Shown piece by piece: positions 1-64,000 of a DNA stretch of 64,000 nucleotides (within the stretch, counting starts at the first letter, position 1; each line of letters opens with the position of its first letter). Position numbers and translations under genes: made by a program. The DNA is taken from contig CP070722.1 in NCBI GenBank assembly GCA_020350785.1, positions 3,684,241-3,748,240 on the forward strand, given 5' to 3'. Source of the stretch: Gemmatimonadota bacterium. GTDB taxonomy: Bacteria > Gemmatimonadota > Gemmatimonadetes > Palauibacterales > KS3-K002. The notes under the pieces were generated by a model, which saw only the letters and a list, made by a program, of their open reading frames with translations, did no database searches and was not told the DNA's origin.

Positions 1-215
<215 letters not shown>

Positions 216-274
216 TATCGAATACCACGCACACTCCACCCGAAAGACTCACTCACTCCAATCTGTATCAGCTA

Positions 275-392
275 TGCCGGTGGCCATGGCGAGGGAGTCA
301 CACCCGATACCATCCCGAACTCGGAAGTTAAGCCCCTCTGCGCCGATGGTACTGCGGGCTCTAGCTCGTGGGAGAGTAGGGCGCTGCCGGCG
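275..392 (+). rRNA. rrf: 5S rRNA
   Basis: ~118 nt aligning to bacterial 5S: TGCCGGTGGCC...CCGAACTCGGAAGTTAAGCC...GCGCCGATGGTACTG...GGGAGAGTAGG...CTGCCGGC, with 5'/3' ends complementary (helix I). Confidence 0.85.
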
Positions 393-399
393 CTCAGCT

Positions 400-443
400 A
401 CGACGCGCGTCCCTTCAAAGGGGAGGCGCGTCGTTTCTTTTTC
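400..443 (+). terminator. Intrinsic terminator of the rRNA operon
   Basis: ACGACGCGCGTCCC / GGGAGGCGCGTCGT stem (9 bp + 4 bp) with 6-7 nt loop, followed by TTCTTTTTC. Confidence 0.75.
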
Positions 444-536
444 CCAGATGAAATGCCGTGTCCGTCCGCCGGAATTTGACCTCCAAAAGATTTTCGACTA
501 AGATATGTAACCGTTTGTCAATCAATCAATTAAGGC

Positions 537-1490
537 GTGAGATATCGAGTGATTGGTGAAAGTAAGGAAGCTTGCGAACCACCGCACCGCGCTGGCTCTG
601 TCGCTCTAGCCGGTCCACCCAACGTCGGCAAGTCCACTCTGCTCAATGCGCTGATGGGGAGCCACCTCAGCATTGTCTCGCCGAAGGCACAGACGACTCG
701 GAATCGGGTGTACGGCGTTCTGACCGGCGAGGAGTACCAGGTTCTTCTCATCGATGCGCCCGGACTCATCGAAGCGCGGTACCCCCTTCAAGACGCAATG
801 GTCAAAGCCGTGAACGCAGCGATCAGGGAGGCTGATGTGGTGACGCTGGTCGTGGACGCGGCGCGACAGAGGACGCTGGCGGAGAACCAGTTCGATTCAG
901 TGTTGAGGGTGGCCTCGGGTCCTGTGATTGTGGCAGTCAACAAGGTGGATCTGGTGGACGAGCGGACCGAACAACGTTTCCTGGACGACCTCGAGAGGTG
1001 GGGCTACCAGGGAGTGGCGGTCTCAGCGGTAAGCGGGAAGGGCCTGGACGCTTTTCTCGAGCGGGTCGTGCAGATGTTACCCGAATCGCCCCCGTTGTAT
1101 CCACCCGAGTACGCTGCAACTCAGCCGTTGCGGTTCTTCGCGGCGGAGTTCGTCAGGGAGACCTGCATGGAGTTGTTCCGTGAAGAGGTTCCTTACAGCG
1201 TAGCTTGTGTCGTGGAAGAGTTTCGCGAAGATCGAAGCCCGATCTACGTGGCTGTGACGATCTACGTGGAGAAGGAGAGTCAGAAGGGGATCCTCATCGG
1301 CCAAGGCGGGTCGGCGATCAAACGGGTCGGCGCCCGGTCTCGGGTCAAGATCGAAGAGTTGACGGGGGACCGGGTCTATCTCGACCTACGTGTGAAGGTG
1401 TTGACGGGGTGGTCGAAGAAGCCGTGGGAATTGCATCGTTTGGGGCTCCAACCACCGCCGGAGCCTAGAGGTGGACAGAAACGCGAATAG
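537..1490 (+). CDS. era: GTPase Era (G domain + C-terminal KH domain)
   Basis: G1 motif AGPPNVGKSTLLNAL, DAPG, NKVD. C-terminal KH-type region. GTG start at 537, with GTG 549 as alternative. Confidence 0.9.
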   Translation: MRYRVIGESKEACEPPHRAGSVALAGPPNVGKSTLLNALMGSHLSIVSPKAQTTRNRVYGVLTGEEYQVLLIDAPGLIEARYPLQDAMVKAVNAAIREADVVTLVVDAARQRTLAENQFDSVLRVASGPVIVAVNKVDLVDERTEQRFLDDLERWGYQGVAVSAVSGKGLDAFLERVVQMLPESPPLYPPEYAATQPLRFFAAEFVRETCMELFREEVPYSVACVVEEFREDRSPIYVAVTIYVEKESQKGILIGQGGSAIKRVGARSRVKIEELTGDRVYLDLRVKVLTGWSKKPWELHRLGLQPPPEPRGGQKRE

Positions 1491-1520
1491 CGGTTAGATA
1501 GGTTGCGAGGGAGGCCCTAA

Positions 1521-1685
1521 GTGCTTGACGAGACTTTGCTGGAAATCCTCGTTTGCCCGAAGTGCAGCGGTGAGCTGGAATACAGGCCGGAGGAAACGTC
1601 CCTCTTGTGCCACGCCTGCCGTTTGCGCTACAATATTGAAGACGACATTCCAGTGATGCTAATCGATGAAGCCGAACCTTTCTAA
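1521..1685 (+). CDS. Trm112/UPF0434-family small zinc-ribbon-like protein (54 aa). Below the ORF-track length cutoff.
   Basis: GTG at 1521 immediately after an in-frame TAA. Translation VLDETLLEILVCPKCSGELEYRPEETSLLCHACRLRYNIEDDIPVMLIDEAEPF matches the Trm112 (DUF343) pattern LLxILxCPxCxG...Y...L.C..C...Y.I.DGIP.ML. Stop TAA 1683-1685. Overlaps next gene by 20 nt. Confidence 0.65.
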   Translation: MLDETLLEILVCPKCSGELEYRPEETSLLCHACRLRYNIEDDIPVMLIDEAEPF

Positions 1686-2706
1686 GCTCTCGGTCTGCCT
1701 GAGCCTATTGGCTTTTCTGGCGAACCCGGCCGTCGCTGGGGCGCAAGAGCGTATCGTACATCCCACCGAGGAGGACCCCAACGAGGTGGTGACGGGAGCG
1801 AGCAGTAGGTCGGCTTCCGAAGGGGCGGAGTTCTTGTTGATCCCCATAGGGGCGAGAGCCGTGGGGATGGGCGGCGCGGTAACGGGGTTGCGGCAGATTG
1901 GCGAGCTGGTGCTCTGGAACCCGGCCGCTATCGCCAGTCTGGAGGAGGGACGCCTGCTCTTCAATCACGCCGAAGGCGCCTTCGAGACGCGAAGCGAGGT
2001 GCTGTCACTCCTGTGGCCGACGAAGAAGCTGGGGACTTTGGCCATCACCTACTACTTGGTGGATTTTGGCGACCTGCCGAGTACTGACGTCAACGGCACC
2101 GTTCAGGGCAACATCAATTTCCGGAACCAGGAGTTTCTGCTGAGCTACGCCCGGGCGCTGTTCGGGCCGCTGGAGCTCGGCCTCAACTACAAGCTCATTC
2201 AGTTGGTCTTCCGTTGCGACGGCACCTGTGCGGACCAGCGATCTTTCACACGCACGACGCATGCGGTGGATCTCGGTCTGATCGTTGACGGTGTAGCGGG
2301 GCTCCCCCTGTCGATGGGCGGGTCGGTGCGTCACTTGGGTTTCCCGTTGGAAGGAGCGAATAGCGAGGATCCCCTTCCGACTCGGATTCGACTGGGCTTT
2401 GCGTACGAGGCGCTGTCGTTGATCACCGGGGATTCGAACTTGGGACTGGCGATCGCCTTGGATCTGGAGGATCAGTGGCGGGATCCAGGCGACCCCGATC
2501 TCATGGTGGGTTCCGAGTTTGGTGTGGCGGAGCGCTTCTTCGTGAGAGCCGGATATGCCTTTCTCGATGCGGGCCGCGGTGGCCCCTCACTCGGATTGGG
2601 CCTGACGTACGATTGGTTCTATGTCGATTTGAGCCGCGGGTTCGACGAAGTGAGTACGGCCACGGGAGAGGAGGCGGTCCAGGTCAGCTTCGGTGTGATA
2701 TTCTAA
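1666..2706 (+). CDS. Outer-membrane beta-barrel protein, PorV/PorQ-FadL-like (putative)
   Basis: Signal peptide (MKPNLSKLSVCLSLLAFLANPAVAGA|QE). N-proximal motif FLLIPIGARAVGMGGA, typical of the PorV/FadL-like barrel family. C-terminal ...SFGVIF ends in Phe, the OMP beta-signal. Confidence 0.5.
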   Translation: MKPNLSKLSVCLSLLAFLANPAVAGAQERIVHPTEEDPNEVVTGASSRSASEGAEFLLIPIGARAVGMGGAVTGLRQIGELVLWNPAAIASLEEGRLLFNHAEGAFETRSEVLSLLWPTKKLGTLAITYYLVDFGDLPSTDVNGTVQGNINFRNQEFLLSYARALFGPLELGLNYKLIQLVFRCDGTCADQRSFTRTTHAVDLGLIVDGVAGLPLSMGGSVRHLGFPLEGANSEDPLPTRIRLGFAYEALSLITGDSNLGLAIALDLEDQWRDPGDPDLMVGSEFGVAERFFVRAGYAFLDAGRGGPSLGLGLTYDWFYVDLSRGFDEVSTATGEEAVQVSFGVIF

Positions 2707-2737
2707 CTTCGAGCTTGGTGGTTTTGATGTCGCGCTG

Positions 2738-2766
2738 AGCCTTCCTTGGGAAGGCTTATTTTTTTG
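2738..2766 (+). terminator. Intrinsic terminator downstream of the OMP gene
   Basis: AGCCTTCC-TTG-GGAAGGCT perfect 8-bp stem followed by TATTTTTTTG. Confidence 0.75.
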
Positions 2767-2791
2767 TCGGTCGACGTAGGATGAACGAGCG

Positions 2792-4909
2792 ATGATCGAG
2801 AAGAAGGATATCGTGCGGTTCCTCGGCGAGCGGGCCGAGCGCCCGGTCCGGCTCAAGGAGCTTGCACGCGGGCTGCATCTGGCCGCATCGGACTATGGGC
2901 GGCTCAGAAGGATGCTGCGCGAGATGGAGGAGGCGGGTGAGGTCTATCGGGTTCGCCGCAGGAAGTTCGCGTTACCGGAGCGGATCAATCTGACGGTGGG
3001 GCGGCTGGAGGTGACTCGCGGTGGCAAAGGGTTCGTAGTTCCCGACAGTCCTGGGATTGACGTGTTCATCCCGGCCACTCGGCTAGGCAATGCGTACGAT
3101 GGCGACAGGGTCGTAGCGCGTCTGGAACATCGCCGCAGGGGCCGCAATCCTGAGGGGTCCATCGTAAGGGTCTTGGAAAGGGCACGCTCCCAGGTGGTCG
3201 GAGTGTTTCGGGCGGCTGGACGGTTTGCCTACGTGGCGCCGTCGGAGGCAATGTTGCGACGCGATGTGTTCGTGCCGCGCAGTTCTGCCGGAGAGGCCCG
3301 CCAAGGAGACCTGGTCGTAGTCAGGATCGTAGATTGGGGCAGCGAACATCACGGCCCGGTCGGCGAGGTGATCGAGGTGCTGGGCCGTCCCGGGGACCCC
3401 GGGGTCGATGTGCTCGCCATCGTCCACGCGCATGAGCTGACGACTTCGTTCTCTAGCGGGGTGCTCGGAGAAGCTGGGGAGCTGGCCAAGCGCGAGGTGA
3501 CGGAGAAGGATCGGGTCGGGCGCAAGGACTTCCGCGATTCCCTGGTCTTTACGATCGATCCGGTCGACGCCAAGGATCACGACGATGCACTCTCTGTCGA
3601 GCAGGCGGGCGCCGATCGCTGGGTCGTACACGTCCATATCGCCGACGTTTCGTTTTACGTGATCCCGGGCTCGGCGACCGACGTCGAAGCGCGTCGCAGG
3701 GGAACCAGCGTCTATTTGGTGGATCGAGTACTCCCGATGTTGCCCGAGGTTCTCTCGACAGATCTCTGTTCGCTCAAACCTGGGAGGGACCGGTTGACGT
3801 TGTCGGTTTCGCTGGAGTTGGACGGATCGGGGCGAGTCTTGAAGATGAGCCTGGCCGAGGGGGTGATCAGGAGTCGTCGCGCGCTGAGCTACGAGGAAGC
3901 ACAGGCGATATTGGACGGCGATCGCGCCGCTGAAACCGACCTCCAAATGGCCTTGGAGTGGTTGCGAGGGCTGGCGCGGCAGTTGCGGCGGCGTCGGCAG
4001 GCGCGTGGCGGGCTCGACTTCGACCTTCCTGAGGCACGGGTGGTCGTCAACGCGGCCGGTGAGCCGACGGAGATAGAGAGATTGTTGAGGCTGGACACGC
4101 ATCGTTTGGTCGAGGAGTTCATGATACTGGCGAATGAATCGATCGCCCAGGCGACCCGCAAACGTGGGCTCGAGTGCATCTACAGAATCCACGACGCACC
4201 GGACCCGGATAGGTTGGAGCGACTGGCCGAGTTCGTCGGCAGTCTGGGCATTTCTTTGCGGCAAGGCTCTGTCCGAGGCCTGCAACGGCTGCTTGAGACG
4301 GTGGAGGGTCGACCCGAGGAAGCTGTTGTCACTATGCTCGTACTGCGAAGCATGAAGCAGGCAATCTACAGCGCTCATGCGTTCGAGCACTTCGGCCTCG
4401 GCTCACCTGCCTACACCCACTTCACCTCACCGATACGACGCTATCCAGATCTGATGGTCCACCGAATAGTGCGCGCCGGGTTGCTCGGCTGTGACGGGAG
4501 TGAAGCTGGAGGGCCCTGGGCGGTCGAAGAACTGCAGGCGATCGCGACCCACGCTTCTTTCCGCGAGCGCCAAGCCATGGAGGCGGAGCGTGACTCGGTC
4601 GACTTGAAGAGAATCGAGTTCATGGAACGGCACTTGGGCGACGTTTTTGCCGGCACGGTCAGCGGGGTCACGGCGTTTGGATTCTTCGTCCTGCTCGATG
4701 AGGTTCTAGCTGAGGGGTTGGTCCATGTGAGCCGGTTGGAGGATGATTACTACCACTATGTGGAAGAGGAGTATGCGCTGGTGGGTGAGGCCGGCGGGCG
4801 TCGATATCGGCTGGGGGACAGGGTGGCCGTGGAGGTTGTACGAGTCGATCGTGAGGCACGTCAGTTGGATCTTGCCTTGGCTGGTAATAGTGGAGAGGTG
4901 CGAAATTGA
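2792..4909 (+). CDS. rnr: Ribonuclease R (3'-5' exoribonuclease, RNB + S1 domains)
   Basis: 705 aa. N-terminal HTH/cold-shock-like region, central RNB catalytic region (DPVDAKDHDDALS), C-terminal S1 domain (GTVSGVTAFGFFV). Confidence 0.9.
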   Translation: MIEKKDIVRFLGERAERPVRLKELARGLHLAASDYGRLRRMLREMEEAGEVYRVRRRKFALPERINLTVGRLEVTRGGKGFVVPDSPGIDVFIPATRLGNAYDGDRVVARLEHRRRGRNPEGSIVRVLERARSQVVGVFRAAGRFAYVAPSEAMLRRDVFVPRSSAGEARQGDLVVVRIVDWGSEHHGPVGEVIEVLGRPGDPGVDVLAIVHAHELTTSFSSGVLGEAGELAKREVTEKDRVGRKDFRDSLVFTIDPVDAKDHDDALSVEQAGADRWVVHVHIADVSFYVIPGSATDVEARRRGTSVYLVDRVLPMLPEVLSTDLCSLKPGRDRLTLSVSLELDGSGRVLKMSLAEGVIRSRRALSYEEAQAILDGDRAAETDLQMALEWLRGLARQLRRRRQARGGLDFDLPEARVVVNAAGEPTEIERLLRLDTHRLVEEFMILANESIAQATRKRGLECIYRIHDAPDPDRLERLAEFVGSLGISLRQGSVRGLQRLLETVEGRPEEAVVTMLVLRSMKQAIYSAHAFEHFGLGSPAYTHFTSPIRRYPDLMVHRIVRAGLLGCDGSEAGGPWAVEELQAIATHASFRERQAMEAERDSVDLKRIEFMERHLGDVFAGTVSGVTAFGFFVLLDEVLAEGLVHVSRLEDDYYHYVEEEYALVGEAGGRRYRLGDRVAVEVVRVDREARQLDLALAGNSGEVRN

Positions 4910-4973
4910 CGCGATAGTGGCAGCCTAGTAACTTGAGCCGACACTTTAAGGGGGCGCTAAGCTCGCTTCGCGC

Positions 4974-5972
4974 ATGCCGCTACCACCAATCATAGTATTC
5001 TACTCCTCCGCTGATACCGTAGCGCCGCAGGCATTGAGGAGCCACGTGGCGAATCGGGGTTGTGCTCTCGTTGAGGCGCGGAAACCCCAAGAGGTTTTGG
5101 CGCTTGTAAATCGGCGACATCCCTCGCTGGTGGTTCTTGATGGGGATGGCGACATTGACGAGGTCTGCCAGCTGATAGTCACGCTTCGAGCGGAGCCTTT
5201 CAGCGCCATAGTCCCTCTGATCGTTTGGTCGGAAAGAGAAGATATCGACGAGGTTCATCGGGTTCTGGAGTCTGGCGCCGATGATCTCCTCAGGATCGGA
5301 ATGGAGGAGCGCGAGAAGCTGCTGCGGTTGGATACAGTGGTGAGGCGGGCGGAGAGGGACGTCGGTGTGCACCCGACCACGCGCTTGCCGGGCACGGCGA
5401 TGATCGAGCGCGACATCGCTGCCCGGTTGCTGGCGGAGGAAGACTTCGCGGTCTGCTACGCGGATATCGACAACTTCAAGGAGTTCAACGATCGCTACGG
5501 CTATACCCACGGCGACCGGGTGATCTTCCTGATGTCGAAGATACTGAGGGACGTCGTCAGGGCCTTCTCCCCGGGGGGATTCATCGGCCATATTGGGGGT
5601 GACGACTTCATCTTCAATGTGCCGCTCGATATCTTTGAGACGTGTTGCCGTGAGATCATCTCGGTATTCGACACCTTGATACCGTTTCAGTACTCTGAAG
5701 AAGACCGCAAAGCTGGCTTCTTCTGGGGAAAGGACCGCCGTGGCCAACTTCATCGTATTCCGCTGATGACGTTGTCGATCGGAGTGGTGACGAACCATCA
5801 GAGGAGCTTCAGCCATACGGCGCAGGTCGGGGAACTGGCTACGGAGATGAAGGCGTATGCCAAGACGAAAGAGGGCTCCATATTCGTGGTCGACCGACGC
5901 CATGGCGAGCGAGCGATAAGGTCGGGAGAGGTGCTGAGACGGAAAACTGAGGTCATAAAGGAAGGGCCATGA
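4974..5972 (+). CDS. Receiver domain fused to GGDEF-type domain with variant signature GGDDF (diguanylate-cyclase-like response regulator)
   Basis: N-terminal REC-like fold (LVVLDGDGD). C-terminal GGDEF-domain motifs (YADIDNFKEFNDRYGYTHGD; GHIGGDDFIF). The fourth signature residue is D instead of E. Confidence 0.7.
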   Translation: MPLPPIIVFYSSADTVAPQALRSHVANRGCALVEARKPQEVLALVNRRHPSLVVLDGDGDIDEVCQLIVTLRAEPFSAIVPLIVWSEREDIDEVHRVLESGADDLLRIGMEEREKLLRLDTVVRRAERDVGVHPTTRLPGTAMIERDIAARLLAEEDFAVCYADIDNFKEFNDRYGYTHGDRVIFLMSKILRDVVRAFSPGGFIGHIGGDDFIFNVPLDIFETCCREIISVFDTLIPFQYSEEDRKAGFFWGKDRRGQLHRIPLMTLSIGVVTNHQRSFSHTAQVGELATEMKAYAKTKEGSIFVVDRRHGERAIRSGEVLRRKTEVIKEGP

Positions 5973-6553
5973 ACGTCGCCTGTCCTCAATGTAAGACGGT
6001 CTTTCGGGTAGATCCGCGCAAGGTACCGACCGAGGGAGTCAGGGCGCGTTGTTCCGTATGCGGCGGCGTGTTCGAGGTCGTTTCCGAAGCCAAACAGGCG
6101 GCGGCCGGGTCCGCAGTGATCGACGCGACGCCGGCCGCGGTGGCGGCCGAGGCTGCGGAGTCCGAGACCGGTGGGGCGGCGGTTGCAGACCGGCAGGAGC
6201 CCGCGCCTGAGCCCCCAGCGAGTCCGCCGCCCGCGCAGGCAGCGCCGCCACAGCGAGCACCGGTTCCCAGCGCTGGAGCCCCCAAGCCTGCCGCCCGGCT
6301 ATTTGGGCAGCCGGACCCGGAGGCGCGCGCGCGGCGCCTGGCGCGCGCGCTCATCTCCGACGTCGCGGCATACAACCCGGATCGTCAGGAGGCGGGTCTG
6401 CGAGAGGGTCGATTGAAAGAGCTGTTCCAGGTCGAGTTGAAGAAGTCTTGGCAGGAGTACGTAGACCAGGTCGGTATCGAGGTGGCCAGGAGCACGCCAT
6501 ATTTCCGGGACGCGCTCAACGAGATACTGGCCAAGGGGAAACGAGTCTTCTAG
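5969..6553 (+). CDS. MJ0042-type zinc-ribbon protein with Pro/Ala-rich linker and conserved C-terminal domain (function unknown)
   Basis: CPQC-x21-CSVC N-terminal finger. ~90 aa A/P-rich low-complexity tract. ATG 5969 overlaps the upstream stop (ATGA). AAGGAAGG SD-like sequence upstream. Confidence 0.6.
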   Translation: MNVACPQCKTVFRVDPRKVPTEGVRARCSVCGGVFEVVSEAKQAAAGSAVIDATPAAVAAEAAESETGGAAVADRQEPAPEPPASPPPAQAAPPQRAPVPSAGAPKPAARLFGQPDPEARARRLARALISDVAAYNPDRQEAGLREGRLKELFQVELKKSWQEYVDQVGIEVARSTPYFRDALNEILAKGKRVF

Positions 6554-6658
6554 GCAACCGGGTCGCGGAGGGGCCTTGAGGGCGGAGAGGCTGGGGTCAG
6601 AGAGGTTGACCGGTTGGGGGGGTTCGGGATATCTTTGCGTGGCCGAGTGGGGAGTCAG

Positions 6659-6691
6659 GGGCCGCCTGGTGGGGCGGCCTTATCGTTTATA
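6659..6691 (+). terminator. GC hairpin + U-rich tract in the zinc-ribbon/prfB intergenic region (terminator or leader structure)
   Basis: GGCCGCC-TGGTGG-GGCGGCC 7-bp stem followed by TTATCGTTTATAAT. A TATAAT hexamer lies at 6688-6693. Confidence 0.4.
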
Positions 6692-6747
6692 ATGATTAGA
6701 GTTAGGCGCTGTCGCGTCTGGTGTTCTTTCAAGGTGAGGTAGGGGCC

Positions 6748-7858
6748 ATGGCTGTGGCAACCGAGTTGACTGTGCTCAAGGACCTCCATCGGCGTGTGGA
6801 GGAGCTCAGGAGGTACCTTTGACATTGAACAGAAGAAGGCGCGGACCGACGATCTGGAAAGATTGACGGCTGGCCCGCGCTTTTGGGAAGACGCTGACCG
6901 GGCGCGAGCCGTCATGCAGGAGCTGAACGACCTGAAAGGCTGGCTCGAGCCGTGGGACGGGCTTCGGCGACGCTCTGCTGATCTGATGGAGCTGGGCGAG
7001 CTGATCGATGTCGAGGGCGGCGATGACATGGAGGAGGAGTTCCGCCGCGAGGTGGAGGCATTGGTCAGGGACGTGGACGACCTGGAGTTCAGGGCCATGC
7101 TGCGGGGCGCCGACGCGGAGCGCGATGCGCTGGTGACCATCCACCCGGGTGCTGGAGGCACCGACTCCCAGGACTGGGCCGAGCTGCTCATGCGCATGTA
7201 CACGCGCTGGGCGGAGTCACATGGATTTGACGCGGCCGTCCTGGATCTGGTGCCGGCCGAAGAGGCCGGGATCAAGTCGGTGACCCTGGAGATTCGAGGC
7301 CGCTTCGCCTACGGATACCTTCAGGCGGAGAAGGGGATTCACCGCCTCGTCCGGATTTCGCCGTTCGATCAGCAGGCTCGTCGCCATACTTCGTTCGCCT
7401 CGGTATTCGTCTACCCGGTGGTTGATGACGCCGTGGAGGTGGAGGTCAGCCCGGAGGACTTGCGTATCGATACCTACCGCGCCTCAGGCAAAGGCGGCCA
7501 ACACGTGAACAAGACGGACTCGGCGGTCCGAATCACCCATATTCCAACCGGCATCGTGGTCTCTTGCCAGCAGGAGCGCAGCCAACATCGCAACAAGAAC
7601 ACGGCGATGAAGATGCTGAGGGCGGCGCTCTATGAGAAAGCGATGGAGGAGCGGCGGCGCGAGCGCGAGAAGATCGACGCAACCAAGACCGAGATCGCTT
7701 GGGGCAACCAGATACGCTCGTATATCTTCCAGCCTTACACGCTGGTCAAGGACCATCGGACCGAAATCGAGAAGACGGATGTCCAGCGGGTGATGCAAGG
7801 CGAGATAGACGACTTCATTATCGGCTACCTCAAGGAATTCGGAAACCAGCTGGCATGA
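6748..7858 (+). CDS. prfB: Peptide chain release factor 2, expressed via programmed +1 ribosomal frameshift at codon 25 (CTT TGA C at 6817-6823)
   Basis: Frame-0 ATG 6748 encodes MAVATELTVLKDLHRRVEELRRYL, then in-frame TGA 6820-6822. AGGAGG lies 3 nt upstream of CTT. The +1 frame continues (ORF track 6794..7858) with RF2 motifs SPF and GGQ (GGQHVNKTDSAVR). Confidence 0.9.
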
Positions 7859-9366
7859 CCGAGACCGGGGAGGCTCAGCACGTCATTCGGGCTCGGCGCG
7901 AGAAGCTCCGGCAGCTGCGGGAGCTGGGCGTCGAGCCCTACTGTTATCGCTACGAGCCGAACAGCACGGCCGCAGCCGCGATTCAGGCTTTCGAGGCGGC
8001 GGGCGATGACGGGGTCGAGACCCGACTGGCTGGACGCCTGCGTTCATTCCGGCCACATGGTAAGACCTCGTTCGGCCACCTCGAGGATCGCAGTGGCAAG
8101 ATCCAGATCTATTTCCGCGCGGATGTTCTGGGTGAGGCCGGCTACGAGCTGGTGAAGCTGCTGGACCTGGGTGACTGGGTCGGGGTTGAGGGCGCCCTTT
8201 TCCGCACGCGCACGGGAGAGATCACCGTGCGTGCCGATACGGTACAGCTGCTGGCCAAGACCGTACGGCCACTGCCTTATGGCAAGGAGGAGACGGACGA
8301 GGGCGGCGACACGGTCGTACACGGCGGATTCGCAGATGTGGAGAGCCGCTATCGCCAGCGCTATGCGGATCTCGCCGTCAATCCGGAGGTGCGTGACCTG
8401 TTCCTCACCCGCAGCAGGGTCGTGCAGGAGATCCAGCGGTTCCTGGACGCGCGGGGGTTCCTGCCCGTCGAGACTCCTATTCTGCAGCCAATCTACGGCG
8501 GTGCCACGGCCAACCCCTTCAAGACGTACCATCGCGCACTGGACACGGAACTGTACCTGCGGATTGCCGACGAGCTCTACTTGAAGCGTCTGATCGTCGG
8601 AGGCCTGGAGCGGGTCTACGAGATCGGCAAGGTCTTTCGCAACGAGGGGATCGACCGAACCCACAATCCCGAGTTCTCGATGCTGGAACTCTACCAGGCC
8701 TATGCCGACTACGGTGACATGATGGATCTCACCGAGTCGCTGGTGCACGAGGTCGTCGTGCGGGTTAGCGGGTCGTCGCGCGTGGTCTATCAGGGCGAGG
8801 AAATCGATTTCGAGCCCCCCTGGCCACGGCTCGCCTGGTACGAGGCCTTGGAGAGGCACGGCGATGTCCGACGATCGGAACTGCAGGGGGGCGCCCTGCG
8901 CGAGGCGGCGCTCTCGGCGGGTGTCGAGGGGGCCGATGACAAGGGACGCGCGGCGCTTCTCGATGGGCTGTTCAAGGCCCGCGTGGAAGAGCACTTGAGA
9001 GGGCCGCTCATCATCTACGATTACCCGGTGGAGTTAAGTCCCTTGGCCAAGCACAAGCGCGATGGCGATAAGGAGCTGACCGAGCGCTTCGAGGTCTTCG
9101 TCGCCGGCCACGAGATCGCTAACGCCTTCAGCGAACTGAACGACCCGCTAGAGCAGAGGGAACGCTTCGAGGCGCAAGCGCGTATGCGTGAAGAGGAGGG
9201 TTGGGAGGAGGCTCATCAGATCGATGACGATTACATCTCCGCCCTCGAGTACGGTTTGCCTCCCACCGGCGGGATGGGTCTGGGGATCGACCGCTTGGTC
9301 ATGCTGCTGACGGGTCGAGCTTCGATTCGGGAGGTCATCCTCTTCCCGACGCTGAGGCCGGAGTAA
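7855..9366 (+). CDS. lysS: Lysine--tRNA ligase (class II)
   Basis: ATG 7855 overlaps prfB stop (ATGA). Class II aaRS motifs, anticodon-binding OB fold. Conserved prfB-lysS gene order. Confidence 0.92.
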   Translation: MTETGEAQHVIRARREKLRQLRELGVEPYCYRYEPNSTAAAAIQAFEAAGDDGVETRLAGRLRSFRPHGKTSFGHLEDRSGKIQIYFRADVLGEAGYELVKLLDLGDWVGVEGALFRTRTGEITVRADTVQLLAKTVRPLPYGKEETDEGGDTVVHGGFADVESRYRQRYADLAVNPEVRDLFLTRSRVVQEIQRFLDARGFLPVETPILQPIYGGATANPFKTYHRALDTELYLRIADELYLKRLIVGGLERVYEIGKVFRNEGIDRTHNPEFSMLELYQAYADYGDMMDLTESLVHEVVVRVSGSSRVVYQGEEIDFEPPWPRLAWYEALERHGDVRRSELQGGALREAALSAGVEGADDKGRAALLDGLFKARVEEHLRGPLIIYDYPVELSPLAKHKRDGDKELTERFEVFVAGHEIANAFSELNDPLEQRERFEAQARMREEEGWEEAHQIDDDYISALEYGLPPTGGMGLGIDRLVMLLTGRASIREVILFPTLRPE

Positions 9367-9369
9367 GTC

Positions 9370-10704
9370 ATGGGTCTCGAGCTACACATCGCGTTCCGCT
9401 ATCTCTCCGTGAAGCGTTGGTGGCATTGGCTTATTGTCGTCGCCTTCGTGGCTCTCTCGCCGCTCTGGATCATAGCTGCCTTTATCGTCCTGGCCGTTGC
9501 GTCAGAACGACTGGCCGATATCTCTTCTCGGGCAGCCAGCCTGATCATCACGATAATTGCGATCGGAGGCATCTACCTGGGGGTCGCGGCCCTGATCGTG
9601 GTAATCGGGGTGATGTCGGGCCTTCAGACCGAGGTTCGCGATCGGATTCTGGGCACGAACCCGCACATCATGATGCTGACCTACGGCGATGAGCTCAGGT
9701 TCGAAGACTGGGAGGGGCCACTTGAGGCCGCACGGGCAGACCCGGACGTGACGATTGGAGAACCGTTTGTCTATACGCAGTCGCTCGTCTTCAAGCGAGT
9801 GCACTACCAGCAGGGCCTGGCGCTGCGCGGGATCAGTCAAGACGCGACCGAACGATTGGGCGACCAGACCCTTGTCGGTGATTGGAACTTCAACGACACC
9901 GGATCCGGCCTGCCGGGCCTGGTGTTGGGCTTTCGGCTGGCCGGGCGCCTGCAAGCGGGCCCTGGCGACACGGTGAACTTGATCTCGGGCCAGGGCGCAG
10001 AACTGACGCCGGCGGGCTTTATCCCGAAGTTCAAGAAATTCGAGGTGGTCGGACTCTTCAGGAGTGGAATGTTCGAGTACGACAACCAGATGGCCTACAG
10101 TTCCCTGGAAGCGGCCCAGGATCTCGTGGGCTTGGATGATGCGGTGACCGGATTGGCGTTCTGGGTAAAGGACCCTTGGAAGGCCGATGAAGTGGCGGCG
10201 CGCCTCTCCCAGACGCTGGGCTATCCCTACTATCTCCGGGACTGGAAGGTGACGAACGAAGGGCTGTTCAATGCGCTGAAGCTGGAGAAGATGGGTATGG
10301 CGCTCGTGCTGGCGCTCATCGTAATCGTCGCTGCCTTCAACATCGTCTCCACCTTGATCATGGTGGTGGCGGACAAGACTCGCGAGATCGGGATCCTCCG
10401 GTCCATGGGGATGACGTCACGTCGGGTTCTCAACGTGTTCATGCTGCAGGGCCTGATCATCGGAGTTGCCGGAACGATGCTGGGATTGGTAGGAGGTTTG
10501 GCCCTGAGTTGGGCGATCGACTACTTCAACCTCATAGCATTGCCGGGGGACGTCTACCTGATCAGCGAGATCCCGATAATACTCAACCCGCTTGATATCG
10601 CCTGGATCGTGGCTGCTGGCATCTTCATATCGCTGCTCGCGACGGTCTATCCCTCGCACCTGGCCGCGCGACTCACCCCGGTCGAGGCGATTCGCCATGA
10701 GTAG
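9370..10704 (+). CDS. Lipoprotein-release ABC transporter permease, LolC/LolE family (FtsX-like, MacB-type periplasmic domain)
   Basis: N-terminal FRYL motif, large periplasmic domain, C-terminal FtsX 3-TM module. An extra hydrophobic segment precedes TM1. Confidence 0.8.
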   Translation: MGLELHIAFRYLSVKRWWHWLIVVAFVALSPLWIIAAFIVLAVASERLADISSRAASLIITIIAIGGIYLGVAALIVVIGVMSGLQTEVRDRILGTNPHIMMLTYGDELRFEDWEGPLEAARADPDVTIGEPFVYTQSLVFKRVHYQQGLALRGISQDATERLGDQTLVGDWNFNDTGSGLPGLVLGFRLAGRLQAGPGDTVNLISGQGAELTPAGFIPKFKKFEVVGLFRSGMFEYDNQMAYSSLEAAQDLVGLDDAVTGLAFWVKDPWKADEVAARLSQTLGYPYYLRDWKVTNEGLFNALKLEKMGMALVLALIVIVAAFNIVSTLIMVVADKTREIGILRSMGMTSRRVLNVFMLQGLIIGVAGTMLGLVGGLALSWAIDYFNLIALPGDVYLISEIPIILNPLDIAWIVAAGIFISLLATVYPSHLAARLTPVEAIRHE

Positions 10705-11458
10705 CCAGGGGCGGTCCGAGCGAGCGGGGAAGTACCAGCCTTCGGAACGGCCGATCTTGGTGGCCGAGAACTTGCACAAATCCTTCCTGGACAGCGACGG
10801 CTCGGATCTGCCGATTCTCAAGGGGCTGCATCTGGAGGTCCGGGTCGGCGAGGTCGTCGCCGTAATAGGCCCGAGCGGGGCGGGGAAGAGCACGATGCTG
10901 CACCTTCTGGGCGGCCTGGACCGTCCCAGTGGGGGAGAGGTCTATTTGGAGGGGCAGCCGCTCTCCGGCTTGGATGAGCAGTCTTTGGCCCAGGCTCGTA
11001 ACTCTCGAATTGGCTTCGTGTTCCAGTTTCACCATCTGTTGCGGGAGTTCAGCGCGCTTGAAAATATCATGCTGCCGCTTTTGATTGGAAACGTGGAGCG
11101 CTCCCAAGCGCAGGCCCGTGGCGAAGCGCTGCTGGGCGCTGTAGGCCTGGAGCGGCGGGGGGGACACAAGCCGCCCCAGTTATCCGGAGGCGAGCGGCAG
11201 CGCGTGGCGGTGGCGCGAGCATTGGCGAACGAGCCTCTCGTTCTCTTGGCCGACGAGCCTTCGGGCAATCTCGATGATCAAACGGCCGAAGGGCTCCACG
11301 ATCTGTTCTTCCGGCTCCGGGATGAGCGCGATTTCGCGATTGTGCTCGTGACGCATAATAGAGAGTTCGCGAGCCGGGCCGACCGAGTCCTCTGGCTGCA
11401 CGACGGCCAGCTCCACCCCGTCTCTTTGTCGATGGCGGAGCATGAGGCGGTACCGTAA
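10697..11458 (+). CDS. lolD: Lipoprotein-release ABC transporter ATP-binding protein
   Basis: Walker A GPSGAGKST, ABC signature LSGGERQRVAVARAL, Walker B LLADEPSGNLD. Start overlaps lolC by 8 nt. Confidence 0.85.
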   Translation: MSSQGRSERAGKYQPSERPILVAENLHKSFLDSDGSDLPILKGLHLEVRVGEVVAVIGPSGAGKSTMLHLLGGLDRPSGGEVYLEGQPLSGLDEQSLAQARNSRIGFVFQFHHLLREFSALENIMLPLLIGNVERSQAQARGEALLGAVGLERRGGHKPPQLSGGERQRVAVARALANEPLVLLADEPSGNLDDQTAEGLHDLFFRLRDERDFAIVLVTHNREFASRADRVLWLHDGQLHPVSLSMAEHEAVP

Positions 11459-11961
11459 TGCTGTGCGATAACTGTGGGAAGAACGAGGCAGAGGTCCATC
11501 TGACGCAGATTGTGGACAACGAGATGACCACGGTCCATCTCTGTCCGAGTTGTGCGGCCGAGAAGGGACTGGATGCGGGTGGCGGCAAGAATCTGCCTCT
11601 CACCGACTTTCTTGCCCAGATGGGCCAAGCGGCGATCGCCGACGAAGAAGCCACGGGTGTGGAGCCGTGTTCATACTGCCACACGACGGTCGATGACTTC
11701 CGGCGAACGGGGCGCCTCGGTTGCCCGCATTGCTACTCGGTTTTCGAGTCCCAACTCCGTGCAATTTTGAGGCGCATTCACGGATCGACTTATCACCTGG
11801 GCAAGGTCTATGTGCCGCCGGCCAGTGAGGCGGCGGAGCGCAGCGCGCGGCTGTCCGGGCTGCGGCGCAAGCTGCAGCGCGCCGTGGAGGCGGAGGACTT
11901 CGAGCGGGCCGCGGTCATCCGCGACCAGATCCGCGAGCTGGAGACAACGGCGGACCGATGA
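11458..11961 (+). CDS. mcsA: McsA-like activator of protein-arginine kinase (four CxxC zinc-finger pairs + UVR motif)
   Basis: CDNC...CPSC and CSYC...CPHC pairs. C-terminal UvrB/UvrC-type motif LQRAVEAEDFERAAVIRDQIRELE. ATG shares 1 nt with lolD stop (TAATG). Stop overlaps mcsB start. Confidence 0.7.
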   Translation: MLCDNCGKNEAEVHLTQIVDNEMTTVHLCPSCAAEKGLDAGGGKNLPLTDFLAQMGQAAIADEEATGVEPCSYCHTTVDDFRRTGRLGCPHCYSVFESQLRAILRRIHGSTYHLGKVYVPPASEAAERSARLSGLRRKLQRAVEAEDFERAAVIRDQIRELETTADR

Positions 11962-13052
11962 GGAGACTAGACCTGGCTTCGACGCCGGACTTCGGCCTCA
12001 GTTGGCTCGACGCTACTGGCCCCGACAGCGATATCGTGCTCTCCACGCGAGTGCGCATCGCCCGCAATCTGCAGGGGTATCCTTTCTCGATCCGCGCCAA
12101 GCCAGCCGATCGAGCCGCCATTCTGGCGACGGTGCGGGAAGCGGTGGACCGCATGCCACCTCTAGCTGACGGCGTCATTCTGGAGCTGGATACGCTGGAG
12201 GCGCGAGGGCGCCAGCTCCTGCTGGAGCGGCACTTGGTCAGCAGGGAGTTGGCTGGCGCCGGGGGAGCAGACAGTCCCTCTTCTGCCGCGCTGGTGTCCT
12301 CATTGGCCGAGCCCGTCGGGTTGATGATAAACGAAGAGGATCACCTGCGCCTGCAAAGCCTGACGAGCGGCTTCGGCCCGCGGAAGACATGGCGGCTGGT
12401 GGATTCCCTCGACGAGGATCTGGGGAGCGCGCTTCCCTTCGCCTTCCACCACGAGTTTGGCCACCTGACGTCATGTCCTACGAATTGCGGAACAGGGTTG
12501 CGAGCGTCGGTGCTGATACACCTCCCCGGCTTGGTCCTGACGAAGGAAATCAACAAGGTGCTTCAGGGGATAACGCAGGTGGGCCTCACCTTCCGCGGCC
12601 TGTATGGGGAGGGCTCCGAGGTCATCGGAAACCTGTTTCAGGTATCGAACCAGACCACCCTGGGTAAGAGCGAGGAGGACCTGATCGACCACTTGCACAA
12701 GATCGTCGGTCAAGTCGTGGAGTATGAGCGTCAGGCTCGCTCGGTGCTGTTGCGTGACGCTCCCAACGTCATCGAGGATAAGGTTTGGCGGGCCTACGGG
12801 TTGCTGCGGCACGCGCGCTCCTTAGGGTTCGACGAGATGATGAACCTGCTCTCGGGCGTTCGCCTGGGGCTGTCGCTGAAACTTCTATTAGGGCCTAGTG
12901 TATTTGTGTTGAATCGGATAATGATATTTGCTCAGAATGCGCACCTGGAGGAGGCAAGCGCCGGAACGCTCGCCGTCGGGGAGCGTGACTTCCAGCGCGC
13001 CAGCCACGTACGGGCGGCTCTGGCGGAAGCGGAGCGAGCCGCAGACAGATAG
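11958..13052 (+). CDS. mcsB: Protein-arginine kinase McsB (ATP:guanido phosphotransferase family)
   Basis: Phosphagen-kinase active-site signature CPTNCGTGLRASVLIHLPGL. ~364 aa. ATGA overlap with mcsA. Confidence 0.85.
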   Translation: MRRLDLASTPDFGLSWLDATGPDSDIVLSTRVRIARNLQGYPFSIRAKPADRAAILATVREAVDRMPPLADGVILELDTLEARGRQLLLERHLVSRELAGAGGADSPSSAALVSSLAEPVGLMINEEDHLRLQSLTSGFGPRKTWRLVDSLDEDLGSALPFAFHHEFGHLTSCPTNCGTGLRASVLIHLPGLVLTKEINKVLQGITQVGLTFRGLYGEGSEVIGNLFQVSNQTTLGKSEEDLIDHLHKIVGQVVEYERQARSVLLRDAPNVIEDKVWRAYGLLRHARSLGFDEMMNLLSGVRLGLSLKLLLGPSVFVLNRIMIFAQNAHLEEASAGTLAVGERDFQRASHVRAALAEAERAADR

Positions 13053-13105
13053 AGCGAGGGGGACCCTGCGGGGGGAGAGCGGATCACGGGCGTGAAGAGG
13101 GTGTG

Positions 13106-15571
13106 ATGAATTACAATTTCACCGATCGGGTGCGGAAGGTCCTGGCGATGGCACGCGAGGAAGCCATTCGTCTGCAGCATGACTACGTCGGGACCGAACA
13201 TATCCTGCTGGGCTTGATCCGCGAAGGTGAAGGTGTCGCAGCGGCGGTACTGATGAACCTGAATGTCGACCTCGATCAGGTGCAGGAGCGGACCGAGGAG
13301 CAGGTTCGTAAAGGCAAGGCCGGTGCGACGATGGGCGAGCTCCCCTATACGTCGCGAGCGAAGAAGGTGTTGGAGTTCGCCGTGGCGGAAGCTCGGGAGC
13401 TGAGCCACAGCTACGTGGGCACCGAGCATTTGCTGTTGGGACTGCTGAGAGAAGAGAAGGGGGTTGCGGCGCAGGTCTTGGAGTCACTGGGGGTGACGCT
13501 GGAGGCGGCGCGTGACCAGACGCTGAAGCTCTTGGGTACCGATGTGCCGACGTCGGGCGCGAGCGCCAGCGCGGGGGCCAGTAAGGAGAAGAAGTCGAAG
13601 ACTCCGGCTCTGGATCATTTCTGCCGTGACCTGACCGAGTTGGCGCGGGGTGGCGAGCTCGATCCGACGATCGGTCGCGAGCAGGAGATCGAGCGTGTGA
13701 TGGAAATCCTGTCCCGGCGTAAGAAGAACAACCCGGTCTTGATCGGGGAGCCCGGGGTGGGGAAGACGGCGATCGTCGAGGGTTTAGCCCAGCTGATAGC
13801 GCGCGGTGAGGTCGCGGACAGTCTGAAGGGTCACCGGGTTCTGGCGCTGGACATGGCGGCCGTGATCGCGGGCACGAAGTATCGTGGTCAGTTCGAGGAG
13901 CGCCTCAAAGCGGTCATGAACGAGATTGCCCAGAACCGGGATGTAATACTGTTCATCGATGAGGTGCACACGCTTGTTGGCGCCGGGGCAGCGGAAGGGG
14001 CGATTGACGCGTCCAACATGCTGAAGCCTTCGCTGGCCCGTGGCGAGCTGCAGTGCATAGGCGCTTCGACGTTGAACGAATATCGCAAGTACATCGAGAA
14101 GGATGGAGCTCTCGAGCGCCGTTTTCAGACGGTCATGGTGGAACCGCCCACTGTGGATGAGACGATTGATATCCTTAGCGGGTTGAAGAAGCGCTACGAG
14201 GACCACCACAAGGTCTTGTTGCCGCAGGACACGCTGGTCAACGCGGCCAAGCTGTCCGAGCGGTACATCACCGACCGATATCTGCCGGACAAGGCCATCG
14301 ACGTGATCGATGAGGCGTGCGCCCGCGTCCATCTATCGACACAGGTGCCGCCGCCTGAGGTCGCCGACCTTCAGGAGGACCTGAAGCGAATCGGGCAGCT
14401 CAAGGACGAGGCCATACGGGACCAGGACTTCGAGCGAGCGGCCGAGCTTCGCGACAGGGAGCGTGAGCAGCAATCGGAGATCCGACGACGCCGCGAGGAA
14501 TGGGAGGAGGAGCGCCGCACCTTCCGGCCGACGATAACCGAGGACGATGTGGCGTTCATCGTTTCGCGCTGGACTGGGATTCCGGTGACGCGGCTGCAGG
14601 AGGGTGAGACCGATCGGTTGCTTCGGATGGAAGAGGAGTTGCACAGGCACGTCGTCGGCCAAGACGAGGCGATCACCGGCATCAGCCGTGCCATCCGGCG
14701 GAGCCGCGCGGGCCTCAAGGATCCGAATCGCCCCATCGGCTCGTTCATCTTCAGCGGCCCGACGGGCGTGGGCAAGACCGAGTTGGCGCGGGCGCTGGCG
14801 CGTTTTCTGTTCGCAGATGAGAACGCCCTGATCCGTGTCGACATGTCGGAGTACATGGAGAAGTTCTCGGTGAGCCGGTTGATCGGGGCTCCTCCCGGTT
14901 ACGTGGGTTACGAGGACAGCGGCGCCCTGACCAAATCGGTGCGCCATAAGCCTTACAGCGTGGTTCTGTTTGACGAGATCGAGAAAGCCCACCCGGATGT
15001 CTTCAATATTCTGCTGCAAATACTCGACGACGGCAGAATCACAGATAACTACGGTCGCGTTATCGATTTCAAGAACACGATCCTGATCATGACCTCGAAC
15101 GTTGGAGCTCGTGATATCGCCAAAGGCGGAGGTCTCGGATTTCACCAGCAGGACGACAAGGCCAGTTACGATGACATGGCTCGGCGCGTCAAAGAGGAGA
15201 TTCAGAGGGTCTTCAATCCGGAATTCTTGAACCGGCTCGATGATGTGATCGTGTTCCACCCGCTCTCCAAGGAGCACATCCGGCAGATCGTCGACGTGCT
15301 GATGCGAGATGTGCGTTCCAGATTGGAAGAGGAGTCACTGAAGCTACAGCTGACCGACCCTGCGGTGGCGTTCCTGGTGGAGCATGGATATGATGCGACC
15401 TACGGTGCCCGCCCGCTGCGGCGCGCGATTCAGCGCTACGTCGAGGATCCTCTGTCGGAGAAGATCCTGATGGCGGAGTTGACGCCGGGCGACATTATCG
15501 AGGTCGACGTATCAGCGGACGGAGAGAAGCTCGAGTTTCGAGTGCTCTCGTCCTCATCGTTCGCCACGTGA
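13106..15571 (+). CDS. clpC: ATP-dependent Clp protease ATP-binding subunit ClpC (two AAA+ modules, Clp-N repeats, UVR-containing M-domain)
   Basis: N-terminus [46 protein letters not shown] closely parallels Bacillus ClpC. Walker [10 protein letters not shown] and [12 protein letters not shown] motif in linker. GTG 13103 is an alternative start. Confidence 0.92.
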
Positions 15572-18000
15572 GGTTCTACGGTCGAATCCTGTTAACAACG
15601 GCCCTCGTCGCGTTCGTCGCGAGGGCCGCGCCGTTGTCGGCTCAGACGCAGACGACGGACCAGGGCCTGCTTCGCATCGATTCGCTCAAGGTCACTGGCA
15701 ACGTTCGCCTGGCCACTCCCGTTGTCCTATCCGACTTTGGCATTCGCCCTGGTGATGTCGTAACCAGCAACAAGATCCAGCGCGGTATCCAGCGCCTCTA
15801 TGCCTCGCAGCAGTACGAGGATGTACGTGTGTACGCCGTCGGTGGCGACGGCGGCGAGGTCACCTTGATCGTGGAGGTCGTGGAGCGGCCCTACATCGTC
15901 AATTACCAGTTCCGCGGCCTGGAGCACATCGGTGCTGGGGGCATCCGCGATACGGCTGGCCTGAGTTCGGACGCGCCGCTCGACCCGTCCGCTGTCCACA
16001 GCGCATCGTACCATATTCGCAGCGAGCTTTCGCGCAGAGGCTATGTCAGGGCTCACATAGATACCACCTTTCAGCCGACGGCACGAGAGGGCGAATACGT
16101 GCTGGTGTTTAAGGTGACGGAGGGTCGCCGCCTGGTAGTAGCCGGAATCGAATTCGAAGGCAATCAGAGGGTCGGCGCGCACGACTTGATCGGAGCCATG
16201 CGGATCAAGCCCGAGGGCTTCTGGTGGTGGCAGACGGGCGAATTTCGGGAGGACGACTACGCGCTGGACCTCGAAGCGAACCTTATCGAGTTTTATGGCT
16301 CGCGAGGATATCTGGATTTTCAGGTACTGGGCGACACGATGATCGTGGACCCGACAAGCGGGAAGACGAAGATCGTCATCAATGTGGATGAGGGCCGTCA
16401 ATATCGGATAGCCAACTTCGAGGTCGAAGGCAACTCGCACTTTCCGACCGAACTTATCGAAGCCCGCTTCGACCCGCGCAGCAGATCGCTTCTGTCGCGC
16501 CTGCCCCTCGTGGGCGGCGGAGGTGGCGAGGGCGACCCGGTCTTCGATACTCACCAATGGCAGGAAGCGACTGATCAGGTTCGGCAACTCTATCGTAACG
16601 CGGGATTCCTCTATTCTCAGGTCGAACCGGTCGTCGAACGGTTGCCGGACGGGGAAGACGGACAGCCGCGGGTCGGTCTGAGATGGCGGATCGTGGAGAA
16701 CCAACAGGCGTACGTTAGCCTGGTGAACATCGGGGGTAACACGAACACTCACGAGCGTGTGGTTCGTGAGCGGCTCCTGATGATTCCCGGGGATGTCTAC
16801 GCTGAGGACCGCCTGATTTCGAGTTTTCAGAGCATTCAGGGCCTCGGTTTCTTCGACCCGCTCCCGCCGAACGAGGCCGTCGATATTCGCCCCAACGAAG
16901 AACAGAACATCGATATCACGTTCAGGGTCAGTGAGAGACAGACCGGGAACGTCAACTTCGGAGCCTCCGTATCTCCCTCGACGGGGTTGGCGGGATTCAT
17001 CGGCTACCAGCAGCCCAACCTTTTCGGGCAGGCCAAGTCGGGGAGTTTCCGTTGGGTTTTCGGGAGCCGTTCGAACGATATCGAGCTGTCATACACGGAT
17101 CCCGCCATATTCGGCAGCCGCAACTCGGCGGGGGTCAGCCTGAGAAACTCACGCGATCGCTTCGGTTTCATAGGGTTGGGACGCCGCCGCCAGATCGGCG
17201 GCAGCGTATTCTTTGGAACGCCCTTTTTGGGTGCCCGCTGGACGCGGCTGACGATACGCTACTCTCTGTTTCGGGACGAGTTTGATTCAGACGAGGAGGA
17301 GCTGGATCTGGAGCAGCGACAACTGCTCAACGTCGGCACCCGCAGCTCCGTCGAGTTTCGGGTTACGCGTGACCGGCGCAATCACCCGTTGTTCCCGACG
17401 AACGGCAGCCGCAATACCGTCGGTTTGCAGTTCGTAGGGGGGGTCCTTGGAGGAGATGGCGACTACAGAAAGCTGAGCTTCGAGAGCGAGTGGTTCACGC
17501 CGATCGCCAACTTGCGTTCGGATCCGACGCAGACCCCGATCGACCTTGCTTTGGGTCTGAGTCTGAAAGGTGGCGTGATCGTCGGCGACAATCCGTTCTT
17601 CTTGGAGCGTTTCTACATGGGTGGTGTACAGTATGGTCCGCCTCTGCGGGGCTACGATGAGCTGTCGATCACTCCGTTTGGGCATGTTCCGAGAGATGCT
17701 CCCGGTTTCAGCCAGTTGGACAGGGTGGGTGAATCCTTCTTCGGCATGACGGCTAACATCGGCATGAACCTGGGTGGCACGGTGTACGTGAACGCATTCT
17801 ACGACGCGGGGAACGTTTGGGCGTCTTCATTCGGATTCAATCCAACCGATCTTTTGCGTGGGTTCGGTATCGGCGTGAGCGTAGTGACGCCGGTGGGCCC
17901 GCTCGGCCTCGACTACGCGTATGGTATTGATCGCCGCGACGTTTTCGGCCGACCGGATCCCGGCTGGAAGTTACATTTCCGATTTGGCCAGATATTCTGA
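15568..18000 (+). CDS. bamA: Outer membrane protein assembly factor BamA (POTRA repeats + C-terminal 16-strand barrel)
   Basis: Signal peptide, 810 aa, POTRA-like N-terminal repeats, C-terminal barrel ending ...HFRFGQIF. GTG start overlaps clpC stop (GTGA). Confidence 0.9.
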   Translation: MRFYGRILLTTALVAFVARAAPLSAQTQTTDQGLLRIDSLKVTGNVRLATPVVLSDFGIRPGDVVTSNKIQRGIQRLYASQQYEDVRVYAVGGDGGEVTLIVEVVERPYIVNYQFRGLEHIGAGGIRDTAGLSSDAPLDPSAVHSASYHIRSELSRRGYVRAHIDTTFQPTAREGEYVLVFKVTEGRRLVVAGIEFEGNQRVGAHDLIGAMRIKPEGFWWWQTGEFREDDYALDLEANLIEFYGSRGYLDFQVLGDTMIVDPTSGKTKIVINVDEGRQYRIANFEVEGNSHFPTELIEARFDPRSRSLLSRLPLVGGGGGEGDPVFDTHQWQEATDQVRQLYRNAGFLYSQVEPVVERLPDGEDGQPRVGLRWRIVENQQAYVSLVNIGGNTNTHERVVRERLLMIPGDVYAEDRLISSFQSIQGLGFFDPLPPNEAVDIRPNEEQNIDITFRVSERQTGNVNFGASVSPSTGLAGFIGYQQPNLFGQAKSGSFRWVFGSRSNDIELSYTDPAIFGSRNSAGVSLRNSRDRFGFIGLGRRRQIGGSVFFGTPFLGARWTRLTIRYSLFRDEFDSDEEELDLEQRQLLNVGTRSSVEFRVTRDRRNHPLFPTNGSRNTVGLQFVGGVLGGDGDYRKLSFESEWFTPIANLRSDPTQTPIDLALGLSLKGGVIVGDNPFFLERFYMGGVQYGPPLRGYDELSITPFGHVPRDAPGFSQLDRVGESFFGMTANIGMNLGGTVYVNAFYDAGNVWASSFGFNPTDLLRGFGIGVSVVTPVGPLGLDYAYGIDRRDVFGRPDPGWKLHFRFGQIF

Positions 18001-18035
18001 TCTGGCAGCGCACTTCAACGGACAGGAGAGGTAGG

Positions 18036-18587
18036 TTGGTGTCACACAAGATCAGCGCGGTACTGGCGGCGGCGGCGTTGGCCGCATTGGGATACCAGGG
18101 TGTATCCCAGCCCAATACGATCAAGCTTGCCTACATTGACTCGAACGAGGTCATAGCCCAGGCGCCCGGCGCAGCCGAGGCACAGGCGACGTTCGAACGG
18201 GAGATGGCGCGCTGGCGCAGCGAGGCGCAGGCGCTTGCCGATTCGCTGCAGGCTATGATCACGTCCTACGAGCAACAGCAGGTCATGCTCTCTCCCGAGG
18301 TGCGGCAGCAGCGTCAGGGGGAGATCCAGCGCAAACGTCTCGAGTACCAGCAGCGCGCCGTCGACCTCGATCAGGTCGCGCAGCGCCGGCAACAAGAATT
18401 GGTCGCACCGATCTACGAGAAGGTGACTCGTGTATTGGTAGATTTGCGGGCCGAGCAGCAGTACACAATGATTTTCGATGCTGCCGCGGGTGCTCTGATA
18501 GCTGCGGATACGACCTTGAACATTACCGATCTCGTTATCGCCCGGCTGCAGGCTGCGGAGGCAGCGGGTGGGGAAACCGGCAACTAG
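18036..18587 (+). CDS. skp: Periplasmic chaperone Skp/OmpH family
   Basis: Signal peptide, ~180 aa, Q/E/R-rich coiled-coil, canonical position after bamA. GTG 18039 (better spaced from GGAGAGG) is the likely start. Confidence 0.8.
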   Translation: MVSHKISAVLAAAALAALGYQGVSQPNTIKLAYIDSNEVIAQAPGAAEAQATFEREMARWRSEAQALADSLQAMITSYEQQQVMLSPEVRQQRQGEIQRKRLEYQQRAVDLDQVAQRRQQELVAPIYEKVTRVLVDLRAEQQYTMIFDAAAGALIAADTTLNITDLVIARLQAAEAAGGETGN

Positions 18588-18624
18588 CGCTTGGCAGCAG
18601 CACCGCCGCCAAGCATTCCTGATC

Positions 18625-18665
18625 GCGCCCACGGGCAGGTGAGGCACCGTGGGCGCTCTTTCTGT
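18625..18665 (+). terminator. Strong hairpin + U-rich tract between skp and lpxD (partial terminator/attenuator candidate)
   Basis: GCGCCCACGG-(12 nt loop)-CCGTGGGCGC 10-bp GC stem followed by TCTTTCTGTGG. A second hairpin GCTTGGC...GCCAAGC lies just upstream. Confidence 0.45.
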
Positions 18666-18698
18666 GGTCTTGCACCTTGAATGCTCGAAGAGGACAAT

Positions 18699-19745
18699 AT
18701 GAGCAATGGCATTACGGTTGGTGAACTGGCCAGGCACCTGGGCGCCGAAATAGTCGGTGATCCGAAGGGCATGGTGAGGGGCGCGGCGCCGATCGAGTCA
18801 GCCCGGGAGGCGGAGTTGAGTTTTCTTGCTCGACGCAAGTACCTCCCATATCTTGACGGCACTCAGGCCACAGCGGTCATCGTAGGGCGCGATCTGGGGA
18901 AGGTGGAAAAGCGGCCCCAGGAAACGGCTTTGCTCTTGGTCGATGATGCACATCGCGCCCTCGCTCAGGCGTTGGCGCTTCTCTACCCGGCCGAGCAGAA
19001 GAAATCTGAGATTGCCCCGACCGCGGTTGTCGGTCCAAGAGTCGAGCTGGGCAAGGGCGTGACGATCGGTCCCTATACGGTGGTCGGCGCGGGGGCGAAG
19101 CTGGGCGACGGAGTACGGGTCGGAGCGCAGTGTGCGATCGGCGAAGGCTGCGAGCTGGGAGCCGAGACGGAACTCAAGGATCAGGTGGTTCTGTATCGGG
19201 GCTCGCGAATCGGTGCACGCTGCATCATCCACAGCGGCGCACGGATCGGTGTAGATGGCTTTGGCTACGTCCTCGAAGGAAGCGAGCACCGCAAAGTTCC
19301 GCAGGTGGGACGTTGCGTGATCGAGGACGACGTCGAGATTGGCGCCAACACCTGTATCGATCGTGGCTCCATAGGTGAGACGCGCATCGGCGCGGGAACG
19401 AAGATCGACAACCTGGTGCACATCGCCCACAACGTGCGCGTGGGTCGTGGCTGCATCATCGTGGCGCAGGTCGGAGTCGCCGGAAGCACTATCATCGGGA
19501 ACGGCGTGGCGCTTGCCGGTCAGGTCGGAATTATCGGACATCTGGAGATCGGCGACGGCGCGCGGATCGCCGCGCAGGCGGGAGTCAGTCACGACGTTCC
19601 GGCCGGCGAGACGTGGTTCGGATATCCGGCAAGGCAACGAACGCAGGTGATGCGCGCCAACGCGGCCTTCCTAAAGTTGCCGGAGCTCCTGCGGCGCGTC
19701 CAGCGAATCGAGGACACTCTCCTACCGGAGGGTGAAGCGAAGTAG
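18699..19745 (+). CDS. lpxD: UDP-3-O-(3-hydroxyacyl)glucosamine N-acyltransferase
   Basis: N-terminal MSNGITVGELARHLGAEIVGD, long left-handed beta-helix hexapeptide repeats. ATG 18681 is an in-frame alternative start. Confidence 0.88.
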   Translation: MSNGITVGELARHLGAEIVGDPKGMVRGAAPIESAREAELSFLARRKYLPYLDGTQATAVIVGRDLGKVEKRPQETALLLVDDAHRALAQALALLYPAEQKKSEIAPTAVVGPRVELGKGVTIGPYTVVGAGAKLGDGVRVGAQCAIGEGCELGAETELKDQVVLYRGSRIGARCIIHSGARIGVDGFGYVLEGSEHRKVPQVGRCVIEDDVEIGANTCIDRGSIGETRIGAGTKIDNLVHIAHNVRVGRGCIIVAQVGVAGSTIIGNGVALAGQVGIIGHLEIGDGARIAAQAGVSHDVPAGETWFGYPARQRTQVMRANAAFLKLPELLRRVQRIEDTLLPEGEAK

Positions 19746-19758
19746 AACTCAGCGGGCC

Positions 19759-21060
19759 ATGTCTTCGAGGAGGAGGACACGCTTGAAGCAGCAGACGCTG
19801 ACAAGCGCGATCGAGCTTGAAGGAAAGGGACTCCATACGGGCGAATCCGTGAGGATGGTGATACGCCCGGCGCCAGATGATTCGGGCATCGTCTTCCGGC
19901 GAGTCGATCTCGATGGGTGTCCCGAGATTTCCGCCAGTGTGGACAACGTGGTGAACATGGAGCGCGGGACGGTGCTGGAGCGCGACGGCGCGCGCGTTCG
20001 GACGACGGAGCACCTACTTTCGGCTTTGGCGGGGGTGGGGATCGATAACGCCGTCGTCGACTTGACAGGCGAGGAGCCCCCCGCGGCGGATGGCAGTGCT
20101 GCCAGTTTCGTCGAGCTTCTGCCGGATTCCGTGATCGAGCGGCAGGAGAGTGAGGCGCCCGTTTGGACATGCGAAGAGCCGTTCGTCGTCGAAGAGGGCT
20201 CGGCACGCTACGCGGTTGTGCCCGACTCGACGCTCAGGATATCGGCATCGATCGAGTTCGAACACCCTCTAATCAGTCGCCAACACGCTTCCTACGTCAT
20301 CGATCCGGGGATTTACCGAGAGGCGGTTGCCCGGGCACGGACGTTCGGGTTTCTGCATGAGGCTGAGCAGTTGCGGGCCAGCGGCCTGGCGCGCGGGGCC
20401 GACCTAGGCAACACGGTCGTTCTGACGCCCGATGGACTATACGCCGGCGTTGAGTTGCGGTTCGCGGACGAATTCGTTCGCCACAAGATATTGGATATAA
20501 TCGGCGACCTGGCGCTCACCGGAGTACGGATTCACGCTCAGATCGTGGCGGAGCGTCCCGGGCACCGTGGAAACGTCGCCCTGGCTCGCGAGATAACTGA
20601 GCGAACACGGAGGCAACGATCGGCGCGGCGGGTGGACATCGAGCAGATCTTCCAGATCTTGCCGCACCGTTACCCCTTCTTGCTGGTCGATCGGGTCATC
20701 GAGTATGAGCGTGCCAAACGGATTGTCGGAATAAAGAACGTCACGATCAACGAACCCTTCTTCATCGGGCATTTCCCGGGCTTGCCGATCATGCCTGGAG
20801 TCCTGATCATCGAAGCGATGGCGCAAGTAGGTGGCTTGCTGTTGATGGATTCGGTGGAGAATCCGGAAGAGAAGATCGTCTATTTCATGTCGTTGGACAA
20901 TGTGAAGTTCCGTCGCCCGGTTACGCCGGGCGATCAGCTAGTATTCGAGCTGGAGATGCTTCAGATGCGGCGGTCGGTTTGCCGGATGAAAGGAGTTGGG
21001 CGGGTGGACGGAACGGTTGTGGCTGAGGCGGAGATGATGGCACAGGTGGTGGACCGATGA
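19759..21060 (+). CDS. lpxC/fabZ: Bifunctional UDP-3-O-acyl-GlcNAc deacetylase / 3-hydroxyacyl-ACP dehydratase (LpxC-FabZ fusion)
   Basis: N-terminal LpxC region ([21 protein letters not shown]...[18 protein letters not shown]). C-terminal FabZ hot-dog domain ([13 protein letters not shown]...[27 protein letters not shown]). GTG 19732 is an alternative start. Confidence 0.9.
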
Positions 21061-21866
21061 CGACACCGACCGTGGCGGGTAGGGGGCCCGCCCCTCCACA
21101 GATTCACCCCACAGCGATCGTCGACCCAGGTGCCGAATTGGCGGATGGTGTCCGCGTAGGACCCTACGCGATCATCGGCCACAACGTGAAGATCGGTGCC
21201 GGGACGGTGATCGGACCGCATGCCTATATCGAGAAGGACACTCGTATAGGACGGGAGTGTTTCATCTCGAAAGGTGCCGTGCTGGGCACGGACCCTCAGG
21301 ATTTGAAGTACGAAGGTGAGGAGACGCTGCTCATCGTTGGAGATGGTACCACGATTCGAGAGTTTGCCACTCTCAACCGGGGTACCCGCGCTTCCGGATC
21401 CACCGAAGTGGGGAGCGGCTGCCTGTTAATGGCGTATTCTCACATCTCGCACGACTCTCGCATCGGCGACCATGTGATAATCGCCAATGCAGTCAACATG
21501 GGTGGCCATGTCGTGATCGAGAATTGGGCGACGATCGGGGGTGTCACCGCTATTCACCAGTTCGTGCGGATCGGCGCCTACGCCTTCGTCGGCGGCGGCT
21601 CGCGGGTGCCAAAAGACGTTGCACCTTTCACGCGCGCCGCGGGTAACCCGCTCAAGCTGTACGGGCTCAACACCGTCGGACTGGAGCGGCGCGGCTTCTC
21701 CGATGAAGTTCGTATGGAACTAAAGCGAGCCTACCGACAGCTGTTCAACTCGAGCATGAACATGAGTCAGGCAATAGCAGAATTGCGTGCCCAGGGTCGG
21801 CTGATCGAGGAGGTCGAGCGGATGGTCTCGTTCATCGAAGGTAGCGAACGCGGGGTATCAATCTGA
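21057..21866 (+). CDS. lpxA: Acyl-ACP--UDP-N-acetylglucosamine O-acyltransferase
   Basis: IHPTAIVDPGAELADGVRVGPYAIIG hexapeptide repeats and C-terminal helical domain. ATGA overlap with upstream gene. Confidence 0.9.
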   Translation: MTTPTVAGRGPAPPQIHPTAIVDPGAELADGVRVGPYAIIGHNVKIGAGTVIGPHAYIEKDTRIGRECFISKGAVLGTDPQDLKYEGEETLLIVGDGTTIREFATLNRGTRASGSTEVGSGCLLMAYSHISHDSRIGDHVIIANAVNMGGHVVIENWATIGGVTAIHQFVRIGAYAFVGGGSRVPKDVAPFTRAAGNPLKLYGLNTVGLERRGFSDEVRMELKRAYRQLFNSSMNMSQAIAELRAQGRLIEEVERMVSFIEGSERGVSI

Positions 21867-21873
21867 CGGCGCC

Positions 21874-22857
21874 TTGGATCCCGTCGCGATCGCTGTACTG
21901 GGAGTAGGGAGTCTCGGCTTCCATCACGCGCGCCTGCTGCAGGACCTGCCGGAGGCGCGACTGGTCGGTGTCTATGATATCGACGGCGGCCGGGCACGCT
22001 CCGTAGCGTCAGAGCTGGGGACTCGGGGCTACGACTCAGTCGATACACTGCTCCAAGATGTGGAGGCGGTAACCATAGCCGTCCCGACTAGCCGGCATTT
22101 CGAAATGGCCGTGCTGGCCCTCCGACAGGACTGCGATGTGTTTATCGAGAAACCAATCACCTCGAGCACGGCGGAAGCAGACGAGCTTATTGAACTAGCC
22201 GCCGCGGCCGACCGAATCATCCAGGTGGGACATGTCGAACGCTTCAACGGCGCCGTAAGAGCCTGCGAACCCTTCTTGGACAAACCCCTTTTCGTCGAAT
22301 CTCACCGTCTGGCTCCCTTCGTTCCGCGCGGTACCGATGTCCCCGTAGTCTTGGACTTGATGATCCACGACATCGATCTGATACTCAGTCTTGTGGGAGC
22401 ACCCGTGACGGACGTGCGCGCCGCGGGCGTCTCTGTATTGAGTGGCAGCGTCGACATCGCCAATGCACGATTAGAGTTTGCCGGGGGCGCTGTCGCCAAC
22501 ATCACGGCCAGTCGCGTCTCACTTCAAAAACAGCGAAAGATCCGGTTCTTCCAGCCGAGCGGTTACTTGAGCCTCGACCTCGGGAGTGGCACCGGCGAGG
22601 TCCATCGCCGGAAGAGCGTCGAGCTGCCGAGGGGCGAGGCGTTCGATCTCGCAAACCTCATCGAACACATCCAGCTTCGCGGTGACGGCGCGGAACCGCT
22701 GCGCTTGGAGCTGCAGTCGTATGTCCGAGCGGTTCGACGGGAATCACCGGTGGCGGTGACGGCCGAGGAGGGGCGCGCGGCCCTGGCCGTTGCCCTGAAC
22801 ATCGTCGAGCGCATCGAGAGGCATCGCCAACATGTCCTTGATTCGGATTCGGCGTGA
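21874..22857 (+). CDS. Gfo/Idh/MocA-family NAD(P)-dependent oxidoreductase embedded in the lipid A operon (GnnA-like candidate)
   Basis: Rossmann N-terminus IAVLGVGSLGFHHARLL, EKP motif (DVFIEKPI), C-terminal alpha/beta dimerisation domain. TTG start. Confidence 0.8.
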   Translation: MDPVAIAVLGVGSLGFHHARLLQDLPEARLVGVYDIDGGRARSVASELGTRGYDSVDTLLQDVEAVTIAVPTSRHFEMAVLALRQDCDVFIEKPITSSTAEADELIELAAAADRIIQVGHVERFNGAVRACEPFLDKPLFVESHRLAPFVPRGTDVPVVLDLMIHDIDLILSLVGAPVTDVRAAGVSVLSGSVDIANARLEFAGGAVANITASRVSLQKQRKIRFFQPSGYLSLDLGSGTGEVHRRKSVELPRGEAFDLANLIEHIQLRGDGAEPLRLELQSYVRAVRRESPVAVTAEEGRAALAVALNIVERIERHRQHVLDSDSA

Positions 22858-22958
22858 GCGGAAGCAGCTAGGCTCGAGTGAGCGTGCCGGTATGCGCACG
22901 CGCACCCTGCTGATCCTTCTGGCCGTCGTTCTGATCGCGATCTGGTATCTCGGCTCGC

Positions 22959-24086
22959 GTGGCTGAGCCCCGCATCCTTCTCTCGGCCGGCGAGGCCTCG
23001 GGAGACTTGCACGGTGCGGAACTGGCGCGTGCCCTGCGGCGGCGCTATCCGACCGCTCAGCTGTTGGGCTTGGCCGGGCCGCAGATGGTCGACGCGGGCG
23101 TCCGACCGCTGGTCGACTTCGGTCGTCTGGCGGTCATGGGGGTGGCCGAACTCCTGACTCGGCTGCCATTCTTCCTCGCCTTGCGGCGCCGCATCGAGCG
23201 ACTCCTCGATGCCGAACCACCCGACCTCGTGATACCCATCGACTACCCAGGTTTCAACCTGCGGCTCTGCGCGGCAGCCCACGCACGAGGTCTCCCTGTG
23301 CTCTACTATATCGCGCCGCAGGTCTGGGCCTGGCGCCCGGAACGGGCCGAGATCCTGGCCGAGGCGACGGACCGCGTGGCCGTGGTTTTCCCCCAGGAGG
23401 AGCCTTTTCTGCGAAAATACGGCGTGCAGGCCGTTTTCGTGGGACACCCGCTGCTGGATACCCTTGACCGGCGGGAAGCGCGAGAGGAGGCAATTGCGGC
23501 CCTTGGGGCTGACCCTGGGCGCCCGATTCTAGGCCTATTGCCCGGTTCGCGGCCTCAGGAGGTCCGCAGACATCTGAAGCCGTTTCTCGCTGCGGCGGAC
23601 GAGGTGGTGCGGCGGCTGCCCGGCGTACAGGTCATCGTTTCGACCGCCCCTCAGGTACCGCCAGTCAATTACGCCGCTGCGAAGGGTCGCTCGTTGAGCT
23701 CCAGCTCCGCACGCCTGCTCAGTGCCGCCACGGCCGTGCTCAGCAAGTCGGGGACCACCACAGTGGAGGCGGCGCTCATGGAAACTCCGCTGGTCATCGC
23801 CCATCGCGTTCACCCATTGACTTTCGCGATGGCGCGGCGTCTGGTCACTGTTGACAGCGTCGGAATGGTGAACCTGTTGGCCGGGCGTCGCATCGTTCGG
23901 GAGTTCGTGCAACGGCTGCCGAGGCGCGCAATAGCCGACGGCTTGCTGCCATTGCTGGAAGCGGGATCTGCGGAGAGAGAGGAACTGATCATGAACCTCC
24001 GCCAGGTTCGACGATCATTAGGCGAACGCGGGGCGGCCGCTCGGGTCGCAGCGCTGGCAGAGGAACTGCTGGGCGCTCGACCGTGA
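22959..24086 (+). CDS. lpxB: Lipid-A-disaccharide synthase
   Basis: ILLSAGEASGDLHGAELARAL N-terminus, GT19 family, ~375 aa, GTG start. Confidence 0.88.
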   Translation: MAEPRILLSAGEASGDLHGAELARALRRRYPTAQLLGLAGPQMVDAGVRPLVDFGRLAVMGVAELLTRLPFFLALRRRIERLLDAEPPDLVIPIDYPGFNLRLCAAAHARGLPVLYYIAPQVWAWRPERAEILAEATDRVAVVFPQEEPFLRKYGVQAVFVGHPLLDTLDRREAREEAIAALGADPGRPILGLLPGSRPQEVRRHLKPFLAAADEVVRRLPGVQVIVSTAPQVPPVNYAAAKGRSLSSSSARLLSAATAVLSKSGTTTVEAALMETPLVIAHRVHPLTFAMARRLVTVDSVGMVNLLAGRRIVREFVQRLPRRAIADGLLPLLEAGSAEREELIMNLRQVRRSLGERGAAARVAALAEELLGARP

Positions 24087-24742
24087 GAATTCCAGAGCGG
24101 CTGACCCTGCCTCTCGTTGAATCTCTGGGCCCCTACCTCTTCCACGGGCTGTACTGGGGCCTGAGATTCGAGGTCGAAGGTTCGGAGCATCAGCAGAGGA
24201 CGTGGGAAGCGGGACAGCCCGTCGTATTCATCACCTGGCACGGTCGTATTCTGCCGCTGCTGTATCTGTATCGGAATCGCGGACTTGTCATGCTAGTGAG
24301 CCGGCATCGGGATGGCGAGTATCTGGCGCGCCTGGGCGTGCGACTGGGCTACGATGCCGTGCGCGGCTCGAGCACGCATGGAGGTTTCGAGTCGCTCCGG
24401 GACCTCGTGAGAAAGGTGAGAGCCGGTCGATCGCTGGCGATAACCCCCGACGGGCCACAAGGTCCGAGGGAGAAGTTCAAACCGGGCGCGCTGCAGGTCG
24501 CACGCTTGACGGGAGCACCGATTATCCCGGTCATGGCGGGCTGCCGGCGTGCTTGGTGGGTGGAGGGTTGGGATCGCTTCCTAGTTCCCAAGCCGTTCGC
24601 TCGCATTCGGGTCGCGATCGGGAAGCCGCACTATGTTACGCGAGAGGCGGGCGTGCGTGAGCTGGCCGATCACGCGCGACGTCTGGAGGTCGAGCTTCAG
24701 AATTTGAAGGCAACAGTCGATCACAGCGGTGGGACTCGATGA
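24083..24742 (+). CDS. DUF374-family protein (lysophospholipid-acyltransferase-like) of lipid A/Kdo loci
   Basis: ~219 aa. GTGA overlap with lpxB and ATGA overlap with lpxK. Family assignment by recalled similarity, not computed. Confidence 0.6.
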   Translation: MRIPERLTLPLVESLGPYLFHGLYWGLRFEVEGSEHQQRTWEAGQPVVFITWHGRILPLLYLYRNRGLVMLVSRHRDGEYLARLGVRLGYDAVRGSSTHGGFESLRDLVRKVRAGRSLAITPDGPQGPREKFKPGALQVARLTGAPIIPVMAGCRRAWWVEGWDRFLVPKPFARIRVAIGKPHYVTREAGVRELADHARRLEVELQNLKATVDHSGGTR

Positions 24743-25806
24743 GTACCTGGAGGGAACGCCTCTGGGAAAGAGAGGGTGAGCCGAGAGGAACGGTTCGGAC
24801 TCTGGCGGCTCTACTGACCCCGATGGAGTGGGCATACGGCGCAGGAAGCGCCGTGCGAAACTGGTGCTACGAACGCGGGGTCTTTAAGTCCGCGGTCCCG
24901 CCCATTCCCGCTGTGGCGATCGGAAATCTCACGGTGGGCGGAACTGGAAAGACGCCGATAGCTGCCTGGTTCGCTGCCCGCCTGGCGGCCTCGGGTCGCC
25001 GACCGGCGATCGTGATGCGCGGGTATGGGGGCGATGAAGGACAGGTGCATCGGCTCCTGAATCCTCGGGTGCCGGTCTGCATCGCCCCAAAGAGGGCGGC
25101 GGGAATCGGACGAGCAGCGACGCTGGGGGCCGATGTCGCCGTGTTGGACGATGCTTTCCAGCATCGCGCGCTGCGGGCCGACGCCTACGTGCTGCTTCTG
25201 GCGGCAGAGCAGTGGACCGAGCGGCCACGGCTGTTGCCGCGTGGTCCTTGGCGTGAGGGGCTGTGCGCCATCGAGCGAGCCGATCTGGTGGTCGTCACCC
25301 GGAAAGAGGCGCCGTCGGAGTGTGCGGAGCACGTAGCCGAGGCCGTTGCCAAGGCCTTTCCCGCCGTACCGCTGGCACGCGCCCATATCGGTCTGTCCAG
25401 TCTGGTCTGCTACGACTCTCAGCGAGGACTGGGGGAGGCAGTCGAGCCGCGCGGCCTGAGGTGTCAGCTGGCGGTGGCCGGTGTGGCGCGGCCAGCGGCC
25501 GTCTGGCACCAACTTGATGAGCAGGGGGTGCTGTGCGAGCAGCGCTTGACGCTGGGCGATCACCATCGCTATGGGCAGAGAGAGATATCGGAGATTGCGG
25601 CGACTGTCGGGCGTGGACGATTGATTGCCACACTCAAAGATGCTGTCAAGCTTGGCGGCAGGCTTCCTCCCGAAGTACTCATCTACGTTCCGCTGCAAGC
25701 GGTGGTCTGGGAGGCCGGCGGGGAAGCAGTCGAGCAACTCGTCAACACCAGGCTGGCCGAGCGGAGAGGCCGGCGCGGACCGCGAGGTGAGGCCGATCGA
25801 CACTGA
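24739..25806 (+). CDS. lpxK: Tetraacyldisaccharide 4'-kinase
   Basis: P-loop GNLTVGGTGKTP, ~355 aa. Confidence 0.88.
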   Translation: MSTWRERLWEREGEPRGTVRTLAALLTPMEWAYGAGSAVRNWCYERGVFKSAVPPIPAVAIGNLTVGGTGKTPIAAWFAARLAASGRRPAIVMRGYGGDEGQVHRLLNPRVPVCIAPKRAAGIGRAATLGADVAVLDDAFQHRALRADAYVLLLAAEQWTERPRLLPRGPWREGLCAIERADLVVVTRKEAPSECAEHVAEAVAKAFPAVPLARAHIGLSSLVCYDSQRGLGEAVEPRGLRCQLAVAGVARPAAVWHQLDEQGVLCEQRLTLGDHHRYGQREISEIAATVGRGRLIATLKDAVKLGGRLPPEVLIYVPLQAVVWEAGGEAVEQLVNTRLAERRGRRGPRGEADRH

Positions 25807-27382
25807 TATTCTGGTGGTGGGCAGTGGAATCGCGGGCCTCACTTTCGCCCTGCGTGTGGCCGAGTACGCCGATGTGGTCTTGGTCACGAAGAAAGATCGC
25901 CTGGATTCGAACACGAATTACGCGCAGGGCGGGATTGCTGCCGTCGTCTCGTCCGGTGACTCGTTTGGCAGACACGTCGAGGACACACTTCATGCTGGCG
26001 CGGGCCTTTGTCATATCGACCGGGTACGGACGCTCGTGCGCAGCGGCCCGCAGGCAGTCGCCGACCTGATCGAATGGGGAGTCCAATTCTCTCGCAGCGA
26101 GGGGCGACTTGCCCTGGGAATAGAGGGCGGGCACTCGAAAGCGCGGATCGTCCACAGCCAGGATCGAACCGGGGCTGCCATCGAGGATGCGCTGGACCGC
26201 GCGGTGGCGGCTCACCCCCGGATCCGCGTGTTGGAGAACCACATGGCGCTGTCCTTGCTCGCGGCGCGCTTGGAGGGGCGCCGACGATGTGGAGGGGCCT
26301 GGGTTCTCGACGTGAAGTCGGGTAGCGCGATCCAGTTGATCTCGCGGGCGACCATGTTGGCGGCCGGCGGCAGCTCCGCCGTGTATCAGCATACGACCAA
26401 TCCGGCGATCGCCACGGGAGACGGAGTCGCCATCGCTCATCGGATCGGGGCGACCGTGGCTAACATGGAATTCACTCAATTTCACCCCACCGCCCTCTAT
26501 CCGGCAGAGGAGCGTGCTTTCCTGATTTCGGAGGCGCTGCGTGGCGAAGGCGCGATCCTCCGCAATTGGGACGGCGATGCCTTCATGCACGCCTACGACG
26601 TACGCGGCGACCTCGCCCCGAGAGATATCGTCGCGCGAGCGGTGCACAGCGAACTGAGGAACAGCGCCAAACCGCACCTTTGGCTGGACGCGCGGCACAT
26701 CGCTCGGGAAAGGATGGAGGAGAGATTCCCGGGCATCTTGGAGGGGTGCCTGAGTAAGGACATAGATCCGCGTCGGGACCCTATTCCGATCGTTCCCGCC
26801 GCTCACTACATGTGCGGTGGCGTGTGGACAGACCGGGATGGACGGACGACTTTGCCGGGCCTGTTTGCGGCGGGGGAAACCGCCTGTACGGGAGTGCATG
26901 GGGCCAACCGGCTCGCCTCGAACTCACTGCTTGAGGCGGTCGTCTTCGCGGAGCGCGCCGCCGCTCGCATGCTTCAGGAGTTGGCGTTCGTGCCGGCGCC
27001 GGGCGATCTCGAGGTGTTGACCCCACAGGATCTCTCCGGATTCCCGGCGGCGCCGCTGTCCGATCTGCGGAATCGATTGAAGCAGGTGATGTGGGACCAT
27101 TTGGGCATCGTGCGAACCAGGTCCGAGATGCACGCGGGCGCCGAACTCCTTGAGGGATTGCGGCGCGAGTGGTGGCAGCTGTCGCAACGCAGTGAGCCCT
27201 CCGGAAATGGGATCCACTGGGCCGAGGCTGCGGAGACGCTGAATATGATCGATGTAGCGCGACTGGCCGTGCGCTGCGCGCGCTGGCGCCGCGAGAGCCG
27301 AGGTCTCCATTTCGTCACGGATTTCCCACATCGGGACAACGAGTCTTTTCTGCATGACAGCACGATCGTCGCGACGGGCTGA
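25787..27382 (+). CDS. nadB: L-aspartate oxidase (FAD-dependent, NAD biosynthesis)
   Basis: FAD-binding DILVVGSGIAGL, succinate dehydrogenase/fumarate reductase flavoprotein fold. GTG 25787 overlaps lpxK 3' end. The track ORF begins further upstream in the same frame. Confidence 0.85.
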   Translation: MRPIDTDILVVGSGIAGLTFALRVAEYADVVLVTKKDRLDSNTNYAQGGIAAVVSSGDSFGRHVEDTLHAGAGLCHIDRVRTLVRSGPQAVADLIEWGVQFSRSEGRLALGIEGGHSKARIVHSQDRTGAAIEDALDRAVAAHPRIRVLENHMALSLLAARLEGRRRCGGAWVLDVKSGSAIQLISRATMLAAGGSSAVYQHTTNPAIATGDGVAIAHRIGATVANMEFTQFHPTALYPAEERAFLISEALRGEGAILRNWDGDAFMHAYDVRGDLAPRDIVARAVHSELRNSAKPHLWLDARHIARERMEERFPGILEGCLSKDIDPRRDPIPIVPAAHYMCGGVWTDRDGRTTLPGLFAAGETACTGVHGANRLASNSLLEAVVFAERAAARMLQELAFVPAPGDLEVLTPQDLSGFPAAPLSDLRNRLKQVMWDHLGIVRTRSEMHAGAELLEGLRREWWQLSQRSEPSGNGIHWAEAAETLNMIDVARLAVRCARWRRESRGLHFVTDFPHRDNESFLHDSTIVATG

Positions 27383-27433
27383 CCGCCTGCTGAAGTCGGG
27401 CGACAGGCTTTGCGTCGAAACAAGGGGCACGAG

Positions 27434-27910
27434 GTGAAGGTCGCATTGGTGGCCGTGGGAGCTCCGAAGATGGCGGCCCTGGCGGCGGCCATTCGGGAAT
27501 ACGAGGGGCGTATCTCTCACTATTTCAGGTATGAGGTGGTCGAGATCCGCGGCCGGCGGCTGACGCCGGGTGCGGACACGGCTCGAATAGCTGACGAGGA
27601 GTCCCGCGAATTGCAGGCAAGGGTACCCGCCGGCTTGGAGCTCGTGGCCCTCGACGAGGATGGCGAGCGATGGTCCTCGGAGCGGCTGGCCGACTATTTG
27701 GGAGAGCTCGCGACACTCGGGAAACCGGGCGCGGCCTTTGTGATCGGCGGCCCCGCCGGTCTGAGTAAGGCGTTGTGTCGGACAGCCGACCGTGTCCTTT
27801 GCCTGTCTTCGTTCACGCTCCCTCATGAGCTGGCACGCTTGGTCTTGGTAGAACAGATCTACCGCGCCGGCACGATCCAGAGATCCGAACCGTATCACCG
27901 AGGAGGATGA
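27434..27910 (+). CDS. rlmH: 23S rRNA (pseudouridine1915-N3)-methyltransferase RlmH (SPOUT family)
   Basis: MKVALVAVG...FVIGGPAGLS...LCLSSFTLPHELARLVLVEQIYRA...EPYHR collinear with E. coli RlmH. GTG 27434. Confidence 0.85.
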   Translation: MKVALVAVGAPKMAALAAAIREYEGRISHYFRYEVVEIRGRRLTPGADTARIADEESRELQARVPAGLELVALDEDGERWSSERLADYLGELATLGKPGAAFVIGGPAGLSKALCRTADRVLCLSSFTLPHELARLVLVEQIYRAGTIQRSEPYHRGG

Positions 27911-28659
27911 GCGAGACCGCGCGCGCTCCCGAATGGTACCGGGAATGGTTCGGTGAGGAGTACTTGGCTTTGTATCCTCACCGTGATGAAGACGAGGCCC
28001 AAGCCGGCGTGGCCCTGCTCATGAGCGTCCTGGGACGGCCTGATGGAATCGTCCTCGACCTGGCATGCGGCGCCGGACGCCACATGCGCGAGTTCAGGCG
28101 CCGAGGCGTCCAGGCAGTCGGTCTGGACCTGTCCATCGCCCAATTGCGCCAGGCGAGAGCTGGGCCGGAAAAGCTGGTCGTGGTGGAAGGCGACATGAGG
28201 CACCTGCCGTTCGCCGCTGCGAGCTTCCAGGTGGTGACCAACTTCTTCACCTCCTTCGGCTACTTTGCACAGCCCGAGGAAGACCTACAGGTGTTGGCAG
28301 AAATCCGGCGCGTGCTGAGCAGAGACGGAGCCTTCATGCTTGACTTTCTAAACGCCGATCGGGTACGACGAGCGCTGATCCCTCGCGATGAGCGGAATCT
28401 AGGCGAAAGGCGCGTGGTGCAGGAGCGCCGCCTTGAGGAAAAGGGTAAGGTGGTAGTGAAGGAGATACGCATCTACGAGCGCGGACGCGACCGGCCCGTT
28501 GGCACCTATTACGAGCGCGTCCGCCTGTACGCGCCGATGGAGCTGGTCGAGATGCTGAGCGCCGCCGGTCTGAAGCCGGATTCGACCTATGGTGACTACC
28601 ATGGCGGGGAAGCCTGTAGTGATTGTCCCCGCTACATTCTGATTGGCCACGCGACATGA
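27907..28659 (+). CDS. Class I SAM-dependent methyltransferase
   Basis: Motif I VLDLACGAGRH, Methyltransf_11/25-like. ATGA overlap with rlmH stop. Confidence 0.75.
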   Translation: MSETARAPEWYREWFGEEYLALYPHRDEDEAQAGVALLMSVLGRPDGIVLDLACGAGRHMREFRRRGVQAVGLDLSIAQLRQARAGPEKLVVVEGDMRHLPFAAASFQVVTNFFTSFGYFAQPEEDLQVLAEIRRVLSRDGAFMLDFLNADRVRRALIPRDERNLGERRVVQERRLEEKGKVVVKEIRIYERGRDRPVGTYYERVRLYAPMELVEMLSAAGLKPDSTYGDYHGGEACSDCPRYILIGHAT

Positions 28660-30263
28660 CCATCGCGATCGACCGTCAATCACTGGAGGGATCGCAGCTG
28701 TTCTCTGCCTATCTCCAGGATTACCTGAGCGTCGCGCGTTTCTATCCCGCCGGCTCACCGGCCGACTTGGGCAGCTACCGGAAGGTCCTTGAGCAAATCC
28801 ACACCAGCTGGGCGGACTCGCGCTGGCAGGCGCTAAGAGAAGTCGGCCATGTTGCCAGCCCCGCCATCAGGGCGCGCCTTGAGGAGCTTGTGGAAGAGAA
28901 GGGTGTGCTGATCTCCACCGGCCAACAGGCCGGCCTGTTTCTGGGACCGCTCTACACTATCTACAAGGCGCTGACCGCGGCCCGCCTAGCTGAACTTCTC
29001 GAGAAATCCTTAGGGGTCCCTGTGATGCCCATGTTCACGGTTGCCTCTGAGGATCATGATTGGGGCGAGGTGGACCATACCTATCTCATCGACTTGGAGA
29101 ATCAGCTCGTCCGCCTCGCCGTGCACGCGCCCGGCATGGACGATCCCCAGGCGCCATCTACGCCGGTGGAGCGGATACCTGTTCCCAGCGATATCGAACA
29201 GGCGGTAGCCAAGCTCGTCCAAGTTACTCCCAACTCTGAGTTTAAGGTCTCGTTGCTCGACCCACTTCGAATGGCCTATCGCCCCGGGCGCAGCTTTGCC
29301 GAGGCGTTTCAAGACGCCTTCGAGAGCCTGCTCGGGCGTTACGGCTTCCTCGTCCAGCGAACGGCAAGCCCTTATGTGAAGCGAGCGACGCGCGAGTTGC
29401 TCTGGTCGGAATGGCGGCGACGTCATCAGAGTTCGGAACGGCTTCTACGGCGCAGCGCAGAGCTCAAGGCGGCCGACTTTGCCGAGCAGGTTGCAGTCAC
29501 CGAGAAGAGCACGAACCTCTTCTACGATGGCCCCCTCGGACGCGACCGGATTCTGATGGAGGACGGGGAAGGGCGGCTGCGTCGAGCAGGTGATCGGTTG
29601 AGCGAGTTGGAACTGCGCGCCGCACTCGAGGGCAGTCCGGAGCGCGTGAGCCCGGGCGCGCTGCTGCGCCCGGTGACCGAGGCGCATGCCTTTCCCGTGG
29701 TGGCCTACGTCGGCGGCCCAGCCGAGATCGCCTATCTGGCGCAGAGTCAGGTCCTGTTCGAGCTGCATGGGGTACCAAGTCCCGTTATCGTGCCGCGGAA
29801 CGCCTTCCTGCTCATCGAGCCGAAGGTTGCCAGGGTGCTGGAAAAGTACGAAATGGCGCCGACCGATCTCGCAGGTGACCCGCGGGCGATGGTCAACCGC
29901 CAGCTTGAGGAGCGCACGCCGCCAACACTTCGGGATTCCCTGGCGCGGCTGCGGGAAATGGTCACGGCAGGGCTGGGTGCGGTCGAGGAAGCGGCCCTCG
30001 AGTTCGACCCGGGCAGCACGGGCACGGTCGGCAAGAGTGCAAAGGCGGTCCAACAATCGATCGATGCGCTGGAAGCCAAGCTCCAGGCCCGCGTGCGAGA
30101 GAGGCACGACATCATGAAACAGCAGCTGCTAAAGGCGGCGCTCAACCTCTACCCTGAGGGGCGACCGCAGGAGCGGGTGCTCAACGCCTATCCCTTTCTG
30201 GTGCGGTACGGTGAGGCGCTATTGGACGACATCTATTCCTTGGTACGCACGCCATTGGGATAG
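28656..30263 (+). CDS. bshC: Bacillithiol biosynthesis cysteine-adding enzyme BshC
   Basis: Blocks GQQAGLFLGPLYTIYK, VMPMFTVASEDHDWGEVDH, NLFYDGPLGRDRI and VAYVGGPAEIAYLAQ correspond to Bacillus BshC/YllA. ATGA overlap with upstream methyltransferase. Confidence 0.88.
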   Translation: MTIAIDRQSLEGSQLFSAYLQDYLSVARFYPAGSPADLGSYRKVLEQIHTSWADSRWQALREVGHVASPAIRARLEELVEEKGVLISTGQQAGLFLGPLYTIYKALTAARLAELLEKSLGVPVMPMFTVASEDHDWGEVDHTYLIDLENQLVRLAVHAPGMDDPQAPSTPVERIPVPSDIEQAVAKLVQVTPNSEFKVSLLDPLRMAYRPGRSFAEAFQDAFESLLGRYGFLVQRTASPYVKRATRELLWSEWRRRHQSSERLLRRSAELKAADFAEQVAVTEKSTNLFYDGPLGRDRILMEDGEGRLRRAGDRLSELELRAALEGSPERVSPGALLRPVTEAHAFPVVAYVGGPAEIAYLAQSQVLFELHGVPSPVIVPRNAFLLIEPKVARVLEKYEMAPTDLAGDPRAMVNRQLEERTPPTLRDSLARLREMVTAGLGAVEEAALEFDPGSTGTVGKSAKAVQQSIDALEAKLQARVRERHDIMKQQLLKAALNLYPEGRPQERVLNAYPFLVRYGEALLDDIYSLVRTPLG

Positions 30264-30323
30264 ATTACTTGCCGTAGAGCGGATTGCCGCCTACGTTTTG
30301 GCCTGAGTCTTCAAATCGAGGTT

Positions 30324-30602
30324 TTGAGCGTAATGGTCTGGGTTCTCGGCGTAGTCGTCCTGCTCCTGATGATGATCCCGCTCACCGCCATAGTGCTGGA
30401 TTCGGAGGTGGGCAGAGCTCTGGCGCGTCGTTTGGGCGCGGGGGCCACCGACGCCGAGGGTGATGTTCGCCTGAAGCGGTTGGAGGAGGAGGTCCGTTAT
30501 CTGACCGAGACCGTCGAGTCGCTGCAAGACGAGACGACATTCATCAGGCAGCTTCTGGAAGCACCCAAGACTCCGGAGTCATTGCCACCCGGTGAGAACT
30601 GA
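30324..30602 (+). CDS. Small membrane-anchored coiled-coil protein (FtsB/DivIC-like architecture), hypothetical
   Basis: N-terminal TM helix VWVLGVVVLLLMMIPLTAIVL then heptad-like LKRLEEEVRYLTETVESLQDE. Overlaps murJ start. Confidence 0.4.
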   Translation: MSVMVWVLGVVVLLLMMIPLTAIVLDSEVGRALARRLGAGATDAEGDVRLKRLEEEVRYLTETVESLQDETTFIRQLLEAPKTPESLPPGEN

Positions 30603-32169
30603 GAGGACGAAAGCAGTGGGCCGGCAGCCCCGCCCCGCTCTCGCGGTGGGAGCGGGGATTTTTTTGAGTCGCCTGGCGGGCTTCGGTCGTGACGTAGCGA
30701 TCGCGGCGTTTTTCGGAACCAGCGTGGCCGCGGATGCTTACGTTGCGGCTCTGCGCATTCCCAACGTCATCCGCAACCTGCTGGGTGAAGGGACGCTCTC
30801 GGCCTCGTTCATCCCGGTTTACAGCGGCTTACTGGGCCGCCAGGCCAACGCGGATGCCCGCCGCCTGGCGGGCAACGTCCTGGGTCTGCTTCTGGTGCTG
30901 GCCGCAGCGCTGAGCGGCCTGGGGGTCCTCTTGGCCCCGTGGCTGACCCGCATTCTCTTGCCGGGAAGTGACCGGCTGACAGTCGACCTCGCCACCCGAC
31001 TGGTGCGCATCCTTTTCCCGATGGCGGGGTTCATGATTTTGGCGGCCTGGTGCCTGGGGGTGCTCAACAGCCACCGCCGCTTCTTCTTGACCTTCGCGGC
31101 TCCCACCGTCTGGAATCTCTCCCAAATCGCGGGGCTCTTGATCGCCTGGCGGTTGGGCTGGGAGCCGCTAGTCCTGGCCCTCGCCTGGGCGACGATGATC
31201 GGCGGAGCGCTGCAGTTCGTCGTACAACTTCCCGCCGCGCGCCGCCTTGCCGGGGGATTTCGCCTGTCGCTCAGTACCGATTGGAGCCCCGTGCGCCGGG
31301 TGATCGCCAACTTCGGACCCGTCGTGCTGGGGGCAGGGGTCGCCCAGGTATCGAGTATCCTGGACACGGTCCTGGCAAGTTTTCTGGCCTCCGGCGCCCT
31401 CGCCACCCTGTACTATACCCAGCGACTCTACTTTCTCCCGCTCAGCCTCTTTGGAATCGCCGTGTCAGCCTCCGCCCTGCCTGAGCTCTCGCGCGAGGCC
31501 GAGCGGGACGCGGTTGACGCGTTACGACGGCGGCTGGCCCGTGGGTTCCGGAACATCATCTTCACCGTCCTGCCGTCCGCCGTCGTGTTCATCCTGTTCG
31601 GTGACTGGATCGTCGCGACGCTCCTGCAGCGTGGCGATTTCATCGTCGAGGACACCACGCTCGTTCATGCCACGCTGGCCGCCTACTCAATCGGTCTGGT
31701 CGCGGCCTCGTCGATAAAGCTCTTCGCCTCCGGGTTCCACGCCATGCTCGACACGCGCACACCCGTACGCTACGCGGCAGTCTCACTGGGCGTGGGCGCT
31801 TGCGTCGGGGCGGCGCTCATGTGGCCGCTGTACGTACCGGGCCTGGCCGTCGGTGCCGCACTCGGCTCCTGGTGCTACCTGGCACTGCTGTGGCGGGGTC
31901 TCGGGAGGCGGATCGGGCCGCTCTTCGGCTGGCCGGATCTTGGCTATGTGGCTAGGGTGTCAGTGGCCTGCCTGATCGCAATGTGCGCCGCCGTGGCCCT
32001 CGAGTCATGGCTGTCCCCCTCGGTTGGAGTGGAAACCCCCCTGGGGAGTCGCCTGGCGGTGACTGCCGGAACGCTGGGCGCCTTCGGTGTAGTATATCTA
32101 CTTGCCGCTTGGTTGCTGAAGGCATTGCCCGCCGGAGGCTTGAGTGTGTGGAAAACCACTTCCGGCTGA
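30592..32169 (+). CDS. murJ: Lipid II flippase MurJ (MviN)
   Basis: LSRLAGFGRDVAIAAFFGTSVAADAYVAALRIPNVIRNLLGEG and 14 predicted TM segments. GTG start, with 30616 as alternative. Confidence 0.85.
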   Translation: MRTERTKAVGRQPRPALAVGAGIFLSRLAGFGRDVAIAAFFGTSVAADAYVAALRIPNVIRNLLGEGTLSASFIPVYSGLLGRQANADARRLAGNVLGLLLVLAAALSGLGVLLAPWLTRILLPGSDRLTVDLATRLVRILFPMAGFMILAAWCLGVLNSHRRFFLTFAAPTVWNLSQIAGLLIAWRLGWEPLVLALAWATMIGGALQFVVQLPAARRLAGGFRLSLSTDWSPVRRVIANFGPVVLGAGVAQVSSILDTVLASFLASGALATLYYTQRLYFLPLSLFGIAVSASALPELSREAERDAVDALRRRLARGFRNIIFTVLPSAVVFILFGDWIVATLLQRGDFIVEDTTLVHATLAAYSIGLVAASSIKLFASGFHAMLDTRTPVRYAAVSLGVGACVGAALMWPLYVPGLAVGAALGSWCYLALLWRGLGRRIGPLFGWPDLGYVARVSVACLIAMCAAVALESWLSPSVGVETPLGSRLAVTAGTLGAFGVVYLLAAWLLKALPAGGLSVWKTTSG

Positions 32170-32174
32170 CGGAG

Positions 32175-34013
32175 ATGTCTCACTCACCGGGGATCGATGA
32201 GAAGCTGGCAGCCCTCCCGGCCGCCGCCGGCGTGTACGTTCTCAGGAACGCTGCGGGCAAAGCCGTTTACGTCGGCAAGGCGAAGTCGTTACGGGATAGG
32301 GTCCGCTCGTATTTCCGAGACGACACGTACTCCGGGCACAAACCGCCCGAAATGTTGGACAGCCTAGCCAACTTCGAGACCATAGTCACGGGCTCGGAAG
32401 CCGAGGCGTTGATCCTCGAATCGAACCTCATCAAGGAATACTCTCCTCGCTATAACATCAGGCTTCGTGACGACAAGACCTATCCTTACATCAAGGTGAC
32501 GCTGGCAGAGCCGTTTCCACGTGTCTTCGTTACGCGCCGGCTCAGCAGGGACGGATCACGCTACTTCGGCCCCTACGCCGACGTCGGCCACATGCGGCGC
32601 GCGCTACGAGCCATAAAGAAGCTGTATACGATTCGTTCCTGCCACTATGACCTTCCCAAACAAGCCCCACCGCGCCCCTGCCTGGACTACTACATTGGCC
32701 GTTGCAAGGCGCCGTGCGTAGACTATCAAAGTGCGGACGAGTACGGCGCTATGATCGACGAGGTCCTTCTGGTTCTTCAGGGCCACACAGGCAGGCTCGC
32801 GACGAGACTGACCGAGCGGATGGCGGAGGCTGCGAAGTCGCTGGAGTTCGAACGGGCGGCGGAGTATCGGGACACTCTCAGAGGACTGGAGGAGCTGGAG
32901 CGCCGTCAGCTGGCGATCGATCCACGAGGGGGCGATCTCGATTCGGTTGGCATCGCCCGGGACGGTGATCTAGCCTGCGGAGTTATCCTGAAGATCCGCG
33001 AGGGTAAGCTCTTGGGTCGCGAAGCACACTTCCTGGGGAACGTGCACGGTAAGCCGGACGAGTCCGTTCTCTCCGCCTTCCTCGCACGCTACTACCTTTC
33101 GCAGCAGGAGTTTGGCAAAGAGCTGCTTGTACCGTATGGCTTTGCTGACGGAGCGCTTATCGAGGAACACATGCAGGCGCGATTGGACCGAGTGTTTCGA
33201 TTGCGAGCCCCAAAGCGTGGACTGAAACGCGACTTGGTGATCCGCGCTGAAGAGAATGCCCGCCACCTGTTAGAGGAGAGGCGACTGGTGGAAGGGCAGG
33301 CGGAGAGACGTGCCCCCCCGGCGCTCTACTCGTTGAAGAATAACCTCAATCTGGAGCGAGTACCGCGCTCGATCATCGGATTCGACATCTCGAACCTTCA
33401 AGGCTCCGATCCCGTGGGCGCGGCGGTCTGGTTCGAGAACGGGCTCCCGCTGAAGAGTGCATACCGCCGGTTCCGGGTCGAGTCCGTGGAGGGACCCGAC
33501 GACTATGCGGCGATGCAAGAGGTTGTGGCCCGATACTTCACGCGCTGCCTGGAAGAGGAAAAACGTCTTCCCGATCTCGTGTTGATCGACGGCGGGCGCG
33601 GGCAGCTCTCGGCGGCTGCGCAGGCGCTCGAGCGCGCCGGCTTACCCGACCTTCCCGTGGTCGCCCTGGCGAAGCGCGAGGAACTGATCTTCACCCTCGA
33701 CAGGGATGAGCCGCTTCGGTTGGATCGGCGTGAGCCCGGCCTGCGTGTTCTACAGCAAGTGCGGGATGAAGTTCACAGGTTCGGCCTGCAATACCATCGC
33801 CAACGCCGCAGAAAACGCACCCTCCGTTCTGCGTTGTTGGATATACCCGGGGTGGGTCCGGCGCGCCAGAAGGCCTTGATGCAGAATTTCGGCAGCCTGA
33901 AAGCGATCAAAGCGGCCGGCGAAGAGGACATTGCCCGCGTCTCTGGAATCGGGCCCACACTCGCCGCCGAGATCGCTCGGCGATTGCGGGCGGCGGACGG
34001 TGAGGTTCCGTGA
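32175..34013 (+). CDS. uvrC: Excinuclease ABC subunit C
   Basis: GIY-YIG N-terminus (GVYVLRNAAGKAVYVGKAKSLRDRVRSYF), UVR motif, C-terminal HhH. The track ORF extends upstream in frame. ATG 32175 has GGAG SD. Confidence 0.9.
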   Translation: MSHSPGIDEKLAALPAAAGVYVLRNAAGKAVYVGKAKSLRDRVRSYFRDDTYSGHKPPEMLDSLANFETIVTGSEAEALILESNLIKEYSPRYNIRLRDDKTYPYIKVTLAEPFPRVFVTRRLSRDGSRYFGPYADVGHMRRALRAIKKLYTIRSCHYDLPKQAPPRPCLDYYIGRCKAPCVDYQSADEYGAMIDEVLLVLQGHTGRLATRLTERMAEAAKSLEFERAAEYRDTLRGLEELERRQLAIDPRGGDLDSVGIARDGDLACGVILKIREGKLLGREAHFLGNVHGKPDESVLSAFLARYYLSQQEFGKELLVPYGFADGALIEEHMQARLDRVFRLRAPKRGLKRDLVIRAEENARHLLEERRLVEGQAERRAPPALYSLKNNLNLERVPRSIIGFDISNLQGSDPVGAAVWFENGLPLKSAYRRFRVESVEGPDDYAAMQEVVARYFTRCLEEEKRLPDLVLIDGGRGQLSAAAQALERAGLPDLPVVALAKREELIFTLDRDEPLRLDRREPGLRVLQQVRDEVHRFGLQYHRQRRRKRTLRSALLDIPGVGPARQKALMQNFGSLKAIKAAGEEDIARVSGIGPTLAAEIARRLRAADGEVP

Positions 34014-34092
34014 GCCGTTCTTGTTCAAGGCTGCTGCGGCCTCTATCTTCAGCCCGCTCGAGCCGTCAACGTAACCAGCCGACCAAGCTCCA

Positions 34093-35535
34093 ATGACCGT
34101 CAGGACGCGATTCGCGCCGAGTCCGACCGGCGAGTTGCACCTCGGCAACGCTCGTATCGCTGTGCTGAACTGGCTCTTTGCCCGGCACAGTGGTGGGGCA
34201 TTCGTTCTGCGAATCGAGGATACCGACGTCGACCGCAATCTACCAGGCTCCGAATATGAGATCATGGAAGCCCTGCGCGGGATCGGCGTGACGTGGGATG
34301 AGGGACCCGACGTGGGCGGGCCCTGCGGGCCCTATCGACAGAGTGAACGAGGGGCGGTTTACGCCGAGCAGGCGGCGGCGCTTGTCCACTCAGGGTATGC
34401 CTTCCGTTGCTACTGTTCGGCCGAAGAACTGGAAGCGAGGAGAGAGCAGGCGCTGGCTCGCGGCGCGAAGGCAATCTATGACGGTCGGTGTCGCGGTCTG
34501 AGCCCCCTCGAGCAGCAGCGCCACGCAGAGCGCGGTCTCGTACCTTCGCTGCGCTTCGCGGTTCCGGAGGAAGAGGTCGTGGTGAGTGATTTTGTGCGTG
34601 GCCGGATCACGTTCGACCCGGGAGAGTTTGGCGACTTCGTAATCATGAAGTCGGATGGTCTTCCGACGTACAACTTCGGCGTCGTCGTCGACGACCACGG
34701 CATGGACATCAGTCATGTAATCCGCGGCGTCGGTCACCTGGCCAACACGCCGCGGCAGGTCATGCTGTACCGAGCCTTCGGTTGGGAACCGCCGCTGTTT
34801 GTGCACGTCCCTCACGTCCTGAGTCCCGAGGGTGGACCGCTGTCGAAGCGTCACGGCGCGCGCAGCCTTCGCGAATACCTCGAAGCAGGGTATCACCCGG
34901 ATGCGCTCGTCAATTACCTGTCCCTTCTTTCGTGGTCGAGCCCAAGCGGCGAGGAGATCCTGACGAGAGAGCGTTTGATTGGAGAGATCGATCTCGCCCG
35001 ACTCGGCGCCAGCGATGTCCGGCTGGATCCTGACAAACTGGAATGGCTGTCTGGCGAGCACATCCGAGGAATGGAAGCGGAAGCGTTGGCAGCTCGCTTG
35101 GCTGAGCATCTCGGCGACAGATATCCGGAAGCGGCGGAACAGCGATTGCGGTTCGCGTCGTCGATTCGCGAGCGCATCACGACGTTCCGATCGGCGGAGC
35201 GCTTTCTGTCCCAATTGTATCCGCCGGACCCGATGGAGTGGTCGCCGACCGCCCTGGAGGCCATGTCTAGAGAGGGAGTGCCGCGACTTCTGGAGACGGC
35301 GCGGGCCATGCTGCGAGGTGTGGAAGACTGGGACGGCGAGACGGCGCTCCTGGCCATCCGAGCGGCGGGTAAGGCGGCGGGCCTGAAAGGGCGTGACCTG
35401 TTCATGCCCGTGCGCGCCGCGCTGACGGGTGCCACCCAGGGGCCCGAGCTGGCCGACATCTTGGCGATTCAGGGTAAGGCAACGGCGCTCAGAGTGCTGG
35501 AGCAGGCTCTCGCTCTCAGGTACGGTTCGGGATGA
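34093..35535 (+). CDS. gltX: Glutamate--tRNA ligase
   Basis: HIGH-type motif (PSPTGELHLGNAR) and KMSKS-type (PLSKRHG). Confidence 0.92.
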   Translation: MTVRTRFAPSPTGELHLGNARIAVLNWLFARHSGGAFVLRIEDTDVDRNLPGSEYEIMEALRGIGVTWDEGPDVGGPCGPYRQSERGAVYAEQAAALVHSGYAFRCYCSAEELEARREQALARGAKAIYDGRCRGLSPLEQQRHAERGLVPSLRFAVPEEEVVVSDFVRGRITFDPGEFGDFVIMKSDGLPTYNFGVVVDDHGMDISHVIRGVGHLANTPRQVMLYRAFGWEPPLFVHVPHVLSPEGGPLSKRHGARSLREYLEAGYHPDALVNYLSLLSWSSPSGEEILTRERLIGEIDLARLGASDVRLDPDKLEWLSGEHIRGMEAEALAARLAEHLGDRYPEAAEQRLRFASSIRERITTFRSAERFLSQLYPPDPMEWSPTALEAMSREGVPRLLETARAMLRGVEDWDGETALLAIRAAGKAAGLKGRDLFMPVRAALTGATQGPELADILAIQGKATALRVLEQALALRYGSG

Positions 35536-36689
35536 AGTTCGAGTTCGTGCTTCACTGCTCGCGATGTGGCTGGCAGCGCGATCCAGAGGGAACGCCGGGT
35601 GTTTGTGAGGTCTGTGGGGCGCCCTTGTTAGTCGATTACCCGCTCGAGCAGTTGGCGGAACACTTTAGGCCCGAGTCCGTCGAAGGGCGGCCCTGGACGA
35701 TGTGGCGTTACCGCGAGGTGATGCCCCTGGCCGTCGACGAGCACCCGATCAGCCTCGGCGAGGGTGGTACGCCGCTGGTCGGCATACCGCGCCTGGCACA
35801 GAGAGCGGGGGTCGCCGAGGTCTGGATCAAGGACGAAGGTCTGAACCCCACCGCCTCCTTCAAGGCCCGAGGGATGTCCGCAGCCGTGACGCGGGCGGCT
35901 GCCGGGGGCGCACCGGGGTTCGTCGCACCCTCTGCCGGCAATGCGGCGGGAGCGCTATCAGCCTATGGAGCGAGAGCCGGGTTGCCCGTGCGGGTCTACA
36001 TGCCGAAGGACACACCGGCGCCCATTGTGGCGGAGTGCCGCGCCCTGGGTGCCGACGTCGTTCTCATTAACGGAGTGATCACCGACTGCGGTGTCTTGGC
36101 GCGTGCCTACGCTCGGGACACGGGCTACTTCGATGTGTCCACATTGCGAGAACCCTACCGGGTCGAAGGTAAGAAGACCATGGGCTATGAGATCTGTGAG
36201 CAGCTCGGTTGGGACTTGCCCGACGCCATCATCTACCCAACTGGTGGGGGGACGGGCATCATCGGCATGTGGAAGGCTTTTGCGGAACTGGAGGCTCTGG
36301 GTTGGCTGCCTGCAGGCCGGCGGCCGCGTATGCACGTCGTGCAGTCGGCCGGCTGCGCTCCGATCGTTCGGGCCTGGCGCCAGGGGACCGAGAGCGCCGA
36401 ACCCTGGACATCACCCGAGACCGTGGCATCAGGTCTGAGGGTTCCCGCGGCGCTGGGCGACTTTCTGATCCTGCGGGCCATCGCCGCGAGCGGAGGCGCC
36501 GCGGTGGCGGTGGCCGATTCGGAATTACTGCGCTGCGCCGACGAACTGCTCCATTGTGGAATTGGAGCCTGTCCCGAGGGGGGAGCGACTCTGGCGGCAC
36601 TCTACCAGTTGCGAGCAGCCGGTCACATCGGACCCGACGAGAGGGTCATCTGTTTCAATACGGGTGCCTGGCTCAAATACCTCGAGTAG
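35532..36689 (+). CDS. thrC: Threonine synthase (PLP-dependent, with N-terminal zinc ribbon)
   Basis: CSRCGW...CEVCG finger. PLP-lysine motif SFKARGMSAAV. ATGA overlap with gltX. Confidence 0.85.
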   Translation: MKFEFVLHCSRCGWQRDPEGTPGVCEVCGAPLLVDYPLEQLAEHFRPESVEGRPWTMWRYREVMPLAVDEHPISLGEGGTPLVGIPRLAQRAGVAEVWIKDEGLNPTASFKARGMSAAVTRAAAGGAPGFVAPSAGNAAGALSAYGARAGLPVRVYMPKDTPAPIVAECRALGADVVLINGVITDCGVLARAYARDTGYFDVSTLREPYRVEGKKTMGYEICEQLGWDLPDAIIYPTGGGTGIIGMWKAFAELEALGWLPAGRRPRMHVVQSAGCAPIVRAWRQGTESAEPWTSPETVASGLRVPAALGDFLILRAIAASGGAAVAVADSELLRCADELLHCGIGACPEGGATLAALYQLRAAGHIGPDERVICFNTGAWLKYLE

Positions 36690-36693
36690 GACG

Positions 36694-38034
36694 ATGCGCA
36701 GCGCTCTGATCCCGCTCTGGGCCCTCTTGACGCTCTGGTCGTGCCCGACAACCATGGCCGGGCAATGGGCAGGTGTGCCAAAGGCCGCCCTGCCGGAGGT
36801 GCCGTACTGGTGGCCTGTAGTCACCGACCAGAGTCTCGGGGTGGTGCCGCTCGCCTGGACGAACGATGTCGATGCGGTCGACGGCGGTTGTTGCGTCGTG
36901 GGCGCCGCGGCCCGCTACGAGCGAAACTCGACGATGCTCTGGTTCGGCATCGGCTTCGGAACCGACCCGGAAGGTGGGGCGCCCGCCGCGCTCGAGGCAG
37001 GTGCGGAAATCGAGGGCGGGACCGTCGCCTACCGCCAATTGCATGGCCGGGGCGCGTTCTCGGGATTCTACCCGGTTCACCTGCGATCGGGCGGCGGCAG
37101 GGTCGAGCAGGATCGGGTCGGCGTGGGATTGTCGGCGGTGTGGCTGGATGATCCACGCTACTTGGAGCCTTTCGTATTCTTCGATTGCCCAGAAGCGGCG
37201 CCCTCGGTCGCTTGCTCGCCCGTCCAGACATCATATCCGTGGAGTGATGGACGCGATCACGCTCTGGCTGTCGAGGCCGAGCTGGGAACGCGGAACTGGG
37301 GTCTACCGCGATTGGAGGGCAATCTAGTGGTGGGGCTGAAAGCCCTGGGAAGCACTTGGGACTATGTGCGCCTCGAGGCCGCAGCGGCGGTCGTCGACTC
37401 GGTTGTGGGGGCACGGCTGGAGGGACGCCTCAGCGCCGGCTGGAGCTCGACCGAGGCGCCATTGCAGAGGAGGTTCCTGCTCGATGGTGCCGACCCCATC
37501 ACCCGCTGGCTCAACCCGTACATTGAAGCTGCCGGCGCTCTTCTCTCCGATGTACCTTATTTCACCCCAGGCGGCCCTCACCTCAGGGCCTATGGAGCAA
37601 CGCGCCCGCTGACGAAGCGCTACATCGGAGCTGCCGCTGAGCTGAGCGAAGAGGAGCACACCAGGGAAGGGCTCTGGGGACGTGCCAGCATCTTCCTGGA
37701 AGCGGCTTGGACCCCCGGTCTACCTGATCGCTTCGGGCCCGAGCAGATCAACGCCGAGTCAACCCTGCTGTTCGATTGGCGCGAGCTCCCCGATGGCGAG
37801 GACCAGGCTCAAGGTCGATTCCGCGCGCGCGCTCTGAAGGTGGCAGAGATATGGGCCGATGCCGGGATCTCCTTCGCGGGCGGTTACGACAAGTTGGCGG
37901 TCGCGGTTGCCTTTCCGCTGTGGGCCAGCGCACCCGCGTTTGCCGACGAACCGATCACCGGCGAGAAGAAGGCGTTCGCCTTGCGCTGGACCCTTACCCT
38001 CACCTTTTATCCGACAGGCCGGCCCGCCCAATGA
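36694..38034 (+). CDS. Secreted/outer-membrane hypothetical protein (no recognisable domain)
   Basis: Signal peptide MRSALIPLWALLTLWSC. 446 aa Gly/Ala/Trp-rich with alternating beta-like segments. ATG 36694 lies 5 nt after thrC stop. Confidence 0.6.
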   Translation: MRSALIPLWALLTLWSCPTTMAGQWAGVPKAALPEVPYWWPVVTDQSLGVVPLAWTNDVDAVDGGCCVVGAAARYERNSTMLWFGIGFGTDPEGGAPAALEAGAEIEGGTVAYRQLHGRGAFSGFYPVHLRSGGGRVEQDRVGVGLSAVWLDDPRYLEPFVFFDCPEAAPSVACSPVQTSYPWSDGRDHALAVEAELGTRNWGLPRLEGNLVVGLKALGSTWDYVRLEAAAAVVDSVVGARLEGRLSAGWSSTEAPLQRRFLLDGADPITRWLNPYIEAAGALLSDVPYFTPGGPHLRAYGATRPLTKRYIGAAAELSEEEHTREGLWGRASIFLEAAWTPGLPDRFGPEQINAESTLLFDWRELPDGEDQAQGRFRARALKVAEIWADAGISFAGGYDKLAVAVAFPLWASAPAFADEPITGEKKAFALRWTLTLTFYPTGRPAQ

Positions 38035-39212
38035 TGAGTGGACCCCACCGCTGCCTGATCTTTGATCCCTTCTCGGGTATCAGTGGGGACATGATCCTGG
38101 CCGGCCTGCTCGATCTGGGACTCGCGGAAGAGTGGCTCCAGGAACTCGTGGGCGACCTGCCGCTGAAAGTGAAGGTCGAAACCAGCTCGGTCCTACGCGG
38201 CCCGATTCGAGCTCGCCGGGTCGTAGTCGGGCCTCGGGATGTCGAGCCGGACCGGCGCCTGGCCGACGTACTTCAAGTCCTGGACGCGGCCCAGGTGGTC
38301 GATAGCGCCCGAAAGCAAGCGGCAACCGCATTCCGGCGCCTGGCTGAAGCCGAGGCCGAGATCCATGGCGTCTCAGTCGATGAGGTCCAGTTCCACGAAG
38401 TAGGAGCCGCTGACGCGATCGTGGACATCCTGGGCGTCTGTGCCGGCGTTGCCGAACTAGGCGTGGAGATCGCCTATACGCGAGCTGCGGCCATTGGTCG
38501 AGGCTGGATTACCTCACAGCACGGCCAGCTGCCGCTGCCGGCGCCGGCCACGATGAAACTGCTGGAAGGAATCCCCGTCTTCGACAGCGGTCTGGATGGC
38601 GAGCTGGTGACGCCTACGGGCGCCGTGCTGCTTTCGGTGCTCACCGAGGGAAAGCCCGTCCCAGGCACGTTCCGACCCCTGCGTTCCGGCTTCGGTGCCG
38701 GCGGACGCAACCCTCCCGACCATCCCAACTGTCTCCGAATCGTTCTGGCCGAGCTCGCCAGCGCAGGCTCCCTGATGATGGTGCTGCAGGCAGACCTAGA
38801 CGACATGTCGCCGGAATACGTGCCGCCTCTGATCGACGCCCTGTTCAAAGCCGGAGCCACTGACGTGACGACATTGCCGGTTCAGATGAAGAAGGGGCGC
38901 ACCGGTGTGAGAATCGAGACCCTGGTGACCGAATCTCACCACCAGGCGGTCGCCGAGACCCTCTTGAGGGAGAGTACCACCCTCGGCTTGCGGTACTGGC
39001 ACGTCGATCGCCAAGTATTGCCTCGTGAGATCAAGACGATAGAATGGCGCGGAAACCCCATTCGCGTGAAGATCAGCACCACGCCCGGGGGGCACCTTCG
39101 CTACAAATTGGAGTATAGTGATGTGATCCAGGCAGCCCGTCGTACTGGTACATCCGCGCTAGCGACGCAGCGGGAGATCGAGCGGTCTCTTCGGCTGGAG
39201 GAAAAACGTTAA
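38031..39212 (+). CDS. larC: LarC-family (DUF111) nickel-pincer cofactor nickel-insertion protein
   Basis: Hallmark N-terminus LIFDPFSGISGDMILAGLLDLG. ~393 aa. ATGA overlap with upstream gene. Confidence 0.8.
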   Translation: MMSGPHRCLIFDPFSGISGDMILAGLLDLGLAEEWLQELVGDLPLKVKVETSSVLRGPIRARRVVVGPRDVEPDRRLADVLQVLDAAQVVDSARKQAATAFRRLAEAEAEIHGVSVDEVQFHEVGAADAIVDILGVCAGVAELGVEIAYTRAAAIGRGWITSQHGQLPLPAPATMKLLEGIPVFDSGLDGELVTPTGAVLLSVLTEGKPVPGTFRPLRSGFGAGGRNPPDHPNCLRIVLAELASAGSLMMVLQADLDDMSPEYVPPLIDALFKAGATDVTTLPVQMKKGRTGVRIETLVTESHHQAVAETLLRESTTLGLRYWHVDRQVLPREIKTIEWRGNPIRVKISTTPGGHLRYKLEYSDVIQAARRTGTSALATQREIERSLRLEEKR

Positions 39213-39276
39213 AAATCATACTTTTGTTGGCCTGCCGGATATCCGCACCCTGTTTGTCCTGAATGGGAGGGATTCG

Positions 39277-40779
39277 ATGAATCTGAGCCGTATTGGAGGA
39301 CTTGCGGCCACGGCCGCCGCGCTTGCCGTCCTGGCCGTGCCGGGCCTGGCGTCGGCGCAGGATTGTGAGGGAAGCAAGCCGAAAGGCGGGATGTGGCCGA
39401 CGAGCGCCGAACTGTATCTCACTCGCGCTCGTCAGAACCCTTATCCCGATGAGAAGCGGAGCCTCTTCAACCAGGCCCTCGAGGTTGCTGTGGATGGGTT
39501 CGCGAAGCAGTCGGACAACCCGCGTAACTACGAGCTGGCCGGACAGGCCTACGTCGGTCTCAACGATCTCGCCGGAGCCGACAGTGTGTTCCGGAAGGCC
39601 GTCGAGCTCTGGTCGTGCTACGCCGGTCGAATCGATACGCTGCGTTTCAATGCCTGGGCCATCGCTTTCAACCGGGGTATCCAGTACTCCCAGAGCGGCG
39701 ATGAAGAGAAGGCAATAGCCGAATACAAGAGCGCCTGGACGATCTACGACGAAATGCCGCAGCCGATGCTGCAAATCGGTCAGATCTACGCCCGGCGCGC
39801 CGCCGTGGCAGAAACACCCGAGGACCAGACTGCGGCACAGGAGGAGGCCCTTGCCGCTTTTCGCATGGCCCTGACTGTCATCGAGGAGCGCGGTGCACGC
39901 TTGACCCCCGAGCAGCGACAGGAGTACAGTCGCGCGGCGGCCTTCAACTTGGCCCAGATGCTGGCGTTCGAGGGCAAGTACCTGGAGGCGGCAGCCGAGT
40001 ATGATCGTTTCCTGGCCATGGATCCCGACAACGTGGACGCAGTGACAAACGCCGCTGTCGTGCTGACTCGGGCGTCGCAGGAATTCAAGCAGCAAGCCGC
40101 CGACGTGGAGGAGGGAGCCGAAAAGGATTCGCTGCTGGCAGAGGGTGCGGCGCTGTCTGAGCGAGCAGCTGGATACTACTCCGATTTGCTGGCACGTGAG
40201 GATTTGTCGGCCGGCGAGTACTACAATATTGGCCTAGGCCTGACGCAGTTGCAGGAATACGGCCGGGCAAGCACGTCCTTTCAGCGCGCTGCCGAGAAAG
40301 CACCCTATAACGAACGCATTTTGGCGCAGCTGGCCTTCGTCCTCTTTTCTGAGGCAATGTACGACTCGTTGGCCGTCGTTGCGAAGAAGCTTGTCGACAA
40401 CTATCCGCTCAACCTAAACAACATGGCGCTTCTCGCGAACGCGTACCGCGAGCTCGATAACAGTGAAGGCGCCCTCGCCATCCTAGAGAGACGGGAAACC
40501 CTCAAGATGGAACTCGTCGATCTTGCGCTCGAGGGCGGAGAGGGTGAGTTCAAGCTCGTCGGCGCATTGCACAACATCGCGCTTGAGCCGGGGAGCACCG
40601 TCGACGTCGAGTTCCATTTCCATGACGCAACCGGCGCTCGTGTCTCGAGCCAAGCCGTGACCTTAGAGGCCCCTGAGCAGGGAACCGATGCCTCGTTCTC
40701 CGTCGATACGACTTCCTCGGAGACCATCGTCGGTTTCAGCTACAACCTGCTGGAGAGCGCAGCGCAAACCGCAAACTAG
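39277..40779 (+). CDS. Secreted tetratricopeptide-repeat protein
   Basis: Signal peptide ending AVPGLASA|QD. Multiple TPR-like helical repeats (AxxYxxAL motifs). Confidence 0.75.
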   Translation: MNLSRIGGLAATAAALAVLAVPGLASAQDCEGSKPKGGMWPTSAELYLTRARQNPYPDEKRSLFNQALEVAVDGFAKQSDNPRNYELAGQAYVGLNDLAGADSVFRKAVELWSCYAGRIDTLRFNAWAIAFNRGIQYSQSGDEEKAIAEYKSAWTIYDEMPQPMLQIGQIYARRAAVAETPEDQTAAQEEALAAFRMALTVIEERGARLTPEQRQEYSRAAAFNLAQMLAFEGKYLEAAAEYDRFLAMDPDNVDAVTNAAVVLTRASQEFKQQAADVEEGAEKDSLLAEGAALSERAAGYYSDLLAREDLSAGEYYNIGLGLTQLQEYGRASTSFQRAAEKAPYNERILAQLAFVLFSEAMYDSLAVVAKKLVDNYPLNLNNMALLANAYRELDNSEGALAILERRETLKMELVDLALEGGEGEFKLVGALHNIALEPGSTVDVEFHFHDATGARVSSQAVTLEAPEQGTDASFSVDTTSSETIVGFSYNLLESAAQTAN

Positions 40780-40807
40780 CACCGCTCTGCAACCTGATTC
40801 ACTGCAA

Positions 40808-40848
40808 GGCGCCGGGGCACCGCGCGAGAGCCCCGGCGCCTTCTTGTT
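40808..40848 (+). terminator. Intrinsic terminator after TPR gene
   Basis: GGCGCCGGGGC-(11 nt)-GCCCCGGCGCC perfect 11-bp stem followed by TTCTTGTT. Confidence 0.8.
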
Positions 40849-40951
40849 AGGTGCTTCTCCATCTCCCCGGGGAGCCGCGATGGACGATTGACAACGACTC
40901 CCGGCGCTCGCTGGGGGGGCTGAGGCATCTAGGTTTCGAGTAAAGCTGTAG

Positions 40952-40979
40952 TTGACAGAGGGTAAGTGACACGTAGATT
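40952..40979 (+). promoter_or_regulatory. Sigma70-like promoter candidate for der operon
   Basis: TTGACA (40952-40957) - 16 nt - TAGATT (40974-40979). Lies in the 268-nt gap upstream of der. Confidence 0.4.
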
Positions 40980-41046
40980 TGTGCTTATCCTTGCCTGGCT
41001 TGAGTATTACACGAGTCAGCGATTGGGCGTTTTCGGGTACGACCTC

Positions 41047-42426
41047 ATGACAGATTCTCAGCGGAACGGCGGTGCAGTGAGCGAGGCAGAGACCAGGTCC
41101 ACGACTCTGCCTGTGGTAGCGATCATTGGACGACCGAACGTCGGGACGTCGACTTTCTTCAATCGCATCGTCGGAGGCCGGCGGGCGATTGTGGATAGCG
41201 TGTCGGGCGTCACACGCGATGTCCATTTTGCGGAGGCGTTCTGGGCGGGCCGTCGATTCTACGTAGTGGATACCGGCGGAATTCTGGAGGATGCGGAGGG
41301 CGAGCTGGACCAGGCGGTTTGCCGTCAAGCGTTGGGGGCGCTGGAGGAGGCTGACCTGATAGTGTTCATGGTGGATGGGCGCGAGGGCATTCACCCGCTG
41401 GACACGCACATAGCCGAGCTGCTGCGCCGCCGTGAGGCGAATCTGATGGTCGTTGTCAACAAGATCGACGATTTGCCGGACGCGACTGATCACCTGGAGT
41501 TCTATCGTTTGGGGTTAGGAGAGCCTTATCCGTTGTCGGCAGCGAGCGGGAGGGGGAGCGGGGACCTTCTGGACGCGATCCTCGAGCGCCTGCCGGCCTG
41601 GCCACAAGCCGAGGCGGAGGGCTCGAGCCTCAGGCTTGCAGTGATTGGGCGTCCCAATGTTGGCAAGTCGAGTTTCATCAACAAGATCCTCGGGTCGGAT
41701 CGCCTCGTGGTCGCCGCGACGGCCGGAACGACGCGTGATTCCATCGACACGCCCTACGTGCACGACGGCCGCCATTTCGTCTTTGTTGACACGGCAGGGT
41801 TGCGGCGGCGCAGCCGCGTGGCAAAAGGGCTCGAGTACTACGCCATGGTTCGCACCCTGCGCAGTATCGATCGTGCCGATGTCTGTCTCGTGATCGTCGA
41901 TGTAAGCGAGGGCGTAGGAAACCAAGATTTCAAGATCGCGCGCTTGGCCTGGGATCGGGGTTGCGGGCTTGTCTTGCTGGTAAACAAATGGGATCTAGTG
42001 GAGAAGGACACCCACACCGCCGTTCGCTTGGAGAAGGAGCTCCGAAACCGCGTGCCGTTCCTCCAAGCGGTGCCCATCGTCTTCATATCGGCGCTGACCG
42101 GGCAGCGTGTCCAGCGGGCTCTAGACTTGGCGTGGGCCGTCGGAGAGGAGCGAGCGAAGCGTATCGAGACGAGCGAGTTCAATGAACGATTGCGCGACCT
42201 CGTCGATACGGTCCAACCACCGCAGCGAAGGGGCAGGCCACTGAAATTCCTCTACGGCACGCAAGTTCGCAGCAAGCCACCGGTCTTCGCCCTGTGGACC
42301 AATTATCCCAGAGATGTCCCCGACAGCTACCTGCGTTATCTGATGAACGGATTCCGAAAGGCCTGGGGGTTTCAGGGAAGCCCTATCAAGATCCGTTTGC
42401 GCGCCCGCAGGAAGGAGCGTCTGTGA
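41047..42426 (+). CDS. der: Ribosome-associated GTPase Der/EngA (tandem G domains + KH-like domain)
   Basis: Two G1 motifs (GRPNVGTSTFFN and GRPNVGKSSFIN), two DTAG motifs. Start uncertain: ATG 41047, or in-frame GTG ~41113/40966. Confidence 0.9.
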   Translation: MTDSQRNGGAVSEAETRSTTLPVVAIIGRPNVGTSTFFNRIVGGRRAIVDSVSGVTRDVHFAEAFWAGRRFYVVDTGGILEDAEGELDQAVCRQALGALEEADLIVFMVDGREGIHPLDTHIAELLRRREANLMVVVNKIDDLPDATDHLEFYRLGLGEPYPLSAASGRGSGDLLDAILERLPAWPQAEAEGSSLRLAVIGRPNVGKSSFINKILGSDRLVVAATAGTTRDSIDTPYVHDGRHFVFVDTAGLRRRSRVAKGLEYYAMVRTLRSIDRADVCLVIVDVSEGVGNQDFKIARLAWDRGCGLVLLVNKWDLVEKDTHTAVRLEKELRNRVPFLQAVPIVFISALTGQRVQRALDLAWAVGEERAKRIETSEFNERLRDLVDTVQPPQRRGRPLKFLYGTQVRSKPPVFALWTNYPRDVPDSYLRYLMNGFRKAWGFQGSPIKIRLRARRKERL

Positions 42427-43070
42427 GAGTCATCCTTCTGTGCCTGCTGGCATACCTGTTGGGTTCGATTCCGACCAGCCTCTGGCTGGCGAGGAGGCGT
42501 GGCATCGATCTTCGCCAGTGGGGGAGTGGCAATCTAGGAGCCACAAATCTGTATCGAGCTACCGGACCCGGCTTGGCCGCCTTCTGCATGGTGTTCGACA
42601 TCAGCAAGGGTCTGATTCCCACCTTGTTCTTCCCGGAGCTCGATGGAGTCAGCCTGCCACAACTCGCCTTGCTTTACGGCGCGGCGGCGGTAATCGGGCA
42701 CATCTTCTCTCTTTTTGCACGATTCCGAGGCGGCAAGGGTGTCGCGACGGGTGCCGGCGTCTATGTCGCGCTGGCTCCAGCGGCGGTGGGCCTGGCCTTC
42801 GCCGTCTGGCTGGTGGTCGTGTCAGCTACTCGAATCGTTTCTGTGGCATCGCTGTCGGCGGCGACGCTGCTGCCTGCGGGTGTATGGTTGAGCGGACATC
42901 GTTTCGATTTCGTCTTTTGGTCGAGCCTACCCCTGGCCTCCCTGGTCTGGTGGACGCACCGATCGAACGTCCGTCGCTTGCTCGCCGGCCGGGAGCCGCG
43001 GGTCGCACGGGGGTCGGGTAGGCCAGCGGACCCGGGGGCGCGTCCGCACGAATCCAGTAGTGAGGCGTAG
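42423..43070 (+). CDS. plsY: Glycerol-3-phosphate acyltransferase PlsY
   Basis: GSIPTSLWLARRRGIDLRQWGSGNLGATN motif. GTG start overlaps der stop. Confidence 0.88.
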   Translation: MRVILLCLLAYLLGSIPTSLWLARRRGIDLRQWGSGNLGATNLYRATGPGLAAFCMVFDISKGLIPTLFFPELDGVSLPQLALLYGAAAVIGHIFSLFARFRGGKGVATGAGVYVALAPAAVGLAFAVWLVVVSATRIVSVASLSAATLLPAGVWLSGHRFDFVFWSSLPLASLVWWTHRSNVRRLLAGREPRVARGSGRPADPGARPHESSSEA

Positions 43071-43072
43071 CC

Positions 43073-44089
43073 ATGGGTCGTGCAGCGGTTATCGGTGCAG
43101 GGAGCTGGGGCACGGCGCTAGCCAAGGTCTTGGGAGAGAAGGGTCATCAGGTCCGGATGTGGAGCTACGAAGCGTCAGTAGCGGACCAGATTCGCGAGGA
43201 CAGGGTGAACCACGAGTATCTCCCCGACGTAATGCTGCCGGACAACATCGACGTTCGTCTGCAACACGCGGAAGTCCTCGAGGATTCCGAGGTTGTCATC
43301 GTTGTCGTCCCATCTCATGCCTTTCGTCAGGTCATGAGCGAGGCAGCGCCGTACGTGCCGCCTCGCGCCCTGGTCCTGTCGGCGACCAAAGGCATTGAGG
43401 TCGACACGCTCAAGCGGCCGAGCGAGGTCCTCAGGGCACTACTACCACGTCACCGCGAGCCGGGCGTGCTTTCCGGCCCGACCTTCGCCCGTGAGGTCGG
43501 GGAAGGGGATCCGACGGCCTTGGTGGTCGCCTCTCGCGATCCCGATTTGGCGAGGGAGGCACAGGGCTTCTTCAACACTGAGCGCTTCCGAGTTTACACC
43601 AATGACGACGTCATCGGCGTCGAATTGGCCGCCTCCCTCAAGAACGTGATTGCCCTCGCCGCAGGGATCGCGGCTGGCCTCGGCTACCGCAACAATAGCC
43701 GGGCCGCTCTCGTCACCCGCGGCCTCGCGGAGATTACCCGGCTCGGACTCGCCATGGGGGCGCGGGCATCGACCTTCGCCGGACTCGCCGGGTTGGGCGA
43801 CCTGGTTCTCACCTGCTCCTCGGAGCTCAGCCGCAATCGCACGGTTGGAGTGAGGCTGGGCCGGGGAGAGACTCTCAAAGACATCCTCGCCAGCATGAAG
43901 ATGGTGGCTGAGGGCGTGCTGACTACGAAAGCTGCCCGCGCCCTGGCCCACACTCACCGCGTCGAGATGCCCATCGTCGACGAAGTGCATCACATTCTCT
44001 TCGAGGGCAAACCTCCCAAACGCGCCACGGCCGATCTCATGCTGCGAGAGCCAAAACCCGAGCTCTGGGGAGGGTCCCATGCGACGTGA
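43073..44089 (+). CDS. gpsA: NAD(P)H-dependent glycerol-3-phosphate dehydrogenase
   Basis: AAVIGAGSWGTALA Rossmann motif. Conserved plsY-gpsA linkage. Confidence 0.92.
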   Translation: MGRAAVIGAGSWGTALAKVLGEKGHQVRMWSYEASVADQIREDRVNHEYLPDVMLPDNIDVRLQHAEVLEDSEVVIVVVPSHAFRQVMSEAAPYVPPRALVLSATKGIEVDTLKRPSEVLRALLPRHREPGVLSGPTFAREVGEGDPTALVVASRDPDLAREAQGFFNTERFRVYTNDDVIGVELAASLKNVIALAAGIAAGLGYRNNSRAALVTRGLAEITRLGLAMGARASTFAGLAGLGDLVLTCSSELSRNRTVGVRLGRGETLKDILASMKMVAEGVLTTKAARALAHTHRVEMPIVDEVHHILFEGKPPKRATADLMLREPKPELWGGSHAT

Positions 44090-44441
44090 GCGCATCGCGC
44101 GCCGGGAGTACTTCTCCATAGGAGAGGTCTGCGAACTGGCCGGCCTCAAGCCCCACGTGCTACGCTACTGGGAAACACAGTTCAAGGAGCTGAGCCCGTC
44201 CAAGAACCGTGCTGGCAACCGTGTGTACCGAGCTCGCGAGATCAAGTTGATCGAGCTGGTCAAGCACCTGCTCTACGACGAGAAGTACACTATCGATGGG
44301 GCTCGGCGTAAGCTGGAGAGATTGCGAGAGGACGGGGAGCTGGAACGAGCGGCCGGGCGCGAACTCGACCGTCAGGCGTTGAGCAGGCTGCGGGAAGGGC
44401 TGCAAGAGCTGATCGGCACGCTGGAGGGCGAGGAGCGATGA
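44079..44441 (+). CDS. MerR-family HTH regulator, short form with C-terminal coiled coil (HspR-like size class)
   Basis: HTH YFSIGEVCELAGLKPHVLRYWE. 120 aa with no effector domain. Start overlaps gpsA 3' end by 11 nt. Confidence 0.65.
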   Translation: MRRERIARREYFSIGEVCELAGLKPHVLRYWETQFKELSPSKNRAGNRVYRAREIKLIELVKHLLYDEKYTIDGARRKLERLREDGELERAAGRELDRQALSRLREGLQELIGTLEGEER

Positions 44442-44484
44442 TGTGCCGAGGACTGAGCCTGGAGCGCTGAGCGGTGGTTCGAGC

Positions 44485-45252
44485 TTGAGCAAGCGTATTC
44501 TCTGCACCAACGATGATGGGTACCTCGCGCCCGGCCTGGCCCTGTTAGCCCGTGTGGCCTCGCGACTCGGCGACGTGACGGTAGTGGCGCCAGATCGAGA
44601 ACAGAGCGCTACAAGCCACTCCTTGACTGTTCACCGCCCGCTGAGAATCAGTCAGACAGAGACGGGTCTGTTCCATGTCGATGGCACGCCCACCGATTGC
44701 GTCCTACTTGCGCTTGGCGGCGCCGTACTCGACAGCCCACCGGACCTCGTTCTGTCGGGGGTCAATCACGGCCCCAATCTGGGCGAAGACGTGCTGTACT
44801 CGGGAACCGTGGCCGCCGCCATGGAAGCTACGTTGCTGGGGATCCCTTCCATCGCACTCTCCTTTGCGACGGAGGTGTTCGAGCCCCCGGGCCCTGAGTA
44901 CGAGAGACTCTTGACGGAGCTGCTGACGCCGCTGATCCACCGGGATGCCTTTCCGGAAGGGACGCTGCTCAATATCAACGTTCCACCGATCCCGCCGGCT
45001 GAAGTCAAGGGGATAAGGGTTGCGACTCTGGGCCGGCGCGTCTACGTGGAGTCTTTGACTCGCAGCCGCGACCCTTATGGCCGCGAGTACATCTGGATCG
45101 GCGGTGGGAAGAGCGAATGGTCGGGTCGAGAGGACTCCGATTTCAAGGCGGTGGCTGCCGGGTATATCTCATTGACACCATTGCATTTAGACCTAACCAA
45201 CTACAGCCTGCTCGAGGAGATCCGCAGCTGGGGATTGAGCTCAGAGACCTAG
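44485..45252 (+). CDS. surE: 5'/3'-nucleotidase SurE
   Basis: RILCTNDDGY N-terminal motif. TTG 44485 with GGTGG SD gives a canonical N-terminus. GTG 44443 is the track start. Confidence 0.85.
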   Translation: MSKRILCTNDDGYLAPGLALLARVASRLGDVTVVAPDREQSATSHSLTVHRPLRISQTETGLFHVDGTPTDCVLLALGGAVLDSPPDLVLSGVNHGPNLGEDVLYSGTVAAAMEATLLGIPSIALSFATEVFEPPGPEYERLLTELLTPLIHRDAFPEGTLLNINVPPIPPAEVKGIRVATLGRRVYVESLTRSRDPYGREYIWIGGGKSEWSGREDSDFKAVAAGYISLTPLHLDLTNYSLLEEIRSWGLSSET

Positions 45253-45278
45253 AGTCTCATCGCGAACGCCGGCGCCGA

Positions 45279-45902
45279 TTGGTCGAACGCTTGCGAGAGA
45301 CGGGCGTCAGCGACCTGTCCGTCCTGCACGCCTTCTATCGCGTTCCCCGCCATCTCTTTGTACCTGATGTCTTCGAGGCGCGGGCCTACGCGGACGAGGC
45401 TCTCCCTCTGGGGCAGGGCCAGACGATCTCCAAACCGAGTACACACGCGCTCTTCCTGCAGTCACTCAGTTTGAGCGGAGACGAACGGGTTCTCGAGATA
45501 GGCACCGGCTCCGGTTTTCAAACGGCGCTGCTGGCCACACTGTGCGAGCGCGTGTTCTCGATCGAGTGCATGGCGGAATTGGCAGGGAGAGCCAGGGCGC
45601 GGATCGAGGCGCTGGGACTATCGAACGTCGTGATCCGCGTCGGCGATGGCACATACGGCTGGCGCACCTACGCGCCTTTTGACGCGATCCTCGTCGCGGC
45701 GTGCGCCGAGAAGGTGCCAGAGCCGCTCGTGGAGCAGTTGAGATCCGGTGGACAGCTCTTGATACCGGTGGGAGGCGCGGAGACACAGACGCTACACCGC
45801 TTGACCAAGGAGGGAGAGGGCACCGTGAAGGATGAGGTCATCGCGCCGGTACGATTCGTAGGGCTTCGCAGCGAACCGGGCGACGGGGAAGTCTCGAGAT
45901 GA
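45279..45902 (+). CDS. pcm: Protein-L-isoaspartate O-methyltransferase
   Basis: VLEIGTGSGFQTALLA SAM motif. Conserved surE-pcm pairing. TTG 45279 is the first start after surE stop. The track ORF begins upstream inside surE. Confidence 0.85.
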   Translation: MVERLRETGVSDLSVLHAFYRVPRHLFVPDVFEARAYADEALPLGQGQTISKPSTHALFLQSLSLSGDERVLEIGTGSGFQTALLATLCERVFSIECMAELAGRARARIEALGLSNVVIRVGDGTYGWRTYAPFDAILVAACAEKVPEPLVEQLRSGGQLLIPVGGAETQTLHRLTKEGEGTVKDEVIAPVRFVGLRSEPGDGEVSR

Positions 45903-46534
45903 CGGGCGAGGTCTCGGGAGCCCGGGCGCCCAGCGTCCCGGTCAAGAGGTCCTGGGTGCGCCGCCTCTATGATTGGGTCCTGGGGTGGGCGGAATCGGCT
46001 TATGGATCCGCTGCGCTCTTCGTGTTGGCCTTTGTCGAGGCATCGTTTTTTCTGGTGCCGCCGGACGTGCTTCTGATCGCACTTTGCGTTGGCAAGCCTC
46101 GGCGCAGCCTCTTCTTCGCCGGTCTTTGCACGGCGGGCTCGGTGATGGGAGGTATATTCGGGTATGTGATCGGTTATCAGCTGTATGAGTTTATCGGTCG
46201 CCCGATCATCGAGTTCTACGACGCCGGCGCGGCCTTCCAACGGGTAGGCGACCTCTATAAAGCCAACCTCGTGATGGCTCTCGGCACGGCCGGATTCACG
46301 CCTATCCCCTACAAGGTCTTCACGATCGCGGCCGGGGCGTTTGCCGTACCGTTTCTGCCCTTTGTAGCGATTTCAGCGGTGAGCAGGGGGGCCCGCTTCT
46401 TTCTGGTAGCCGGCCTGATCCGACGCTGGGGCCCGCAGATCCGGACTTTCATCGACCGCTACTTCAACTTGCTGACACTCGTCTTCGTCGCAGCGTTGAT
46501 CGTCGGTTTCATCGTCCTCAAGTATTTGCATTAG
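45899..46534 (+). CDS. DedA/YqaA-family membrane protein
   Basis: ~4-5 TM helices. Conserved G-x-x-x-G-containing re-entrant region (GLIRRWG). ATGA overlap with pcm. Confidence 0.65.
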   Translation: MTGEVSGARAPSVPVKRSWVRRLYDWVLGWAESAYGSAALFVLAFVEASFFLVPPDVLLIALCVGKPRRSLFFAGLCTAGSVMGGIFGYVIGYQLYEFIGRPIIEFYDAGAAFQRVGDLYKANLVMALGTAGFTPIPYKVFTIAAGAFAVPFLPFVAISAVSRGARFFLVAGLIRRWGPQIRTFIDRYFNLLTLVFVAALIVGFIVLKYLH

Positions 46535-46616
46535 CAGCGATATTCGAGGTTTGACCGAAATCCCGGGGCGTGTAGATTTGGTCGGGCGCAAATCAGGAAG
46601 GAGGAGTCCGAGAACA

Positions 46617-47210
46617 GTGGCCAAGATCCCGATACCGTTCGTCGGCGGAGCGGAGGGCCCGCGACGCCCATCCCCGGACAAAGGGGAATTGGAGACCCCC
46701 TACCATCCGGGCGAGCCGGCAGAGGAGGCTCCATCGCAGGGTCTACCCGGTCTCGCACAGTCAGAGGAACGAGTGGTGTCAGAGCCGATACGTATCGAAG
46801 TCGTCGATCTGGACGAGGCTGGGGAGACGGCGCAAACGGTTAAAGAGGGCGGAGCGGGGGACCTGGAAGGCGCTGCAGCCGCCGCGGCGGAGACGGGCAT
46901 CTCGAGTGCCGCGCCGCAAGATCTGCCCGATTTCCTGACGGGACCCGATGGAGTCGCGGAGGTCTACCCGGAGAGCCAGGAGGTCACGGCCAAGTTCAGG
47001 GCGGCGAGCGACGACACCCTCAGGGGCGTTGTCCGCCTGGAGACGGCGGAGCGCCTCGAGCGAACAGCCGAGGACCTGTTGCGAGGCAAGCGGGGCGACT
47101 GGATCCGGACGCTGATCGCCGATCTGCGTCCGCAGCGTCCCGAGGTCGCCGTCCCACGCGCGTTCGCGGCCGGCTTCCTGGCGGCGAGAGCGGAAGAGGA
47201 GAAGAGCTGA
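46617..47210 (+). CDS. Hypothetical acidic Ala/Glu-rich protein
   Basis: GTG 46617 preceded by AGGAAGGAGGAG at 9-nt spacing. 197 aa with no recognisable domain. Confidence 0.5.
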   Translation: MAKIPIPFVGGAEGPRRPSPDKGELETPYHPGEPAEEAPSQGLPGLAQSEERVVSEPIRIEVVDLDEAGETAQTVKEGGAGDLEGAAAAAAETGISSAAPQDLPDFLTGPDGVAEVYPESQEVTAKFRAASDDTLRGVVRLETAERLERTAEDLLRGKRGDWIRTLIADLRPQRPEVAVPRAFAAGFLAARAEEEKS

Positions 47211-47214
47211 CACC

Positions 47215-47925
47215 ATGGTACAGCGCAATACATCGGATGAAGACAGATTCGTAGCCAGTACTTTCCAGGTTCTCAACTGGGCACAGAAACACACTCGCGC
47301 ACTGGTCGTCGGCGCTGTCGCCCTCGCGATCGGGCTTCTGGCCGTGCGCTACTACGTCGACTTCCAGAAGCAGGTACGGGAGGCGGCATCCACCGAAATC
47401 CGTAACGTAAGAGCGGAGCTGCTCAGCGGTGACGCCAGCCAAGTCGTCGACCAGCTGCGCGCCTTCCTAGTCCAGTACGAGGGCAGCGATTACGCTCAAG
47501 AGGCCCGCGTGCTGCTGGCGCACTCGCTTCTGCTCTCGAACCGGGCCAGCGAGGCGATCGAGCCGGCCCGTCAGGCCATGAGCGACGTCGGGCGCGACCC
47601 GTTGTCGACCCGGGCGGCGTTCCTCTTGGCGGCGGCCTTCGAGGAGGTGGGCGACACGGCCGGAGCGATCCAGACTTATGAGCGGATCGGCGAGCGCGAG
47701 AGGTCGCGAGTTCTGAAGACACGCGGTCTGGAAGGCGCCGCACGACTGCGGGCGGCGTTCGGCGACCGAACGGGGGCTGTGGCTCTCTATCATGAGCTGG
47801 CTGCGCTGACGCCAGAGGAAGAGACTGCGCGGCGAATGTTCTACGAGATGAGAGCTGCGGAATTGGGGGCCAAGGCGCTGGGCGCGCAAGGCTCGGGGAC
47901 GGAAGAGGCCGAGGTGACGGGTTAG
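47215..47925 (+). CDS. Membrane-anchored TPR-like protein, YfgM/UPF0070-like
   Basis: Single N-terminal TM (ALVVGAVALAIGLLAVRYYV) followed by TPR-like helical domain. Confidence 0.5.
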   Translation: MVQRNTSDEDRFVASTFQVLNWAQKHTRALVVGAVALAIGLLAVRYYVDFQKQVREAASTEIRNVRAELLSGDASQVVDQLRAFLVQYEGSDYAQEARVLLAHSLLLSNRASEAIEPARQAMSDVGRDPLSTRAAFLLAAAFEEVGDTAGAIQTYERIGERERSRVLKTRGLEGAARLRAAFGDRTGAVALYHELAALTPEEETARRMFYEMRAAELGAKALGAQGSGTEEAEVTG

Positions 47926-48025
47926 GACCAGAAAGCTGAGGATCTGGGAGGGGTTGGCATATGGCGCATAATACATATTATGTTACCCAGACCGTACACC
48001 CTCCACTTACACAAACCATCACGCA

Positions 48026-49063
48026 CTAACACCCCTCTCCCACCACTCGCCTCCCCGCGGCACGACCGCTGACGACTCGACGAACCTCTCCTGCGCTCGG
48101 GGCCGCCGCTCCGCGCTCCATCACCGCCAACCCCGCAGCTACGTTCGCCAAAGCCGCGGCCTCCTCGAAGGTCGAGCCGGCCGCCAGGGCCAGCGTGTAG
48201 GCTGCGATCACCGTGTCGCCCGCTCCCGTCACATCGACGATTTCCCTCACCTGGTCGACCGGTATGTCGATTCGCGGGCGCCGCGGTTGGTAGAGGGCCA
48301 TACCACGCTTTCCCCGGGTCACGAGGAGCGCTTCAAGTAGCAACCGCCGCTGGGTGGTCCGCGCCGCCTTGTCCAACAGAGCTTCGTCGTCGCCGAACGC
48401 CACCCGGCTGACCTCTTCCAGCTCGGGCTCGTTGGGCGTGGCCGAGACCGCCTCTCGAAAGTCGAGCAGGTTGTGACGAGAGTCGATCACGCTGAGCAGT
48501 GACCGTTTCCGCACGAGCCTCGCAAATACCGATGGTCGAACCGTCCCCAGCGAGTAATCGGAGACGATCACGCCGTCGGCATCACGAAGAGCCTGACGCA
48601 AGCGCGTCTCGATCTCGGAGTCAAGCACATTTCGGTAGCCGCCTGCGGAGTCGATCCTTATTACTTGCTGCTTGACCGTGTGGAGTCCCCCGGCCAGCAC
48701 GCGCATCTTGATCGCGGTTTGCACCTCCGATTTGCCCAACACGTGGGTTGTGTCGATTCCGCGCGAGGCGAACTCCTGAGTCAAGCGGCGGCCCATCTCG
48801 TCCTTGCCAAGTATTCCGACCGGCACCGGAATACCACCCAATGCTGCCACGTTCATCACGGCATTTCCTGCGCAGCCCGCCGACACCGTGTCCCATTCTT
48901 TCTCTAGTATCAGCACAGGGGCTTCCCGGGAGATGCGAGACGTATCTCCGTACACGGTGTGATCCGCGACCAGGTCTCCCCAGACGACGATACGTTTACC
49001 TTCCAGGTCCGACAGCTGGCGCAGTAGACGCTCGGTATCTTGGGTACTTTCTTCGTTCTTCAT
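48026..49063 (-). CDS. D-glycero-beta-D-manno-heptose-7-phosphate kinase (HldE/RfaE domain I, PfkB family)
   Basis: RIVVWGDLVADHTVYGDTSRISREAPV...AGCAGNAVMNVAALG collinear with the HldE kinase domain. C-terminal DTVIAAY ATP motif. Confidence 0.82.
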   Translation of the reverse strand: MKNEESTQDTERLLRQLSDLEGKRIVVWGDLVADHTVYGDTSRISREAPVLILEKEWDTVSAGCAGNAVMNVAALGGIPVPVGILGKDEMGRRLTQEFASRGIDTTHVLGKSEVQTAIKMRVLAGGLHTVKQQVIRIDSAGGYRNVLDSEIETRLRQALRDADGVIVSDYSLGTVRPSVFARLVRKRSLLSVIDSRHNLLDFREAVSATPNEPELEEVSRVAFGDDEALLDKAARTTQRRLLLEALLVTRGKRGMALYQPRRPRIDIPVDQVREIVDVTGAGDTVIAAYTLALAAGSTFEEAAALANVAAGLAVMERGAAAPSAGEVRRVVSGRAAGRRVVGEGC

Positions 49064-49093
49064 CGCGCTTTGTCTGTTTTCCCTGCGTCTCCG

Positions 49094-49822
49094 CTACAAT
49101 CTACCGATCGTTCTCAGTAAGCGGAGCGCCCATACTCGCCAGATGGCTTCTCGAATGATCTTCCCACTCATTTTGCTAGTCCCTTCGGTACGATCGGTGA
49201 AGATGATCTTGATCTCGGTGATACGGAAACCCCTACGCCAGGCACGAAACGTGGTCTCGATTTGGAACGAGTAGCCCTCCGAGCGAATCGCGTCCAGGTT
49301 GATTTGCTCGAGCACCTTGCGTCGATAGCATTTGAAACCACCCGTTGTGTCACTGAAGGGCAAGCCGGTGACTATACGTGAGTACTTGTTGGCAAAGTAG
49401 CTGAGCAGAAGTCGCGACATCGGCCAGTTCACCACTGTAACGCCTCGCAGGTATCGGGAGCCCAAGACGAGATCGTTTCGCTTCGCGGCTTCCAAGAACT
49501 CAGGAATATGGTCCGGGTTATGAGAGAAGTCGGAGTCCATCTCGAAAACGTATTCGTAGCCCCTTGCGAGAGCCCACTTGAAGCCGGCGAGGTAGGCGGT
49601 CCCCAGACCCTGCTTGCCGGCGCGATGCAACACATGCACCCTCTGATCCGCTCGGGCGAGCTGATCCGCAAGCTCGCCTGTACCGTCCGGAGAGTTGTCG
49701 TCCACGATCAGAATCTCGATGCCGGGATCCTGCCCCAAGGCTCTCGGTACTATCACCGGGAGATTCTCTCGCTCGTTGTAGGTCGGCATCACGATCAGTG
49801 TGCGTTCCTTCTCAGTCGCCAT
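49094..49822 (-). CDS. GT2 polyprenol-phosphate mannosyl/glycosyl transferase (Ppm1/Dpm1-like, soluble catalytic domain)
   Basis: LIVMPTYNERENL...ILIVDDNSPDGT...EMDSDFSHNP (DxD/DAD-type motifs). 242 aa without TM anchor. Confidence 0.8.
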   Translation of the reverse strand: MATEKERTLIVMPTYNERENLPVIVPRALGQDPGIEILIVDDNSPDGTGELADQLARADQRVHVLHRAGKQGLGTAYLAGFKWALARGYEYVFEMDSDFSHNPDHIPEFLEAAKRNDLVLGSRYLRGVTVVNWPMSRLLLSYFANKYSRIVTGLPFSDTTGGFKCYRRKVLEQINLDAIRSEGYSFQIETTFRAWRRGFRITEIKIIFTDRTEGTSKMSGKIIREAIWRVWALRLLRTIGRL

Positions 49823-50783
49823 CTCCGCCCTTCCCGCTATGTTGTCGCAAACGCTGCCAGAGGGCGCCGCTCCCCAGGCCGACGACGGGTAACAGCTCCG
49901 CCGCAGTCATCCACAGTCTCGCGATCACCGCCAGGACAGCAGCCGCCGGCGCGTTCACCCAGGGTGCCAGCAGAAGAGCCAGGGCACCCTCCCGTACACC
50001 GATTCCCGCGGGCGCAAATATGGCCGCGTAGCCCAAGAAATAGGCCGTGGCAAGGGATCCGACCGCCGCGGGCCAAAAAACCCGCGGAAGCGCGGGAAAC
50101 GCCGACCAGAGCAGCCCGAAAGCGATTCCATACCCTATCCAGGCCGGAAGGTACAGGCCCAGCCAGCGCGCTCCGAACCAGCCACCGACCGCAGGAGGCT
50201 CACCACTGCTACGCCCCAGCCGGAAGGCGAACGCAAGGCCCCGGCGAAGCACTTCAGGCCAGGTGGTGGCTATGCCCACCAGGGCGAGCAAGACAAGACC
50301 CCAGGGTAGCAGCTCACGCGGATATTCCGCCTTACCGGCCAAACTCAGGGCGATTACAGCCACTGCCGCGGCAGCCCCGAGAGAGAACAACTGGCCCAAG
50401 ATCGCCGCCGCTGAGGCGACGGCCAGCGGAACACCGCGCCGCTGGGCCAGGTAAGCTAGTCCGGCCAACTGCCAGAACTTTCCGGGGACGTAGCGACCCA
50501 AGTTGGCGACGAAGAAGATCTTGAAGGCCTCGACGAGCCTCAAGGGGGGTCCTCCAAGGGCCTGGACCATGCGCGACCAGAGCTCTACCAGGTAAGCGAA
50601 CACGGCCAATAGGACGGCAAATGAGGCGAGCAGAGGCAACCAGTTCGGGCGCCAGGCAGCCGCGTCGACGGCAGCGACTTCTTTCCACGACACACGTAAC
50701 GAGCGAAATAAGAAGTAGGTAACCGCGACTGTAAGGACGAACTGGGCGACCCGGAGCGCCCAGCGCCGTATCGAAGGGCTCAC
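49812..50783 (-). CDS. Polytopic membrane protein of the lysylphosphatidylglycerol-synthase TM-region/UPF0104 'flippase-like' family
   Basis: ~8 TM helices, 323 aa. Overlaps both neighbours (ATGA with upstream gene). Confidence 0.5.
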   Translation of the reverse strand: MSPSIRRWALRVAQFVLTVAVTYFLFRSLRVSWKEVAAVDAAAWRPNWLPLLASFAVLLAVFAYLVELWSRMVQALGGPPLRLVEAFKIFFVANLGRYVPGKFWQLAGLAYLAQRRGVPLAVASAAAILGQLFSLGAAAAVAVIALSLAGKAEYPRELLPWGLVLLALVGIATTWPEVLRRGLAFAFRLGRSSGEPPAVGGWFGARWLGLYLPAWIGYGIAFGLLWSAFPALPRVFWPAAVGSLATAYFLGYAAIFAPAGIGVREGALALLLAPWVNAPAAAVLAVIARLWMTAAELLPVVGLGSGALWQRLRQHSGKGGDGD

Positions 50784-53257
50784 TTCGAGCCCCCGCCCTT
50801 CCCTGCCGTATCCTTACCTTCGCTGTTCCGCCGTCTCGAGTGTGCCAGAGAGCCGCCCACCAGCCCGAGCGCCAAGATCAGCGATATGCCGGTCGTCCAC
50901 ATTGAAGCACGCAGCAGTGAGGAGCGAAACTGAAGGCGAACCTGGTGCCGCCCCGCCGGTATCTGCAACGCCCGCATGGTGTAATCGGCTCGCAGAAGCG
51001 GCTGGTTGATCCCATCCACCTCGACCTCCCAGGCGGGGTAGTGGTTATCCGAGATGACCAGATACCCCGGTTGGTCGGAATCCACCTCAAGCGCGTAGCC
51101 GTTGGGGTCACGCTCTAACCAGCGGACGGTCCCTTGGACCTGGCGGTAACTCTCACCGTCGTGCTCCTGGGTCAAGATCATCTCGCTGGCTGGATCGAAA
51201 TCCGAGCTCAGCAGACGATCGAGTATCAGCGAATCGGGGAGCGTCTCGATCCTCGAAACCAGGAATGCTCGGGGGAAGCTCCTGGCGAGCTCGTAGACCA
51301 ACGACCGGCGACCCCGGTAAACCTCGCGCAGTCCGGGGCCCTGAATAGGAGCACCGCTCACGATGTAGCGGACGTTCAGAAGGCGGAGAATCCGCAGCAG
51401 GCTCTCGGGTGATTGGGCACGCGCCATCAGGTCCCGATAACGGCCCAGCTCGTTCCCGTGGTGACCCTGCAGCTGCTCCAACCCGTGGAAGGCAAAGTGG
51501 TTGAGTCTGTAAACAGCGGAGCCAGGTAGCTGGAATACGCGGAACGGTTCCTCCACCGCCGATCGCTCGAGCAGGTATTCCGTGGTGTCGTCGCGCGGAT
51601 AGATCAACGCCGGGTTAATCACCTGGATGAACTGCGAATCGATGCGCAGCAGGTCCAAGATGCTGAGGACTACGAGCGCTCCGATCCAGGCCAGCTGGTT
51701 CAGAGACCTGCGCCTGCGCAGATGGTGGGCGGCGGCCAACAACCCGGTGATCAAGACGGTGAGCCATAGACCGCTCCGGATGTTGGGCAGGTTGGCCTCC
51801 AGGGCAGCCATCTTTGCAGGGGTTATGTCGCGATATAGAACGCTGACCCACGCATCAGTAAACGTTCCACTCGCAGCAAGAACGGCCAGAAGCGCGAACA
51901 AGCCAGTGGCGCTCCAGAGGTAGATCGTGGCCTTACTCTTGTGGACGTCTCGCGAGCGCGGCTCCTCGTCCTCGCGCATGTTTTCCAAGCCCAGCGCCGC
52001 TGCAGTAATAACGGATATGGCGAAGATGAACATGATGCTGCTTGGGGCACGGAACAGCTTGACGCCCGGCACAAACCAGTAGAATGCGTAGAACAACGGC
52101 GTCGTGGCCCCCAGCGCGTAGATGAGGCTGGCGGCGGCAAGTCCTGTGAAAAGCCAGATTTCGCCGCGCCTGCGCCTAGTCATGAAGGCCAGGGGTAGCA
52201 GCAGGAGCGGAATCAGGCCGCCGTACTCGTGATTGAGTTTGAATTGATTTCGACCCCAATAGGTGTTGGTGACCGCTTCCTCGGTCGCGATGTTGCCGCC
52301 GATGAACTCGGGTACGACCAGCGAAAAGGCCTCTTCAGGATGCAATGACCACGACGTGGAATAGGCGTAGCCTCTTTCCTCCTCCGCCTCCGTCGTCTTC
52401 TCCACGCGCTGCGAGTACTGAGTCAGATACCGTAAAGGGGCCCAGATCTGCACAGCCCCGATCGCCAGCGCTCCCAGCGCCCCAGCGAAGGCGAGGGCGC
52501 CGAGGCGGCCGCCCAGCTTCAGGCGCGACTCACCGGCCCGCCACCCCTGAACCAGTCGGAAAGCCGCCAGCACGACGATGGCCCAGGTCGTGAAGTAAGC
52601 GAGCTGCATATGAGCCGTAAAGATGAGGAGAGCAACGATCAACGACAGGGTGGCGAAGCGGAAAGTCGCACCCCGCGTGATCGCCCAATCCGTGACCCAG
52701 AGGGCCAGCGGTGTCAGAGCCGTCACGAAGAGCTTGCCGTCGTGACCGGGATAGATGAGGCTGATCAACACGGGGGCGAGCATATAGGCGACGCCACCCC
52801 AGGTGGCGATCGCCGCGCTGATTCTCAGATGACGAAGCCAACCGTACGTGACGATCCCGGCCAGGAAGACATGGACGACCAGCTTCCAACCCATTGCGCG
52901 ATGCACGGGCATGATGAACTGCAGCAGCGTCGTAGGGTAGAAGATGTCACCATGCATTGCGTCAACGAACGGCAAGCCTCCGAACAGATAAGGGTTCCAG
53001 AGCGGAAACACGTGGGCGGCGCGGACTACCTCCGCGTACCAGTGGCGGGCATAGTAGCCGAGCTCAAGCACGTCACTCCCGAAGATCAGGCCATTCGAGA
53101 CGATGAACTCTCGAAACACGACAAGCGTCAGAACCGCGAATAGAGCATACGGCGCCCAGCGCGGCAGGCTCGGAGTTTGGAAAGCGGAGGCCTCCCCCTC
53201 CTGCGATTTCCGCTTTCCGCCGGCGTCGCTAATTCTTTTCGACCGCTTTCCAGTCAT
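50780..53257 (-). CDS. YfhO-family GT-C membrane glycosyltransferase (putative)
   Basis: 825 aa, >12 TM helices interspersed with a large extracytoplasmic C-terminal domain. N-terminal region resembles YfhO. Confidence 0.5.
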   Translation of the reverse strand: MTGKRSKRISDAGGKRKSQEGEASAFQTPSLPRWAPYALFAVLTLVVFREFIVSNGLIFGSDVLELGYYARHWYAEVVRAAHVFPLWNPYLFGGLPFVDAMHGDIFYPTTLLQFIMPVHRAMGWKLVVHVFLAGIVTYGWLRHLRISAAIATWGGVAYMLAPVLISLIYPGHDGKLFVTALTPLALWVTDWAITRGATFRFATLSLIVALLIFTAHMQLAYFTTWAIVVLAAFRLVQGWRAGESRLKLGGRLGALAFAGALGALAIGAVQIWAPLRYLTQYSQRVEKTTEAEEERGYAYSTSWSLHPEEAFSLVVPEFIGGNIATEEAVTNTYWGRNQFKLNHEYGGLIPLLLLPLAFMTRRRRGEIWLFTGLAAASLIYALGATTPLFYAFYWFVPGVKLFRAPSSIMFIFAISVITAAALGLENMREDEEPRSRDVHKSKATIYLWSATGLFALLAVLAASGTFTDAWVSVLYRDITPAKMAALEANLPNIRSGLWLTVLITGLLAAAHHLRRRRSLNQLAWIGALVVLSILDLLRIDSQFIQVINPALIYPRDDTTEYLLERSAVEEPFRVFQLPGSAVYRLNHFAFHGLEQLQGHHGNELGRYRDLMARAQSPESLLRILRLLNVRYIVSGAPIQGPGLREVYRGRRSLVYELARSFPRAFLVSRIETLPDSLILDRLLSSDFDPASEMILTQEHDGESYRQVQGTVRWLERDPNGYALEVDSDQPGYLVISDNHYPAWEVEVDGINQPLLRADYTMRALQIPAGRHQVRLQFRSSLLRASMWTTGISLILALGLVGGSLAHSRRRNSEGKDTAGKGGGSK

Positions 53258-54299
53258 CTAGTAGCTCGCTGTATATCTCGACGTGTCGGTCTACCAGTCG
53301 GCGTAGACTCCACTTCTCGACGACCCGACGCCTACCTTCTTCACCCATTCGTCTGAGGTCAGGCCGTCCAAGCAGCGCCAGAACCGCGCCCGCGAGCGCA
53401 GCGTGATCGCTCGGCCGGAACAGCATCCCCACGCCTTCATCAATGATCTCGGGCAGACCGCCGACAGCAGAGGCCGCCAAGGGCAGGCCGCAGGCCATCG
53501 CCTCCAGAGCGGCGATCGACGTCGCCTCCATCAGCGAGGGGATGACCGCCAGGTCGGCGGCCGCCAGCAATGCCGGCATCTGCGCATTTGGACGCGCCCC
53601 CAAGAACTCGACCCGTTCGGACACCCCCAAGTTCTCAGCGAGGGCGACCAATTTCTCGCGTTCGGGGCCGTCTCCGACGATGCTGGCCTCTACATCCAGT
53701 TCGTTCAAGATAAGTGGCATTGCGCGCAGGAAGAACTCGACACCGTTCTTTGGGAACAGTCTTCGAGGCACGATGAGCCGTGGTCGGTGCTTCTCTTCCC
53801 TCCCTAGGCCCGGGACGAAGCGCTCGGTGTCAACCGCGTTGGTCATCACCTCGGCACGCGGGTGTGGGTACAGCTCCTGCGCTACGTTCAAGATCTCTCT
53901 GCTGGTCGCGAGCAGATAGTCCGCCGACGAGATTATCGATCGGAACACAGGCCGCCACGACCGCCTCCGCGCCCGCATCAGAAAGTGCGAGGTGTGAAGC
54001 GTTAAGACGAAAGGCCGGCGGTGTCGGGCCCGCGTCACGATCGGGGGCAGACCGCAAGCGAATGTGTGAGCGTGAAAGATGTCCGCGTAACATGCCATCT
54101 GCATGTGGACAGGGACGGTTGCGGCGACGTGCGCCATCCAGCCAATGGGCGTGCGTGCCGGCATCCAGACCCGGTGGACGTGCACACCAGCAACATCTTC
54201 ATCCCGTTCCAGACCAGGCCTGGAGTGCGAAGTGAGCATGTCGACGACGTGTCCCTGTCCGACGAGACCCTGAGCCAGACCAGCGACATGGCTCTCCAA
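53229..54299 (-). CDS. Glycosyltransferase family 4 (GT-B)
   Basis: C-terminal EATSIAALEAMACGLPLAASAVGGLPEII (E-x7-E motif). TTG start. Confidence 0.8.
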   Translation of the reverse strand: MESHVAGLAQGLVGQGHVVDMLTSHSRPGLERDEDVAGVHVHRVWMPARTPIGWMAHVAATVPVHMQMACYADIFHAHTFACGLPPIVTRARHRRPFVLTLHTSHFLMRARRRSWRPVFRSIISSADYLLATSREILNVAQELYPHPRAEVMTNAVDTERFVPGLGREEKHRPRLIVPRRLFPKNGVEFFLRAMPLILNELDVEASIVGDGPEREKLVALAENLGVSERVEFLGARPNAQMPALLAAADLAVIPSLMEATSIAALEAMACGLPLAASAVGGLPEIIDEGVGMLFRPSDHAALAGAVLALLGRPDLRRMGEEGRRRVVEKWSLRRLVDRHVEIYSELLDDWKAVEKN

Positions 54300-54343
54300 T
54301 CCACCGACTTCGGGCGGATAGTAGATGCACTGCAGCAGGACTC

Positions 54344-55510
54344 TCAGCTCCAGTCCTCCGTCTGCCGGGGTTTACCCAGCGTTTGGTGAAGCAGGATGTC
54401 GGCGATTCGCTCCCCGGCCGACCCATCTCCATACGGGTTCTTCGCTTTCGACATGCGGCTGTGCGCTTCGGAGTCTTCGAGCAACTTGGTGCCCAATCTC
54501 ACAATTCTCTCCCCTGATGTCCCCACCAGCTCCGCAACACCCGCTGCGACTCCCTCGGGCCGCTCGGTCACTTCGCGCAGGACCAATACCGGGACGCCGA
54601 ATGAGGGCGCCTCTTCTTGGATCCCACCCGAGTCCGTGAGCACCAGATGAGATCTCGAGAGAACTCTCACCAAATCAGAGTACCTCAACGGCTCGAGCAG
54701 CTTAAAGTTATTAGTATCGGAGAGCATGTCGGCCGCCGGTCGCCGAACATTGGGGTTCGGGTGAACCGGGTAGACGAAGAGATCTTCGGGATGCGTTGTC
54801 GCCAGAGCCCGGAGCGCCGCAAAGATCTCTCGTACCGGGCGACCGAATGACTCGCGTCGATGAACCGTTATGAGGACGATCCTCCGGCCGCTGTTCAGGA
54901 TCTCATCGAGTGCCGGGTCGACCAGGGGTTGTCGCGCCTCAGCCAGCGACTGCACCGCATCGACCACCGTGTTACCTGTCACATGTACACGGTCACCGGG
55001 CACGCCCTCGGTCAACAGGTTGTCTCTGGCTCCTGCGGTCGGTGCGAAATACAGATCGGACAGCACATCTGCCAAGCGCCGGTAGACCTCTTCCGGAAAA
55101 GGTGCCCATTTGTTGCGCGATCGCAGCCCGGCCTCCACGTGAGCGACTCGAGCGTGCTCATAGAACGCGGCCAGCGATCCATAGAATACGGTGGCCGTAT
55201 CGCCCTGGACTACGACGACCTCCGGCTGCAGCGAACGGAATAGCGTGCGTAGGCGGCCCAGGCTCTCGATGCCGATATCGTACAGATCCTGATTCGGCCG
55301 CATTATTCCCAGGTCCTCGTCAATGCGCATGTCGAGGCTGGACAGCGCGCTATCCAGGAGTTCGTCGTGTTGGCCGGTGGAGACGACGCGGACGTCAATT
55401 TCCCCCCCGCGTTGGGCAAGGGCTCGCACCACGGGGGCCAGCTTGATCGCTTCCGGCCGGGTGCCGAAGAGCACCAGTATACCAGGACGCCTTTCCGCGT
55501 CAGCTCCCAT
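54344..55510 (-). CDS. wecB: UDP-N-acetylglucosamine 2-epimerase (non-hydrolysing)
   Basis: ILVLFGTRPEAIKLAPV, HVEAGLRS, DSGGIQEEAPSFGVPVLVLR motifs. Confidence 0.88.
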   Translation of the reverse strand: MGADAERRPGILVLFGTRPEAIKLAPVVRALAQRGGEIDVRVVSTGQHDELLDSALSSLDMRIDEDLGIMRPNQDLYDIGIESLGRLRTLFRSLQPEVVVVQGDTATVFYGSLAAFYEHARVAHVEAGLRSRNKWAPFPEEVYRRLADVLSDLYFAPTAGARDNLLTEGVPGDRVHVTGNTVVDAVQSLAEARQPLVDPALDEILNSGRRIVLITVHRRESFGRPVREIFAALRALATTHPEDLFVYPVHPNPNVRRPAADMLSDTNNFKLLEPLRYSDLVRVLSRSHLVLTDSGGIQEEAPSFGVPVLVLREVTERPEGVAAGVAELVGTSGERIVRLGTKLLEDSEAHSRMSKAKNPYGDGSAGERIADILLHQTLGKPRQTEDWS

Positions 55511-55526
55511 GGTCGCCGGCCTCGTG

Positions 55527-57107
55527 TTACGGTGACGACCGATAGGCCAGGACGTAGGCGGCCGCCGGTCCTTGGCCCACGGTGAAGATCAGGTCGAATC
55601 GTTCAGGCATACTGCGAATCACCGGTATGAGATAGCGAGCTGTCGTTCCGCTTAGGCCGGCAACTACGACATAATCTGTATGAATCGAATCGAGGAAGGC
55701 GAACATTTCGTCTTCTTCTTGAGTGAAGGGGTAGACGTCTCCCCGCCTGCCCGACCAATAGTAGAACAGCCTGGGTTTGCGACTTACCACGATAGCATCC
55801 TCAGGTGTATTGTCGCGCACCCAATGGGCTGCCTGGACGAAAGCCCGCCAGGGCGGTGGGTAACAGGCCAGCTCGTCACCTTGACGGTAAACTCGCAGAC
55901 AACTCTGGTTGAACCCAATGGTTTGGATGTGATGCGGTATCGTCAACGCTATCAGGACTCCGCTCAACACCGGCAAGGCCCACTCCGGGCGTCGGCGCCT
56001 CAAGAACTCGAAGCACCAACTCAGCCCGCCGGCAGAGTGCAGAAACAGAACAGGCAGGAGTGGGAGTAGAAAACGTCGGTCTGTCCAGACCTGTGGCCAA
56101 AGGAATATCAACGCCGCGTATAGAATCGTATACAACTCCAGGGCCCGCATCTTCCGGATCTGAGACAACCAGCCGACGACGGCCAGTGCTAAGACCAGGA
56201 GGGCGACAAGAAGAGCGACGAGGCTTATACCACCGCCAGGAGCCACGCCGGCAAGCGATTCTGGCATTACCTGCACACAGTACAGTCGGATGTTGTTAAC
56301 CACGCGCGCGAACAGCTCGGCGGGGCCCACGTATCCAAGTGACGGTGAGTACGGGTCTACCAGAAGAAAGTTGTTCGAGTAGACCCGAGCGCTCTCCCTT
56401 GCCGCGAGGCGACCCCACAGCCACCAGCCAGCCACGGCGATCACGATCGGTGCGCCGGCAAGCGCTAGCTGCCTCCAGCGACGACGCCAGGCGATCGACA
56501 GAACGAGCGCGGCTAGTAAGGGCAGTCCCGCCGCCCGGGTCAGATAAGCCAGTACGGCGCCGCTCACCGCGACGGCAAGCCAGCGCGACGAGTTCGTCAT
56601 CCGCTCGGCCGCCCAAAGCGCCACGAGCGTCAGCAGGACAAAAGGCGCCTCAGATAGCACCCAGTGAGAGTAGTAGACCAAGACGGGGTTGACCGCGAAT
56701 GGCGCCAGGACGGCCAATCCGACCTCCCAACCCAGCCGGCGACGCGCGAGGCCGAAGAGAAAGACCAACGAAGAGGTCGTGAAGACGGCCGAGAGAACCT
56801 TGAAAAGGGTCAGGCCCCCTCCCAGGGCTCCGGTGACGGCAAGCAGGGCGGGATAGACCGGGGGATACTGCGCGTGTAACGGTTCGCCGGGCAGGTAGAC
56901 GTCGCGATAGCCGCGGCCGGATTCCAGCGCCTCGGCAAGAATCATGTAGCCGGCGTTATCGCCGCCGACGAATGGCTTGGGATCGAACTGGAGAGTCGCG
57001 AGGAAGATATGCGCGAGCAGCAGGGCGCTCAGAATCGCCCACCCCGCTCGACCGCCCGAGGAACCCAACTTCACCTGCCCCTCAGTCTTCCCCTCTGCCG
57101 CCCCCAT
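55527..57107 (-). CDS. GT-C glycosyltransferase, ArnT/PMT (GT83/GT39)-like polyprenol-phosphate-sugar-dependent transferase
   Basis: 526 aa, ~11 TM helices. First periplasmic loop after TM1 resembles the ArnT/PMT_2 family. Paired with a GtrB-like GT2 immediately upstream. Confidence 0.55.
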   Translation of the reverse strand: MGAAEGKTEGQVKLGSSGGRAGWAILSALLLAHIFLATLQFDPKPFVGGDNAGYMILAEALESGRGYRDVYLPGEPLHAQYPPVYPALLAVTGALGGGLTLFKVLSAVFTTSSLVFLFGLARRRLGWEVGLAVLAPFAVNPVLVYYSHWVLSEAPFVLLTLVALWAAERMTNSSRWLAVAVSGAVLAYLTRAAGLPLLAALVLSIAWRRRWRQLALAGAPIVIAVAGWWLWGRLAARESARVYSNNFLLVDPYSPSLGYVGPAELFARVVNNIRLYCVQVMPESLAGVAPGGGISLVALLVALLVLALAVVGWLSQIRKMRALELYTILYAALIFLWPQVWTDRRFLLPLLPVLFLHSAGGLSWCFEFLRRRRPEWALPVLSGVLIALTIPHHIQTIGFNQSCLRVYRQGDELACYPPPWRAFVQAAHWVRDNTPEDAIVVSRKPRLFYYWSGRRGDVYPFTQEEDEMFAFLDSIHTDYVVVAGLSGTTARYLIPVIRSMPERFDLIFTVGQGPAAAYVLAYRSSP

Positions 57108-57119
57108 CCCTCGGCCTCT

Positions 57120-58106
57120 CTAGTTACGTTGGTTGAGTTTCCGGATCGAGCCCTTGAGGTCATCGATCTCGGCCCGGAGCGTGGCAACCAGTTCCGCCAC
57201 GAAGCCAAAGCCGAACAAGGAAACGCCCATGACGCCCAGAAGCACCACGAGGTTCAGAAGCGGCCGGAAACCATGCCCCAAGAGCCGCATCACGATGGCC
57301 GCCAGGCCGACCAGGAGCCCCAGGGTGAGAAGCGCCAATCCGGTGAATCCGAACAAAAGCATTGGCTTACGGCTGAAGAGGAGGAGGAACCAAACCGCCA
57401 CGAGATCCAGAAGACCGATGAAAACGCGGCCACTTCCGCCGTACTTCGAGACCCCTCTTCGCCGGGGATACAGCGCGACATCAAGCTCCCCAATCCGATA
57501 GCCGCGGGCGTGTGCGATGACCACGAAGAAGCGATGCCAGTCATGGCGCAGGTGTATGTCGTCGAGGACCGACTTCCGAAATATCTTGATAGAGTTGAGA
57601 TCGCGTACGGGTACCCGAAAGAGCCGCCGCGATGACCAATTGTAGATTCCGGAAACCAGGCGTTTATGGTACTTCCCGATCTTTCGGCCGCAAACGATGT
57701 CGTAGCCTTTGGCCGCCTCATCCAATAGACGTGGGATATCATCGGGGTGATGTTGGAGATCGGCATCGAAGAGGACGATCCAATCCGTCTCCGAGGCCTC
57801 TACACCCGTCAGCAACGCCTCCGTCTTTCCCAGATTTCGGCGGTGCCGCTTCAACTTGAAGCGGCTCAAGCCCGCTCCTTCACGTGCCGCGACCTCTGCG
57901 GAGTGGTCGCTCGACCCGTCATCCACAAGTATGATCTCACCATCCAACTCGTGTTTCTGGAAAGTCCGCCGCAGCTCGCGAAAAAGCTCGGGGATGTTGA
58001 GGCTCTCGTTGAACGCTGGGATGATGACGGAGAAGTTACGCCGGGACTCCCCATCCAGGGCGTTGCCGCGCGTATCTTGATCCGGGCTGGCGGGGCCCTG
58101 GCTCAT
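57120..58106 (-). CDS. GT2 polyprenol-phosphate glycosyltransferase, GtrB/ArnC-like, with two C-terminal TM helices
   Basis: FSVIIPAFNESLNI...ILVDDGSSDHS...LFDADLQHHP catalytic motifs. C-terminal hydrophobic pair typical of GtrB/ArnC. Confidence 0.82.
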   Translation of the reverse strand: MSQGPASPDQDTRGNALDGESRRNFSVIIPAFNESLNIPELFRELRRTFQKHELDGEIILVDDGSSDHSAEVAAREGAGLSRFKLKRHRRNLGKTEALLTGVEASETDWIVLFDADLQHHPDDIPRLLDEAAKGYDIVCGRKIGKYHKRLVSGIYNWSSRRLFRVPVRDLNSIKIFRKSVLDDIHLRHDWHRFFVVIAHARGYRIGELDVALYPRRRGVSKYGGSGRVFIGLLDLVAVWFLLLFSRKPMLLFGFTGLALLTLGLLVGLAAIVMRLLGHGFRPLLNLVVLLGVMGVSLFGFGFVAELVATLRAEIDDLKGSIRKLNQRN

Positions 58107-59545
58107 ACGCGCTTGCGCATGCGGGCGGAGAGGATGCCGAGCTGGTCGCGGTACTTCGCAACGGTGCGCCTGGCAATATTGACGCCCTCTCGCTTCAGGA
58201 TATCGACGATCGCCTGGTCCGTCAGCGGCTTCTTGGGATCCTCATCGTTGACGAGCTTGCGGATGCGGGCCTTGATGCCGCGTGCCGACACATCCTCGCC
58301 CGAATCGGTGGAAAGGCCGCTCGAGAAGAAGAACTTAAGCGGGAAAACCCCTCTCGGCGTCTGTACGTATTTTTGGTTTGTCACGCGCGAGACCGTTGAC
58401 TCGTGCATGTCGATGACCTCGGCGACTTCGCGCAAGGTGAGAGGCTTGAGGTGCTCGATGCCCTCCTCGAAAAAGTCGCGCTGCCGGTTCACGATGAAGT
58501 TCATCACTTTGAGCATCGTCTGGCGACGCTGCTCGATCGCTTGGAGCATCCAATTGGCATTATTCAGCTTGTTGGAGATGAACTCCTTGCTTTCACCCTT
58601 GAACTTCGCTTTATCCTTAGCGACCTCGCGATAGGAGCGCGAGAGCCTGAGCCGCGGCAGCGCCGTGTCGTTATGGAAAACCATATAGTCGCTGTCGATT
58701 TTTTCGACGACCAAATCGGCAATGATGTAGTTGCCCTCTCCGCTCGAATACTGCAGTCCCGGTTTCGGATCCAACTTGGCGATCCCGTCGGCAGCCGACT
58801 GAACCTCGCGCGGGCTGACGCCCAGCTCTTTGGAGATTTCGGCCCAACGGTGGCTGACGAGCTTTTCGAAGTGCTTGTCGACGATCTCGTACACCAACGA
58901 GCCTTCCATCTCCTGGTCCCGGAGCTGCAGGATGAGGCATTCGCGCAAATCGCGGGCACCGATACCCGGCGGATCGAGCGCCTGGATGATCGTCATGATC
59001 CTGGCCACTTCCTCTAAATCGAAGTGTGGCTCTTCCCCGAAACCTGCCGCCACCGCCTCCTCGCTGTCCAGGAAACGGTTCAGCGAGTCTACCACCTCCT
59101 CCAAAGCGCAAGTCAGGAAACCGGTATCGTCGATATTGCCTATTATTTCCTCGGCAACGAAAATCTCACGTGGCTGCAACCTCAGCAGCGAGATCTGGTC
59201 ACGTAGATGGTCGTACAAGTCGCGAGTGGCCACCGCGATCGGCTCATAGTACTCCCGCTCCTCGTACTCCTCGCGCCGGCCGCCCATCTCGAAGCCGTCC
59301 AGCAGGATATCCTCCCAGTCGACCTCGTTCTCGTCCTCCTTCTCCGCTGAATCCGTGTTCTCCGCCGCGTCCCCGTCGGTTGGCTCGACCAGCTCCAGGA
59401 AGGGATTGCCAACCAGCTCCTGCTTGAGGTGCTGTTGCAGATCGAGAAGGGGCATGTACAGCAGATCCATCGCCTGATAAAGACGCGGATTGATGCGCAG
59501 CTCCTGCCCGAGTTTAATGTTCTGCTGAAGGCCGACCTTCATCAC
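58103..59545 (-). CDS. rpoN: RNA polymerase sigma-54 factor
   Basis: Region I (LQQNIKLGQELRINPRLYQAMDLL), core-binding region, HTH, and RpoN box ARRTVAKYR. Confidence 0.92.
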   Translation of the reverse strand: MMKVGLQQNIKLGQELRINPRLYQAMDLLYMPLLDLQQHLKQELVGNPFLELVEPTDGDAAENTDSAEKEDENEVDWEDILLDGFEMGGRREEYEEREYYEPIAVATRDLYDHLRDQISLLRLQPREIFVAEEIIGNIDDTGFLTCALEEVVDSLNRFLDSEEAVAAGFGEEPHFDLEEVARIMTIIQALDPPGIGARDLRECLILQLRDQEMEGSLVYEIVDKHFEKLVSHRWAEISKELGVSPREVQSAADGIAKLDPKPGLQYSSGEGNYIIADLVVEKIDSDYMVFHNDTALPRLRLSRSYREVAKDKAKFKGESKEFISNKLNNANWMLQAIEQRRQTMLKVMNFIVNRQRDFFEEGIEHLKPLTLREVAEVIDMHESTVSRVTNQKYVQTPRGVFPLKFFFSSGLSTDSGEDVSARGIKARIRKLVNDEDPKKPLTDQAIVDILKREGVNIARRTVAKYRDQLGILSARMRKRV

Positions 59546-59556
59546 CGCCCCTTTCC

Positions 59557-60738
59557 CTAGAGCCGAAAATCCTCGCCCAAATACAACTTACGTGCTTGCG
59601 GATCGTTTACCAACTCTTGAGAGGTGCCCTCGATATGGATCCGCCCATCGAACATGATGTAGGCACGATCCGTTATCGAGAGCGTCTCTCTCACGTTGTG
59701 ATCCGTGATCAGAACCCCTAGGCCCCGACGCTTCAGGTCGGCCACGATCCTTTGAATATCATCCACCGCGATAGGATCGACGCCGGCGAACGGTTCGTCG
59801 AGTAACATGAACTTCGGATCGGTTACCAGCGCGCGGGTGATTTCCAGCCTCCGCCGTTCACCACCAGACAATGAATAGGCCCTGTTCGCGCGAAGGTGCT
59901 TGATCGAAAGCTCATCAAGCAAAGTCTCCAGGCGGTCCTGGCGCTCGCCGTTCGAAATCGGCAGCGTTTCCAGAATCGCCATTATGTTCTGCTCGACCGT
60001 AAGCTTTCTGAAAACCGATGGCTCCTGCGACAAGTATCCGATCCCGAGGCGGGCGCGCCTATACATGGGGATACGGGCCAAGGGTTGTTCGTCGATGTAG
60101 ACTTCCCCGGCATCCGGCGCGACCAGCCCGACGATCATGTAGAAAGTCGTGGTCTTTCCCGCCCCGTTCGGGCCCAGCAAGCCGACGATCTCACCTTGGC
60201 GCAGCTCGATATCGACGTCATCGACTACACGTCGTTTCTTGTAGATCTTGACCAGCCCCTTGGTGTTGATGCTACTCCCATTGGCCGGGGCCAAGACAGG
60301 TGCTTCCTCGCCGGTGGGCGCGCTGAGCCGCTCCGCGATCTCGCGCTCCAACAGCTCGGTGAAATCAACACCAGCGGCATTGATCTCTTTCCACAAATTG
60401 GGCGCGAAACTGAGGTCCGCGCCCGCGTCACCTTCCCGCTGCACCCAGCCCCCCGCGACCAGCCGCCCCACGATCTGCTCTTCCAGGTACTTCTCCACCT
60501 CCTCGAAGGTCATTCGACGAATCTCCAGCAGGCGCCGGCTTTCGGGAGAACCGGGGCGAGCGACGGCGCCGTAGTGCCGCAGGTAGGATTCGCGGAATGA
60601 CTCGACCAGCTTGTGTCTCGAGATCTGTCCCGACTCGTCGGCACTGTCCATCAGCTCCTGCACGGCGATCAGCATGGGAGCCTCGTGAGGGGGCAGATCT
60701 TGTATGTGTAAGCGGAGGTCATCTAGTCCGCGAGTCAT
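59557..60738 (-). CDS. lptB: LPS export ABC transporter ATP-binding protein LptB with an in-frame ~148-aa N-terminal extension of unknown function
   Basis: C-terminal 246 aa (59557..60294) is canonical LptB (Walker [10 protein letters not shown], signature [15 protein letters not shown], Walker [11 protein letters not shown]). GAGGAAG + TTG at 60294 could start a standalone LptB, but no stop separates it from the upstream 148 codons. Confidence 0.8.
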
Positions 60739-62153
60739 GATCGCGCCCCCAGCGTTATCGTCGTATCGGGAGGCACCGCGCTCGAGTCGTTGGGGGCCAC
60801 CTCCGGCACAACCAAGGTGCTATCACCGTTGGTAGCGGCCGGCAGCGGTTCGAGATAAAGGCCCGTGCCCAAGATTACCTCGGCCCCCTGCACCGCACCT
60901 CCCTCTAGTTGGAGGGTGACGATACGACCGATCACGTAGTTCAACGCCGCCTCTTGAAGGGCCGGGTCGGCTCCTGCCGGGTCATCGCGAACATGATACA
61001 GCGCTCGTGCGCTCCCCGAAGCGACCAACCGCTCGAGTTCGGCATCCTGGCCCGCGCCGGAAGCTTCGGCCGCCGTGAAATAGCCGGTGATCGTGTCGCC
61101 CACCAGCCAATCTGTCCCCAACAAGCTGTCCGCCGGCTCCACCATCTCTCTCGTGTTCGCGCGAGCGCGCTGCACCGCAATCACCTGCTGCAGCGAGCCG
61201 CCCGGCCGCAAGATGTCGATCGAGTCGGCGACCAGGATGTACTCGTTGGATTCGCTGCGCGCCCATGGCGCGCGGCCGGCGCTGTCGACCACCCCCGTGC
61301 GTTCCGCTGCGCCCGCCGAGGCAACCGTGCGGGTGACCTCTTCCTCCTCGACGAACATCCTCAAGTAGGGTGCGGCCAACCCCACTCCGTCCCCCCGTGC
61401 CGAACCGTTGGGCCAGGAGTGGATCTCGCGCACCTGTTCCGCCTCCAACAGAACCAGGACGGTGTCGCCCTCCAGGTTGGTACCTTGGGCCTCGACTCGC
61501 GGATCCCCCAGCAGCCAGAGCTCTTCGAGCGCCGTGTCGAAGTGCAGAGAATCGCCGAACGCGTTTAGCTCTCCGCGGACGGCCACCACGTTCCCGGATC
61601 CGGCGATCAGCGAATCCCCGTAGATATGGACCCGATCGGCATCGACCTCGAAGGCCTGACCGGCCGCTTCGCCGCTTCCCGAGCGAAAGACTATGTGCGG
61701 GCGCTGTGGCGCGTACATCCGCTCTACGAGTCGGAACTCGTTCTGCGGGTAGTAGTCCAGCTGCGGCCCCGTCAGCGTCGAACCCTCCGCCGTATCGGTC
61801 AGCCTGACGTTGCCCTCGGCCCGGACCCAATCCTCGTTCTGATAGTATGTGGCGCGCTCTGAGTTCAGCGTGCGACTGGGGTCGCGGAATTGCACGTTCC
61901 CGAACATGTAGAGAATACCGCGCCCCTCGTACCAGCTAGCGCTGTCCGCGCGGACCCACATCACACCGCAGGTCGCCTCGACCCCCCGCGAGATATCCAC
62001 GCGCCGCTCGCCACTCGGCAGAGTCACCATGTGCGAGATCGTGCCCGGCGTGGTGATGAGCTCCAGGCTGCAGGTGCGCTCCCCCTGGGCCCAGGCGGCA
62101 GACGCCTGGCACAGACAGAGAGTTAACATCGTGCTTGCGATGAGTAGGCGCAT
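60735..62153 (-). CDS. lptA: Enlarged LptA/OstA-like periplasmic LPS-transport protein (multiple OstA-like beta-jellyroll repeats)
   Basis: Signal peptide. 472 aa (typical LptA ~180 aa). Position between lptC and lptB. Repeated GxV-rich beta segments. Confidence 0.6.
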
Positions 62154-62154
62154 C

Positions 62155-62709
62155 TTATTGTGTAGATTGCCGTTGCACCCCGGGCCTCACCATGCGAGCG
62201 GAGGTCAGATCTACCTCCTTCATGCCCGAGCTCGACTCGAACGCCGTCCCCTCGACGATGGTGCCGTCCGCCTCGATCATCCGGGTCTCCTTGTCGCTCC
62301 AGATCCGGTCGCCCGTTTGGTCGTAGTAGAGCACGGATGTCTCGATGCGGCGCCCCTCGCGCGGGTTCACCACGACGACGTCGACCTCCGCGGTCATGTC
62401 ACCCGTATTCCAGTCGTAGGTACCCTTTTTCGATGTCAGGACCGAGGTGGTGTCGCCTTCCGAATCGAAGAAGGTGACCCGCACGTTTCCCGAGATCTTG
62501 ACGATTCCCTCGGTCTCGAGGAAGTAAGCAGTGTCGCCCTCGACGTTGGCCCGACGAATCCCCCCCGCGGTGACGTAGTGTTGCACGCCGAACATCACTT
62601 GATTTGCATCGGCGACGCGCTGCAGGATCTCTTCGGCCACGACGGGTGGTTCCGCACTGTCGCGACAAGCGGAGAGGGACAGTATCAGGGCGATCCAACG
62701 TATCCGCAT
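62155..62709 (-). CDS. lptC: LptC-like LPS export protein, apparently lipoprotein-anchored
   Basis: Lipobox LSLSAC followed by ~165 aa beta-jellyroll. Canonical position kdsD-lptC-lptA-lptB. Confidence 0.65.
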   Translation of the reverse strand: MRIRWIALILSLSACRDSAEPPVVAEEILQRVADANQVMFGVQHYVTAGGIRRANVEGDTAYFLETEGIVKISGNVRVTFFDSEGDTTSVLTSKKGTYDWNTGDMTAEVDVVVVNPREGRRIETSVLYYDQTGDRIWSDKETRMIEADGTIVEGTAFESSSGMKEVDLTSARMVRPGVQRQSTQ

Positions 62710-62712
62710 AGC

Positions 62713-63681
62713 CTATACCGCTCGAGCTCGCATGAGGTCGTGAAGGTGAACGATACCGGTGAGACGGTTCTCGCCATCGCACACCGGCAGCGCCATGATG
62801 CCGTACTTCTCCATCTTGTACACGGCTTCGGCCGCCAAAGTGTCGGCGGTCACGGTCTTGGGATCCGGGTTCATCGCCTCCCACACTTGGCGGTGGAAGA
62901 ACTCCTCCTTGCTATCGACGAAGCGCGTCAAATCGCCGGCGGTCAGAACCCCGATGATTCGTCGCTCGTGGTCGATGATCGGGACGGTGCCCCGTTTGTA
63001 AGCGATCTCGACCATGGCCTCGCGCACCGTCGCCTCCCGGGTCAGGCAGGGGACCTTCTCAGGGTCGGTCAGCATGACGTCCGCAACGGTCATCAGGCGG
63101 CGGCCCAGAGCGCCCGCCGGGTGCAGCTTGGCGAAATCCTCTCGCGTGAACCCCTTGAGTTGAAGCAGCGCGACCGCCAGCGCGTCTCCCATGGCCATCG
63201 CCGCCGTCGTACTGGCGGTTGGCGCCAAATCGTATGGACACGCCTCCTCCGCCACGCTCACATCGAGCACGATGTCCGAGTGCTTCGCGATGGTGGCCTG
63301 GGGTTCACCGCACAGCGCGATCGTCGTGACTCCAAGGCGCTTCACCACCCGGAGAAGCTCGTACAGCTCGTCGGACTCGCCGCTCTTAGTTATCAGGATC
63401 ACCAGGTCGTCCCTTAGGACGTTCCCTACGTCCCCATGTACGCCTTCCACGGGGTGGAGGAAGAAGGCCGGCGTACCAGTGGACGTCAGAGTCGCCGCTA
63501 TCTTGCGAGCGATGATCCCGGATTTCCCGACGCCTGTGACGATCGCCCTCCCCTTCAGAAGGGCCAGCGCCTGGACGGCGCGAACGAACGCGTCGTCAAG
63601 GCGGTCCTCGAGGCGCGTTACCGCTTCGGCCTCCAGGCGAAGCACGCGGCGCCCCGCCTCAGTCAGCCCGTGCCGGTCCAT
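62713..63681 (-). CDS. kdsD: Arabinose-5-phosphate isomerase KdsD/GutQ (SIS + tandem CBS domains)
   Basis: SIS motif IVTGVGKSGIIARKIAATL. Two C-terminal CBS domains. Confidence 0.88.
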   Translation of the reverse strand: MDRHGLTEAGRRVLRLEAEAVTRLEDRLDDAFVRAVQALALLKGRAIVTGVGKSGIIARKIAATLTSTGTPAFFLHPVEGVHGDVGNVLRDDLVILITKSGESDELYELLRVVKRLGVTTIALCGEPQATIAKHSDIVLDVSVAEEACPYDLAPTASTTAAMAMGDALAVALLQLKGFTREDFAKLHPAGALGRRLMTVADVMLTDPEKVPCLTREATVREAMVEIAYKRGTVPIIDHERRIIGVLTAGDLTRFVDSKEEFFHRQVWEAMNPDPKTVTADTLAAEAVYKMEKYGIMALPVCDGENRLTGIVHLHDLMRARAV

Positions 63682-64000
63682 TCCGCGTCCTCACGCTCCT
63701 GCAGGTAATCCTTGACCACCCGCTCCCACTCCCCACGGCTCTTCAGCAAGGCCTCCGCGAACTCACGCACCGCGCCATCCCCACCGCGCCGGCCAGTCCG
63801 CCAGCGCGCGATTGCCGCCACTTCAGGCACCGCATTGGCCACCGCGACCGGCAGTCCCACACGCCGCAGAACGGGTATGTCCGCCAGGTCATCCGAAAGG
63901 AATGCCACAGCTTCCCAGGCAAAGCCCTTTCGTTCCATGATGTCGCGGACGATCGGCAGCTTTTCGGCGCCGGGATCCTGGTGCACCTCTTCTATGCCCA
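63663..64000 (-). CDS. kdsC: 3-deoxy-D-manno-octulosonate 8-phosphate phosphatase KdsC, C-terminal part only (start lies beyond window end)
   Basis: HAD-family C-terminal motif SDDLADIPVL...GGDGAVRE. N-terminal DxD motif not in window. Confidence 0.75.
   Translation of the reverse strand, partial: GIEEVHQDPGAEKLPIVRDIMERKGFAWEAVAFLSDDLADIPVLRRVGLPVAVANAVPEVAAIARWRTGRRGGDGAVREFAEALLKSRGEWERVVKDYLQEREDAEWTGTG

Follow-up and report, generated by a model that had tools for sequence, protein, structure and literature searches.

In Myxococcus, RomX couples the receiver protein RomR to the cell-polarity GTPase MglA (bioRxiv 10.1101/2024.02.20.581209). Three RomX residues, R11, R14 and D19, are needed for MglA-GTP binding and exchange, and the arginine of a Leu-Arg pair in RomX helix 3 touches the RomR receiver, lysine being a frequent substitute at this position (bioRxiv 10.1101/2024.02.20.581209). 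The role of RomRX is debated; it has been described as an exchange factor (bioRxiv 10.1101/2024.02.20.581209) and as an MglA-GTP effector (PMC13408092). Work on these two proteins has so far been almost confined to Myxococcus and Bdellovibrio, and matches to the RomX fold are associated with receiver and zinc-finger domains (RomX preprint, bioRxiv 10.1101/2024.02.20.581209). Links to c-di-GMP exist in both genera. In Bdellovibrio, the potential c-di-GMP receptor CdgA interacts with RomR at the pole, and DmxA of M. xanthus is a second precedent tying c-di-GMP to the polarity module. Here we describe a gene pair of Gemmatimonadota that combines a receiver-GGDEF protein with a zinc-ribbon protein, the latter ending in a RomX domain.

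A conserved gene pair in Gemmatimonadota

The pair was found in a 64-kb stretch of DNA, called the window below. Gene A (positions 4974–5972, plus strand) encodes a protein of 332 amino acids with a receiver-like domain and a GGDEF fold carrying an invariant GGDDF motif. The product of gene B (5969–6553, plus strand) has 194 amino acids and consists of a zinc ribbon, a disordered Pro/Ala-rich linker and the RomX domain. Both reading frames are from the list of open reading frames. As the original prediction had it, the two frames are coupled by an ATGA overlap at 5969–5972, formed by the ATG of gene B (5969–5971) and the TGA of gene A (5970–5972). A Shine-Dalgarno-like sequence for gene B, AAGGAAGGG (5957–5965, plus strand), is located within the 3' end of gene A, just upstream of the overlap. 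Database searches list relatives with identity down to 54% for gene A and 44% for gene B among the matches listed, hence both are real genes. The current annotation of the pair is limited to "diguanylate cyclase" and "zinc-ribbon domain-containing protein". An antisense open reading frame of 307 amino acids (4980–5903) was taken as a shadow of the G+C-rich gene A and rejected.

The order A-B-prfB is present in 77 of the 77 loci that reach beyond gene A, among the 80 Gemmatimonadota loci examined, and the larger block era-hyp-rnr-A-B-prfB-lysS is syntenic across the phylum. Intact gene B frames with both the zinc ribbon and the RomX domain occur in 65 loci. The distance from the stop of A to the start of B is -4 nt in 16 of 67 related loci, in most of which the ATGA is visible; it does not exceed 40 nt in most of the related loci. 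Genes A and B form a conserved two-gene operon of Gemmatimonadota. The earlier proposal that the two genes act together agrees with this adjacency, kept phylum-wide, and the co-occurrence check named in that proposal shows them as neighbors in every examined Gemmatimonadota locus that reaches beyond gene A. The synteny of the entire block might also mean that A and B are functionally unrelated and have only been inherited side by side. We consider this highly improbable, given the recurrence of the 4-nt overlap, the short gaps elsewhere, and the high affinity with which the Myxococcus RomR receiver binds RomX. Besides, other lineages have a receiver and three to five RomX repeats in one polypeptide; in two of the three cases a zinc ribbon can be recognised as well.

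The intergenic region to the right of the pair (6554–6747) had been described as a leader of about 195 nt bracketing the two genes. It is 194 nt long and lies downstream of the pair, ahead of prfB; therefore, it is not a leader of A-B. The region contains a terminator-like hairpin followed by a T-rich tail (6658–6691, plus strand; stem at 6658–6681 with 10 pairs, 7 of them G-C), which probably ends the A-B transcript, and a TATAAT sequence at 6688–6693, upstream of prfB. A riboswitch or another leader element in this spacer was considered and rejected, as an Rfam search of the 194 nt gave no match. Its sequence fits a putative terminator plus the promoter and 5' untranslated region of prfB better. 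The scanned region has a single Rfam match, a chance hit to a miRNA close to where gene A begins and not within the spacer.

The receiver-GGDEF protein

The receiver-like domain, including helix alpha5 and the linker helix, occupies 4974–5357 (plus strand, amino acids 1–128), as delimited by the secondary structure of the AF2 model and by column counts. Although the domain reaches only 22.8 bits with Pfam Response_reg (PF00072; cut-off 30.2), the receiver call in gene A is borne out by the fold, which was recovered in the AF2 model and by Foldseek and phmmer. The phmmer matches are the receiver domains of PhoB, KdpE and 3n53; there is no RomR chain among the PDB matches, and a comparison of the A receiver with those of RomX fusion proteins gave no specific sequence similarity. 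In 108 aligned homologs of gene A, D56 is retained in 100, the positions of the acidic pair are occupied by S/S or S/P, the Thr/Ser position holds V, S, A, L or T, and the Lys position is variable. Judged by these columns, the A receiver has lost the residues that phosphorylation chemistry requires, namely the acidic pair, Thr/Ser and Lys. Residues E114 and R118 show little or no variation; instead of binding B, they could have a part in dimerisation of the stalk.

The GGDEF-fold domain follows at 5361–5903 (plus strand, amino acids 130–310), with borders based on invariant columns, a BLASTP alignment with PleD, and Foldseek. The domain scores 47.1 bits against the PF00990 cut-off of 23.8 and 49 against the TIGR00254 cut-off of 37.4; the PF00990 alignment covers only profile positions 7–88 of 161. 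The AF2 model of gene A (pLDDT 87.4, pTM 0.81) has WspR (3bre), DgcR (6zxb) and PleD (1w25) as the best Foldseek matches, with TM scores of 0.77–0.81 to the isolated GGDEF domains 3i5b, 5euh and 4iob. The modelled GGDEF (palm) fold is thus complete, and the model has no disordered tail past amino acids 312–332. A defence-system reading was derived from matches to the Cas10 palm (Pfam E=0.0046, PADLOC Cas10b E=0.008, both far below significance); it was rejected, because Foldseek returns GGDEF and not Cas10.

The signature codons are at 5595–5609 (plus strand) and encode G208–F212 within GHIGGDDFIF, which is the motif of the original prediction; the canonical [G/A/S]G[D/E]E[F/Y] pattern is not matched. 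The change from Glu to Asp had been thought to indicate altered or lost cyclase activity, and hence a role as c-di-GMP receptor or scaffold. The homologs argue against the loss. HIGGDD[F/Y] is present in all of the best 120 matches listed for gene A. Residues D164, D166, K169, N172, D181, G208-G209-D210-D211 and K297 are invariant in the 108 aligned sequences, and position 212 is F in 105 of them and Y in the other 3. By the BLASTP alignment, D164, K169, N172, D181, D210, D211 and K297 correspond to PleD D327, K332, N335, D344, E370, E371 and K442, so that the PleD contacts to metal and guanine and the lysine contact are all kept. Since the motif is shared by all 120 listed homologs and these contacts do not vary, the GGDDF site of gene A reads as a constrained active site, not as a product of decay. 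Some features of canonical cyclases are missing. The position of PleD R446 falls on G301/S302 in the helix and loop register of the model, with no equivalent Arg, and the NRR wide-turn motif is absent from the A family; given these two differences, substrate binding may differ from that of canonical cyclases.

The RxxD I-site, which lies five residues before the signature, is absent from gene A. PleD R359-x-x-D362 aligns to R/K196-x-x-A/S199, the last position holding A in 71 of the 108 sequences and S in 33. Therefore, the c-di-GMP receptor role suggested earlier for A is unlikely, at least through the RxxD site. The Hypr Ser, which takes the PleD D344 position (Ser348 in the GSU1937 paper), is also absent, D181 being Asp in all 108 sequences.

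Gene A might still be a catalytically dead GGDEF protein, acting as a scaffold or as a receptor of c-di-GMP or GTP (as in CdgA, PopA and PelD, or in CC3396 with its GTP-sensing GEDEF domain), with B as its partner in a polar complex. The Glu at the fourth position of the signature works as catalytic base from one subunit of the dimer to the other, and Asp has a shorter side chain; PA3258, a GGDDF-EAL protein, has no cyclase activity; and the missing R446 equivalent and NRR motif, the partial Pfam match, and the sharing of the pole by CdgA and RomR in Bdellovibrio would all fit such a role. However, the usual receptor mode of degenerate GGDEF proteins is unavailable in the absence of the I-site, and the metal and guanine ligands and GGDD do not vary among the 108 aligned members, whose identity goes as low as about 54%, whereas the sites of dead enzymes drift. 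In addition, GSU1937, a GGDDF enzyme, is catalytically active in vivo, although this was seen with an engineered fusion, in the Hypr clade, and at a modest level (PMC8835794). Demonstrated activity of GGDDF variants within the clade had been named in advance as grounds for abandoning the idea of a lost cyclase; GSU1937 shows that the motif can work, in a clade other than Gemmatimonadota. On balance, we consider a dead GGDEF domain unlikely, though A could still be a GTP-sensing version of one. Most likely, to judge from the conserved residues, gene A encodes an active nucleotide cyclase without product feedback.

The zinc-ribbon protein and its RomX domain

Gene B begins with a ZitP/GltJ-type (MJ0042) zinc ribbon (5969–6079, plus strand, amino acids 1–37; Cys 5, 8, 28 and 31). 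The MJ0042-type finger with two CxxC pairs, previously recognised by eye, is confirmed by matches above the cut-offs to Zn_ribbon_4 (50.7 bits versus 30.3, E=1.7e-13) and to TIGR02098 MJ0042_CXXC (38.6 bits versus 20.9, E=6.4e-10), and C5, C8, C28 and C31 are invariant among the aligned homologs. In Foldseek the ribbon matches that of ZitP (2nb9) with a TM score of 0.66 and an rmsd of 1.3 Å; GltJ (7zok) is a weak match, and the GltJ ribbon has identical Cys positions (PMC11135422). The Ala/Pro-rich linker (6080–6301, plus strand, amino acids 38–111), which had also been noticed, is predicted to be disordered from pLDDT and alignment gaps. Ten-residue blocks within amino acids 41–110 have mean pLDDT values of 44–58, and segments 46–60, 62–67, 73–78 and 100–106 fall below 50. 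By the alignment gaps, linker length is highly variable between species; the total length of gene B is 146–524 amino acids across the 65 loci.

The C-terminal region of about 80 amino acids had been described as conserved and impossible to assign. It is conserved, and it is helical (block means of pLDDT 89–96 for amino acids 121–190, with an average of 77 for 191–194); an assignment can now be given. A phmmer search matches gene B to RomX (8zna) with E=3.8e-7, and a profile of the family matches the same chain with E=4.7e-23 over RomX residues 3–79. The best PDB match in Foldseek is also 8zna (TM 0.74, rmsd 2.3 Å, 32% identity). The profile and the model agree in identifying this region (6302–6550, plus strand, amino acids 112–194) as a RomX domain, a three-helix bundle. 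A reading of the helical domain as an Hpt-like phosphotransfer module was rejected, there being no invariant His. The assignment shifts the frame from generic c-di-GMP signaling to a polarity module of the MglA/RomR/RomX type.

The residues of known function in RomX have counterparts in gene B. In 30 homologs, R123, R126 and D131 are invariant, and they align to RomX R11, R14 and D19. Where RomX has the Arg of the helix-3 Leu-Arg pair, gene B has K189, a position that is basic (K or R) in 29 of the 30 sequences aligned. No Trp of gene B aligns to RomX W87; F194 is an invariant C-terminal residue in the 30 homologs, and our guess is that it is the analogue of W87.

A possible link between a polarity GTPase and c-di-GMP

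By analogy with Myxococcus, we propose that A and B form a RomR/RomX-like module in which B docks on A and couples the cyclase to a polarity module of the MglA type; we would put the chances of this as even. Helix 3 of the RomX domain and the C-terminal aromatic residue would dock on the A receiver, as RomX does on RomR, and the receiver would be a docking module, not a phosphorylation switch. Helix 1 of B, with its R..R....D motif, would bind a small GTPase of the MglA type in its GTP-bound state, and the zinc ribbon would contact a further partner, either MglB, as in GltJ, or a polar hub, as in ZitP. Gene A would be an active, feedback-insensitive nucleotide cyclase, with GTP as the expected substrate because the guanine-contact residues are kept. 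In this arrangement B would set the place or the activity of A in the cell, and the polarity GTPase module would direct local synthesis of c-di-GMP. In its most far-reaching form, MglA-GTP would be read by a RomX adaptor that switches or positions a GGDDF cyclase free of product inhibition, as a core module of the whole phylum; we regard this version as speculative and rather doubtful.

The RomX fold of gene B may instead be a receiver-binding bundle that acts independently of MglA. B would then activate, inhibit or localise A in place of phosphorylation as the input, the ribbon would have a different ligand, and the pair would work without a small GTPase. The genomic context is consistent with this. 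A tblastn search with an M. xanthus MglA query gave no match in either the window or the 80 loci, neither mglA nor mglB was seen around the pair across the window and about 1 Mb of related loci, and none of ten small open reading frames of the window has a Roadblock domain. All neighbors are housekeeping genes (era, rnr, prfB, lysS). Ligands of the ribbon are varied outside Myxococcales (PMC11135422), and the helix-1 motif is a signature of the whole RomX family that could serve another partner. On the other hand, the three residues experimentally required for binding of RomX to MglA-GTP are invariant in B, and the closest structurally characterised ribbons, ZitP and GltJ, both serve polarity systems. 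The type species of the phylum, Gemmatimonas aurantiaca, has MglB and two MglA proteins of group 1, and an mglB-mglA operon encodes one of the two (PMC4316618 supplement). Weighing these points, we find an MglA-independent pair somewhat unlikely.

The pair represents a natural variant, conserved in another phylum, that links a RomX domain with a receiver-GGDEF enzyme instead of RomR, and two sparsely annotated genes gain a testable role. If the docking holds, a polarity switch based on a small GTPase would feed directly into the production of c-di-GMP, pseudo-receivers would be docking sites for adaptors of the RomX fold, and a large natural family would be available for testing GGDDF as a working catalytic motif. 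Should the relay from MglA through RomX to the cyclase also be true, it would be a GTPase-to-c-di-GMP relay not known from any bacterium, and Gemmatimonadota would be the first known natural clade with GGDDF as a working catalytic motif.

Compared with RomR/RomX of M. xanthus (8zna), the pair has in common a receiver protein matched with a RomX three-helix-bundle protein, the equivalents of R11, R14 and D19, the basic residue of helix 3, and a Pro-rich disordered segment somewhere in the system. In contrast to RomR, gene A carries a GGDEF-type domain after the receiver, in place of the Pro-rich region and Glu-rich tail by which RomR is recognised. The linker and an extra zinc ribbon belong here to the RomX protein, and B has 146–524 amino acids across species, whereas RomX is a stand-alone protein of about 90. 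The A and B genes overlap or are adjacent, within a housekeeping block, and are from Gemmatimonadota and not Myxococcota. The pair would thus re-partition the parts of RomR (receiver, Pro-rich disordered region, partner-binding end) and the RomX bundle, with the addition of a cyclase output.

Gene A resembles WspR, PleD and DgcR in domain order and fold, and the metal Asp, the Lys, the guanine Asn/Asp and GG(D/E) are kept, with an identity to solved cyclases of only 15–22%. It differs from them by GGDDF instead of GG[DE]EF, by the lack of the RxxD I-site, of the R446 equivalent and of the phosphorylation-pocket residues of the receiver, by HPTTxLPGT in place of DxLTGLxNRR, and by the additional invariant motifs KDRRG and VDRR. 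Both A and GSU1937, a Hypr-GGDEF cGAMP synthase of Geobacter sulfurreducens (PMC8835794), have GGDDF and no EAL or HD-GYP domain, and the variant motif is conserved in many homologs of each; GSU1937 has the Hypr Ser and a transmembrane N-terminus, whereas A has D181 and a receiver, and the two belong to different clades.

In ZitP of Caulobacter, GltJ of Myxococcus and gene B, an MJ0042-type ribbon with Cys 5/8/28/31 is followed by a flexible linker. The ribbon of ZitP binds PopZ and that of GltJ binds the C-terminal helix of MglB, both in polarity or motility modules. ZitP (with DUF3426) and GltJ (with GYF and a transmembrane segment) are membrane proteins, whereas B appears to be soluble and has the RomX end. 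Finally, CdgA of Bdellovibrio belongs to the degenerate GGDEF proteins and has kept its I-site, whereas A has a constrained catalytic site and no I-site. In the Bdellovibrio RomR-CdgA hub a GGDEF-family protein is tied to the RomR/MglA machinery, and in Gemmatimonadota a similar tie would be made through a RomX-domain protein.

Gene order and conservation of the A-B pair

Gene A (window positions 4974–5972, + strand, 332 aa), coding for a receiver-GGDEF protein, is followed by gene B (5969–6553, + strand, 194 aa), coding for a zinc ribbon, an Ala/Pro-rich linker and a RomX domain. The genes are coupled by an ATGA overlap of the A stop codon (TGA, 5970–5972) with the B start codon (ATG, 5969–5971), and a Shine-Dalgarno-like element of B, AAGGAAGGG, lies 4–12 nt upstream. 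Both ORFs, their overlap and the GGDDF codons read from the sequence (5595–5609, + strand) are present as described in the original prediction. Its domain calls (GGDEF, receiver, MJ0042-type zinc ribbon) are borne out by Pfam and NCBIfam, the Response_reg match being sub-threshold (22.8 bits vs a cut-off of 30.2). The NCBIfam search yielded no specific model covering either A or B.

The host genome is a metagenome-assembled Gemmatimonadota genome. Database protein P0121 is identical to B, and P0001 is identical to A over its own length, this public annotation being 24 residues shorter (308 aa). The 332-aa ORF has the better start, since homologs conserve the N-terminus from M1 (region 4974–5045; M1 invariant, P18 nearly so). 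A 307-aa antisense ORF (4980–5903, minus strand) lies wholly within A and is most likely a shadow ORF of the G+C-rich coding sequence; homology backs the + strand gene.

At least 561 stretches coding for relatives of A came up when one genome per species was scanned with a pattern. Almost all of the best 80 bear a Gemmatimonadota label (Gemmatimonadales and Longimicrobiales); only generic labels are attached to two, L010 ("uncultured bacterium") and L070 ("Bacterium HR33"). The linkage with B, a check named in the original prediction, is phylum-wide: 77 of the 80 loci have a co-directional B homolog after A, and the other three contigs stop just past A. The A stop and the B start are separated by −4 nt in 16 loci, and most of the remaining loci have a gap of no more than 40 nt. 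In 65 loci a single uninterrupted ORF carries the zinc ribbon together with the RomX domain; two more candidates (L045, 8135–10282; L068, 8983–10053) are apparently frameshifted, with the ribbon and RomX parts in different frames, which could stem from sequencing errors that shift the frame within the repetitive Pro/Ala linker or from genuine disruption of the gene.

The genes around the pair, as far as lpxD, are all housekeeping. The order begins with era and a conserved hypothetical gene of 346 aa, continues with rnr, A, B, prfB and lysS, and then comes a lolE-like gene; prfB is next after B in every related locus with enough sequence. The 346-aa ORF between era and rnr (1666–2706) is syntenic and 31–70% identical across Gemmatimonadota loci; it matches nothing in Pfam or PADLOC and codes for a conserved hypothetical protein. 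Beyond the lolE-like gene, an mcsB-like ATP:guanido phosphotransferase gene directly upstream of clpC (11958–15571) has the layout of a protein-arginine-kinase and Clp system, and is followed by bamA and lpxD. The 194-nt spacer 3' of B has a terminator-like hairpin (6658–6681), a TATAAT (6688–6693) and no Rfam match. Gene prfB (6748–7858) has a classic programmed +1 frameshift site, with ORF0 starting at ATG 6748 and an SD-like AGGAGG (6808–6813) separated by 3 nt from CTT TGA C (6817–6823); the mechanical ORF list therefore has only a GTG-started fragment (6794–7858).

The receiver and GGDDF domains of A

The GGDEF profile matches A with 47.1 bits (Pfam cut-off 23.8). An AlphaFold2 model built from 31 homologs (pLDDT 87.4, pTM 0.81) is confident and predicts a receiver of (beta-alpha)5 type, followed by an elongated alpha5/linker helix (aa 112–128) and a complete GGDEF fold. 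The closest solved structures are those of WspR, DgcR and PleD, all receiver-GGDEF cyclases, and isolated GGDEF domains compare at a TM of about 0.8.

The receiver looks like a pseudo-receiver, since the acidic-pair, Thr/Ser and Lys positions show no conservation among 108 sequences. D56 is kept in 100 of these; invariant or near-invariant positions are E114 (107/108), R118 (108/108) and a GAD[E/D] motif at 101–104 (G101 and D103, 108/108; A102, 105/108).

Once the sequence and residue numbers of PleD had been checked in the PDB, D164, K169, N172, D181, D210 and D211 of A were aligned to PleD D327, K332, N335, D344, E370 and E371, and K297 was matched to K442 by helix register. All seven residues are invariant in 108 aligned family members, and HIGGDD[F/Y] is present in 120 of the 120 homologs listed for A (54–100% identity). 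The family lacks the RxxD inhibitory site; PleD R359-x-x-D362 aligns to R/K196-x-x-A/S199. The equivalent of PleD R446 is missing, and HPTTxLPGT stands where the PleD-type turn has DxLTGLxNRR. Two motifs outside the canonical GGDEF signature are invariant or nearly so: KDRRG in a beta-hairpin (aa 253–257, 5730–5744; conserved as G-K-D-R-R-G) and VDRR after the last strand (aa 306–309, 5889–5900). Possible roles of these motifs are to compensate for the lack of R446 or to create a new binding site.

The fourth-position Glu of the GGDEF signature is the catalytic base acting across the dimer; the GGDDF domain of GSU1937 produces cGAMP and c-di-GMP in vivo, and the GGDDF-EAL protein PA3258 is inactive (PMC8835794). 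The original prediction suggested that GGDDF could mean altered or lost cyclase activity, and a role of A as c-di-GMP receptor or scaffold. On this view A would be a scaffold or a sensor of nucleotides with no catalytic activity. The loss of R446 and the shorter catalytic base residue still speak for this reading, but it is weakened by the lack of an I-site and by the invariance of the active-site residues, and we consider it unlikely. Judged from the invariant ligands and HIGGDD[F/Y], the absence of RxxD and the motif changes, the domain resembles a constrained active site, possibly modified, that lacks feedback inhibition.

The zinc ribbon and RomX domain of B

The N-terminal 37 residues of B form an MJ0042-type ribbon (Zn_ribbon_4, 50.7 bits; TIGR02098, 38.6 bits) with invariant C5, C8, C28 and C31. 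The GltJ ribbon has Cys at the same positions (PMC11135422), and the ZitP zinc finger superposes at 1.3 Å rmsd. The Ala/Pro-rich stretch (roughly aa 38–111) is predicted to be disordered, and its variability makes the total length of B range from 146 to 524 aa across species.

The C-terminal 80 residues, noticed but left unassigned in the original prediction, are a RomX domain. They match M. xanthus RomX (8zna) in a phmmer search of PDB chains (E=3.8e-7), the family profile covers RomX residues 3–79 (E=4.7e-23), and 8zna is the best PDB match of the AlphaFold2 model (TM 0.74, rmsd 2.3 Å, 32% identity). RomX is a three-helix bundle that contacts MglA-GTP by helix 1 (R11, R14, D19) and the RomR receiver domain by helix 3 (a Leu-Arg pair and W87) (bioRxiv 10.1101/2024.02.20.581209). 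Residues R123, R126 and D131 of B are invariant and align to R11, R14 and D19; K189 aligns to the Arg of the Leu-Arg pair, and the C-terminal residue is an invariant Phe, F194.

An exhaustive search with the RomX domain only gave 1126 cluster representatives, 702 with E<=1e-10. In nearly all 150 matches listed, the domain is at the C-terminus or a few residues from it, and chain ends of 148 representatives are mostly aliphatic plus Phe (VF 56, IF 30, LF 28). P0242 (968 aa), P0339 (597 aa) and P0380 (764 aa), from other lineages, combine a receiver with 3–5 tandem RomX-like repeats set apart by acidic linkers; P0242 and P0380 start with a recognisable CxxC...CxxC zinc ribbon. These fusions suggest a joint function of the receiver, RomX and zinc-ribbon modules. 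That A and B are adjacent by mere synteny is highly improbable and is contradicted by the fused proteins and by a 4-nt overlap that recurs among the loci. The RomX preprint reports Foldseek matches of the RomX fold with receiver and zinc-finger domains (bioRxiv 10.1101/2024.02.20.581209); multi-RomX proteins of the kind described here were not found in the literature surveyed.

Possible mechanism and relation to polarity systems

The domains, their pattern of conservation, the operon organisation and the linkage across the phylum are observed; the mechanism that follows is inferred from them. By analogy with RomX on RomR-REC, the RomX domain of B would dock onto the pseudo-receiver of A. Helix 1 would bind the GTP form of an MglA-type GTPase, and the zinc ribbon would contact another partner, which could be MglB, the ligand of the GltJ ribbon, or a polar hub like the one bound by ZitP, with the disordered linker as a spacer. 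A is probably an active cyclase that is insensitive to feedback, and B would set where it is placed or how it dimerises. For B we propose binding and not exchange activity, because the function of RomRX is itself disputed (exchange factor vs MglA-GTP effector; PMC13408092). Alternatively, B could regulate the cyclase through the receiver independently of MglA, which we regard as possible, if rather doubtful. The window and the related loci yielded no mglA or mglB; in Gemmatimonas aurantiaca there are two group-1 MglA genes, GAU_1115, part of an mglB-mglA operon, and GAU_1409, which has PATAN genes on either side (PMC4316618).

Neither the coupling of a RomX-domain protein with a receiver-GGDEF enzyme nor a Gemmatimonadota GGDDF clade is described in the RomX preprint or in the papers retrieved by full-text search on GGDDF, and the terms GGDEF, diguanylate and Gemmatimon are absent from the preprint text. 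All parts of the pair come from known families; what is new is how they are combined and that this combination is conserved throughout the phylum. Links of c-di-GMP to RomR/MglA-type polarity machinery are known: CdgA interacts with RomR in Bdellovibrio (PMC11025332), and M. xanthus DmxA makes c-di-GMP during cytokinesis (PMC11255338). Compared with Myxococcus, where RomR consists of a receiver, a disordered region and a partner-binding end, and RomX is a helical bundle, the parts are re-partitioned, A having the receiver and the cyclase, and B the ribbon, the disordered region and the bundle.

Follow-up and report, generated by a model that had tools for sequence, protein, structure and literature searches.

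A conserved gene array in Gemmatimonadota places the McsA-McsB-ClpC system among envelope biogenesis genes

The window analyzed here, a 64-kb stretch of Gemmatimonadota DNA, contains a run of plus-strand genes from 537 to 47925, comprising ~47 kb of densely packed housekeeping genes. Within this run, an earlier note had named 17 genes from prfB to nadB, and Pfam and NCBIfam domain searches bear out both the identities and the shared strand. The array begins with prfB (RF2; 6748..7858; Pfam PCRF and RF-1), which starts at ATG 6748 and has a classic programmed +1 frameshift site, AGGAGG-TAC-CTT-TGA-C, at ~6808-6823 (CTT TGA C at ~6817-6823) that is kept in 12 relatives. It is followed by the class II lysyl-tRNA synthetase gene, lysS (7855..9366), a single-copy LolC/E-family permease gene (lolC, 9370..10704; Pfam MacB_PCD and FtsX), and the gene for a LolD-like ABC ATPase (lolD, 10697..11458). 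The permease scores slightly under the TIGR02212 lolCE cutoff (326 against 362 bits), and the ATPase is under that for TIGR02211 LolD (270 against 308 bits).

The next three genes encode a McsA-McsB-ClpC system that, judged from its motifs, looks complete and active. McsA (11458..11961) has two CxxC...CxxC zinc fingers and a Pfam UVR domain, and matches NF053706 McsA with 128 bits, under the cutoff. The protein arginine kinase McsB (11958..13052; Pfam ATP-gua_Ptrans) aligns from end to end with the Bacillus subtilis McsB structure (282 bits), and no variation is seen across phyla in its NEEDH motif, CPTN motif, or C-terminal Arg pair. The AAA+ unfoldase ClpC (13106..15571; 1014 bits against B. 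subtilis ClpC) carries both N-domain GTEH glutamates (aligned to B. subtilis E32 and E106) and the LGF ClpP loop; in the 53-nt spacer that precedes its gene, the alignment of relatives shows conservation of the Shine-Dalgarno only. Downstream are bamA (15568..18000; five POTRA domains and Omp85; 371 bits, over the TIGR03303 cutoff) and skp (18039..18587; Pfam OmpH; start set by alignment).

The lipid A block opens with lpxD (18699..19745; Pfam LpxD and Hexapep) and an lpxC-fabZ fusion (19783..21060; Pfam LpxC and FabA). These two are most likely separated by a gap of 37 nt, with translation of the fusion predicted to start at TTG 19783 (MKQQTL), 6 nt downstream of the Shine-Dalgarno sequence GGAGGAGG. 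Then come lpxA (21057..21866) and a Gfo/Idh/MocA oxidoreductase gene (gfo, 21874..22857; Pfam/NCBIfam), for which the closest curated family is UDP-GlcNAc 3-dehydrogenase, under cutoff. An unlisted 44-aa ORF with a single TM segment (22832..22966; MSLIRIRRERK...LLILLAVVLIAIWYL) fills the space before lpxB (22959..24086; Pfam), overlapping the 3′ end of gfo by 26 nt and the start of lpxB by 8 nt. A Pfam search with this ORF gave no match; three relatives (L095, L096, and L170) conserve it, and L166 has a similar ORF. The remaining genes encode a DUF374 protein (24083..24742), LpxK (24739..25806), and L-aspartate oxidase (nadB, 25787..27382; TIGR00551, 539 bits, over cutoff), although the nadB slot is variable and is occupied in most relatives by glutamate dehydrogenase (gdh). 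Beyond nadB, after 27 nt, lie rlmH (27410..27910), a SAM-methyltransferase gene (27907..28659), and bshC (28656..30263), successively joined by ATGA overlaps and kept in the same order in metagenome contigs. Between bshC and murJ is an unlisted 89-aa ORF (30333..30605) with a TM helix and a coiled coil, conserved in L095, L099, and L170 and lacking a significant match in a Pfam search. A strong plus-strand hairpin lies at 30633..30667, with 8 GC pairs among its 11 bp and a T7 run after it; given its overlap with the 5′ portion of the murJ reading frame, it may act as either a terminator or an attenuator, and it is kept in L095 and L099 and missing from L170.

Stop/start overlaps join many of these genes. 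All nine that the earlier note listed are present: ATGA at prfB/lysS, mcsA/mcsB, lpxC-fabZ/lpxA, and DUF374/lpxK; GTGA at clpC/bamA and lpxB/DUF374; TAATG (1 nt) at lolD/mcsA; 8 nt at lolC/lolD; and 20 nt at lpxK/nadB. Its total of eleven does not agree with its own list of nine, and 11 of 17 junctions overlap once the 44-aa ORF is counted. The clpC/bamA overlap is real, as the BamA signal peptide (a leader, then QTQ) arises only from GTG 15568. The proposed maximum gap of 50 nt is exceeded at mcsB/clpC (53 nt), skp/lpxD (93-111 nt), and gfo/lpxB (101 nt). Similarly, the description of a discrete 17-gene, 20.6-kb unit does not hold, given the hairpin after skp, the variable nadB slot, and the tight chain past nadB. 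The 5′ boundary is sound, formed by 194 nt of intergenic sequence that contain a conserved promoter-like element and a hairpin, whereas the 3′ boundary at nadB is arbitrary because tight packing goes on through rlmH, the methyltransferase gene, and bshC, and probably further.

The conserved element upstream of prfB is a σ70-like promoter (TTGACC-N18-TATCTT, 6606..6635, plus strand), and 12 close relatives share the sequence GTTGACC...GATATCTTT almost without change, while their flanking sequence is unalignable. It is the sole match of the promoter scan in 6000-25999, and no further σ70-like site was found between 6 and 39 kb, in a scan that detects the σ70-type consensus only and could miss promoters that lie within coding sequence or serve other sigma factors; outside 6-39 kb, such sites sit in large intergenic gaps. 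A nearly invariant GC hairpin of 10 pairs with a U-rich tail (6658..6690, plus strand) follows the promoter in 11 of the 12 relatives; in L001 it adjoins the -10 element directly, and an Rfam search gave no match to it. This hairpin is the terminator of the upstream unit, an attenuator or stabilizer in the prfB 5′ leader, or both; given its position downstream of the predicted promoter, it could terminate most transcripts. A second hairpin, flagged previously as the candidate internal terminator, is indeed predicted on folding at 18625..18665 on the plus strand (GCGCCCACGG-loop-CCGTGGGCGC with a UCUUUCUGU tail) and occurs once in the window. In eight relatives, its stem and tail are kept but its loop and flanks are variable, and changes in the stem yield G.U pairs. 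It is a candidate partial terminator or attenuator that probably divides the transcript, or dampens transcription, ahead of the lipid A genes.

We examined the synteny of the lolD-mcsA and clpC-bamA adjacencies, and neither is unique to one strain. Among Gemmatimonadota loci, mcsA is preceded by lolD in 56 of 57 and clpC is followed by bamA in 41 of 42, in an order that holds down to 52% McsB and ~39% BamA identity. The same adjacencies occur in every Eisenbacteria-type locus (11/11 and 7/7, respectively), where BamA is 24-27% identical, yet the order is kept. There, contigs carry lysS-lolCD-mcsAB-clpC-bamA-skp-lpxD-lpxC/fabZ-lpxA-gfo-lpxB unbroken, and four independent called-gene neighborhoods (L088, L089, L091, and L092) have the same array. 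The flanks differ, with purBLQF on the 5′ side in the Eisenbacteria-type loci (purF, not prfB, is upstream of lysS), whereas Gemmatimonadota have prfB there together with GGDEF-like and Zn-ribbon genes. Spacing is also conserved, with medians of -1 nt for lolD to mcsA (32 of 51 overlap), -4 nt for mcsA to mcsB (52 of 59), and -4 nt for clpC to bamA (31 of 41). Tight coupling is nevertheless not universal, since 144-292 nt separate lolD and mcsA in one Gemmatimonadota clade and 28-334 nt separate clpC and bamA in the Eisenbacteria-type loci. In Omnitrophota, the core recurs as lysS-lolC-lolD-x-mcsA-mcsB-clpC, where x is an aminotransferase gene, and what follows clpC varies: a TamB-like gene and bamA in a single case (L085), mlaEFD in L083 (which also has lnt in the neighborhood), and, in one variant, radA-YCF81_N-ispD-ispF-cysE-cysS, as in Bacillus. 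Planctomycetota retain mcsAB with no lol, clpC, or bamA in the vicinity. The array order thus extends to at least two phyla, and in part to a third, and the recurrence of the same order and overlaps in dozens of independent assemblies makes the array more than chance.

Parts of the array resemble known systems. E. coli-type prfB-lysS operons have an autoregulatory RF2 +1 frameshift, and the array shares the Shine-Dalgarno-like AGGAGG, CTT TGA C, and the ATGA overlap with lysS, although here the pair opens a far longer chain. As in the E. coli-type bamA-skp-lpxD-fabZ-lpxA-lpxB cluster, the array has bamA, skp, lpxD, the FabZ function, lpxA, and lpxB in order on one strand. It differs in that lpxC is fused to fabZ, gfo and the 44-aa ORF lie between lpxA and lpxB, DUF374 and lpxK come after lpxB, and bamA overlaps clpC; in E. 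coli, bamA is preceded by rseP. The synteny of lpxABCD is conserved over very large distances, and in diderm Firmicutes (Negativicutes/Halanaerobiales) one conserved locus unites genes for LPS synthesis and OMP assembly (TamB/BamA/Skp), a clustering considered unusual and possibly ancestral (Antunes et al., 2016; PMC5007114). LolCDE there is in a separate cluster with LolA, in contrast to lolCD within the array, and the term clpC does not occur in the text of that paper (PMC5007114).

The mcsA-mcsB-clpC order and the ATGA mcsA/mcsB overlap match the Bacillus operon (PMC8957991), as do the two zinc fingers and UVR domain of McsA, the full-length McsB, and the pArg-site glutamates and ClpP loop of ClpC. 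Unlike in Bacillus, the system belongs to a diderm host that carries LPS genes, lolCD replaces the repressor gene ctsR upstream, and bamA replaces radA after clpC. A CtsR domain was seen in the Bacillus neighborhood only and was absent from all diderm neighborhoods examined. The Gram-negative Chlamydia trachomatis has ClpC and McsAB orthologues, and its ClpCP degrades arginine-phosphorylated casein; its mcsAB genes are apart from clpC, flanked by tRNA genes, and suggested to be horizontally acquired (PMC10128030), unlike the contiguous mcsA, mcsB, and clpC that lie inside the putative envelope operon here and are conserved phylum-wide. Full-text literature searches found no published account of the array order and no description of the lolCD-mcsAB or clpC-bamA junction, which upholds the earlier view of both as non-textbook. 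Overall, that observation is partly confirmed and its interpretation partly supported.

The explanation that we somewhat favor is a housekeeping super-operon, old and translationally coupled, from which a CtsR-less pArg/ClpC system is expressed together with envelope biogenesis. The σ70-type promoter would launch a long polycistronic mRNA at prfB, and ribosomes would go straight from lolC through lolD and mcsA to mcsB, and from clpC to bamA, via stop/start overlaps of 1-8 nt. The U-tailed hairpin after skp would reduce the transcription that reaches the lipid A genes, probably without stopping it altogether, and the packed chain would proceed through lpxK, the variable slot, rlmH, the methyltransferase gene, and bshC. 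The oldest layer would be lysS-lolCD-mcsAB-clpC, common to Gemmatimonadota, Eisenbacteria-type bacteria, and Omnitrophota, with the bamA-skp-lpx block after clpC common to the first two. Co-expression is a reasonable inference from the conserved adjacencies and overlaps, and the single conserved σ70-like promoter backs it further. The order may persist because interior genes would have no separate promoters (operon lock-in) and because growth-coupled co-regulation of envelope and proteostasis genes would be useful.

The same conservation could reflect inertia in a slowly rearranging, leading-strand housekeeping region in which separate internal promoters serve the genes and adjacency has no regulatory meaning. 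Part of it may indeed be simple inertia: collinearity within the phylum spans 27 kb or more and takes in unrelated genes as well as points at which transcripts seem to break (bshC | murJ | uvrC), so that the block far exceeds any plausible operon and crosses strong hairpins. The density of housekeeping genes throughout the plus-strand run, the nadB/gdh exchange that leaves its neighbors undisturbed, and the clade in which lolD and mcsA stand as much as 292 nt apart fit as well. As a complete account, we consider inertia improbable, since the order survives between phyla with such divergent BamA sequences and different flanks, exact 1-nt and 4-nt overlaps are kept in most loci, and the scan places no σ70-like site inside the array. 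Chance juxtaposition, a strain-specific rearrangement, or mis-assembly has next to no likelihood; the window belongs to a MAG, and one relative (L017) has a breakpoint within clpC, but the order recurs in more than 100 independent contigs, several closed MAG chromosomes among them, that come from various studies and assemblers, and this recurrence refutes the reading.

A mechanistic link of arginine-kinase proteolysis to envelope biogenesis is hypothetical, and we regard it as possible but rather doubtful that McsAB-ClpC(P) acts on the envelope pathway and that selection shaped the operon so that quality-control capacity would keep pace with envelope flux. Lipoprotein or OMP precursors stuck in the cytoplasm might be tagged and removed by the system, which might alternatively adjust the amount of a lipid A enzyme (LpxC-FabZ, for example), by analogy with FtsH control of LpxC in E. 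coli and ClpCP control of MurAA in B. subtilis. Envelope genes follow clpC in three of the four cross-phylum arrangements (bamA-skp-lpx, TamB-like plus bamA, and mlaEFD), lolCD is invariably upstream (with lnt also present in L083), and conserved overlaps mark both module borders. The pArg-site, ClpP-loop, and catalytic residues of ClpC and McsB are present, and CtsR, the classic McsB target, is not encoded near the array. The argument is nonetheless purely guilt by association: array membership alone implies no shared function, as prfB, lysS, nadB/gdh, rlmH, and bshC share the array with no envelope role, radA-ispDF-cysS follows clpC in one Omnitrophota variant and in Bacillus, and mcsAB stands apart from these genes in Planctomycetota.

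Under the housekeeping super-operon that we favor, the absence of an adjoining CtsR gene would imply constitutive synthesis of McsA, McsB, and ClpC in fixed proportion with LolCD and BamA-Skp, and array expression is probably constitutive. McsAB-ClpC in these bacteria would therefore be without heat-shock control, unlike the CtsR-controlled Bacillus regulon, and a "Gram-positive" protein-tagging and unfolding system sits between outer-membrane assembly genes, sharing stop and start codons with them.

The + strand array at 6748-27382 (prfB-lysS-lolC-lolD-mcsA-mcsB-clpC-bamA-skp-lpxD-lpxC/fabZ-lpxA-gfo-lpxB-DUF374-lpxK-nadB) is built from modules that are already known, namely prfB-lysS with the RF2 frameshift, the mcsA-mcsB-clpC operon, and the bamA-skp-lpxD-fabZ-lpxA-lpxB cluster; what we did not find described is their joining into one conserved array, a probable super-operon. 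All 17 gene names assigned in the earlier note were confirmed with Pfam and NCBIfam. The prfB gene starts at ATG 6748 and carries the classic form of the RF2 +1 frameshift site (AGG AGG TAC CTT TGA C), in which an in-frame UGA ∼25 codons into the gene is preceded by a Shine-Dalgarno-like element and CUU; lysS lies directly downstream. The genes for BamA (five POTRA domains and Omp85; 371 bits to TIGR03303, above the cutoff of 297), Skp, LpxD, the FabZ function, LpxA, and LpxB are contiguous and co-directional. A gene for a LolC/E-type permease (MacB_PCD and FtsX) adjoins that of a LolD-like ATPase, and the top curated matches of the two, lolCE (326 bits, cutoff 362) and LolD (270 bits, cutoff 308), are both slightly under the trusted cutoffs. 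In an Omnitrophota locus (L083), lnt adjoins the lolCD genes, which supports a lipoprotein role for the Lol-type transporter.

Judged by its domains and motifs, the arginine-kinase/unfoldase system of the window looks complete and intact. McsB has the phosphagen-kinase catalytic domain (PF00217, 201 bits) as well as the McsB C-terminal domain (PF27454, McsB_C, precomputed for P0001, a protein identical to the window McsB; such an identical McsB is encoded on a 4.09-Mb contig of a Gemmatimonadota MAG), and it aligns over its full length with the structures of B. subtilis and G. stearothermophilus McsB. Six sequences were compared, five from diderm loci of four labelled groups and that of B. subtilis, and in all of them NEEDH, CPTNxGTGLR, and the C-terminal Arg pair (R343/R347) are invariant; the score against the NCBIfam equivalog, 367 bits, is slightly under the cutoff of 385. 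Directly upstream, with an ATGA overlap, mcsA encodes a protein with two zinc fingers (C3/C6/C29/C32 and C71/C74/C89/C92; CxxC...CxxC) and a UVR domain at residues 131-162, and with an NCBIfam score (128 bits) below the cutoff of 210. ClpC matches B. subtilis ClpC (3j3t) at 1014 bits; in both repeats of its N-domain VGTEH is present, aligned to E32 and E106 of the B. subtilis protein, and LGF is aligned to the B. subtilis VGF. The N-domain glutamates reportedly have a functional role in the binding of phosphoarginine (pArg, the degradation tag); we take those of the GTEH motifs to be pArg-binding, and the LGF/VGF loop is presumably the site of ClpP docking. Neither a ClpP peptidase nor a YwlE-type arginine phosphatase was found among the ORFs of the 64-kb window scanned against Pfam. 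A CtsR-domain gene, encoding the repressor of the Bacillus mcsAB-clpC operon, was found upstream of mcsA neither in the window, where lolD overlaps mcsA, nor in any diderm neighbourhood; among the neighbourhoods examined, PF05848 (CtsR) occurs only in the Bacillus locus.

McsB was used to scan one genome per GTDB species, which yielded 80 loci; all window proteins were mapped to these by tblastn, and all loci in the comparison are from MAGs. Within Gemmatimonadota, lolD is upstream of mcsA in 56 of 57 loci, clpC follows mcsB in 49 of 49, and bamA follows clpC in 41 of 42. The sole exception to the last (L017) was ruled out as a counter-example, as its breakpoint lies inside clpC. Essentially every Gemmatimonadota locus of sufficient length has the order prfB-lysS-lolC-lolD-mcsA-mcsB-clpC-bamA-skp-lpxD-lpxC/fabZ-lpxA-gfo, preceded by GGDEF-like and Zn-ribbon genes, including contigs labelled Gemmatimonadales and Longimicrobiales, with McsB identity down to 52%. 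The tight packing is likewise shared: the median junction is -1 nt for lolD to mcsA (overlapping in 32 of 51), -4 nt for mcsA to mcsB (52 of 59), and -4 nt for clpC to bamA (31 of 41). One clade (L014, L016-L019, L024, L026, L029, L032, L035, and L042) has a lolD-mcsA spacer of 144-292 nt in place of the 1-nt overlap; when these spacers were aligned and searched for a CtsR box, CIRCE, or a promoter, no shared motif was found, and the mean column identity was 44%.

The downstream half of the array is equally collinear in a metagenome scan with LpxK, continuing as gfo-lpxB-DUF374-lpxK-X-rlmH-(MTase)-bshC-murJ-uvrC. The slot X between lpxK and rlmH is occupied by nadB (25787-27382) only in the clade of the window, and by a glutamate dehydrogenase gene (ELFV_dehydrog) in most other Gemmatimonadota (e.g., L126:11051-12358, and most of L103-L167); here one gene is cleanly exchanged for another in an array that is otherwise fixed. 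In two Gemmatimonadota loci (L014 and L018), skp runs nearly straight into nadB-rlmH-MTase, which indicates that the lpxD...lpxK block is gone from its usual place, having been moved or lost; in L014 only an LpxC/FabZ-like match is retained. The array of Gemmatimonadota also conserves a bshC homologue (28656-30263, +), a bacillithiol biosynthesis gene, which suggests bacillithiol use in this phylum.

Outside of the phylum, the array persists to differing extents. In the Eisenbacteria-type loci, lolD is upstream of mcsA in 11 of 11, clpC follows mcsB in 12 of 12, and bamA follows clpC in 7 of 7, in the tblastn order purB-purL-purQ-?-purF-lysS-lolC-lolD-mcsA-mcsB-clpC-bamA-skp-lpxD-lpxC/fabZ-lpxA-gfo-lpxB; the same order is evident from independently called genes with Pfam labels in four neighbourhoods (L088, L089, L091, and L092). 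At NCBI, Eiseniibacteriota is a candidate phylum of its own and Gemmatimonadota belongs to the FCB group; across phyla BamA is only 24-27% identical to that of the window. Members of the Omnitrophota (PVC group) keep lysS-lolC-lolD-mcsA-mcsB-clpC with a class IV aminotransferase gene between lolD and mcsA (L076:7284-8153; also L081, L083, and L085), and differ after clpC: a TamB-like gene and bamA follow in L085, an unassigned gene and mlaEFD in L083 (which has prfB-secA-lnt upstream), and an unassigned gene and radA-YCF81_N-ispD-ispF-cysE-like-cysS in L081. In Planctomycetota, mcsA-mcsB is the only part kept (lolD upstream of mcsA in 0 of 4; clpC after mcsB in 0 of 5). Another locus (L090) has two consecutive McsA-like (UVR) genes before mcsB and no clpC or lol genes nearby, like the Planctomycetota loci. 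Two contigs labelled Saccharimonadaceae (L061) and Sulfotelmatobacter (L088) contain the complete diderm array of the Eisenbacteria type, bamA and lpx genes among it; because such an array is implausible for Saccharimonadia, these labels are probably wrong or the bins contaminated.

At the level of individual junctions, the nine stop/start overlaps listed in the earlier note are all present. The GTGA overlap of clpC and bamA is real, since GTG 15568 is the sole start from which BamA has a signal peptide (...AAPLSA|QTQ); with the next start it would be lost. The statement that no gap exceeds 50 nt does not hold at mcsB/clpC (53 nt), skp/lpxD (93-111 nt), or gfo/lpxB (101 nt). Between lpxD and lpxC there is most likely a 37-nt gap, with a predicted lpxC start at TTG 19783 (MKQQTL) and the Shine-Dalgarno sequence GGAGGAGG upstream. 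The gfo/lpxB gap is not a plain spacer: it contains a previously unlisted 44-aa ORF, MSLIRIRRERKQLGSSERAGMRTRTLLILLAVVLIAIWYLGSRG (22832-22966, +), which overlaps the end of gfo by 26 nt and the start of lpxB by 8 nt, and which encodes a basic N-terminus and one hydrophobic/TM helix. Three relatives (L095, L096, and L170) keep this ORF, and L166 has a similar one; a Pfam search gave no significant match, and the ORF may encode a small membrane protein that belongs to the lipid A pathway. With this ORF counted, 11 of 17 junctions overlap. A second unlisted ORF of 89 aa, between bshC and murJ (30333-30605, +), encodes an N-terminal TM helix and a coiled coil, is kept in L095, L099, and L170 (with a GTGA overlap with the start of murJ in the last of these), and also had no significant match in Pfam. 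No significant RNA structure was found in the gfo-lpxB, mcsB-clpC, bamA-skp, or nadB-rlmH gaps, and in the mcsB-clpC spacer the Shine-Dalgarno sequence is the sole conserved part.

The gfo gene itself (21874-22857, +), a Gfo/Idh/MocA oxidoreductase gene between lpxA and lpxB, has UDP-GlcNAc 3-dehydrogenase as its top curated match (181 bits, below cutoff). This match hints at a GnnA-like step and lipid A of the GlcN3N type; no GnnB-like aminotransferase gene is adjacent to gfo.

Upstream of prfB is a 194-nt intergenic region with a sigma70-like site, TTGACC-N18-TATCTT (6606-6635, +), identified by a sigma70-like scan and alignment; no other was found from 6 to 26 kb. In an alignment with 12 close relatives, the promoter-like element (GTTGACC...GATATCTTT) is almost invariant and its surroundings are unalignable. 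It is followed, 3-60 nt downstream, by a conserved 10-bp GC hairpin with a U-rich tail (6658-6690, +), which in L001 abuts the -10 element; then come, still ahead of prfB, a conserved TTAGA and another hairpin that varies (the whole at 6606-6747). As the conserved promoter was found 5' of the first hairpin, we dropped the view of this hairpin as simply the terminator of the upstream operon, and its role is ambiguous: it may end the upstream GGDEF-like/Zn-ribbon unit, act in the prfB leader, or both, and the leader element as a whole could be an attenuator or a 5' stabiliser. Rfam searches of 5500-29000, together with a lax-filter search of the prfB leader, returned nothing or sub-threshold chance matches, with no known riboswitch, T-box, or leader. 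Sigma70-like sites recur only in large gaps (e.g., 40952 before der); others are at 476, before era, and at 1607.

The candidate internal terminator proposed in the earlier note at 18625-18665 is a real feature, comprised of GCGCCCACGG-loop-CCGTGGGCGC followed by UCUUUCUGU, with a strong predicted fold. Eight relatives conserve the stem and the tail, whereas loop and flanks vary; two substitutions in the stem yield G.U pairs, which argues for a hairpin at the RNA level, and it is single-copy in the window and thus not a dispersed repeat. The most likely effect of this hairpin is to attenuate transcription past bamA-skp into the lipid A genes. For a single operon at 6748-27382 speak the one strand, overlaps at 11 of 17 junctions, and one conserved promoter-like site; against it speaks the conserved internal hairpin with a U-tail, a candidate terminator.

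Nor does the array end at nadB, where the earlier note had placed its limit. The chain continues with rlmH (+27 nt), a SAM-methyltransferase gene and bshC (each with an ATGA overlap), and the 89-aa ORF, and the packing extends through murJ, uvrC (+5), gltX (+79), and a PALP enzyme gene (ATGA overlap). A very strong hairpin of 11 bp, eight of them GC pairs, followed by T7 (30633-30667, +) was considered as a clean 3' end of the operon and dropped: it overlaps the 5' end of the murJ frame, for which the candidate starts are GTG 30592, GTG 30646 in the hairpin loop, and TTG 30663 where the T-run ends, and L170 has no such hairpin, its murJ overlapping the small ORF before it. The 3' boundary is thus soft, and the hairpin might attenuate murJ in a translation-sensitive manner. 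In this window of ∼62% GC, every sizeable gene between 537 and 47925 is encoded on the + strand, and orientation flips beyond. At ∼47925-48026 gene orientation and GC skew both switch, with the genes convergent, which could represent a replication-related strand switch or merely a local coding-strand bias. A second LPS cluster on the - strand (58103-63681) encodes a KdsD-like protein (SIS and CBS), LptC, an LptA/OstA-like protein, and an LptB-like ABC ATPase, and then RpoN; it is followed at 48-58 kb by genes for glycosyltransferases, UDP-GlcNAc 2-epimerase, and large membrane proteins.

Large outer-membrane loci have been described in diderm Firmicutes (PMC5007114), where LPS synthesis and transport, TamB/BamA/Skp, OmpM, and flagellar ring genes occur in one super-locus (Antunes 2016). 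The array described here is different: it has only the lpx genes and bamA-skp in common with that locus and lacks TamB, OmpM, and flagellar genes, and the LPS transport genes (lptCAB) are on the opposite strand, ∼30 kb away. The McsB/ClpC arginine-phosphorylation tag has been treated as a Gram-positive speciality, and its occurrence in Chlamydia has been called intriguing, with possible horizontal transfer (PMC10128030, PMC11046695); the Chlamydia genes are unlinked and treated as an oddity, whereas those of the window are linked. In full-text searches of the literature, we found no description of lolCD-mcsAB and clpC-bamA joined by overlap across phyla in bacteria that have LPS genes and no adjacent ctsR.

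The earlier note had allowed that these adjacencies might be unique to one strain. This is clearly not the case, the order being conserved across loci and phyla, and chance or mis-assembly is excluded as an explanation. The best-supported reading of the sequence is an old, translationally coupled housekeeping super-operon, in which McsAB-ClpC, free of CtsR, would be co-expressed with LolCD and BamA-Skp, with attenuation ahead of the lipid A genes; co-transcription, translational coupling, and constitutive expression are what we infer from the sequence and its conservation. A direct functional link, whereby the proteolytic system would act in quality control of envelope precursors or turnover of an envelope enzyme, is attractive, given that clpC has envelope genes next to it in three of the four variants seen across phyla. 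The evidence for such a link is one of association, however, and prfB, lysS, nadB/gdh, rlmH, and bshC sit in the same array. The presence of these genes, together with collinearity over at least 27 kb throughout the phylum, also leaves room for simple inertia behind the conserved order.

As to origins, it is conceivable, although we consider it unlikely, that mcsAB-clpC originally resided in a diderm envelope super-operon (lysS-lolCD-mcsAB-clpC-(tamB)-bamA-skp-lpx), of which the Firmicute form would be a remnant after the loss of outer-membrane genes. In favor of this scenario, in Omnitrophota loci the genes upstream (lysS-lolCD) are of the diderm type and those downstream (radA-YCF81_N-ispD-ispF-cysE-cysS) of the Bacillus type, and identities of 41-52% for McsB and 56-60% for ClpC place all phyla compared at about equal distance, which fits old vertical descent better than recent transfer. 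In Firmicutes, lysS presumably lies upstream of ctsR-mcsAB-clpC-radA-...-ispDF-cysES across rrn operons; lysS was absent from the 10-kb flank upstream of the Bacillus ctsR, where rRNA (16S motif) was present. If this origin were true, pArg/ClpC proteolysis in these diderm phyla would serve as housekeeping quality control in the biogenesis of outer-membrane lipoproteins, OMPs, or LPS, rather than in heat shock.

The McsA-McsB-ClpC genes are a fixed, overlapped part of an outer-membrane biogenesis array in one whole Gram-negative phylum and at least one more, with the core in a third, and have no adjacent CtsR gene. The array provides a new synteny marker for the debate on the relationship of diderm and monoderm envelopes. 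Should the linkage represent co-regulation only, it would still be a striking super-operon, deep and multi-functional. The finding extends the range over which the pArg system is known, and probably its physiological role as well, and leads to the testable hypothesis that ClpC/McsB handles envelope precursors or envelope enzymes.

What the first reader, a model, noticed from the sequence alone, without database searches (positions are those of the whole stretch)
11458..15571. Gram-positive-type McsA/McsB/ClpC phospho-arginine proteolysis module in an LPS-bearing diderm, without CtsR
McsB carries the phosphagen-kinase signature CPTNCGTGLRASV. McsA has four CxxC pairs plus a UVR motif. ClpC has a Bacillus-like N-terminus and a UVR-containing M-domain. 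In Firmicutes these form ctsR-mcsA-mcsB-clpC under CtsR repression. Here no CtsR gene or CtsR operator (GGTCAAA direct repeat) is visible. The module is instead translationally coupled upstream to lolD and downstream to bamA. A pArg-tagging degradation system apparently wired to outer-membrane biogenesis would be a non-canonical regulatory context.
Basis: partly seen in the sequence, partly recalled or inferred. Interest (0 to 1): 0.55.

Follow-up and report, generated by a model that had tools for sequence, protein, structure and literature searches.

The report
Arginine-kinase/ClpC module inside envelope operon
A Gemmatimonadota genome carries an intact McsA/McsB/ClpC phospho-arginine protein-degradation module with no CtsR repressor nearby. 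It sits between lipoprotein-export (lolCD) and outer-membrane-assembly (bamA-skp-lpx) genes, in a gene order conserved across several diderm phyla, though a functional link to the envelope is unproven.

Summary
Window 11458-15571 encodes McsA (four CxxC pairs plus UVR), a full-length McsB protein arginine kinase, and a true ClpC. The ClpC has both phospho-arginine glutamates, a short UVR M-domain and an LGF ClpP-docking loop. Stop/start overlaps join lolD to mcsA, mcsA to mcsB and clpC to bamA. No CtsR gene or operator occurs in the window or in 86 related diderm loci.

The module is not exotic. NCBI and JGI already name these proteins. McsB is common in Gemmatimonadota, Latescibacterota, Eisenbacteria, Fibrobacterota, Ignavibacteria, Verrucomicrobiota, Planctomycetota, Omnitrophota and Dependentiae. 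The literature already records McsAB/ClpC in Chlamydia and some Proteobacteria.

What appears new is the context. The string lysS-lolC-lolD-mcsA-mcsB-clpC-bamA-skp-lpxD-lpxC/fabZ is invariant in Gemmatimonadota: lolD lies upstream in 42/44 loci and bamA downstream in 36/36. It recurs in Latescibacterota, Eisenbacteria and unnamed MAGs, and partly in Fibrobacterota, Ignavibacteria and Verrucomicrobiota.

Best reading: an ordinary CtsR-independent phospho-arginine/ClpCP quality-control system, co-transcribed within an ancient housekeeping/envelope operon. Functional wiring to outer-membrane biogenesis is possible but unsupported beyond synteny. Moderate interest; a new member of a known kind.

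The parts
11458..11961 (+). mcsA: activator of the protein arginine kinase (167 aa). It has two zinc-finger modules (four CxxC pairs) and a C-terminal UVR/coiled-coil.
   Evidence: Translation. Pfam UVR at residues 131-162. NCBIfam McsA NF053706 at 128 bits over residues 1-164, below the 210 cut-off. JGI names close homologues 'protein arginine kinase activator'. The start ATG overlaps the lolD stop by 1 nt.
11958..13052 (+). mcsB: protein arginine kinase (364 aa). It has a phosphagen-kinase-like catalytic domain without the N-terminal phosphagen-kinase domain, plus the McsB C-terminal dimerisation domain with a phospho-arginine receptor site.
   Evidence: PF00217 at 201 bits. NCBIfam protein-arginine-kinase equivalogs. 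PF27454 McsB_C is recorded for the 100%-identical database protein P0001. Full-length alignment to 8wtb/6tv6/6fh1. NEEDH 125-129, C173, N176, R182, R213 and E218 are invariant in 25 diverse homologues, and R343/D344/R347 match B. subtilis R337/D338/R341.
13106..15571 (+). clpC: class I AAA+ unfoldase (821 aa). It has a two-repeat N-domain with both phospho-arginine pockets, two AAA modules, a short UVR M-domain and an LGF ClpP-docking loop.
   Evidence: Pfam Clp_N x2, AAA, AAA_lid_9, UVR, AAA_2 and ClpB_D2-small. A 1014-bit single-stretch alignment with B. subtilis ClpC, with GTEH glutamates E31/E107 matching E32/E106 and L677-G678-F679 matching VGF. The role of E32/E106 is taken from PMC12583610. 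The ATG 13106 start (MNY...) is conserved in relatives.
9370..10704 (+). lolC/E-type lipoprotein-release permease (context, upstream)
   Evidence: Pfam MacB_PCD + FtsX. The best NCBIfam hit is TIGR02212 lolCE at 326 bits, below the 362 cut-off.
10697..11458 (+). lolD-type ABC ATPase (context). Its stop codon overlaps the mcsA start.
   Evidence: The best NCBIfam hit is TIGR02211 LolD at 269.5 bits, below the 307.75 cut-off. Sequence at the junctions. It lies directly upstream of mcsA in 42/44 Gemmatimonadota loci. The modal gap is -1 nt.
15568..18000 (+). bamA (context). Its GTG start overlaps the clpC stop by 4 nt.
   Evidence: TIGR03303 at 371 bits, above the 297 cut-off. Five POTRA domains plus Omp85. 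Junction sequence. The same overlapping start is called in the relative L001. bamA follows clpC in 36/36 Gemmatimonadota loci.
18036..21866 (+). skp, lpxD, lpxC-fabZ fusion and lpxA (context; continuation of the same-strand string)
   Evidence: Pfam OmpH. Pfam LpxD/Hexapep, LpxC+FabA and Hexapep+Acetyltransf_11.
6749..9366 (+). prfB (with a +1 frameshift site) and lysS. This is the head of the same-strand string and is preceded by the only sigma-70-like promoter match.
   Evidence: Pfam PCRF/RF-1 and tRNA-synt_2. Promoter-like site at 6606-6635. Sequence.

Best explanation
Window 11458-15571 encodes a complete, apparently functional phospho-arginine proteolysis module.

Proposed mechanism (inferred by homology, not tested):
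1. McsA activates McsB.
2. McsB phosphorylates arginines on aberrant or unfolded cytosolic proteins.
3. The phospho-arginine mark docks into the two pockets of the ClpC N-domain. This switches ClpC on, and substrates are threaded into ClpP, which is encoded elsewhere.

Regulation differs from Bacillota. There is no CtsR repressor or operator at the locus. The three genes are instead embedded, with overlapping stop/start codons, in a long same-strand string: prfB-lysS-lolC-lolD-mcsA-mcsB-clpC-bamA-skp-lpxD-lpxC/fabZ-lpxA-...-lpxB-...-lpxK. Expression is therefore most likely constitutive and coupled to growth, together with these housekeeping and envelope genes.

This gene order is ancient and inherited. 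It is invariant in Gemmatimonadota and shared, wholly or partly, with Latescibacterota, Eisenbacteria, Fibrobacterota, Ignavibacteria and Verrucomicrobiota.

Shown here: gene identities, key residues, junctions, local absence of CtsR, and conservation of synteny. Inferred: kinase and protease activity, co-transcription, and general quality control as the role.
For: Family assignment.

Functional residues:
- McsB catalytic and ATP-site residues are invariant, and the phospho-arginine receptor site R343/D344/R347 is kept.
- ClpC keeps the E32/E106 equivalents and the LGF loop.

Junction overlaps.

Operon features:
- On the + strand between 6.7 and 21 kb, the only terminator-like matches are weak hairpins inside clpC and bamA (14782-14804, 17039-17051).
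- The single sigma-70-like site lies upstream of prfB.
- The mcsB-clpC spacers are short and not conserved, typically little more than a ribosome-binding site, which fits read-through transcription.

CtsR:
- There is no operator in the window.
- No CtsR homologue occurs in the window or in any of 86 diderm loci. The same query and Pfam both find CtsR directly upstream of mcsA in Bacillota loci L085 and L088.

Synteny:
- Annotated neighbourhoods agree with tblastn maps of 87 loci.
- Counts are: Gemmatimonadota lolD 42/44, lolC 39/39, clpC 42/42, bamA 36/36.
- Junction gaps are: the lolD/mcsA gap is exactly -1 nt in 24 of 47 Gemmatimonadota loci (my tally of the rows) and in the two Latescibacterota-type loci.
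Against: - McsA and McsB score below NCBIfam's equivalog cut-offs (128 vs 210; 367.5 vs 385). They are therefore diverged from the characterised Bacillota proteins.
- The B. subtilis autophosphorylation arginines R190/R194, which staple the regulated octamer, are lysines here (K196/K200). The receptor-site S285 equivalent is F291. Oligomeric regulation may therefore differ.
- ClpP, a YwlE-type arginine phosphatase and any distal CtsR could not be looked for in the rest of the genome.
- No activity of a diderm McsAB has ever been shown (PMC11046695).
- Chlamydial ClpC was not stimulated by Bacillus McsAB in a chaperone assay, although it did need phospho-arginine casein for degradation (PMC10128030).
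- Co-transcription is not demonstrated, and promoter rules for this phylum are unknown.
Confidence: 0.8

Rival explanations
1. The conserved position reflects real functional coupling. In this reading the phospho-arginine/ClpCP system is dedicated to, or enriched for, envelope biogenesis. It might clear unexported outer-membrane-protein and lipoprotein precursors from the cytosol. Alternatively it might set the levels of Lol/Lpx components (for example LpxC-FabZ), much as FtsH controls LpxC in E. coli.
For: - The order lolC-lolD-mcsA-mcsB-clpC-bamA-skp is kept across whole phyla and between phyla.
- The lolD-mcsA junction stays at -1 to +15 nt in Gemmatimonadota, Latescibacterota, Fibrobacterota and Eisenbacteria.
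- The Latescibacterota-type loci L005 and L006 also carry lolA a few genes upstream.
- Verrucomicrobiota keep an ABC ATPase 43-49% identical to LolD one gene upstream of mcsA. One locus (L074) keeps lysS-lolC-lolD.
Against: - Synteny alone does not show function. The same string also holds prfB and lysS, which have no envelope role.
- No LolD-McsA or ClpC-BamA fusion proteins appear among the 120 closest McsA homologues.
- The clpC-bamA junction is loose (-4 to more than 200 nt). bamA is absent after clpC in Ignavibacteria and Verrucomicrobiota.
- Planctomycetota, Dependentiae and Chlamydia carry mcsB (with mcsA, except in the Dependentiae locus) away from any of these genes.
- All three proteins look like ordinary cytosolic McsA/McsB/ClpC, with no extra domains.
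Confidence: 0.15
2. The module is a horizontally acquired Bacillota cassette that landed by chance between two envelope operons, minus its ctsR gene.
For: - The canonical, characterised system is from Bacillota.
- The proteins align end to end with the Bacillus proteins.
- The Chlamydia authors suggested horizontal acquisition for their mcsAB.
Against: - The same insertion point is shared by every Gemmatimonadota locus with enough flank, and by other FCB phyla. Any transfer would therefore predate those phyla.
- McsB identity to Paenibacillus (45%) is no higher than to Verrucomicrobiota or Planctomycetota (41-46%). ClpC identity is 58% against 56-60%.
- GC content is flat across the module.
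- No formal phylogeny was made, so an ancient transfer in either direction is not excluded.
Confidence: 0.04
3. The kinase is a small-molecule (phosphagen-type) guanidino kinase and/or the ATPase is a ClpB-like disaggregase that does not feed ClpP.
For: - The Pfam hit is the generic ATP:guanido phosphotransferase domain.
- NCBIfam ranks ClpB first for the ATPase, because it has no ClpC model.
Against: - The kinase has no N-terminal phosphagen-kinase domain.
- It has the McsB-specific C-terminal domain (PF27454) and matches McsB structures at E 1e-83 against 1e-26 for arginine kinases. It has an adjacent, overlapping mcsA.
- The ATPase matches ClpC in one stretch but ClpB in two, and is below the ClpB cut-off (1021 vs 1232 bits).
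- It has the short UVR M-domain and the LGF ClpP loop that ClpB lacks.
Confidence: 0.01

Closest known systems
Bacillota class III heat-shock operon ctsR-mcsA-mcsB-clpC (B. subtilis, G. stearothermophilus, S. aureus)
   Same: - Same three proteins in the same order, with full-length homology.
- Catalytic residues conserved.
- McsB phospho-arginine receptor site R/D/R conserved.
- ClpC E32/E106 pockets, short UVR M-domain and ClpP loop conserved.
   Different: - No ctsR gene and no CtsR operator. Bacillota loci fetched here do have ctsR.
- The upstream neighbour is lolD and the downstream neighbour is bamA, instead of radA/disA.
- The R190/R194 autophosphorylation sites are lysines, and S285 is F.
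- Scores are below NCBIfam equivalog cut-offs.
Chlamydia trachomatis McsAB and ClpC (PMC10128030)
   Same: - A diderm with McsA, McsB and ClpC and no adjacent CtsR.
- Chlamydial ClpCP degrades phospho-arginine casein, so the degron logic works in a diderm.
   Different: - In Chlamydia mcsAB is a separate operon flanked by tRNAs and far from clpC.
- Here the three genes are contiguous and embedded in a lol/bam/lpx string conserved across phyla.
Mycobacterial ClpC1 (phospho-arginine-binding N-domain without a known McsB)
   Same: ClpC-type unfoldase with phospho-arginine pockets. The window protein matches 8a8u ClpC1 at 971 bits.
   Different: Mycobacteria lack McsA/McsB. Here the kinase and its activator are encoded immediately upstream.
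The conserved bamA-skp-lpxD-fabZ-lpxA-lpxB envelope cluster of Proteobacteria (my own knowledge)
   Same: The same downstream block is present here.
   Different: In the lineages found here the block is preceded by clpC-mcsB-mcsA-lolD-lolC-lysS. I am not aware of this being described. Literature searches for McsB with BamA or with Gemmatimonadetes found nothing relevant.

Membership tests
McsB protein arginine kinase | ATP:guanido phosphotransferase catalytic domain with NEEDH and CPTN.GTG.RAS motifs, and no N-terminal phosphagen-kinase domain | tested here: met
   PF00217 at 201 bits over residues 57-259, and no PF02807 hit. The motifs are invariant in 25 homologues.
McsB protein arginine kinase | C-terminal dimerisation domain carrying the phospho-arginine receptor site (B. 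subtilis R337, D338, R341, S285) | tested here: met
   PF27454 McsB_C on the identical database protein. The alignment to 8wtb runs to residue 355. R343/D344/R347 are kept, but the S285 position is F291.
McsB protein arginine kinase | Score above NCBIfam equivalog cut-off | tested here: not met
   NF002194 scores 367.5 against a cut-off of 385. NF053707 scores 352.7 against 500. The first is a near miss, and every hit is a protein-arginine-kinase model. NCBI nevertheless names the protein 'protein arginine kinase'.
McsB protein arginine kinase | Phosphorylates protein arginine residues | not testable with these tools
   This needs a kinase assay or phospho-arginine proteomics. The literature states that the activity of Gram-negative homologues has never been identified (PMC11046695).
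McsA kinase activator | Two zinc-coordinating modules (four CxxC pairs) followed by a UVR/coiled-coil, encoded directly upstream of mcsB | tested here: met
   C3/C6, C29/C32, C71/C74 and C89/C92. UVR at residues 131-162. 4-nt overlap with mcsB. NF053706 at 128 bits is below the 210 cut-off.
ClpC (as opposed to ClpB/ClpA) | Two-repeat N-domain with phospho-arginine glutamates (E32/E106), short single-motif M-domain with UVR, two AAA modules, and a ClpP-docking (V/L)GF loop | tested here: met
   Single-stretch 1014-bit alignment to B. subtilis ClpC. E31/E107 and L677-G678-F679 are conserved. UVR at residues 432-455. ClpB matches only in two stretches and below its cut-off, and ClpA is also below its cut-off.
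CtsR regulon (class III heat shock) | ctsR gene at the head of the operon | tested here: not met
   tblastn and phmmer with Paenibacillus CtsR find nothing in the window or in 86 diderm loci. Pfam tables of the neighbourhoods lack PF05848, whereas Bacillota L088 has it. The rest of the genome was not searchable.
CtsR regulon (class III heat shock) | Tandem heptad operator (A/G)GTCAAA-N4-(A/G)GTCAAA near the promoter | tested here: not met
   0 matches in 64 kb with up to 3 mismatches.
LolCD(E) lipoprotein-release transporter (neighbour) | MacB-type permease plus ABC ATPase scoring as LolC/E and LolD | tested here: inconclusive
   The best NCBIfam hits are LolCE (326 bits, cut-off 362) and LolD (269.5 bits, cut-off 307.75). 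Both are below cut-off. lolA lies in the same string in the Latescibacterota-type loci L005 and L006.
BamA (neighbour) | Five POTRA domains plus an Omp85 barrel, above the TIGR03303 cut-off | tested here: met
   371 bits against a cut-off of 297. POTRA x5 plus Omp85.

The most novel reading that the evidence does not exclude
The lolCD-mcsAB-clpC-bamA-skp-lpx string is an ancient envelope/proteostasis supra-operon of FCB-group bacteria, and partly of Verrucomicrobiota. In it, phospho-arginine tagging and ClpCP act as the cytosolic quality-control or dosage-control arm of outer-membrane biogenesis, for example by clearing unexported OMP and lipoprotein precursors or by tuning LpxC-FabZ or Lol levels. 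A corollary is that the Bacillota ctsR-mcsA-mcsB-clpC operon would be a derived arrangement that recruited CtsR, not the prototype.
Probability: 0.15. Interest if true: 0.75.

Novelty: new member of a known kind. Interest (0 to 1): 0.4.

Why it matters
Arginine phosphorylation as a degradation tag has been characterised almost only in Bacillota, where it is tied to the CtsR heat-shock repressor. This locus and its relatives show two things:
- The complete kinase/activator/unfoldase set is a standard component of several large, mostly uncultured diderm phyla.
- In those phyla it has been kept for a very long time in one fixed place, between the lipoprotein-export ATPase and BamA, without CtsR.

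At the least, this corrects the view that the system is Gram-positive-specific. It also offers cultivable organisms, such as Gemmatimonas species, in which CtsR-independent phospho-arginine proteolysis can be studied. If the conserved position reflects function, it would point to an unrecognised cytosolic quality-control arm of outer-membrane biogenesis.

Tried and rejected
1. CtsR operator search gave 0 hits.
2. A CtsR protein search with a real CtsR from locus L085 found nothing outside Bacillota.
3. I looked for Rosetta-stone fusions of McsA with LolD among the 120 closest McsA homologues. All were 159-185 aa with only a UVR domain. McsA-McsB fusions do exist, but they only confirm the known partnership.
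4. I looked for a conserved regulatory element in the mcsB-clpC spacer across 60 loci. The spacers are 6-180 nt and unrelated, mostly just a ribosome-binding site.
5. The sigma-70/terminator scan gave one promoter-like site upstream of prfB and no convincing internal terminators. The rules may not apply to this phylum.
6. I checked whether lysS adjacency also holds in Bacillota, as I recall for B. subtilis. The Bacillota loci fetched (L085, L088) do not show lysS nearby, so I dropped this as evidence.
7. Literature searches for McsB with Gemmatimonadetes or BamA returned nothing relevant.
8. No formal phylogeny, structure prediction or whole-genome search for ClpP, YwlE or CtsR was done. The first two were judged unnecessary for the verdict. 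The last is not possible with the tools, because only the 64-kb window is held.
9. The ClpB and phosphagen-kinase alternatives were rejected.

Full report
**What is at the coordinates**

The window is from a Gemmatimonadota metagenome-assembled genome. The McsB and McsA translations are 100% identical to NCBI proteins on a 4,094,497-bp contig, named 'protein arginine kinase' and 'UvrB/UvrC motif-containing protein'.

Gene map on the + strand:
- prfB: 6749-7858, with a +1 frameshift
- lysS: 7855-9366
- lolC: 9370-10704
- lolD: 10697-11458
- mcsA: 11458-11961
- mcsB: 11958-13052
- clpC: 13106-15571
- bamA: 15568-18000
- skp: 18036-18587
- lpxD: 18681-19745
- lpxC-fabZ fusion: 19732-21060
- lpxA: 21057-21866
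- then a Gfo/Idh/MocA oxidoreductase, lpxB, DUF374 and lpxK

On the - strand, 58103-63681 holds kdsD-lptC-lptA-like-lptB-rpoN. The organism clearly encodes the LPS, Bam and Lol machineries of a diderm.

**Checking the observation**

*McsA.* It has four CxxC pairs (C3/C6, C29/C32, C71/C74, C89/C92) and a UVR domain at residues 131-162. It aligns over residues 1-164 with NCBIfam McsA, at 128 bits, below the 210 cut-off.

*McsB.*
- It carries NEEDH (125-129) and SCPTNCGTGLRASV.
- It matches PF00217 at 201 bits.
- It hits only protein-arginine-kinase equivalogs in NCBIfam. The best is 367.5 bits against a cut-off of 385.
- It aligns over residues 14-355 with solved McsB structures at E about 1e-83. 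Phosphagen arginine kinases reach only about 1e-26 and cover only the catalytic domain.

*ClpC.*
- It aligns in a single stretch (1014 bits) with B. subtilis ClpC.
- ClpB aligns in two pieces and below its cut-off. This is the signature of the short ClpC M-domain, which here carries a UVR motif at 432-455.

*Junctions*:
- lolD/mcsA: TAATG (1-nt overlap)
- mcsA/mcsB: ATGA (4-nt overlap)
- mcsB-clpC: 53-nt gap
- clpC/bamA: GTGA (4-nt overlap)

The clpC start at ATG 13106 (MNY...) is conserved in relatives. Gene callers choose the same overlapping bamA start in an 81%-identical relative.

*CtsR.*
- The operator pattern has no match in 64 kb with up to three mismatches.
- A genuine CtsR taken from a Paenibacillus locus finds nothing in the window.
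- Pfam annotation of about 50 window ORFs shows no CtsR, no LMW-PTP (YwlE type) and no ClpP.

The limit is that only 64 kb of a 4.1-Mb genome can be inspected.

**Are the proteins likely to work as in Bacillus?**

*McsB.* In an alignment of 25 diverse McsB homologues the catalytic and nucleotide-site residues are invariant (R31, R33, E126, E127, D128, H129, C173, N176, R182, R213, E218).

The phospho-arginine receptor site of B. subtilis McsB is R337, D338, R341 and S285 (PMC8370763). It maps to R343, D344, R347 and F291 here, so three of four residues are kept.

The autophosphorylated R190/R194 staple the closed B. subtilis octamer, and R194K destabilises it. They map to K196/K200 here. The gated-octamer layer of regulation may therefore be absent.

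*ClpC.* It keeps both GTEH glutamates. E31 and E107 match E32 and E106, the crucial phospho-arginine determinants (PMC12583610). It also keeps the LGF loop at the position of the Bacillus VGF ClpP-docking loop, and both Walker A/B pairs.

Nothing in the sequences argues against a working phospho-arginine to ClpC to ClpP pathway. Activity itself is inferred.

**How unusual is a McsAB-ClpC module in a diderm?**

It is not unusual.
- The exhaustive representative search found 1,670 50%-identity clusters at E<=1e-30.
- Named members come from Gemmatimonadota, Latescibacterota, Handelsmanbacteria, Eisenbacteria, Fibrobacterota, Ignavibacteria, Verrucomicrobiota, Planctomycetota, Omnitrophota, Dependentiae and Bacillota.
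- The window's McsB is 45% identical to Paenibacillus McsB and 41-46% to PVC-group proteins. ClpC shows 58% against 56-60%. There is no sign of a recent Bacillota origin.
- A 2024 structural paper notes homologues in some Gram-negative Proteobacteria 'whose activity has never been identified' (PMC11046695).
- Chlamydia trachomatis has McsAB and a ClpC whose ClpCP complex requires phospho-arginine casein for degradation (PMC10128030).

'Gram-positive-type' therefore describes where the system was studied, not where it occurs.

**The genomic context is the interesting part**

I mapped the window's eleven proteins by tblastn onto 87 loci. Of these, 80 were species representatives from the genome scan and 7 came from exact-protein look-ups.

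| Lineage | What is conserved |
|---|---|
| Gemmatimonadota | lolD directly upstream of mcsA in 42/44 testable loci (the other two have 133- and 292-nt gaps); lolC precedes lolD in 39/39; clpC follows mcsB in 42/42; bamA follows clpC in 36/36. prfB-lysS lies upstream and skp-lpxD-lpxC/fabZ-lpxA downstream in nearly all. |
| Latescibacterota-type loci (L005, L006) | Full string, but without lysS and with fabZ rather than lpxD after skp; ftsK-lolA lie a few genes upstream. |
| Eisenbacteria (L056, L059) | Full string |
| Four unnamed MAGs (L057, L058, L066, L084) | Full string |
| Fibrobacterota (L054) | lysS-lolC-lolD-mcsA-mcsB, up to the contig end |
| Ignavibacteria | lysS-lolC-lolD-mcsA-mcsB-clpC, but no bamA |
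| Verrucomicrobiota | 9/10 have an ABC ATPase 43-49% identical to LolD one gene upstream. The intervening gene of about 1 kb is a class IV aminotransferase in L007. One locus (L074) keeps lysS-lolC-lolD. |
| Planctomycetota | Only mcsA-mcsB |
| Dependentiae | One locus has mcsB alone, next to secA |

Junction gaps:
- The lolD/mcsA junction is strikingly tight. The gap is exactly -1 nt in 24 of 47 Gemmatimonadota loci (my tally of the rows) and in both Latescibacterota-type loci.
- The gap is 0 in Fibrobacterota and 13-14 nt in Eisenbacteria.
- The clpC/bamA junction is looser, from -4 to more than 200 nt.

None of the diderm loci has a CtsR homologue within +/-10 kb. The two Bacillota loci have ctsR directly upstream of mcsA, which serves as a positive control.

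Literature searches for McsB with BamA or with Gemmatimonadetes returned nothing relevant. Within the held library, this conserved arrangement appears undescribed.

**Interpretation**

The best-supported reading has four parts:
- The module is an ordinary McsA-activated arginine kinase feeding ClpC/ClpP.
- It works as general protein quality control, as McsB does in Bacillus independently of CtsR (PMC8370763).
- It is not under CtsR.
- It is co-transcribed within a long housekeeping/envelope operon, and this arrangement is old and inherited within the FCB group.

Evidence for read-through:
- There is a chain of overlapping or near-abutting genes from prfB to lpxK.
- Only weak, intragenic terminator-like matches occur on that strand between 6.7 and 21 kb.
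- A single sigma-70-like site lies upstream of prfB.
- The mcsB-clpC spacers are short and non-conserved.

The rival reading is that the position reflects a functional tie to outer-membrane biogenesis. It rests on the depth of conservation and the tight lolD-mcsA junction. Arguments against it:
- The string also carries prfB and lysS.
- No LolD-McsA fusion was found.
- bamA linkage is lost in Ignavibacteria and Verrucomicrobiota.
- Other diderms keep the module elsewhere.

I put this rival at about 0.15. Recent horizontal acquisition from Bacillota, and misassignment as a phosphagen kinase or ClpB, are effectively excluded.

**Verdict**

The module is a new member of a known kind. It is already correctly named by annotation pipelines, and Chlamydia provides a precedent for a diderm without CtsR.

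The added value of this analysis is the finding that its placement between lolCD and bamA-skp-lpx is conserved across whole phyla. This makes a testable, if still weakly supported, hypothesis of envelope-linked phospho-arginine proteolysis.

Interest: 0.4.

Noticed in passing
window 6749-6830: prfB has the classical programmed +1 frameshift. A short ORF starts at ATG 6749 and ends ...AGGAGG TAC CTT TGA C, with the CTTTGAC shift site at about 6818-6824. The RF2 body continues in the +1 frame to 7858.
   Followed up: partly
L004 8001-9608 (P0122, 535 aa); P0125 cluster (537-556 aa); also L040: Some Gemmatimonadota encode McsA and McsB as one fused polypeptide, in the same lolD-...-clpC-bamA context. 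NCBI names one of them only 'UvrB/UvrC motif-containing protein'.
   Followed up: partly
window 11958-13052 (McsB residues 196, 200, 291): The B. subtilis autophosphorylation arginines R190/R194, which staple the closed octamer, are lysines here. The receptor-site S285 equivalent is phenylalanine. These positions vary widely among homologues, which suggests the gated-octamer mechanism is not universal.
   Followed up: partly
window 19732-21060: LpxC and FabZ are fused in one 442-aa ORF (Pfam LpxC at residues 20-289, FabA-like at 310-434). The fusion is kept in most related loci but is split in L004 and L045.
   Followed up: no
window 21874-22857: A Gfo/Idh/MocA oxidoreductase is conserved between lpxA and lpxB, here and in L001 and L002. 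It could be a GnnA-like enzyme for GlcN3N-type lipid A. That idea comes from memory and was not tested.
   Followed up: no
window 27907-30263: A bacillithiol biosynthesis gene bshC (Pfam BshC N- and C-terminal domains) is preceded by a SAM methyltransferase whose end overlaps it. This is another trait usually associated with Bacillota, found here in this diderm. The methyltransferase might be an N-methyl-bacillithiol synthase, which was not tested.
   Followed up: no
window 58103-63681 (- strand): This is the canonical kdsD-lptC-lptA-lptB-rpoN cluster. The LptA-like ORF (60735-62153) is unusually long at 472 aa and gives only weak LptD_N/OstA hits.
   Followed up: no
window ~48000: Gene orientation switches from + to - and GC skew changes sign at about 48 kb, where cumulative skew peaks. 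This could be a replication terminus-like point, or simply skew linked to the transcription strand.
   Followed up: no
L007, L068-L072, L074, L081 (Verrucomicrobiota): A gene of about 1 kb (a class IV aminotransferase in L007) is inserted between the LolD-like ATPase and mcsA. In most of these loci no lolC-type permease is detected next to the ATPase.
   Followed up: partly
L090 7591-11619 (Dependentiae): mcsB has no adjacent mcsA or clpC. It is preceded by an HDOD/HD-domain gene and lies convergent with secA.
   Followed up: no
window 1666-2706, 36556-38034, 45899-47210, 50780-53257: Several sizeable ORFs have no Pfam family. The 825-aa membrane-protein-like ORF in the glycosyltransferase cluster has only a faint YfhO hit. 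Some of the listed ORFs may be overlapping non-coding frames of this high-GC DNA.
   Followed up: no
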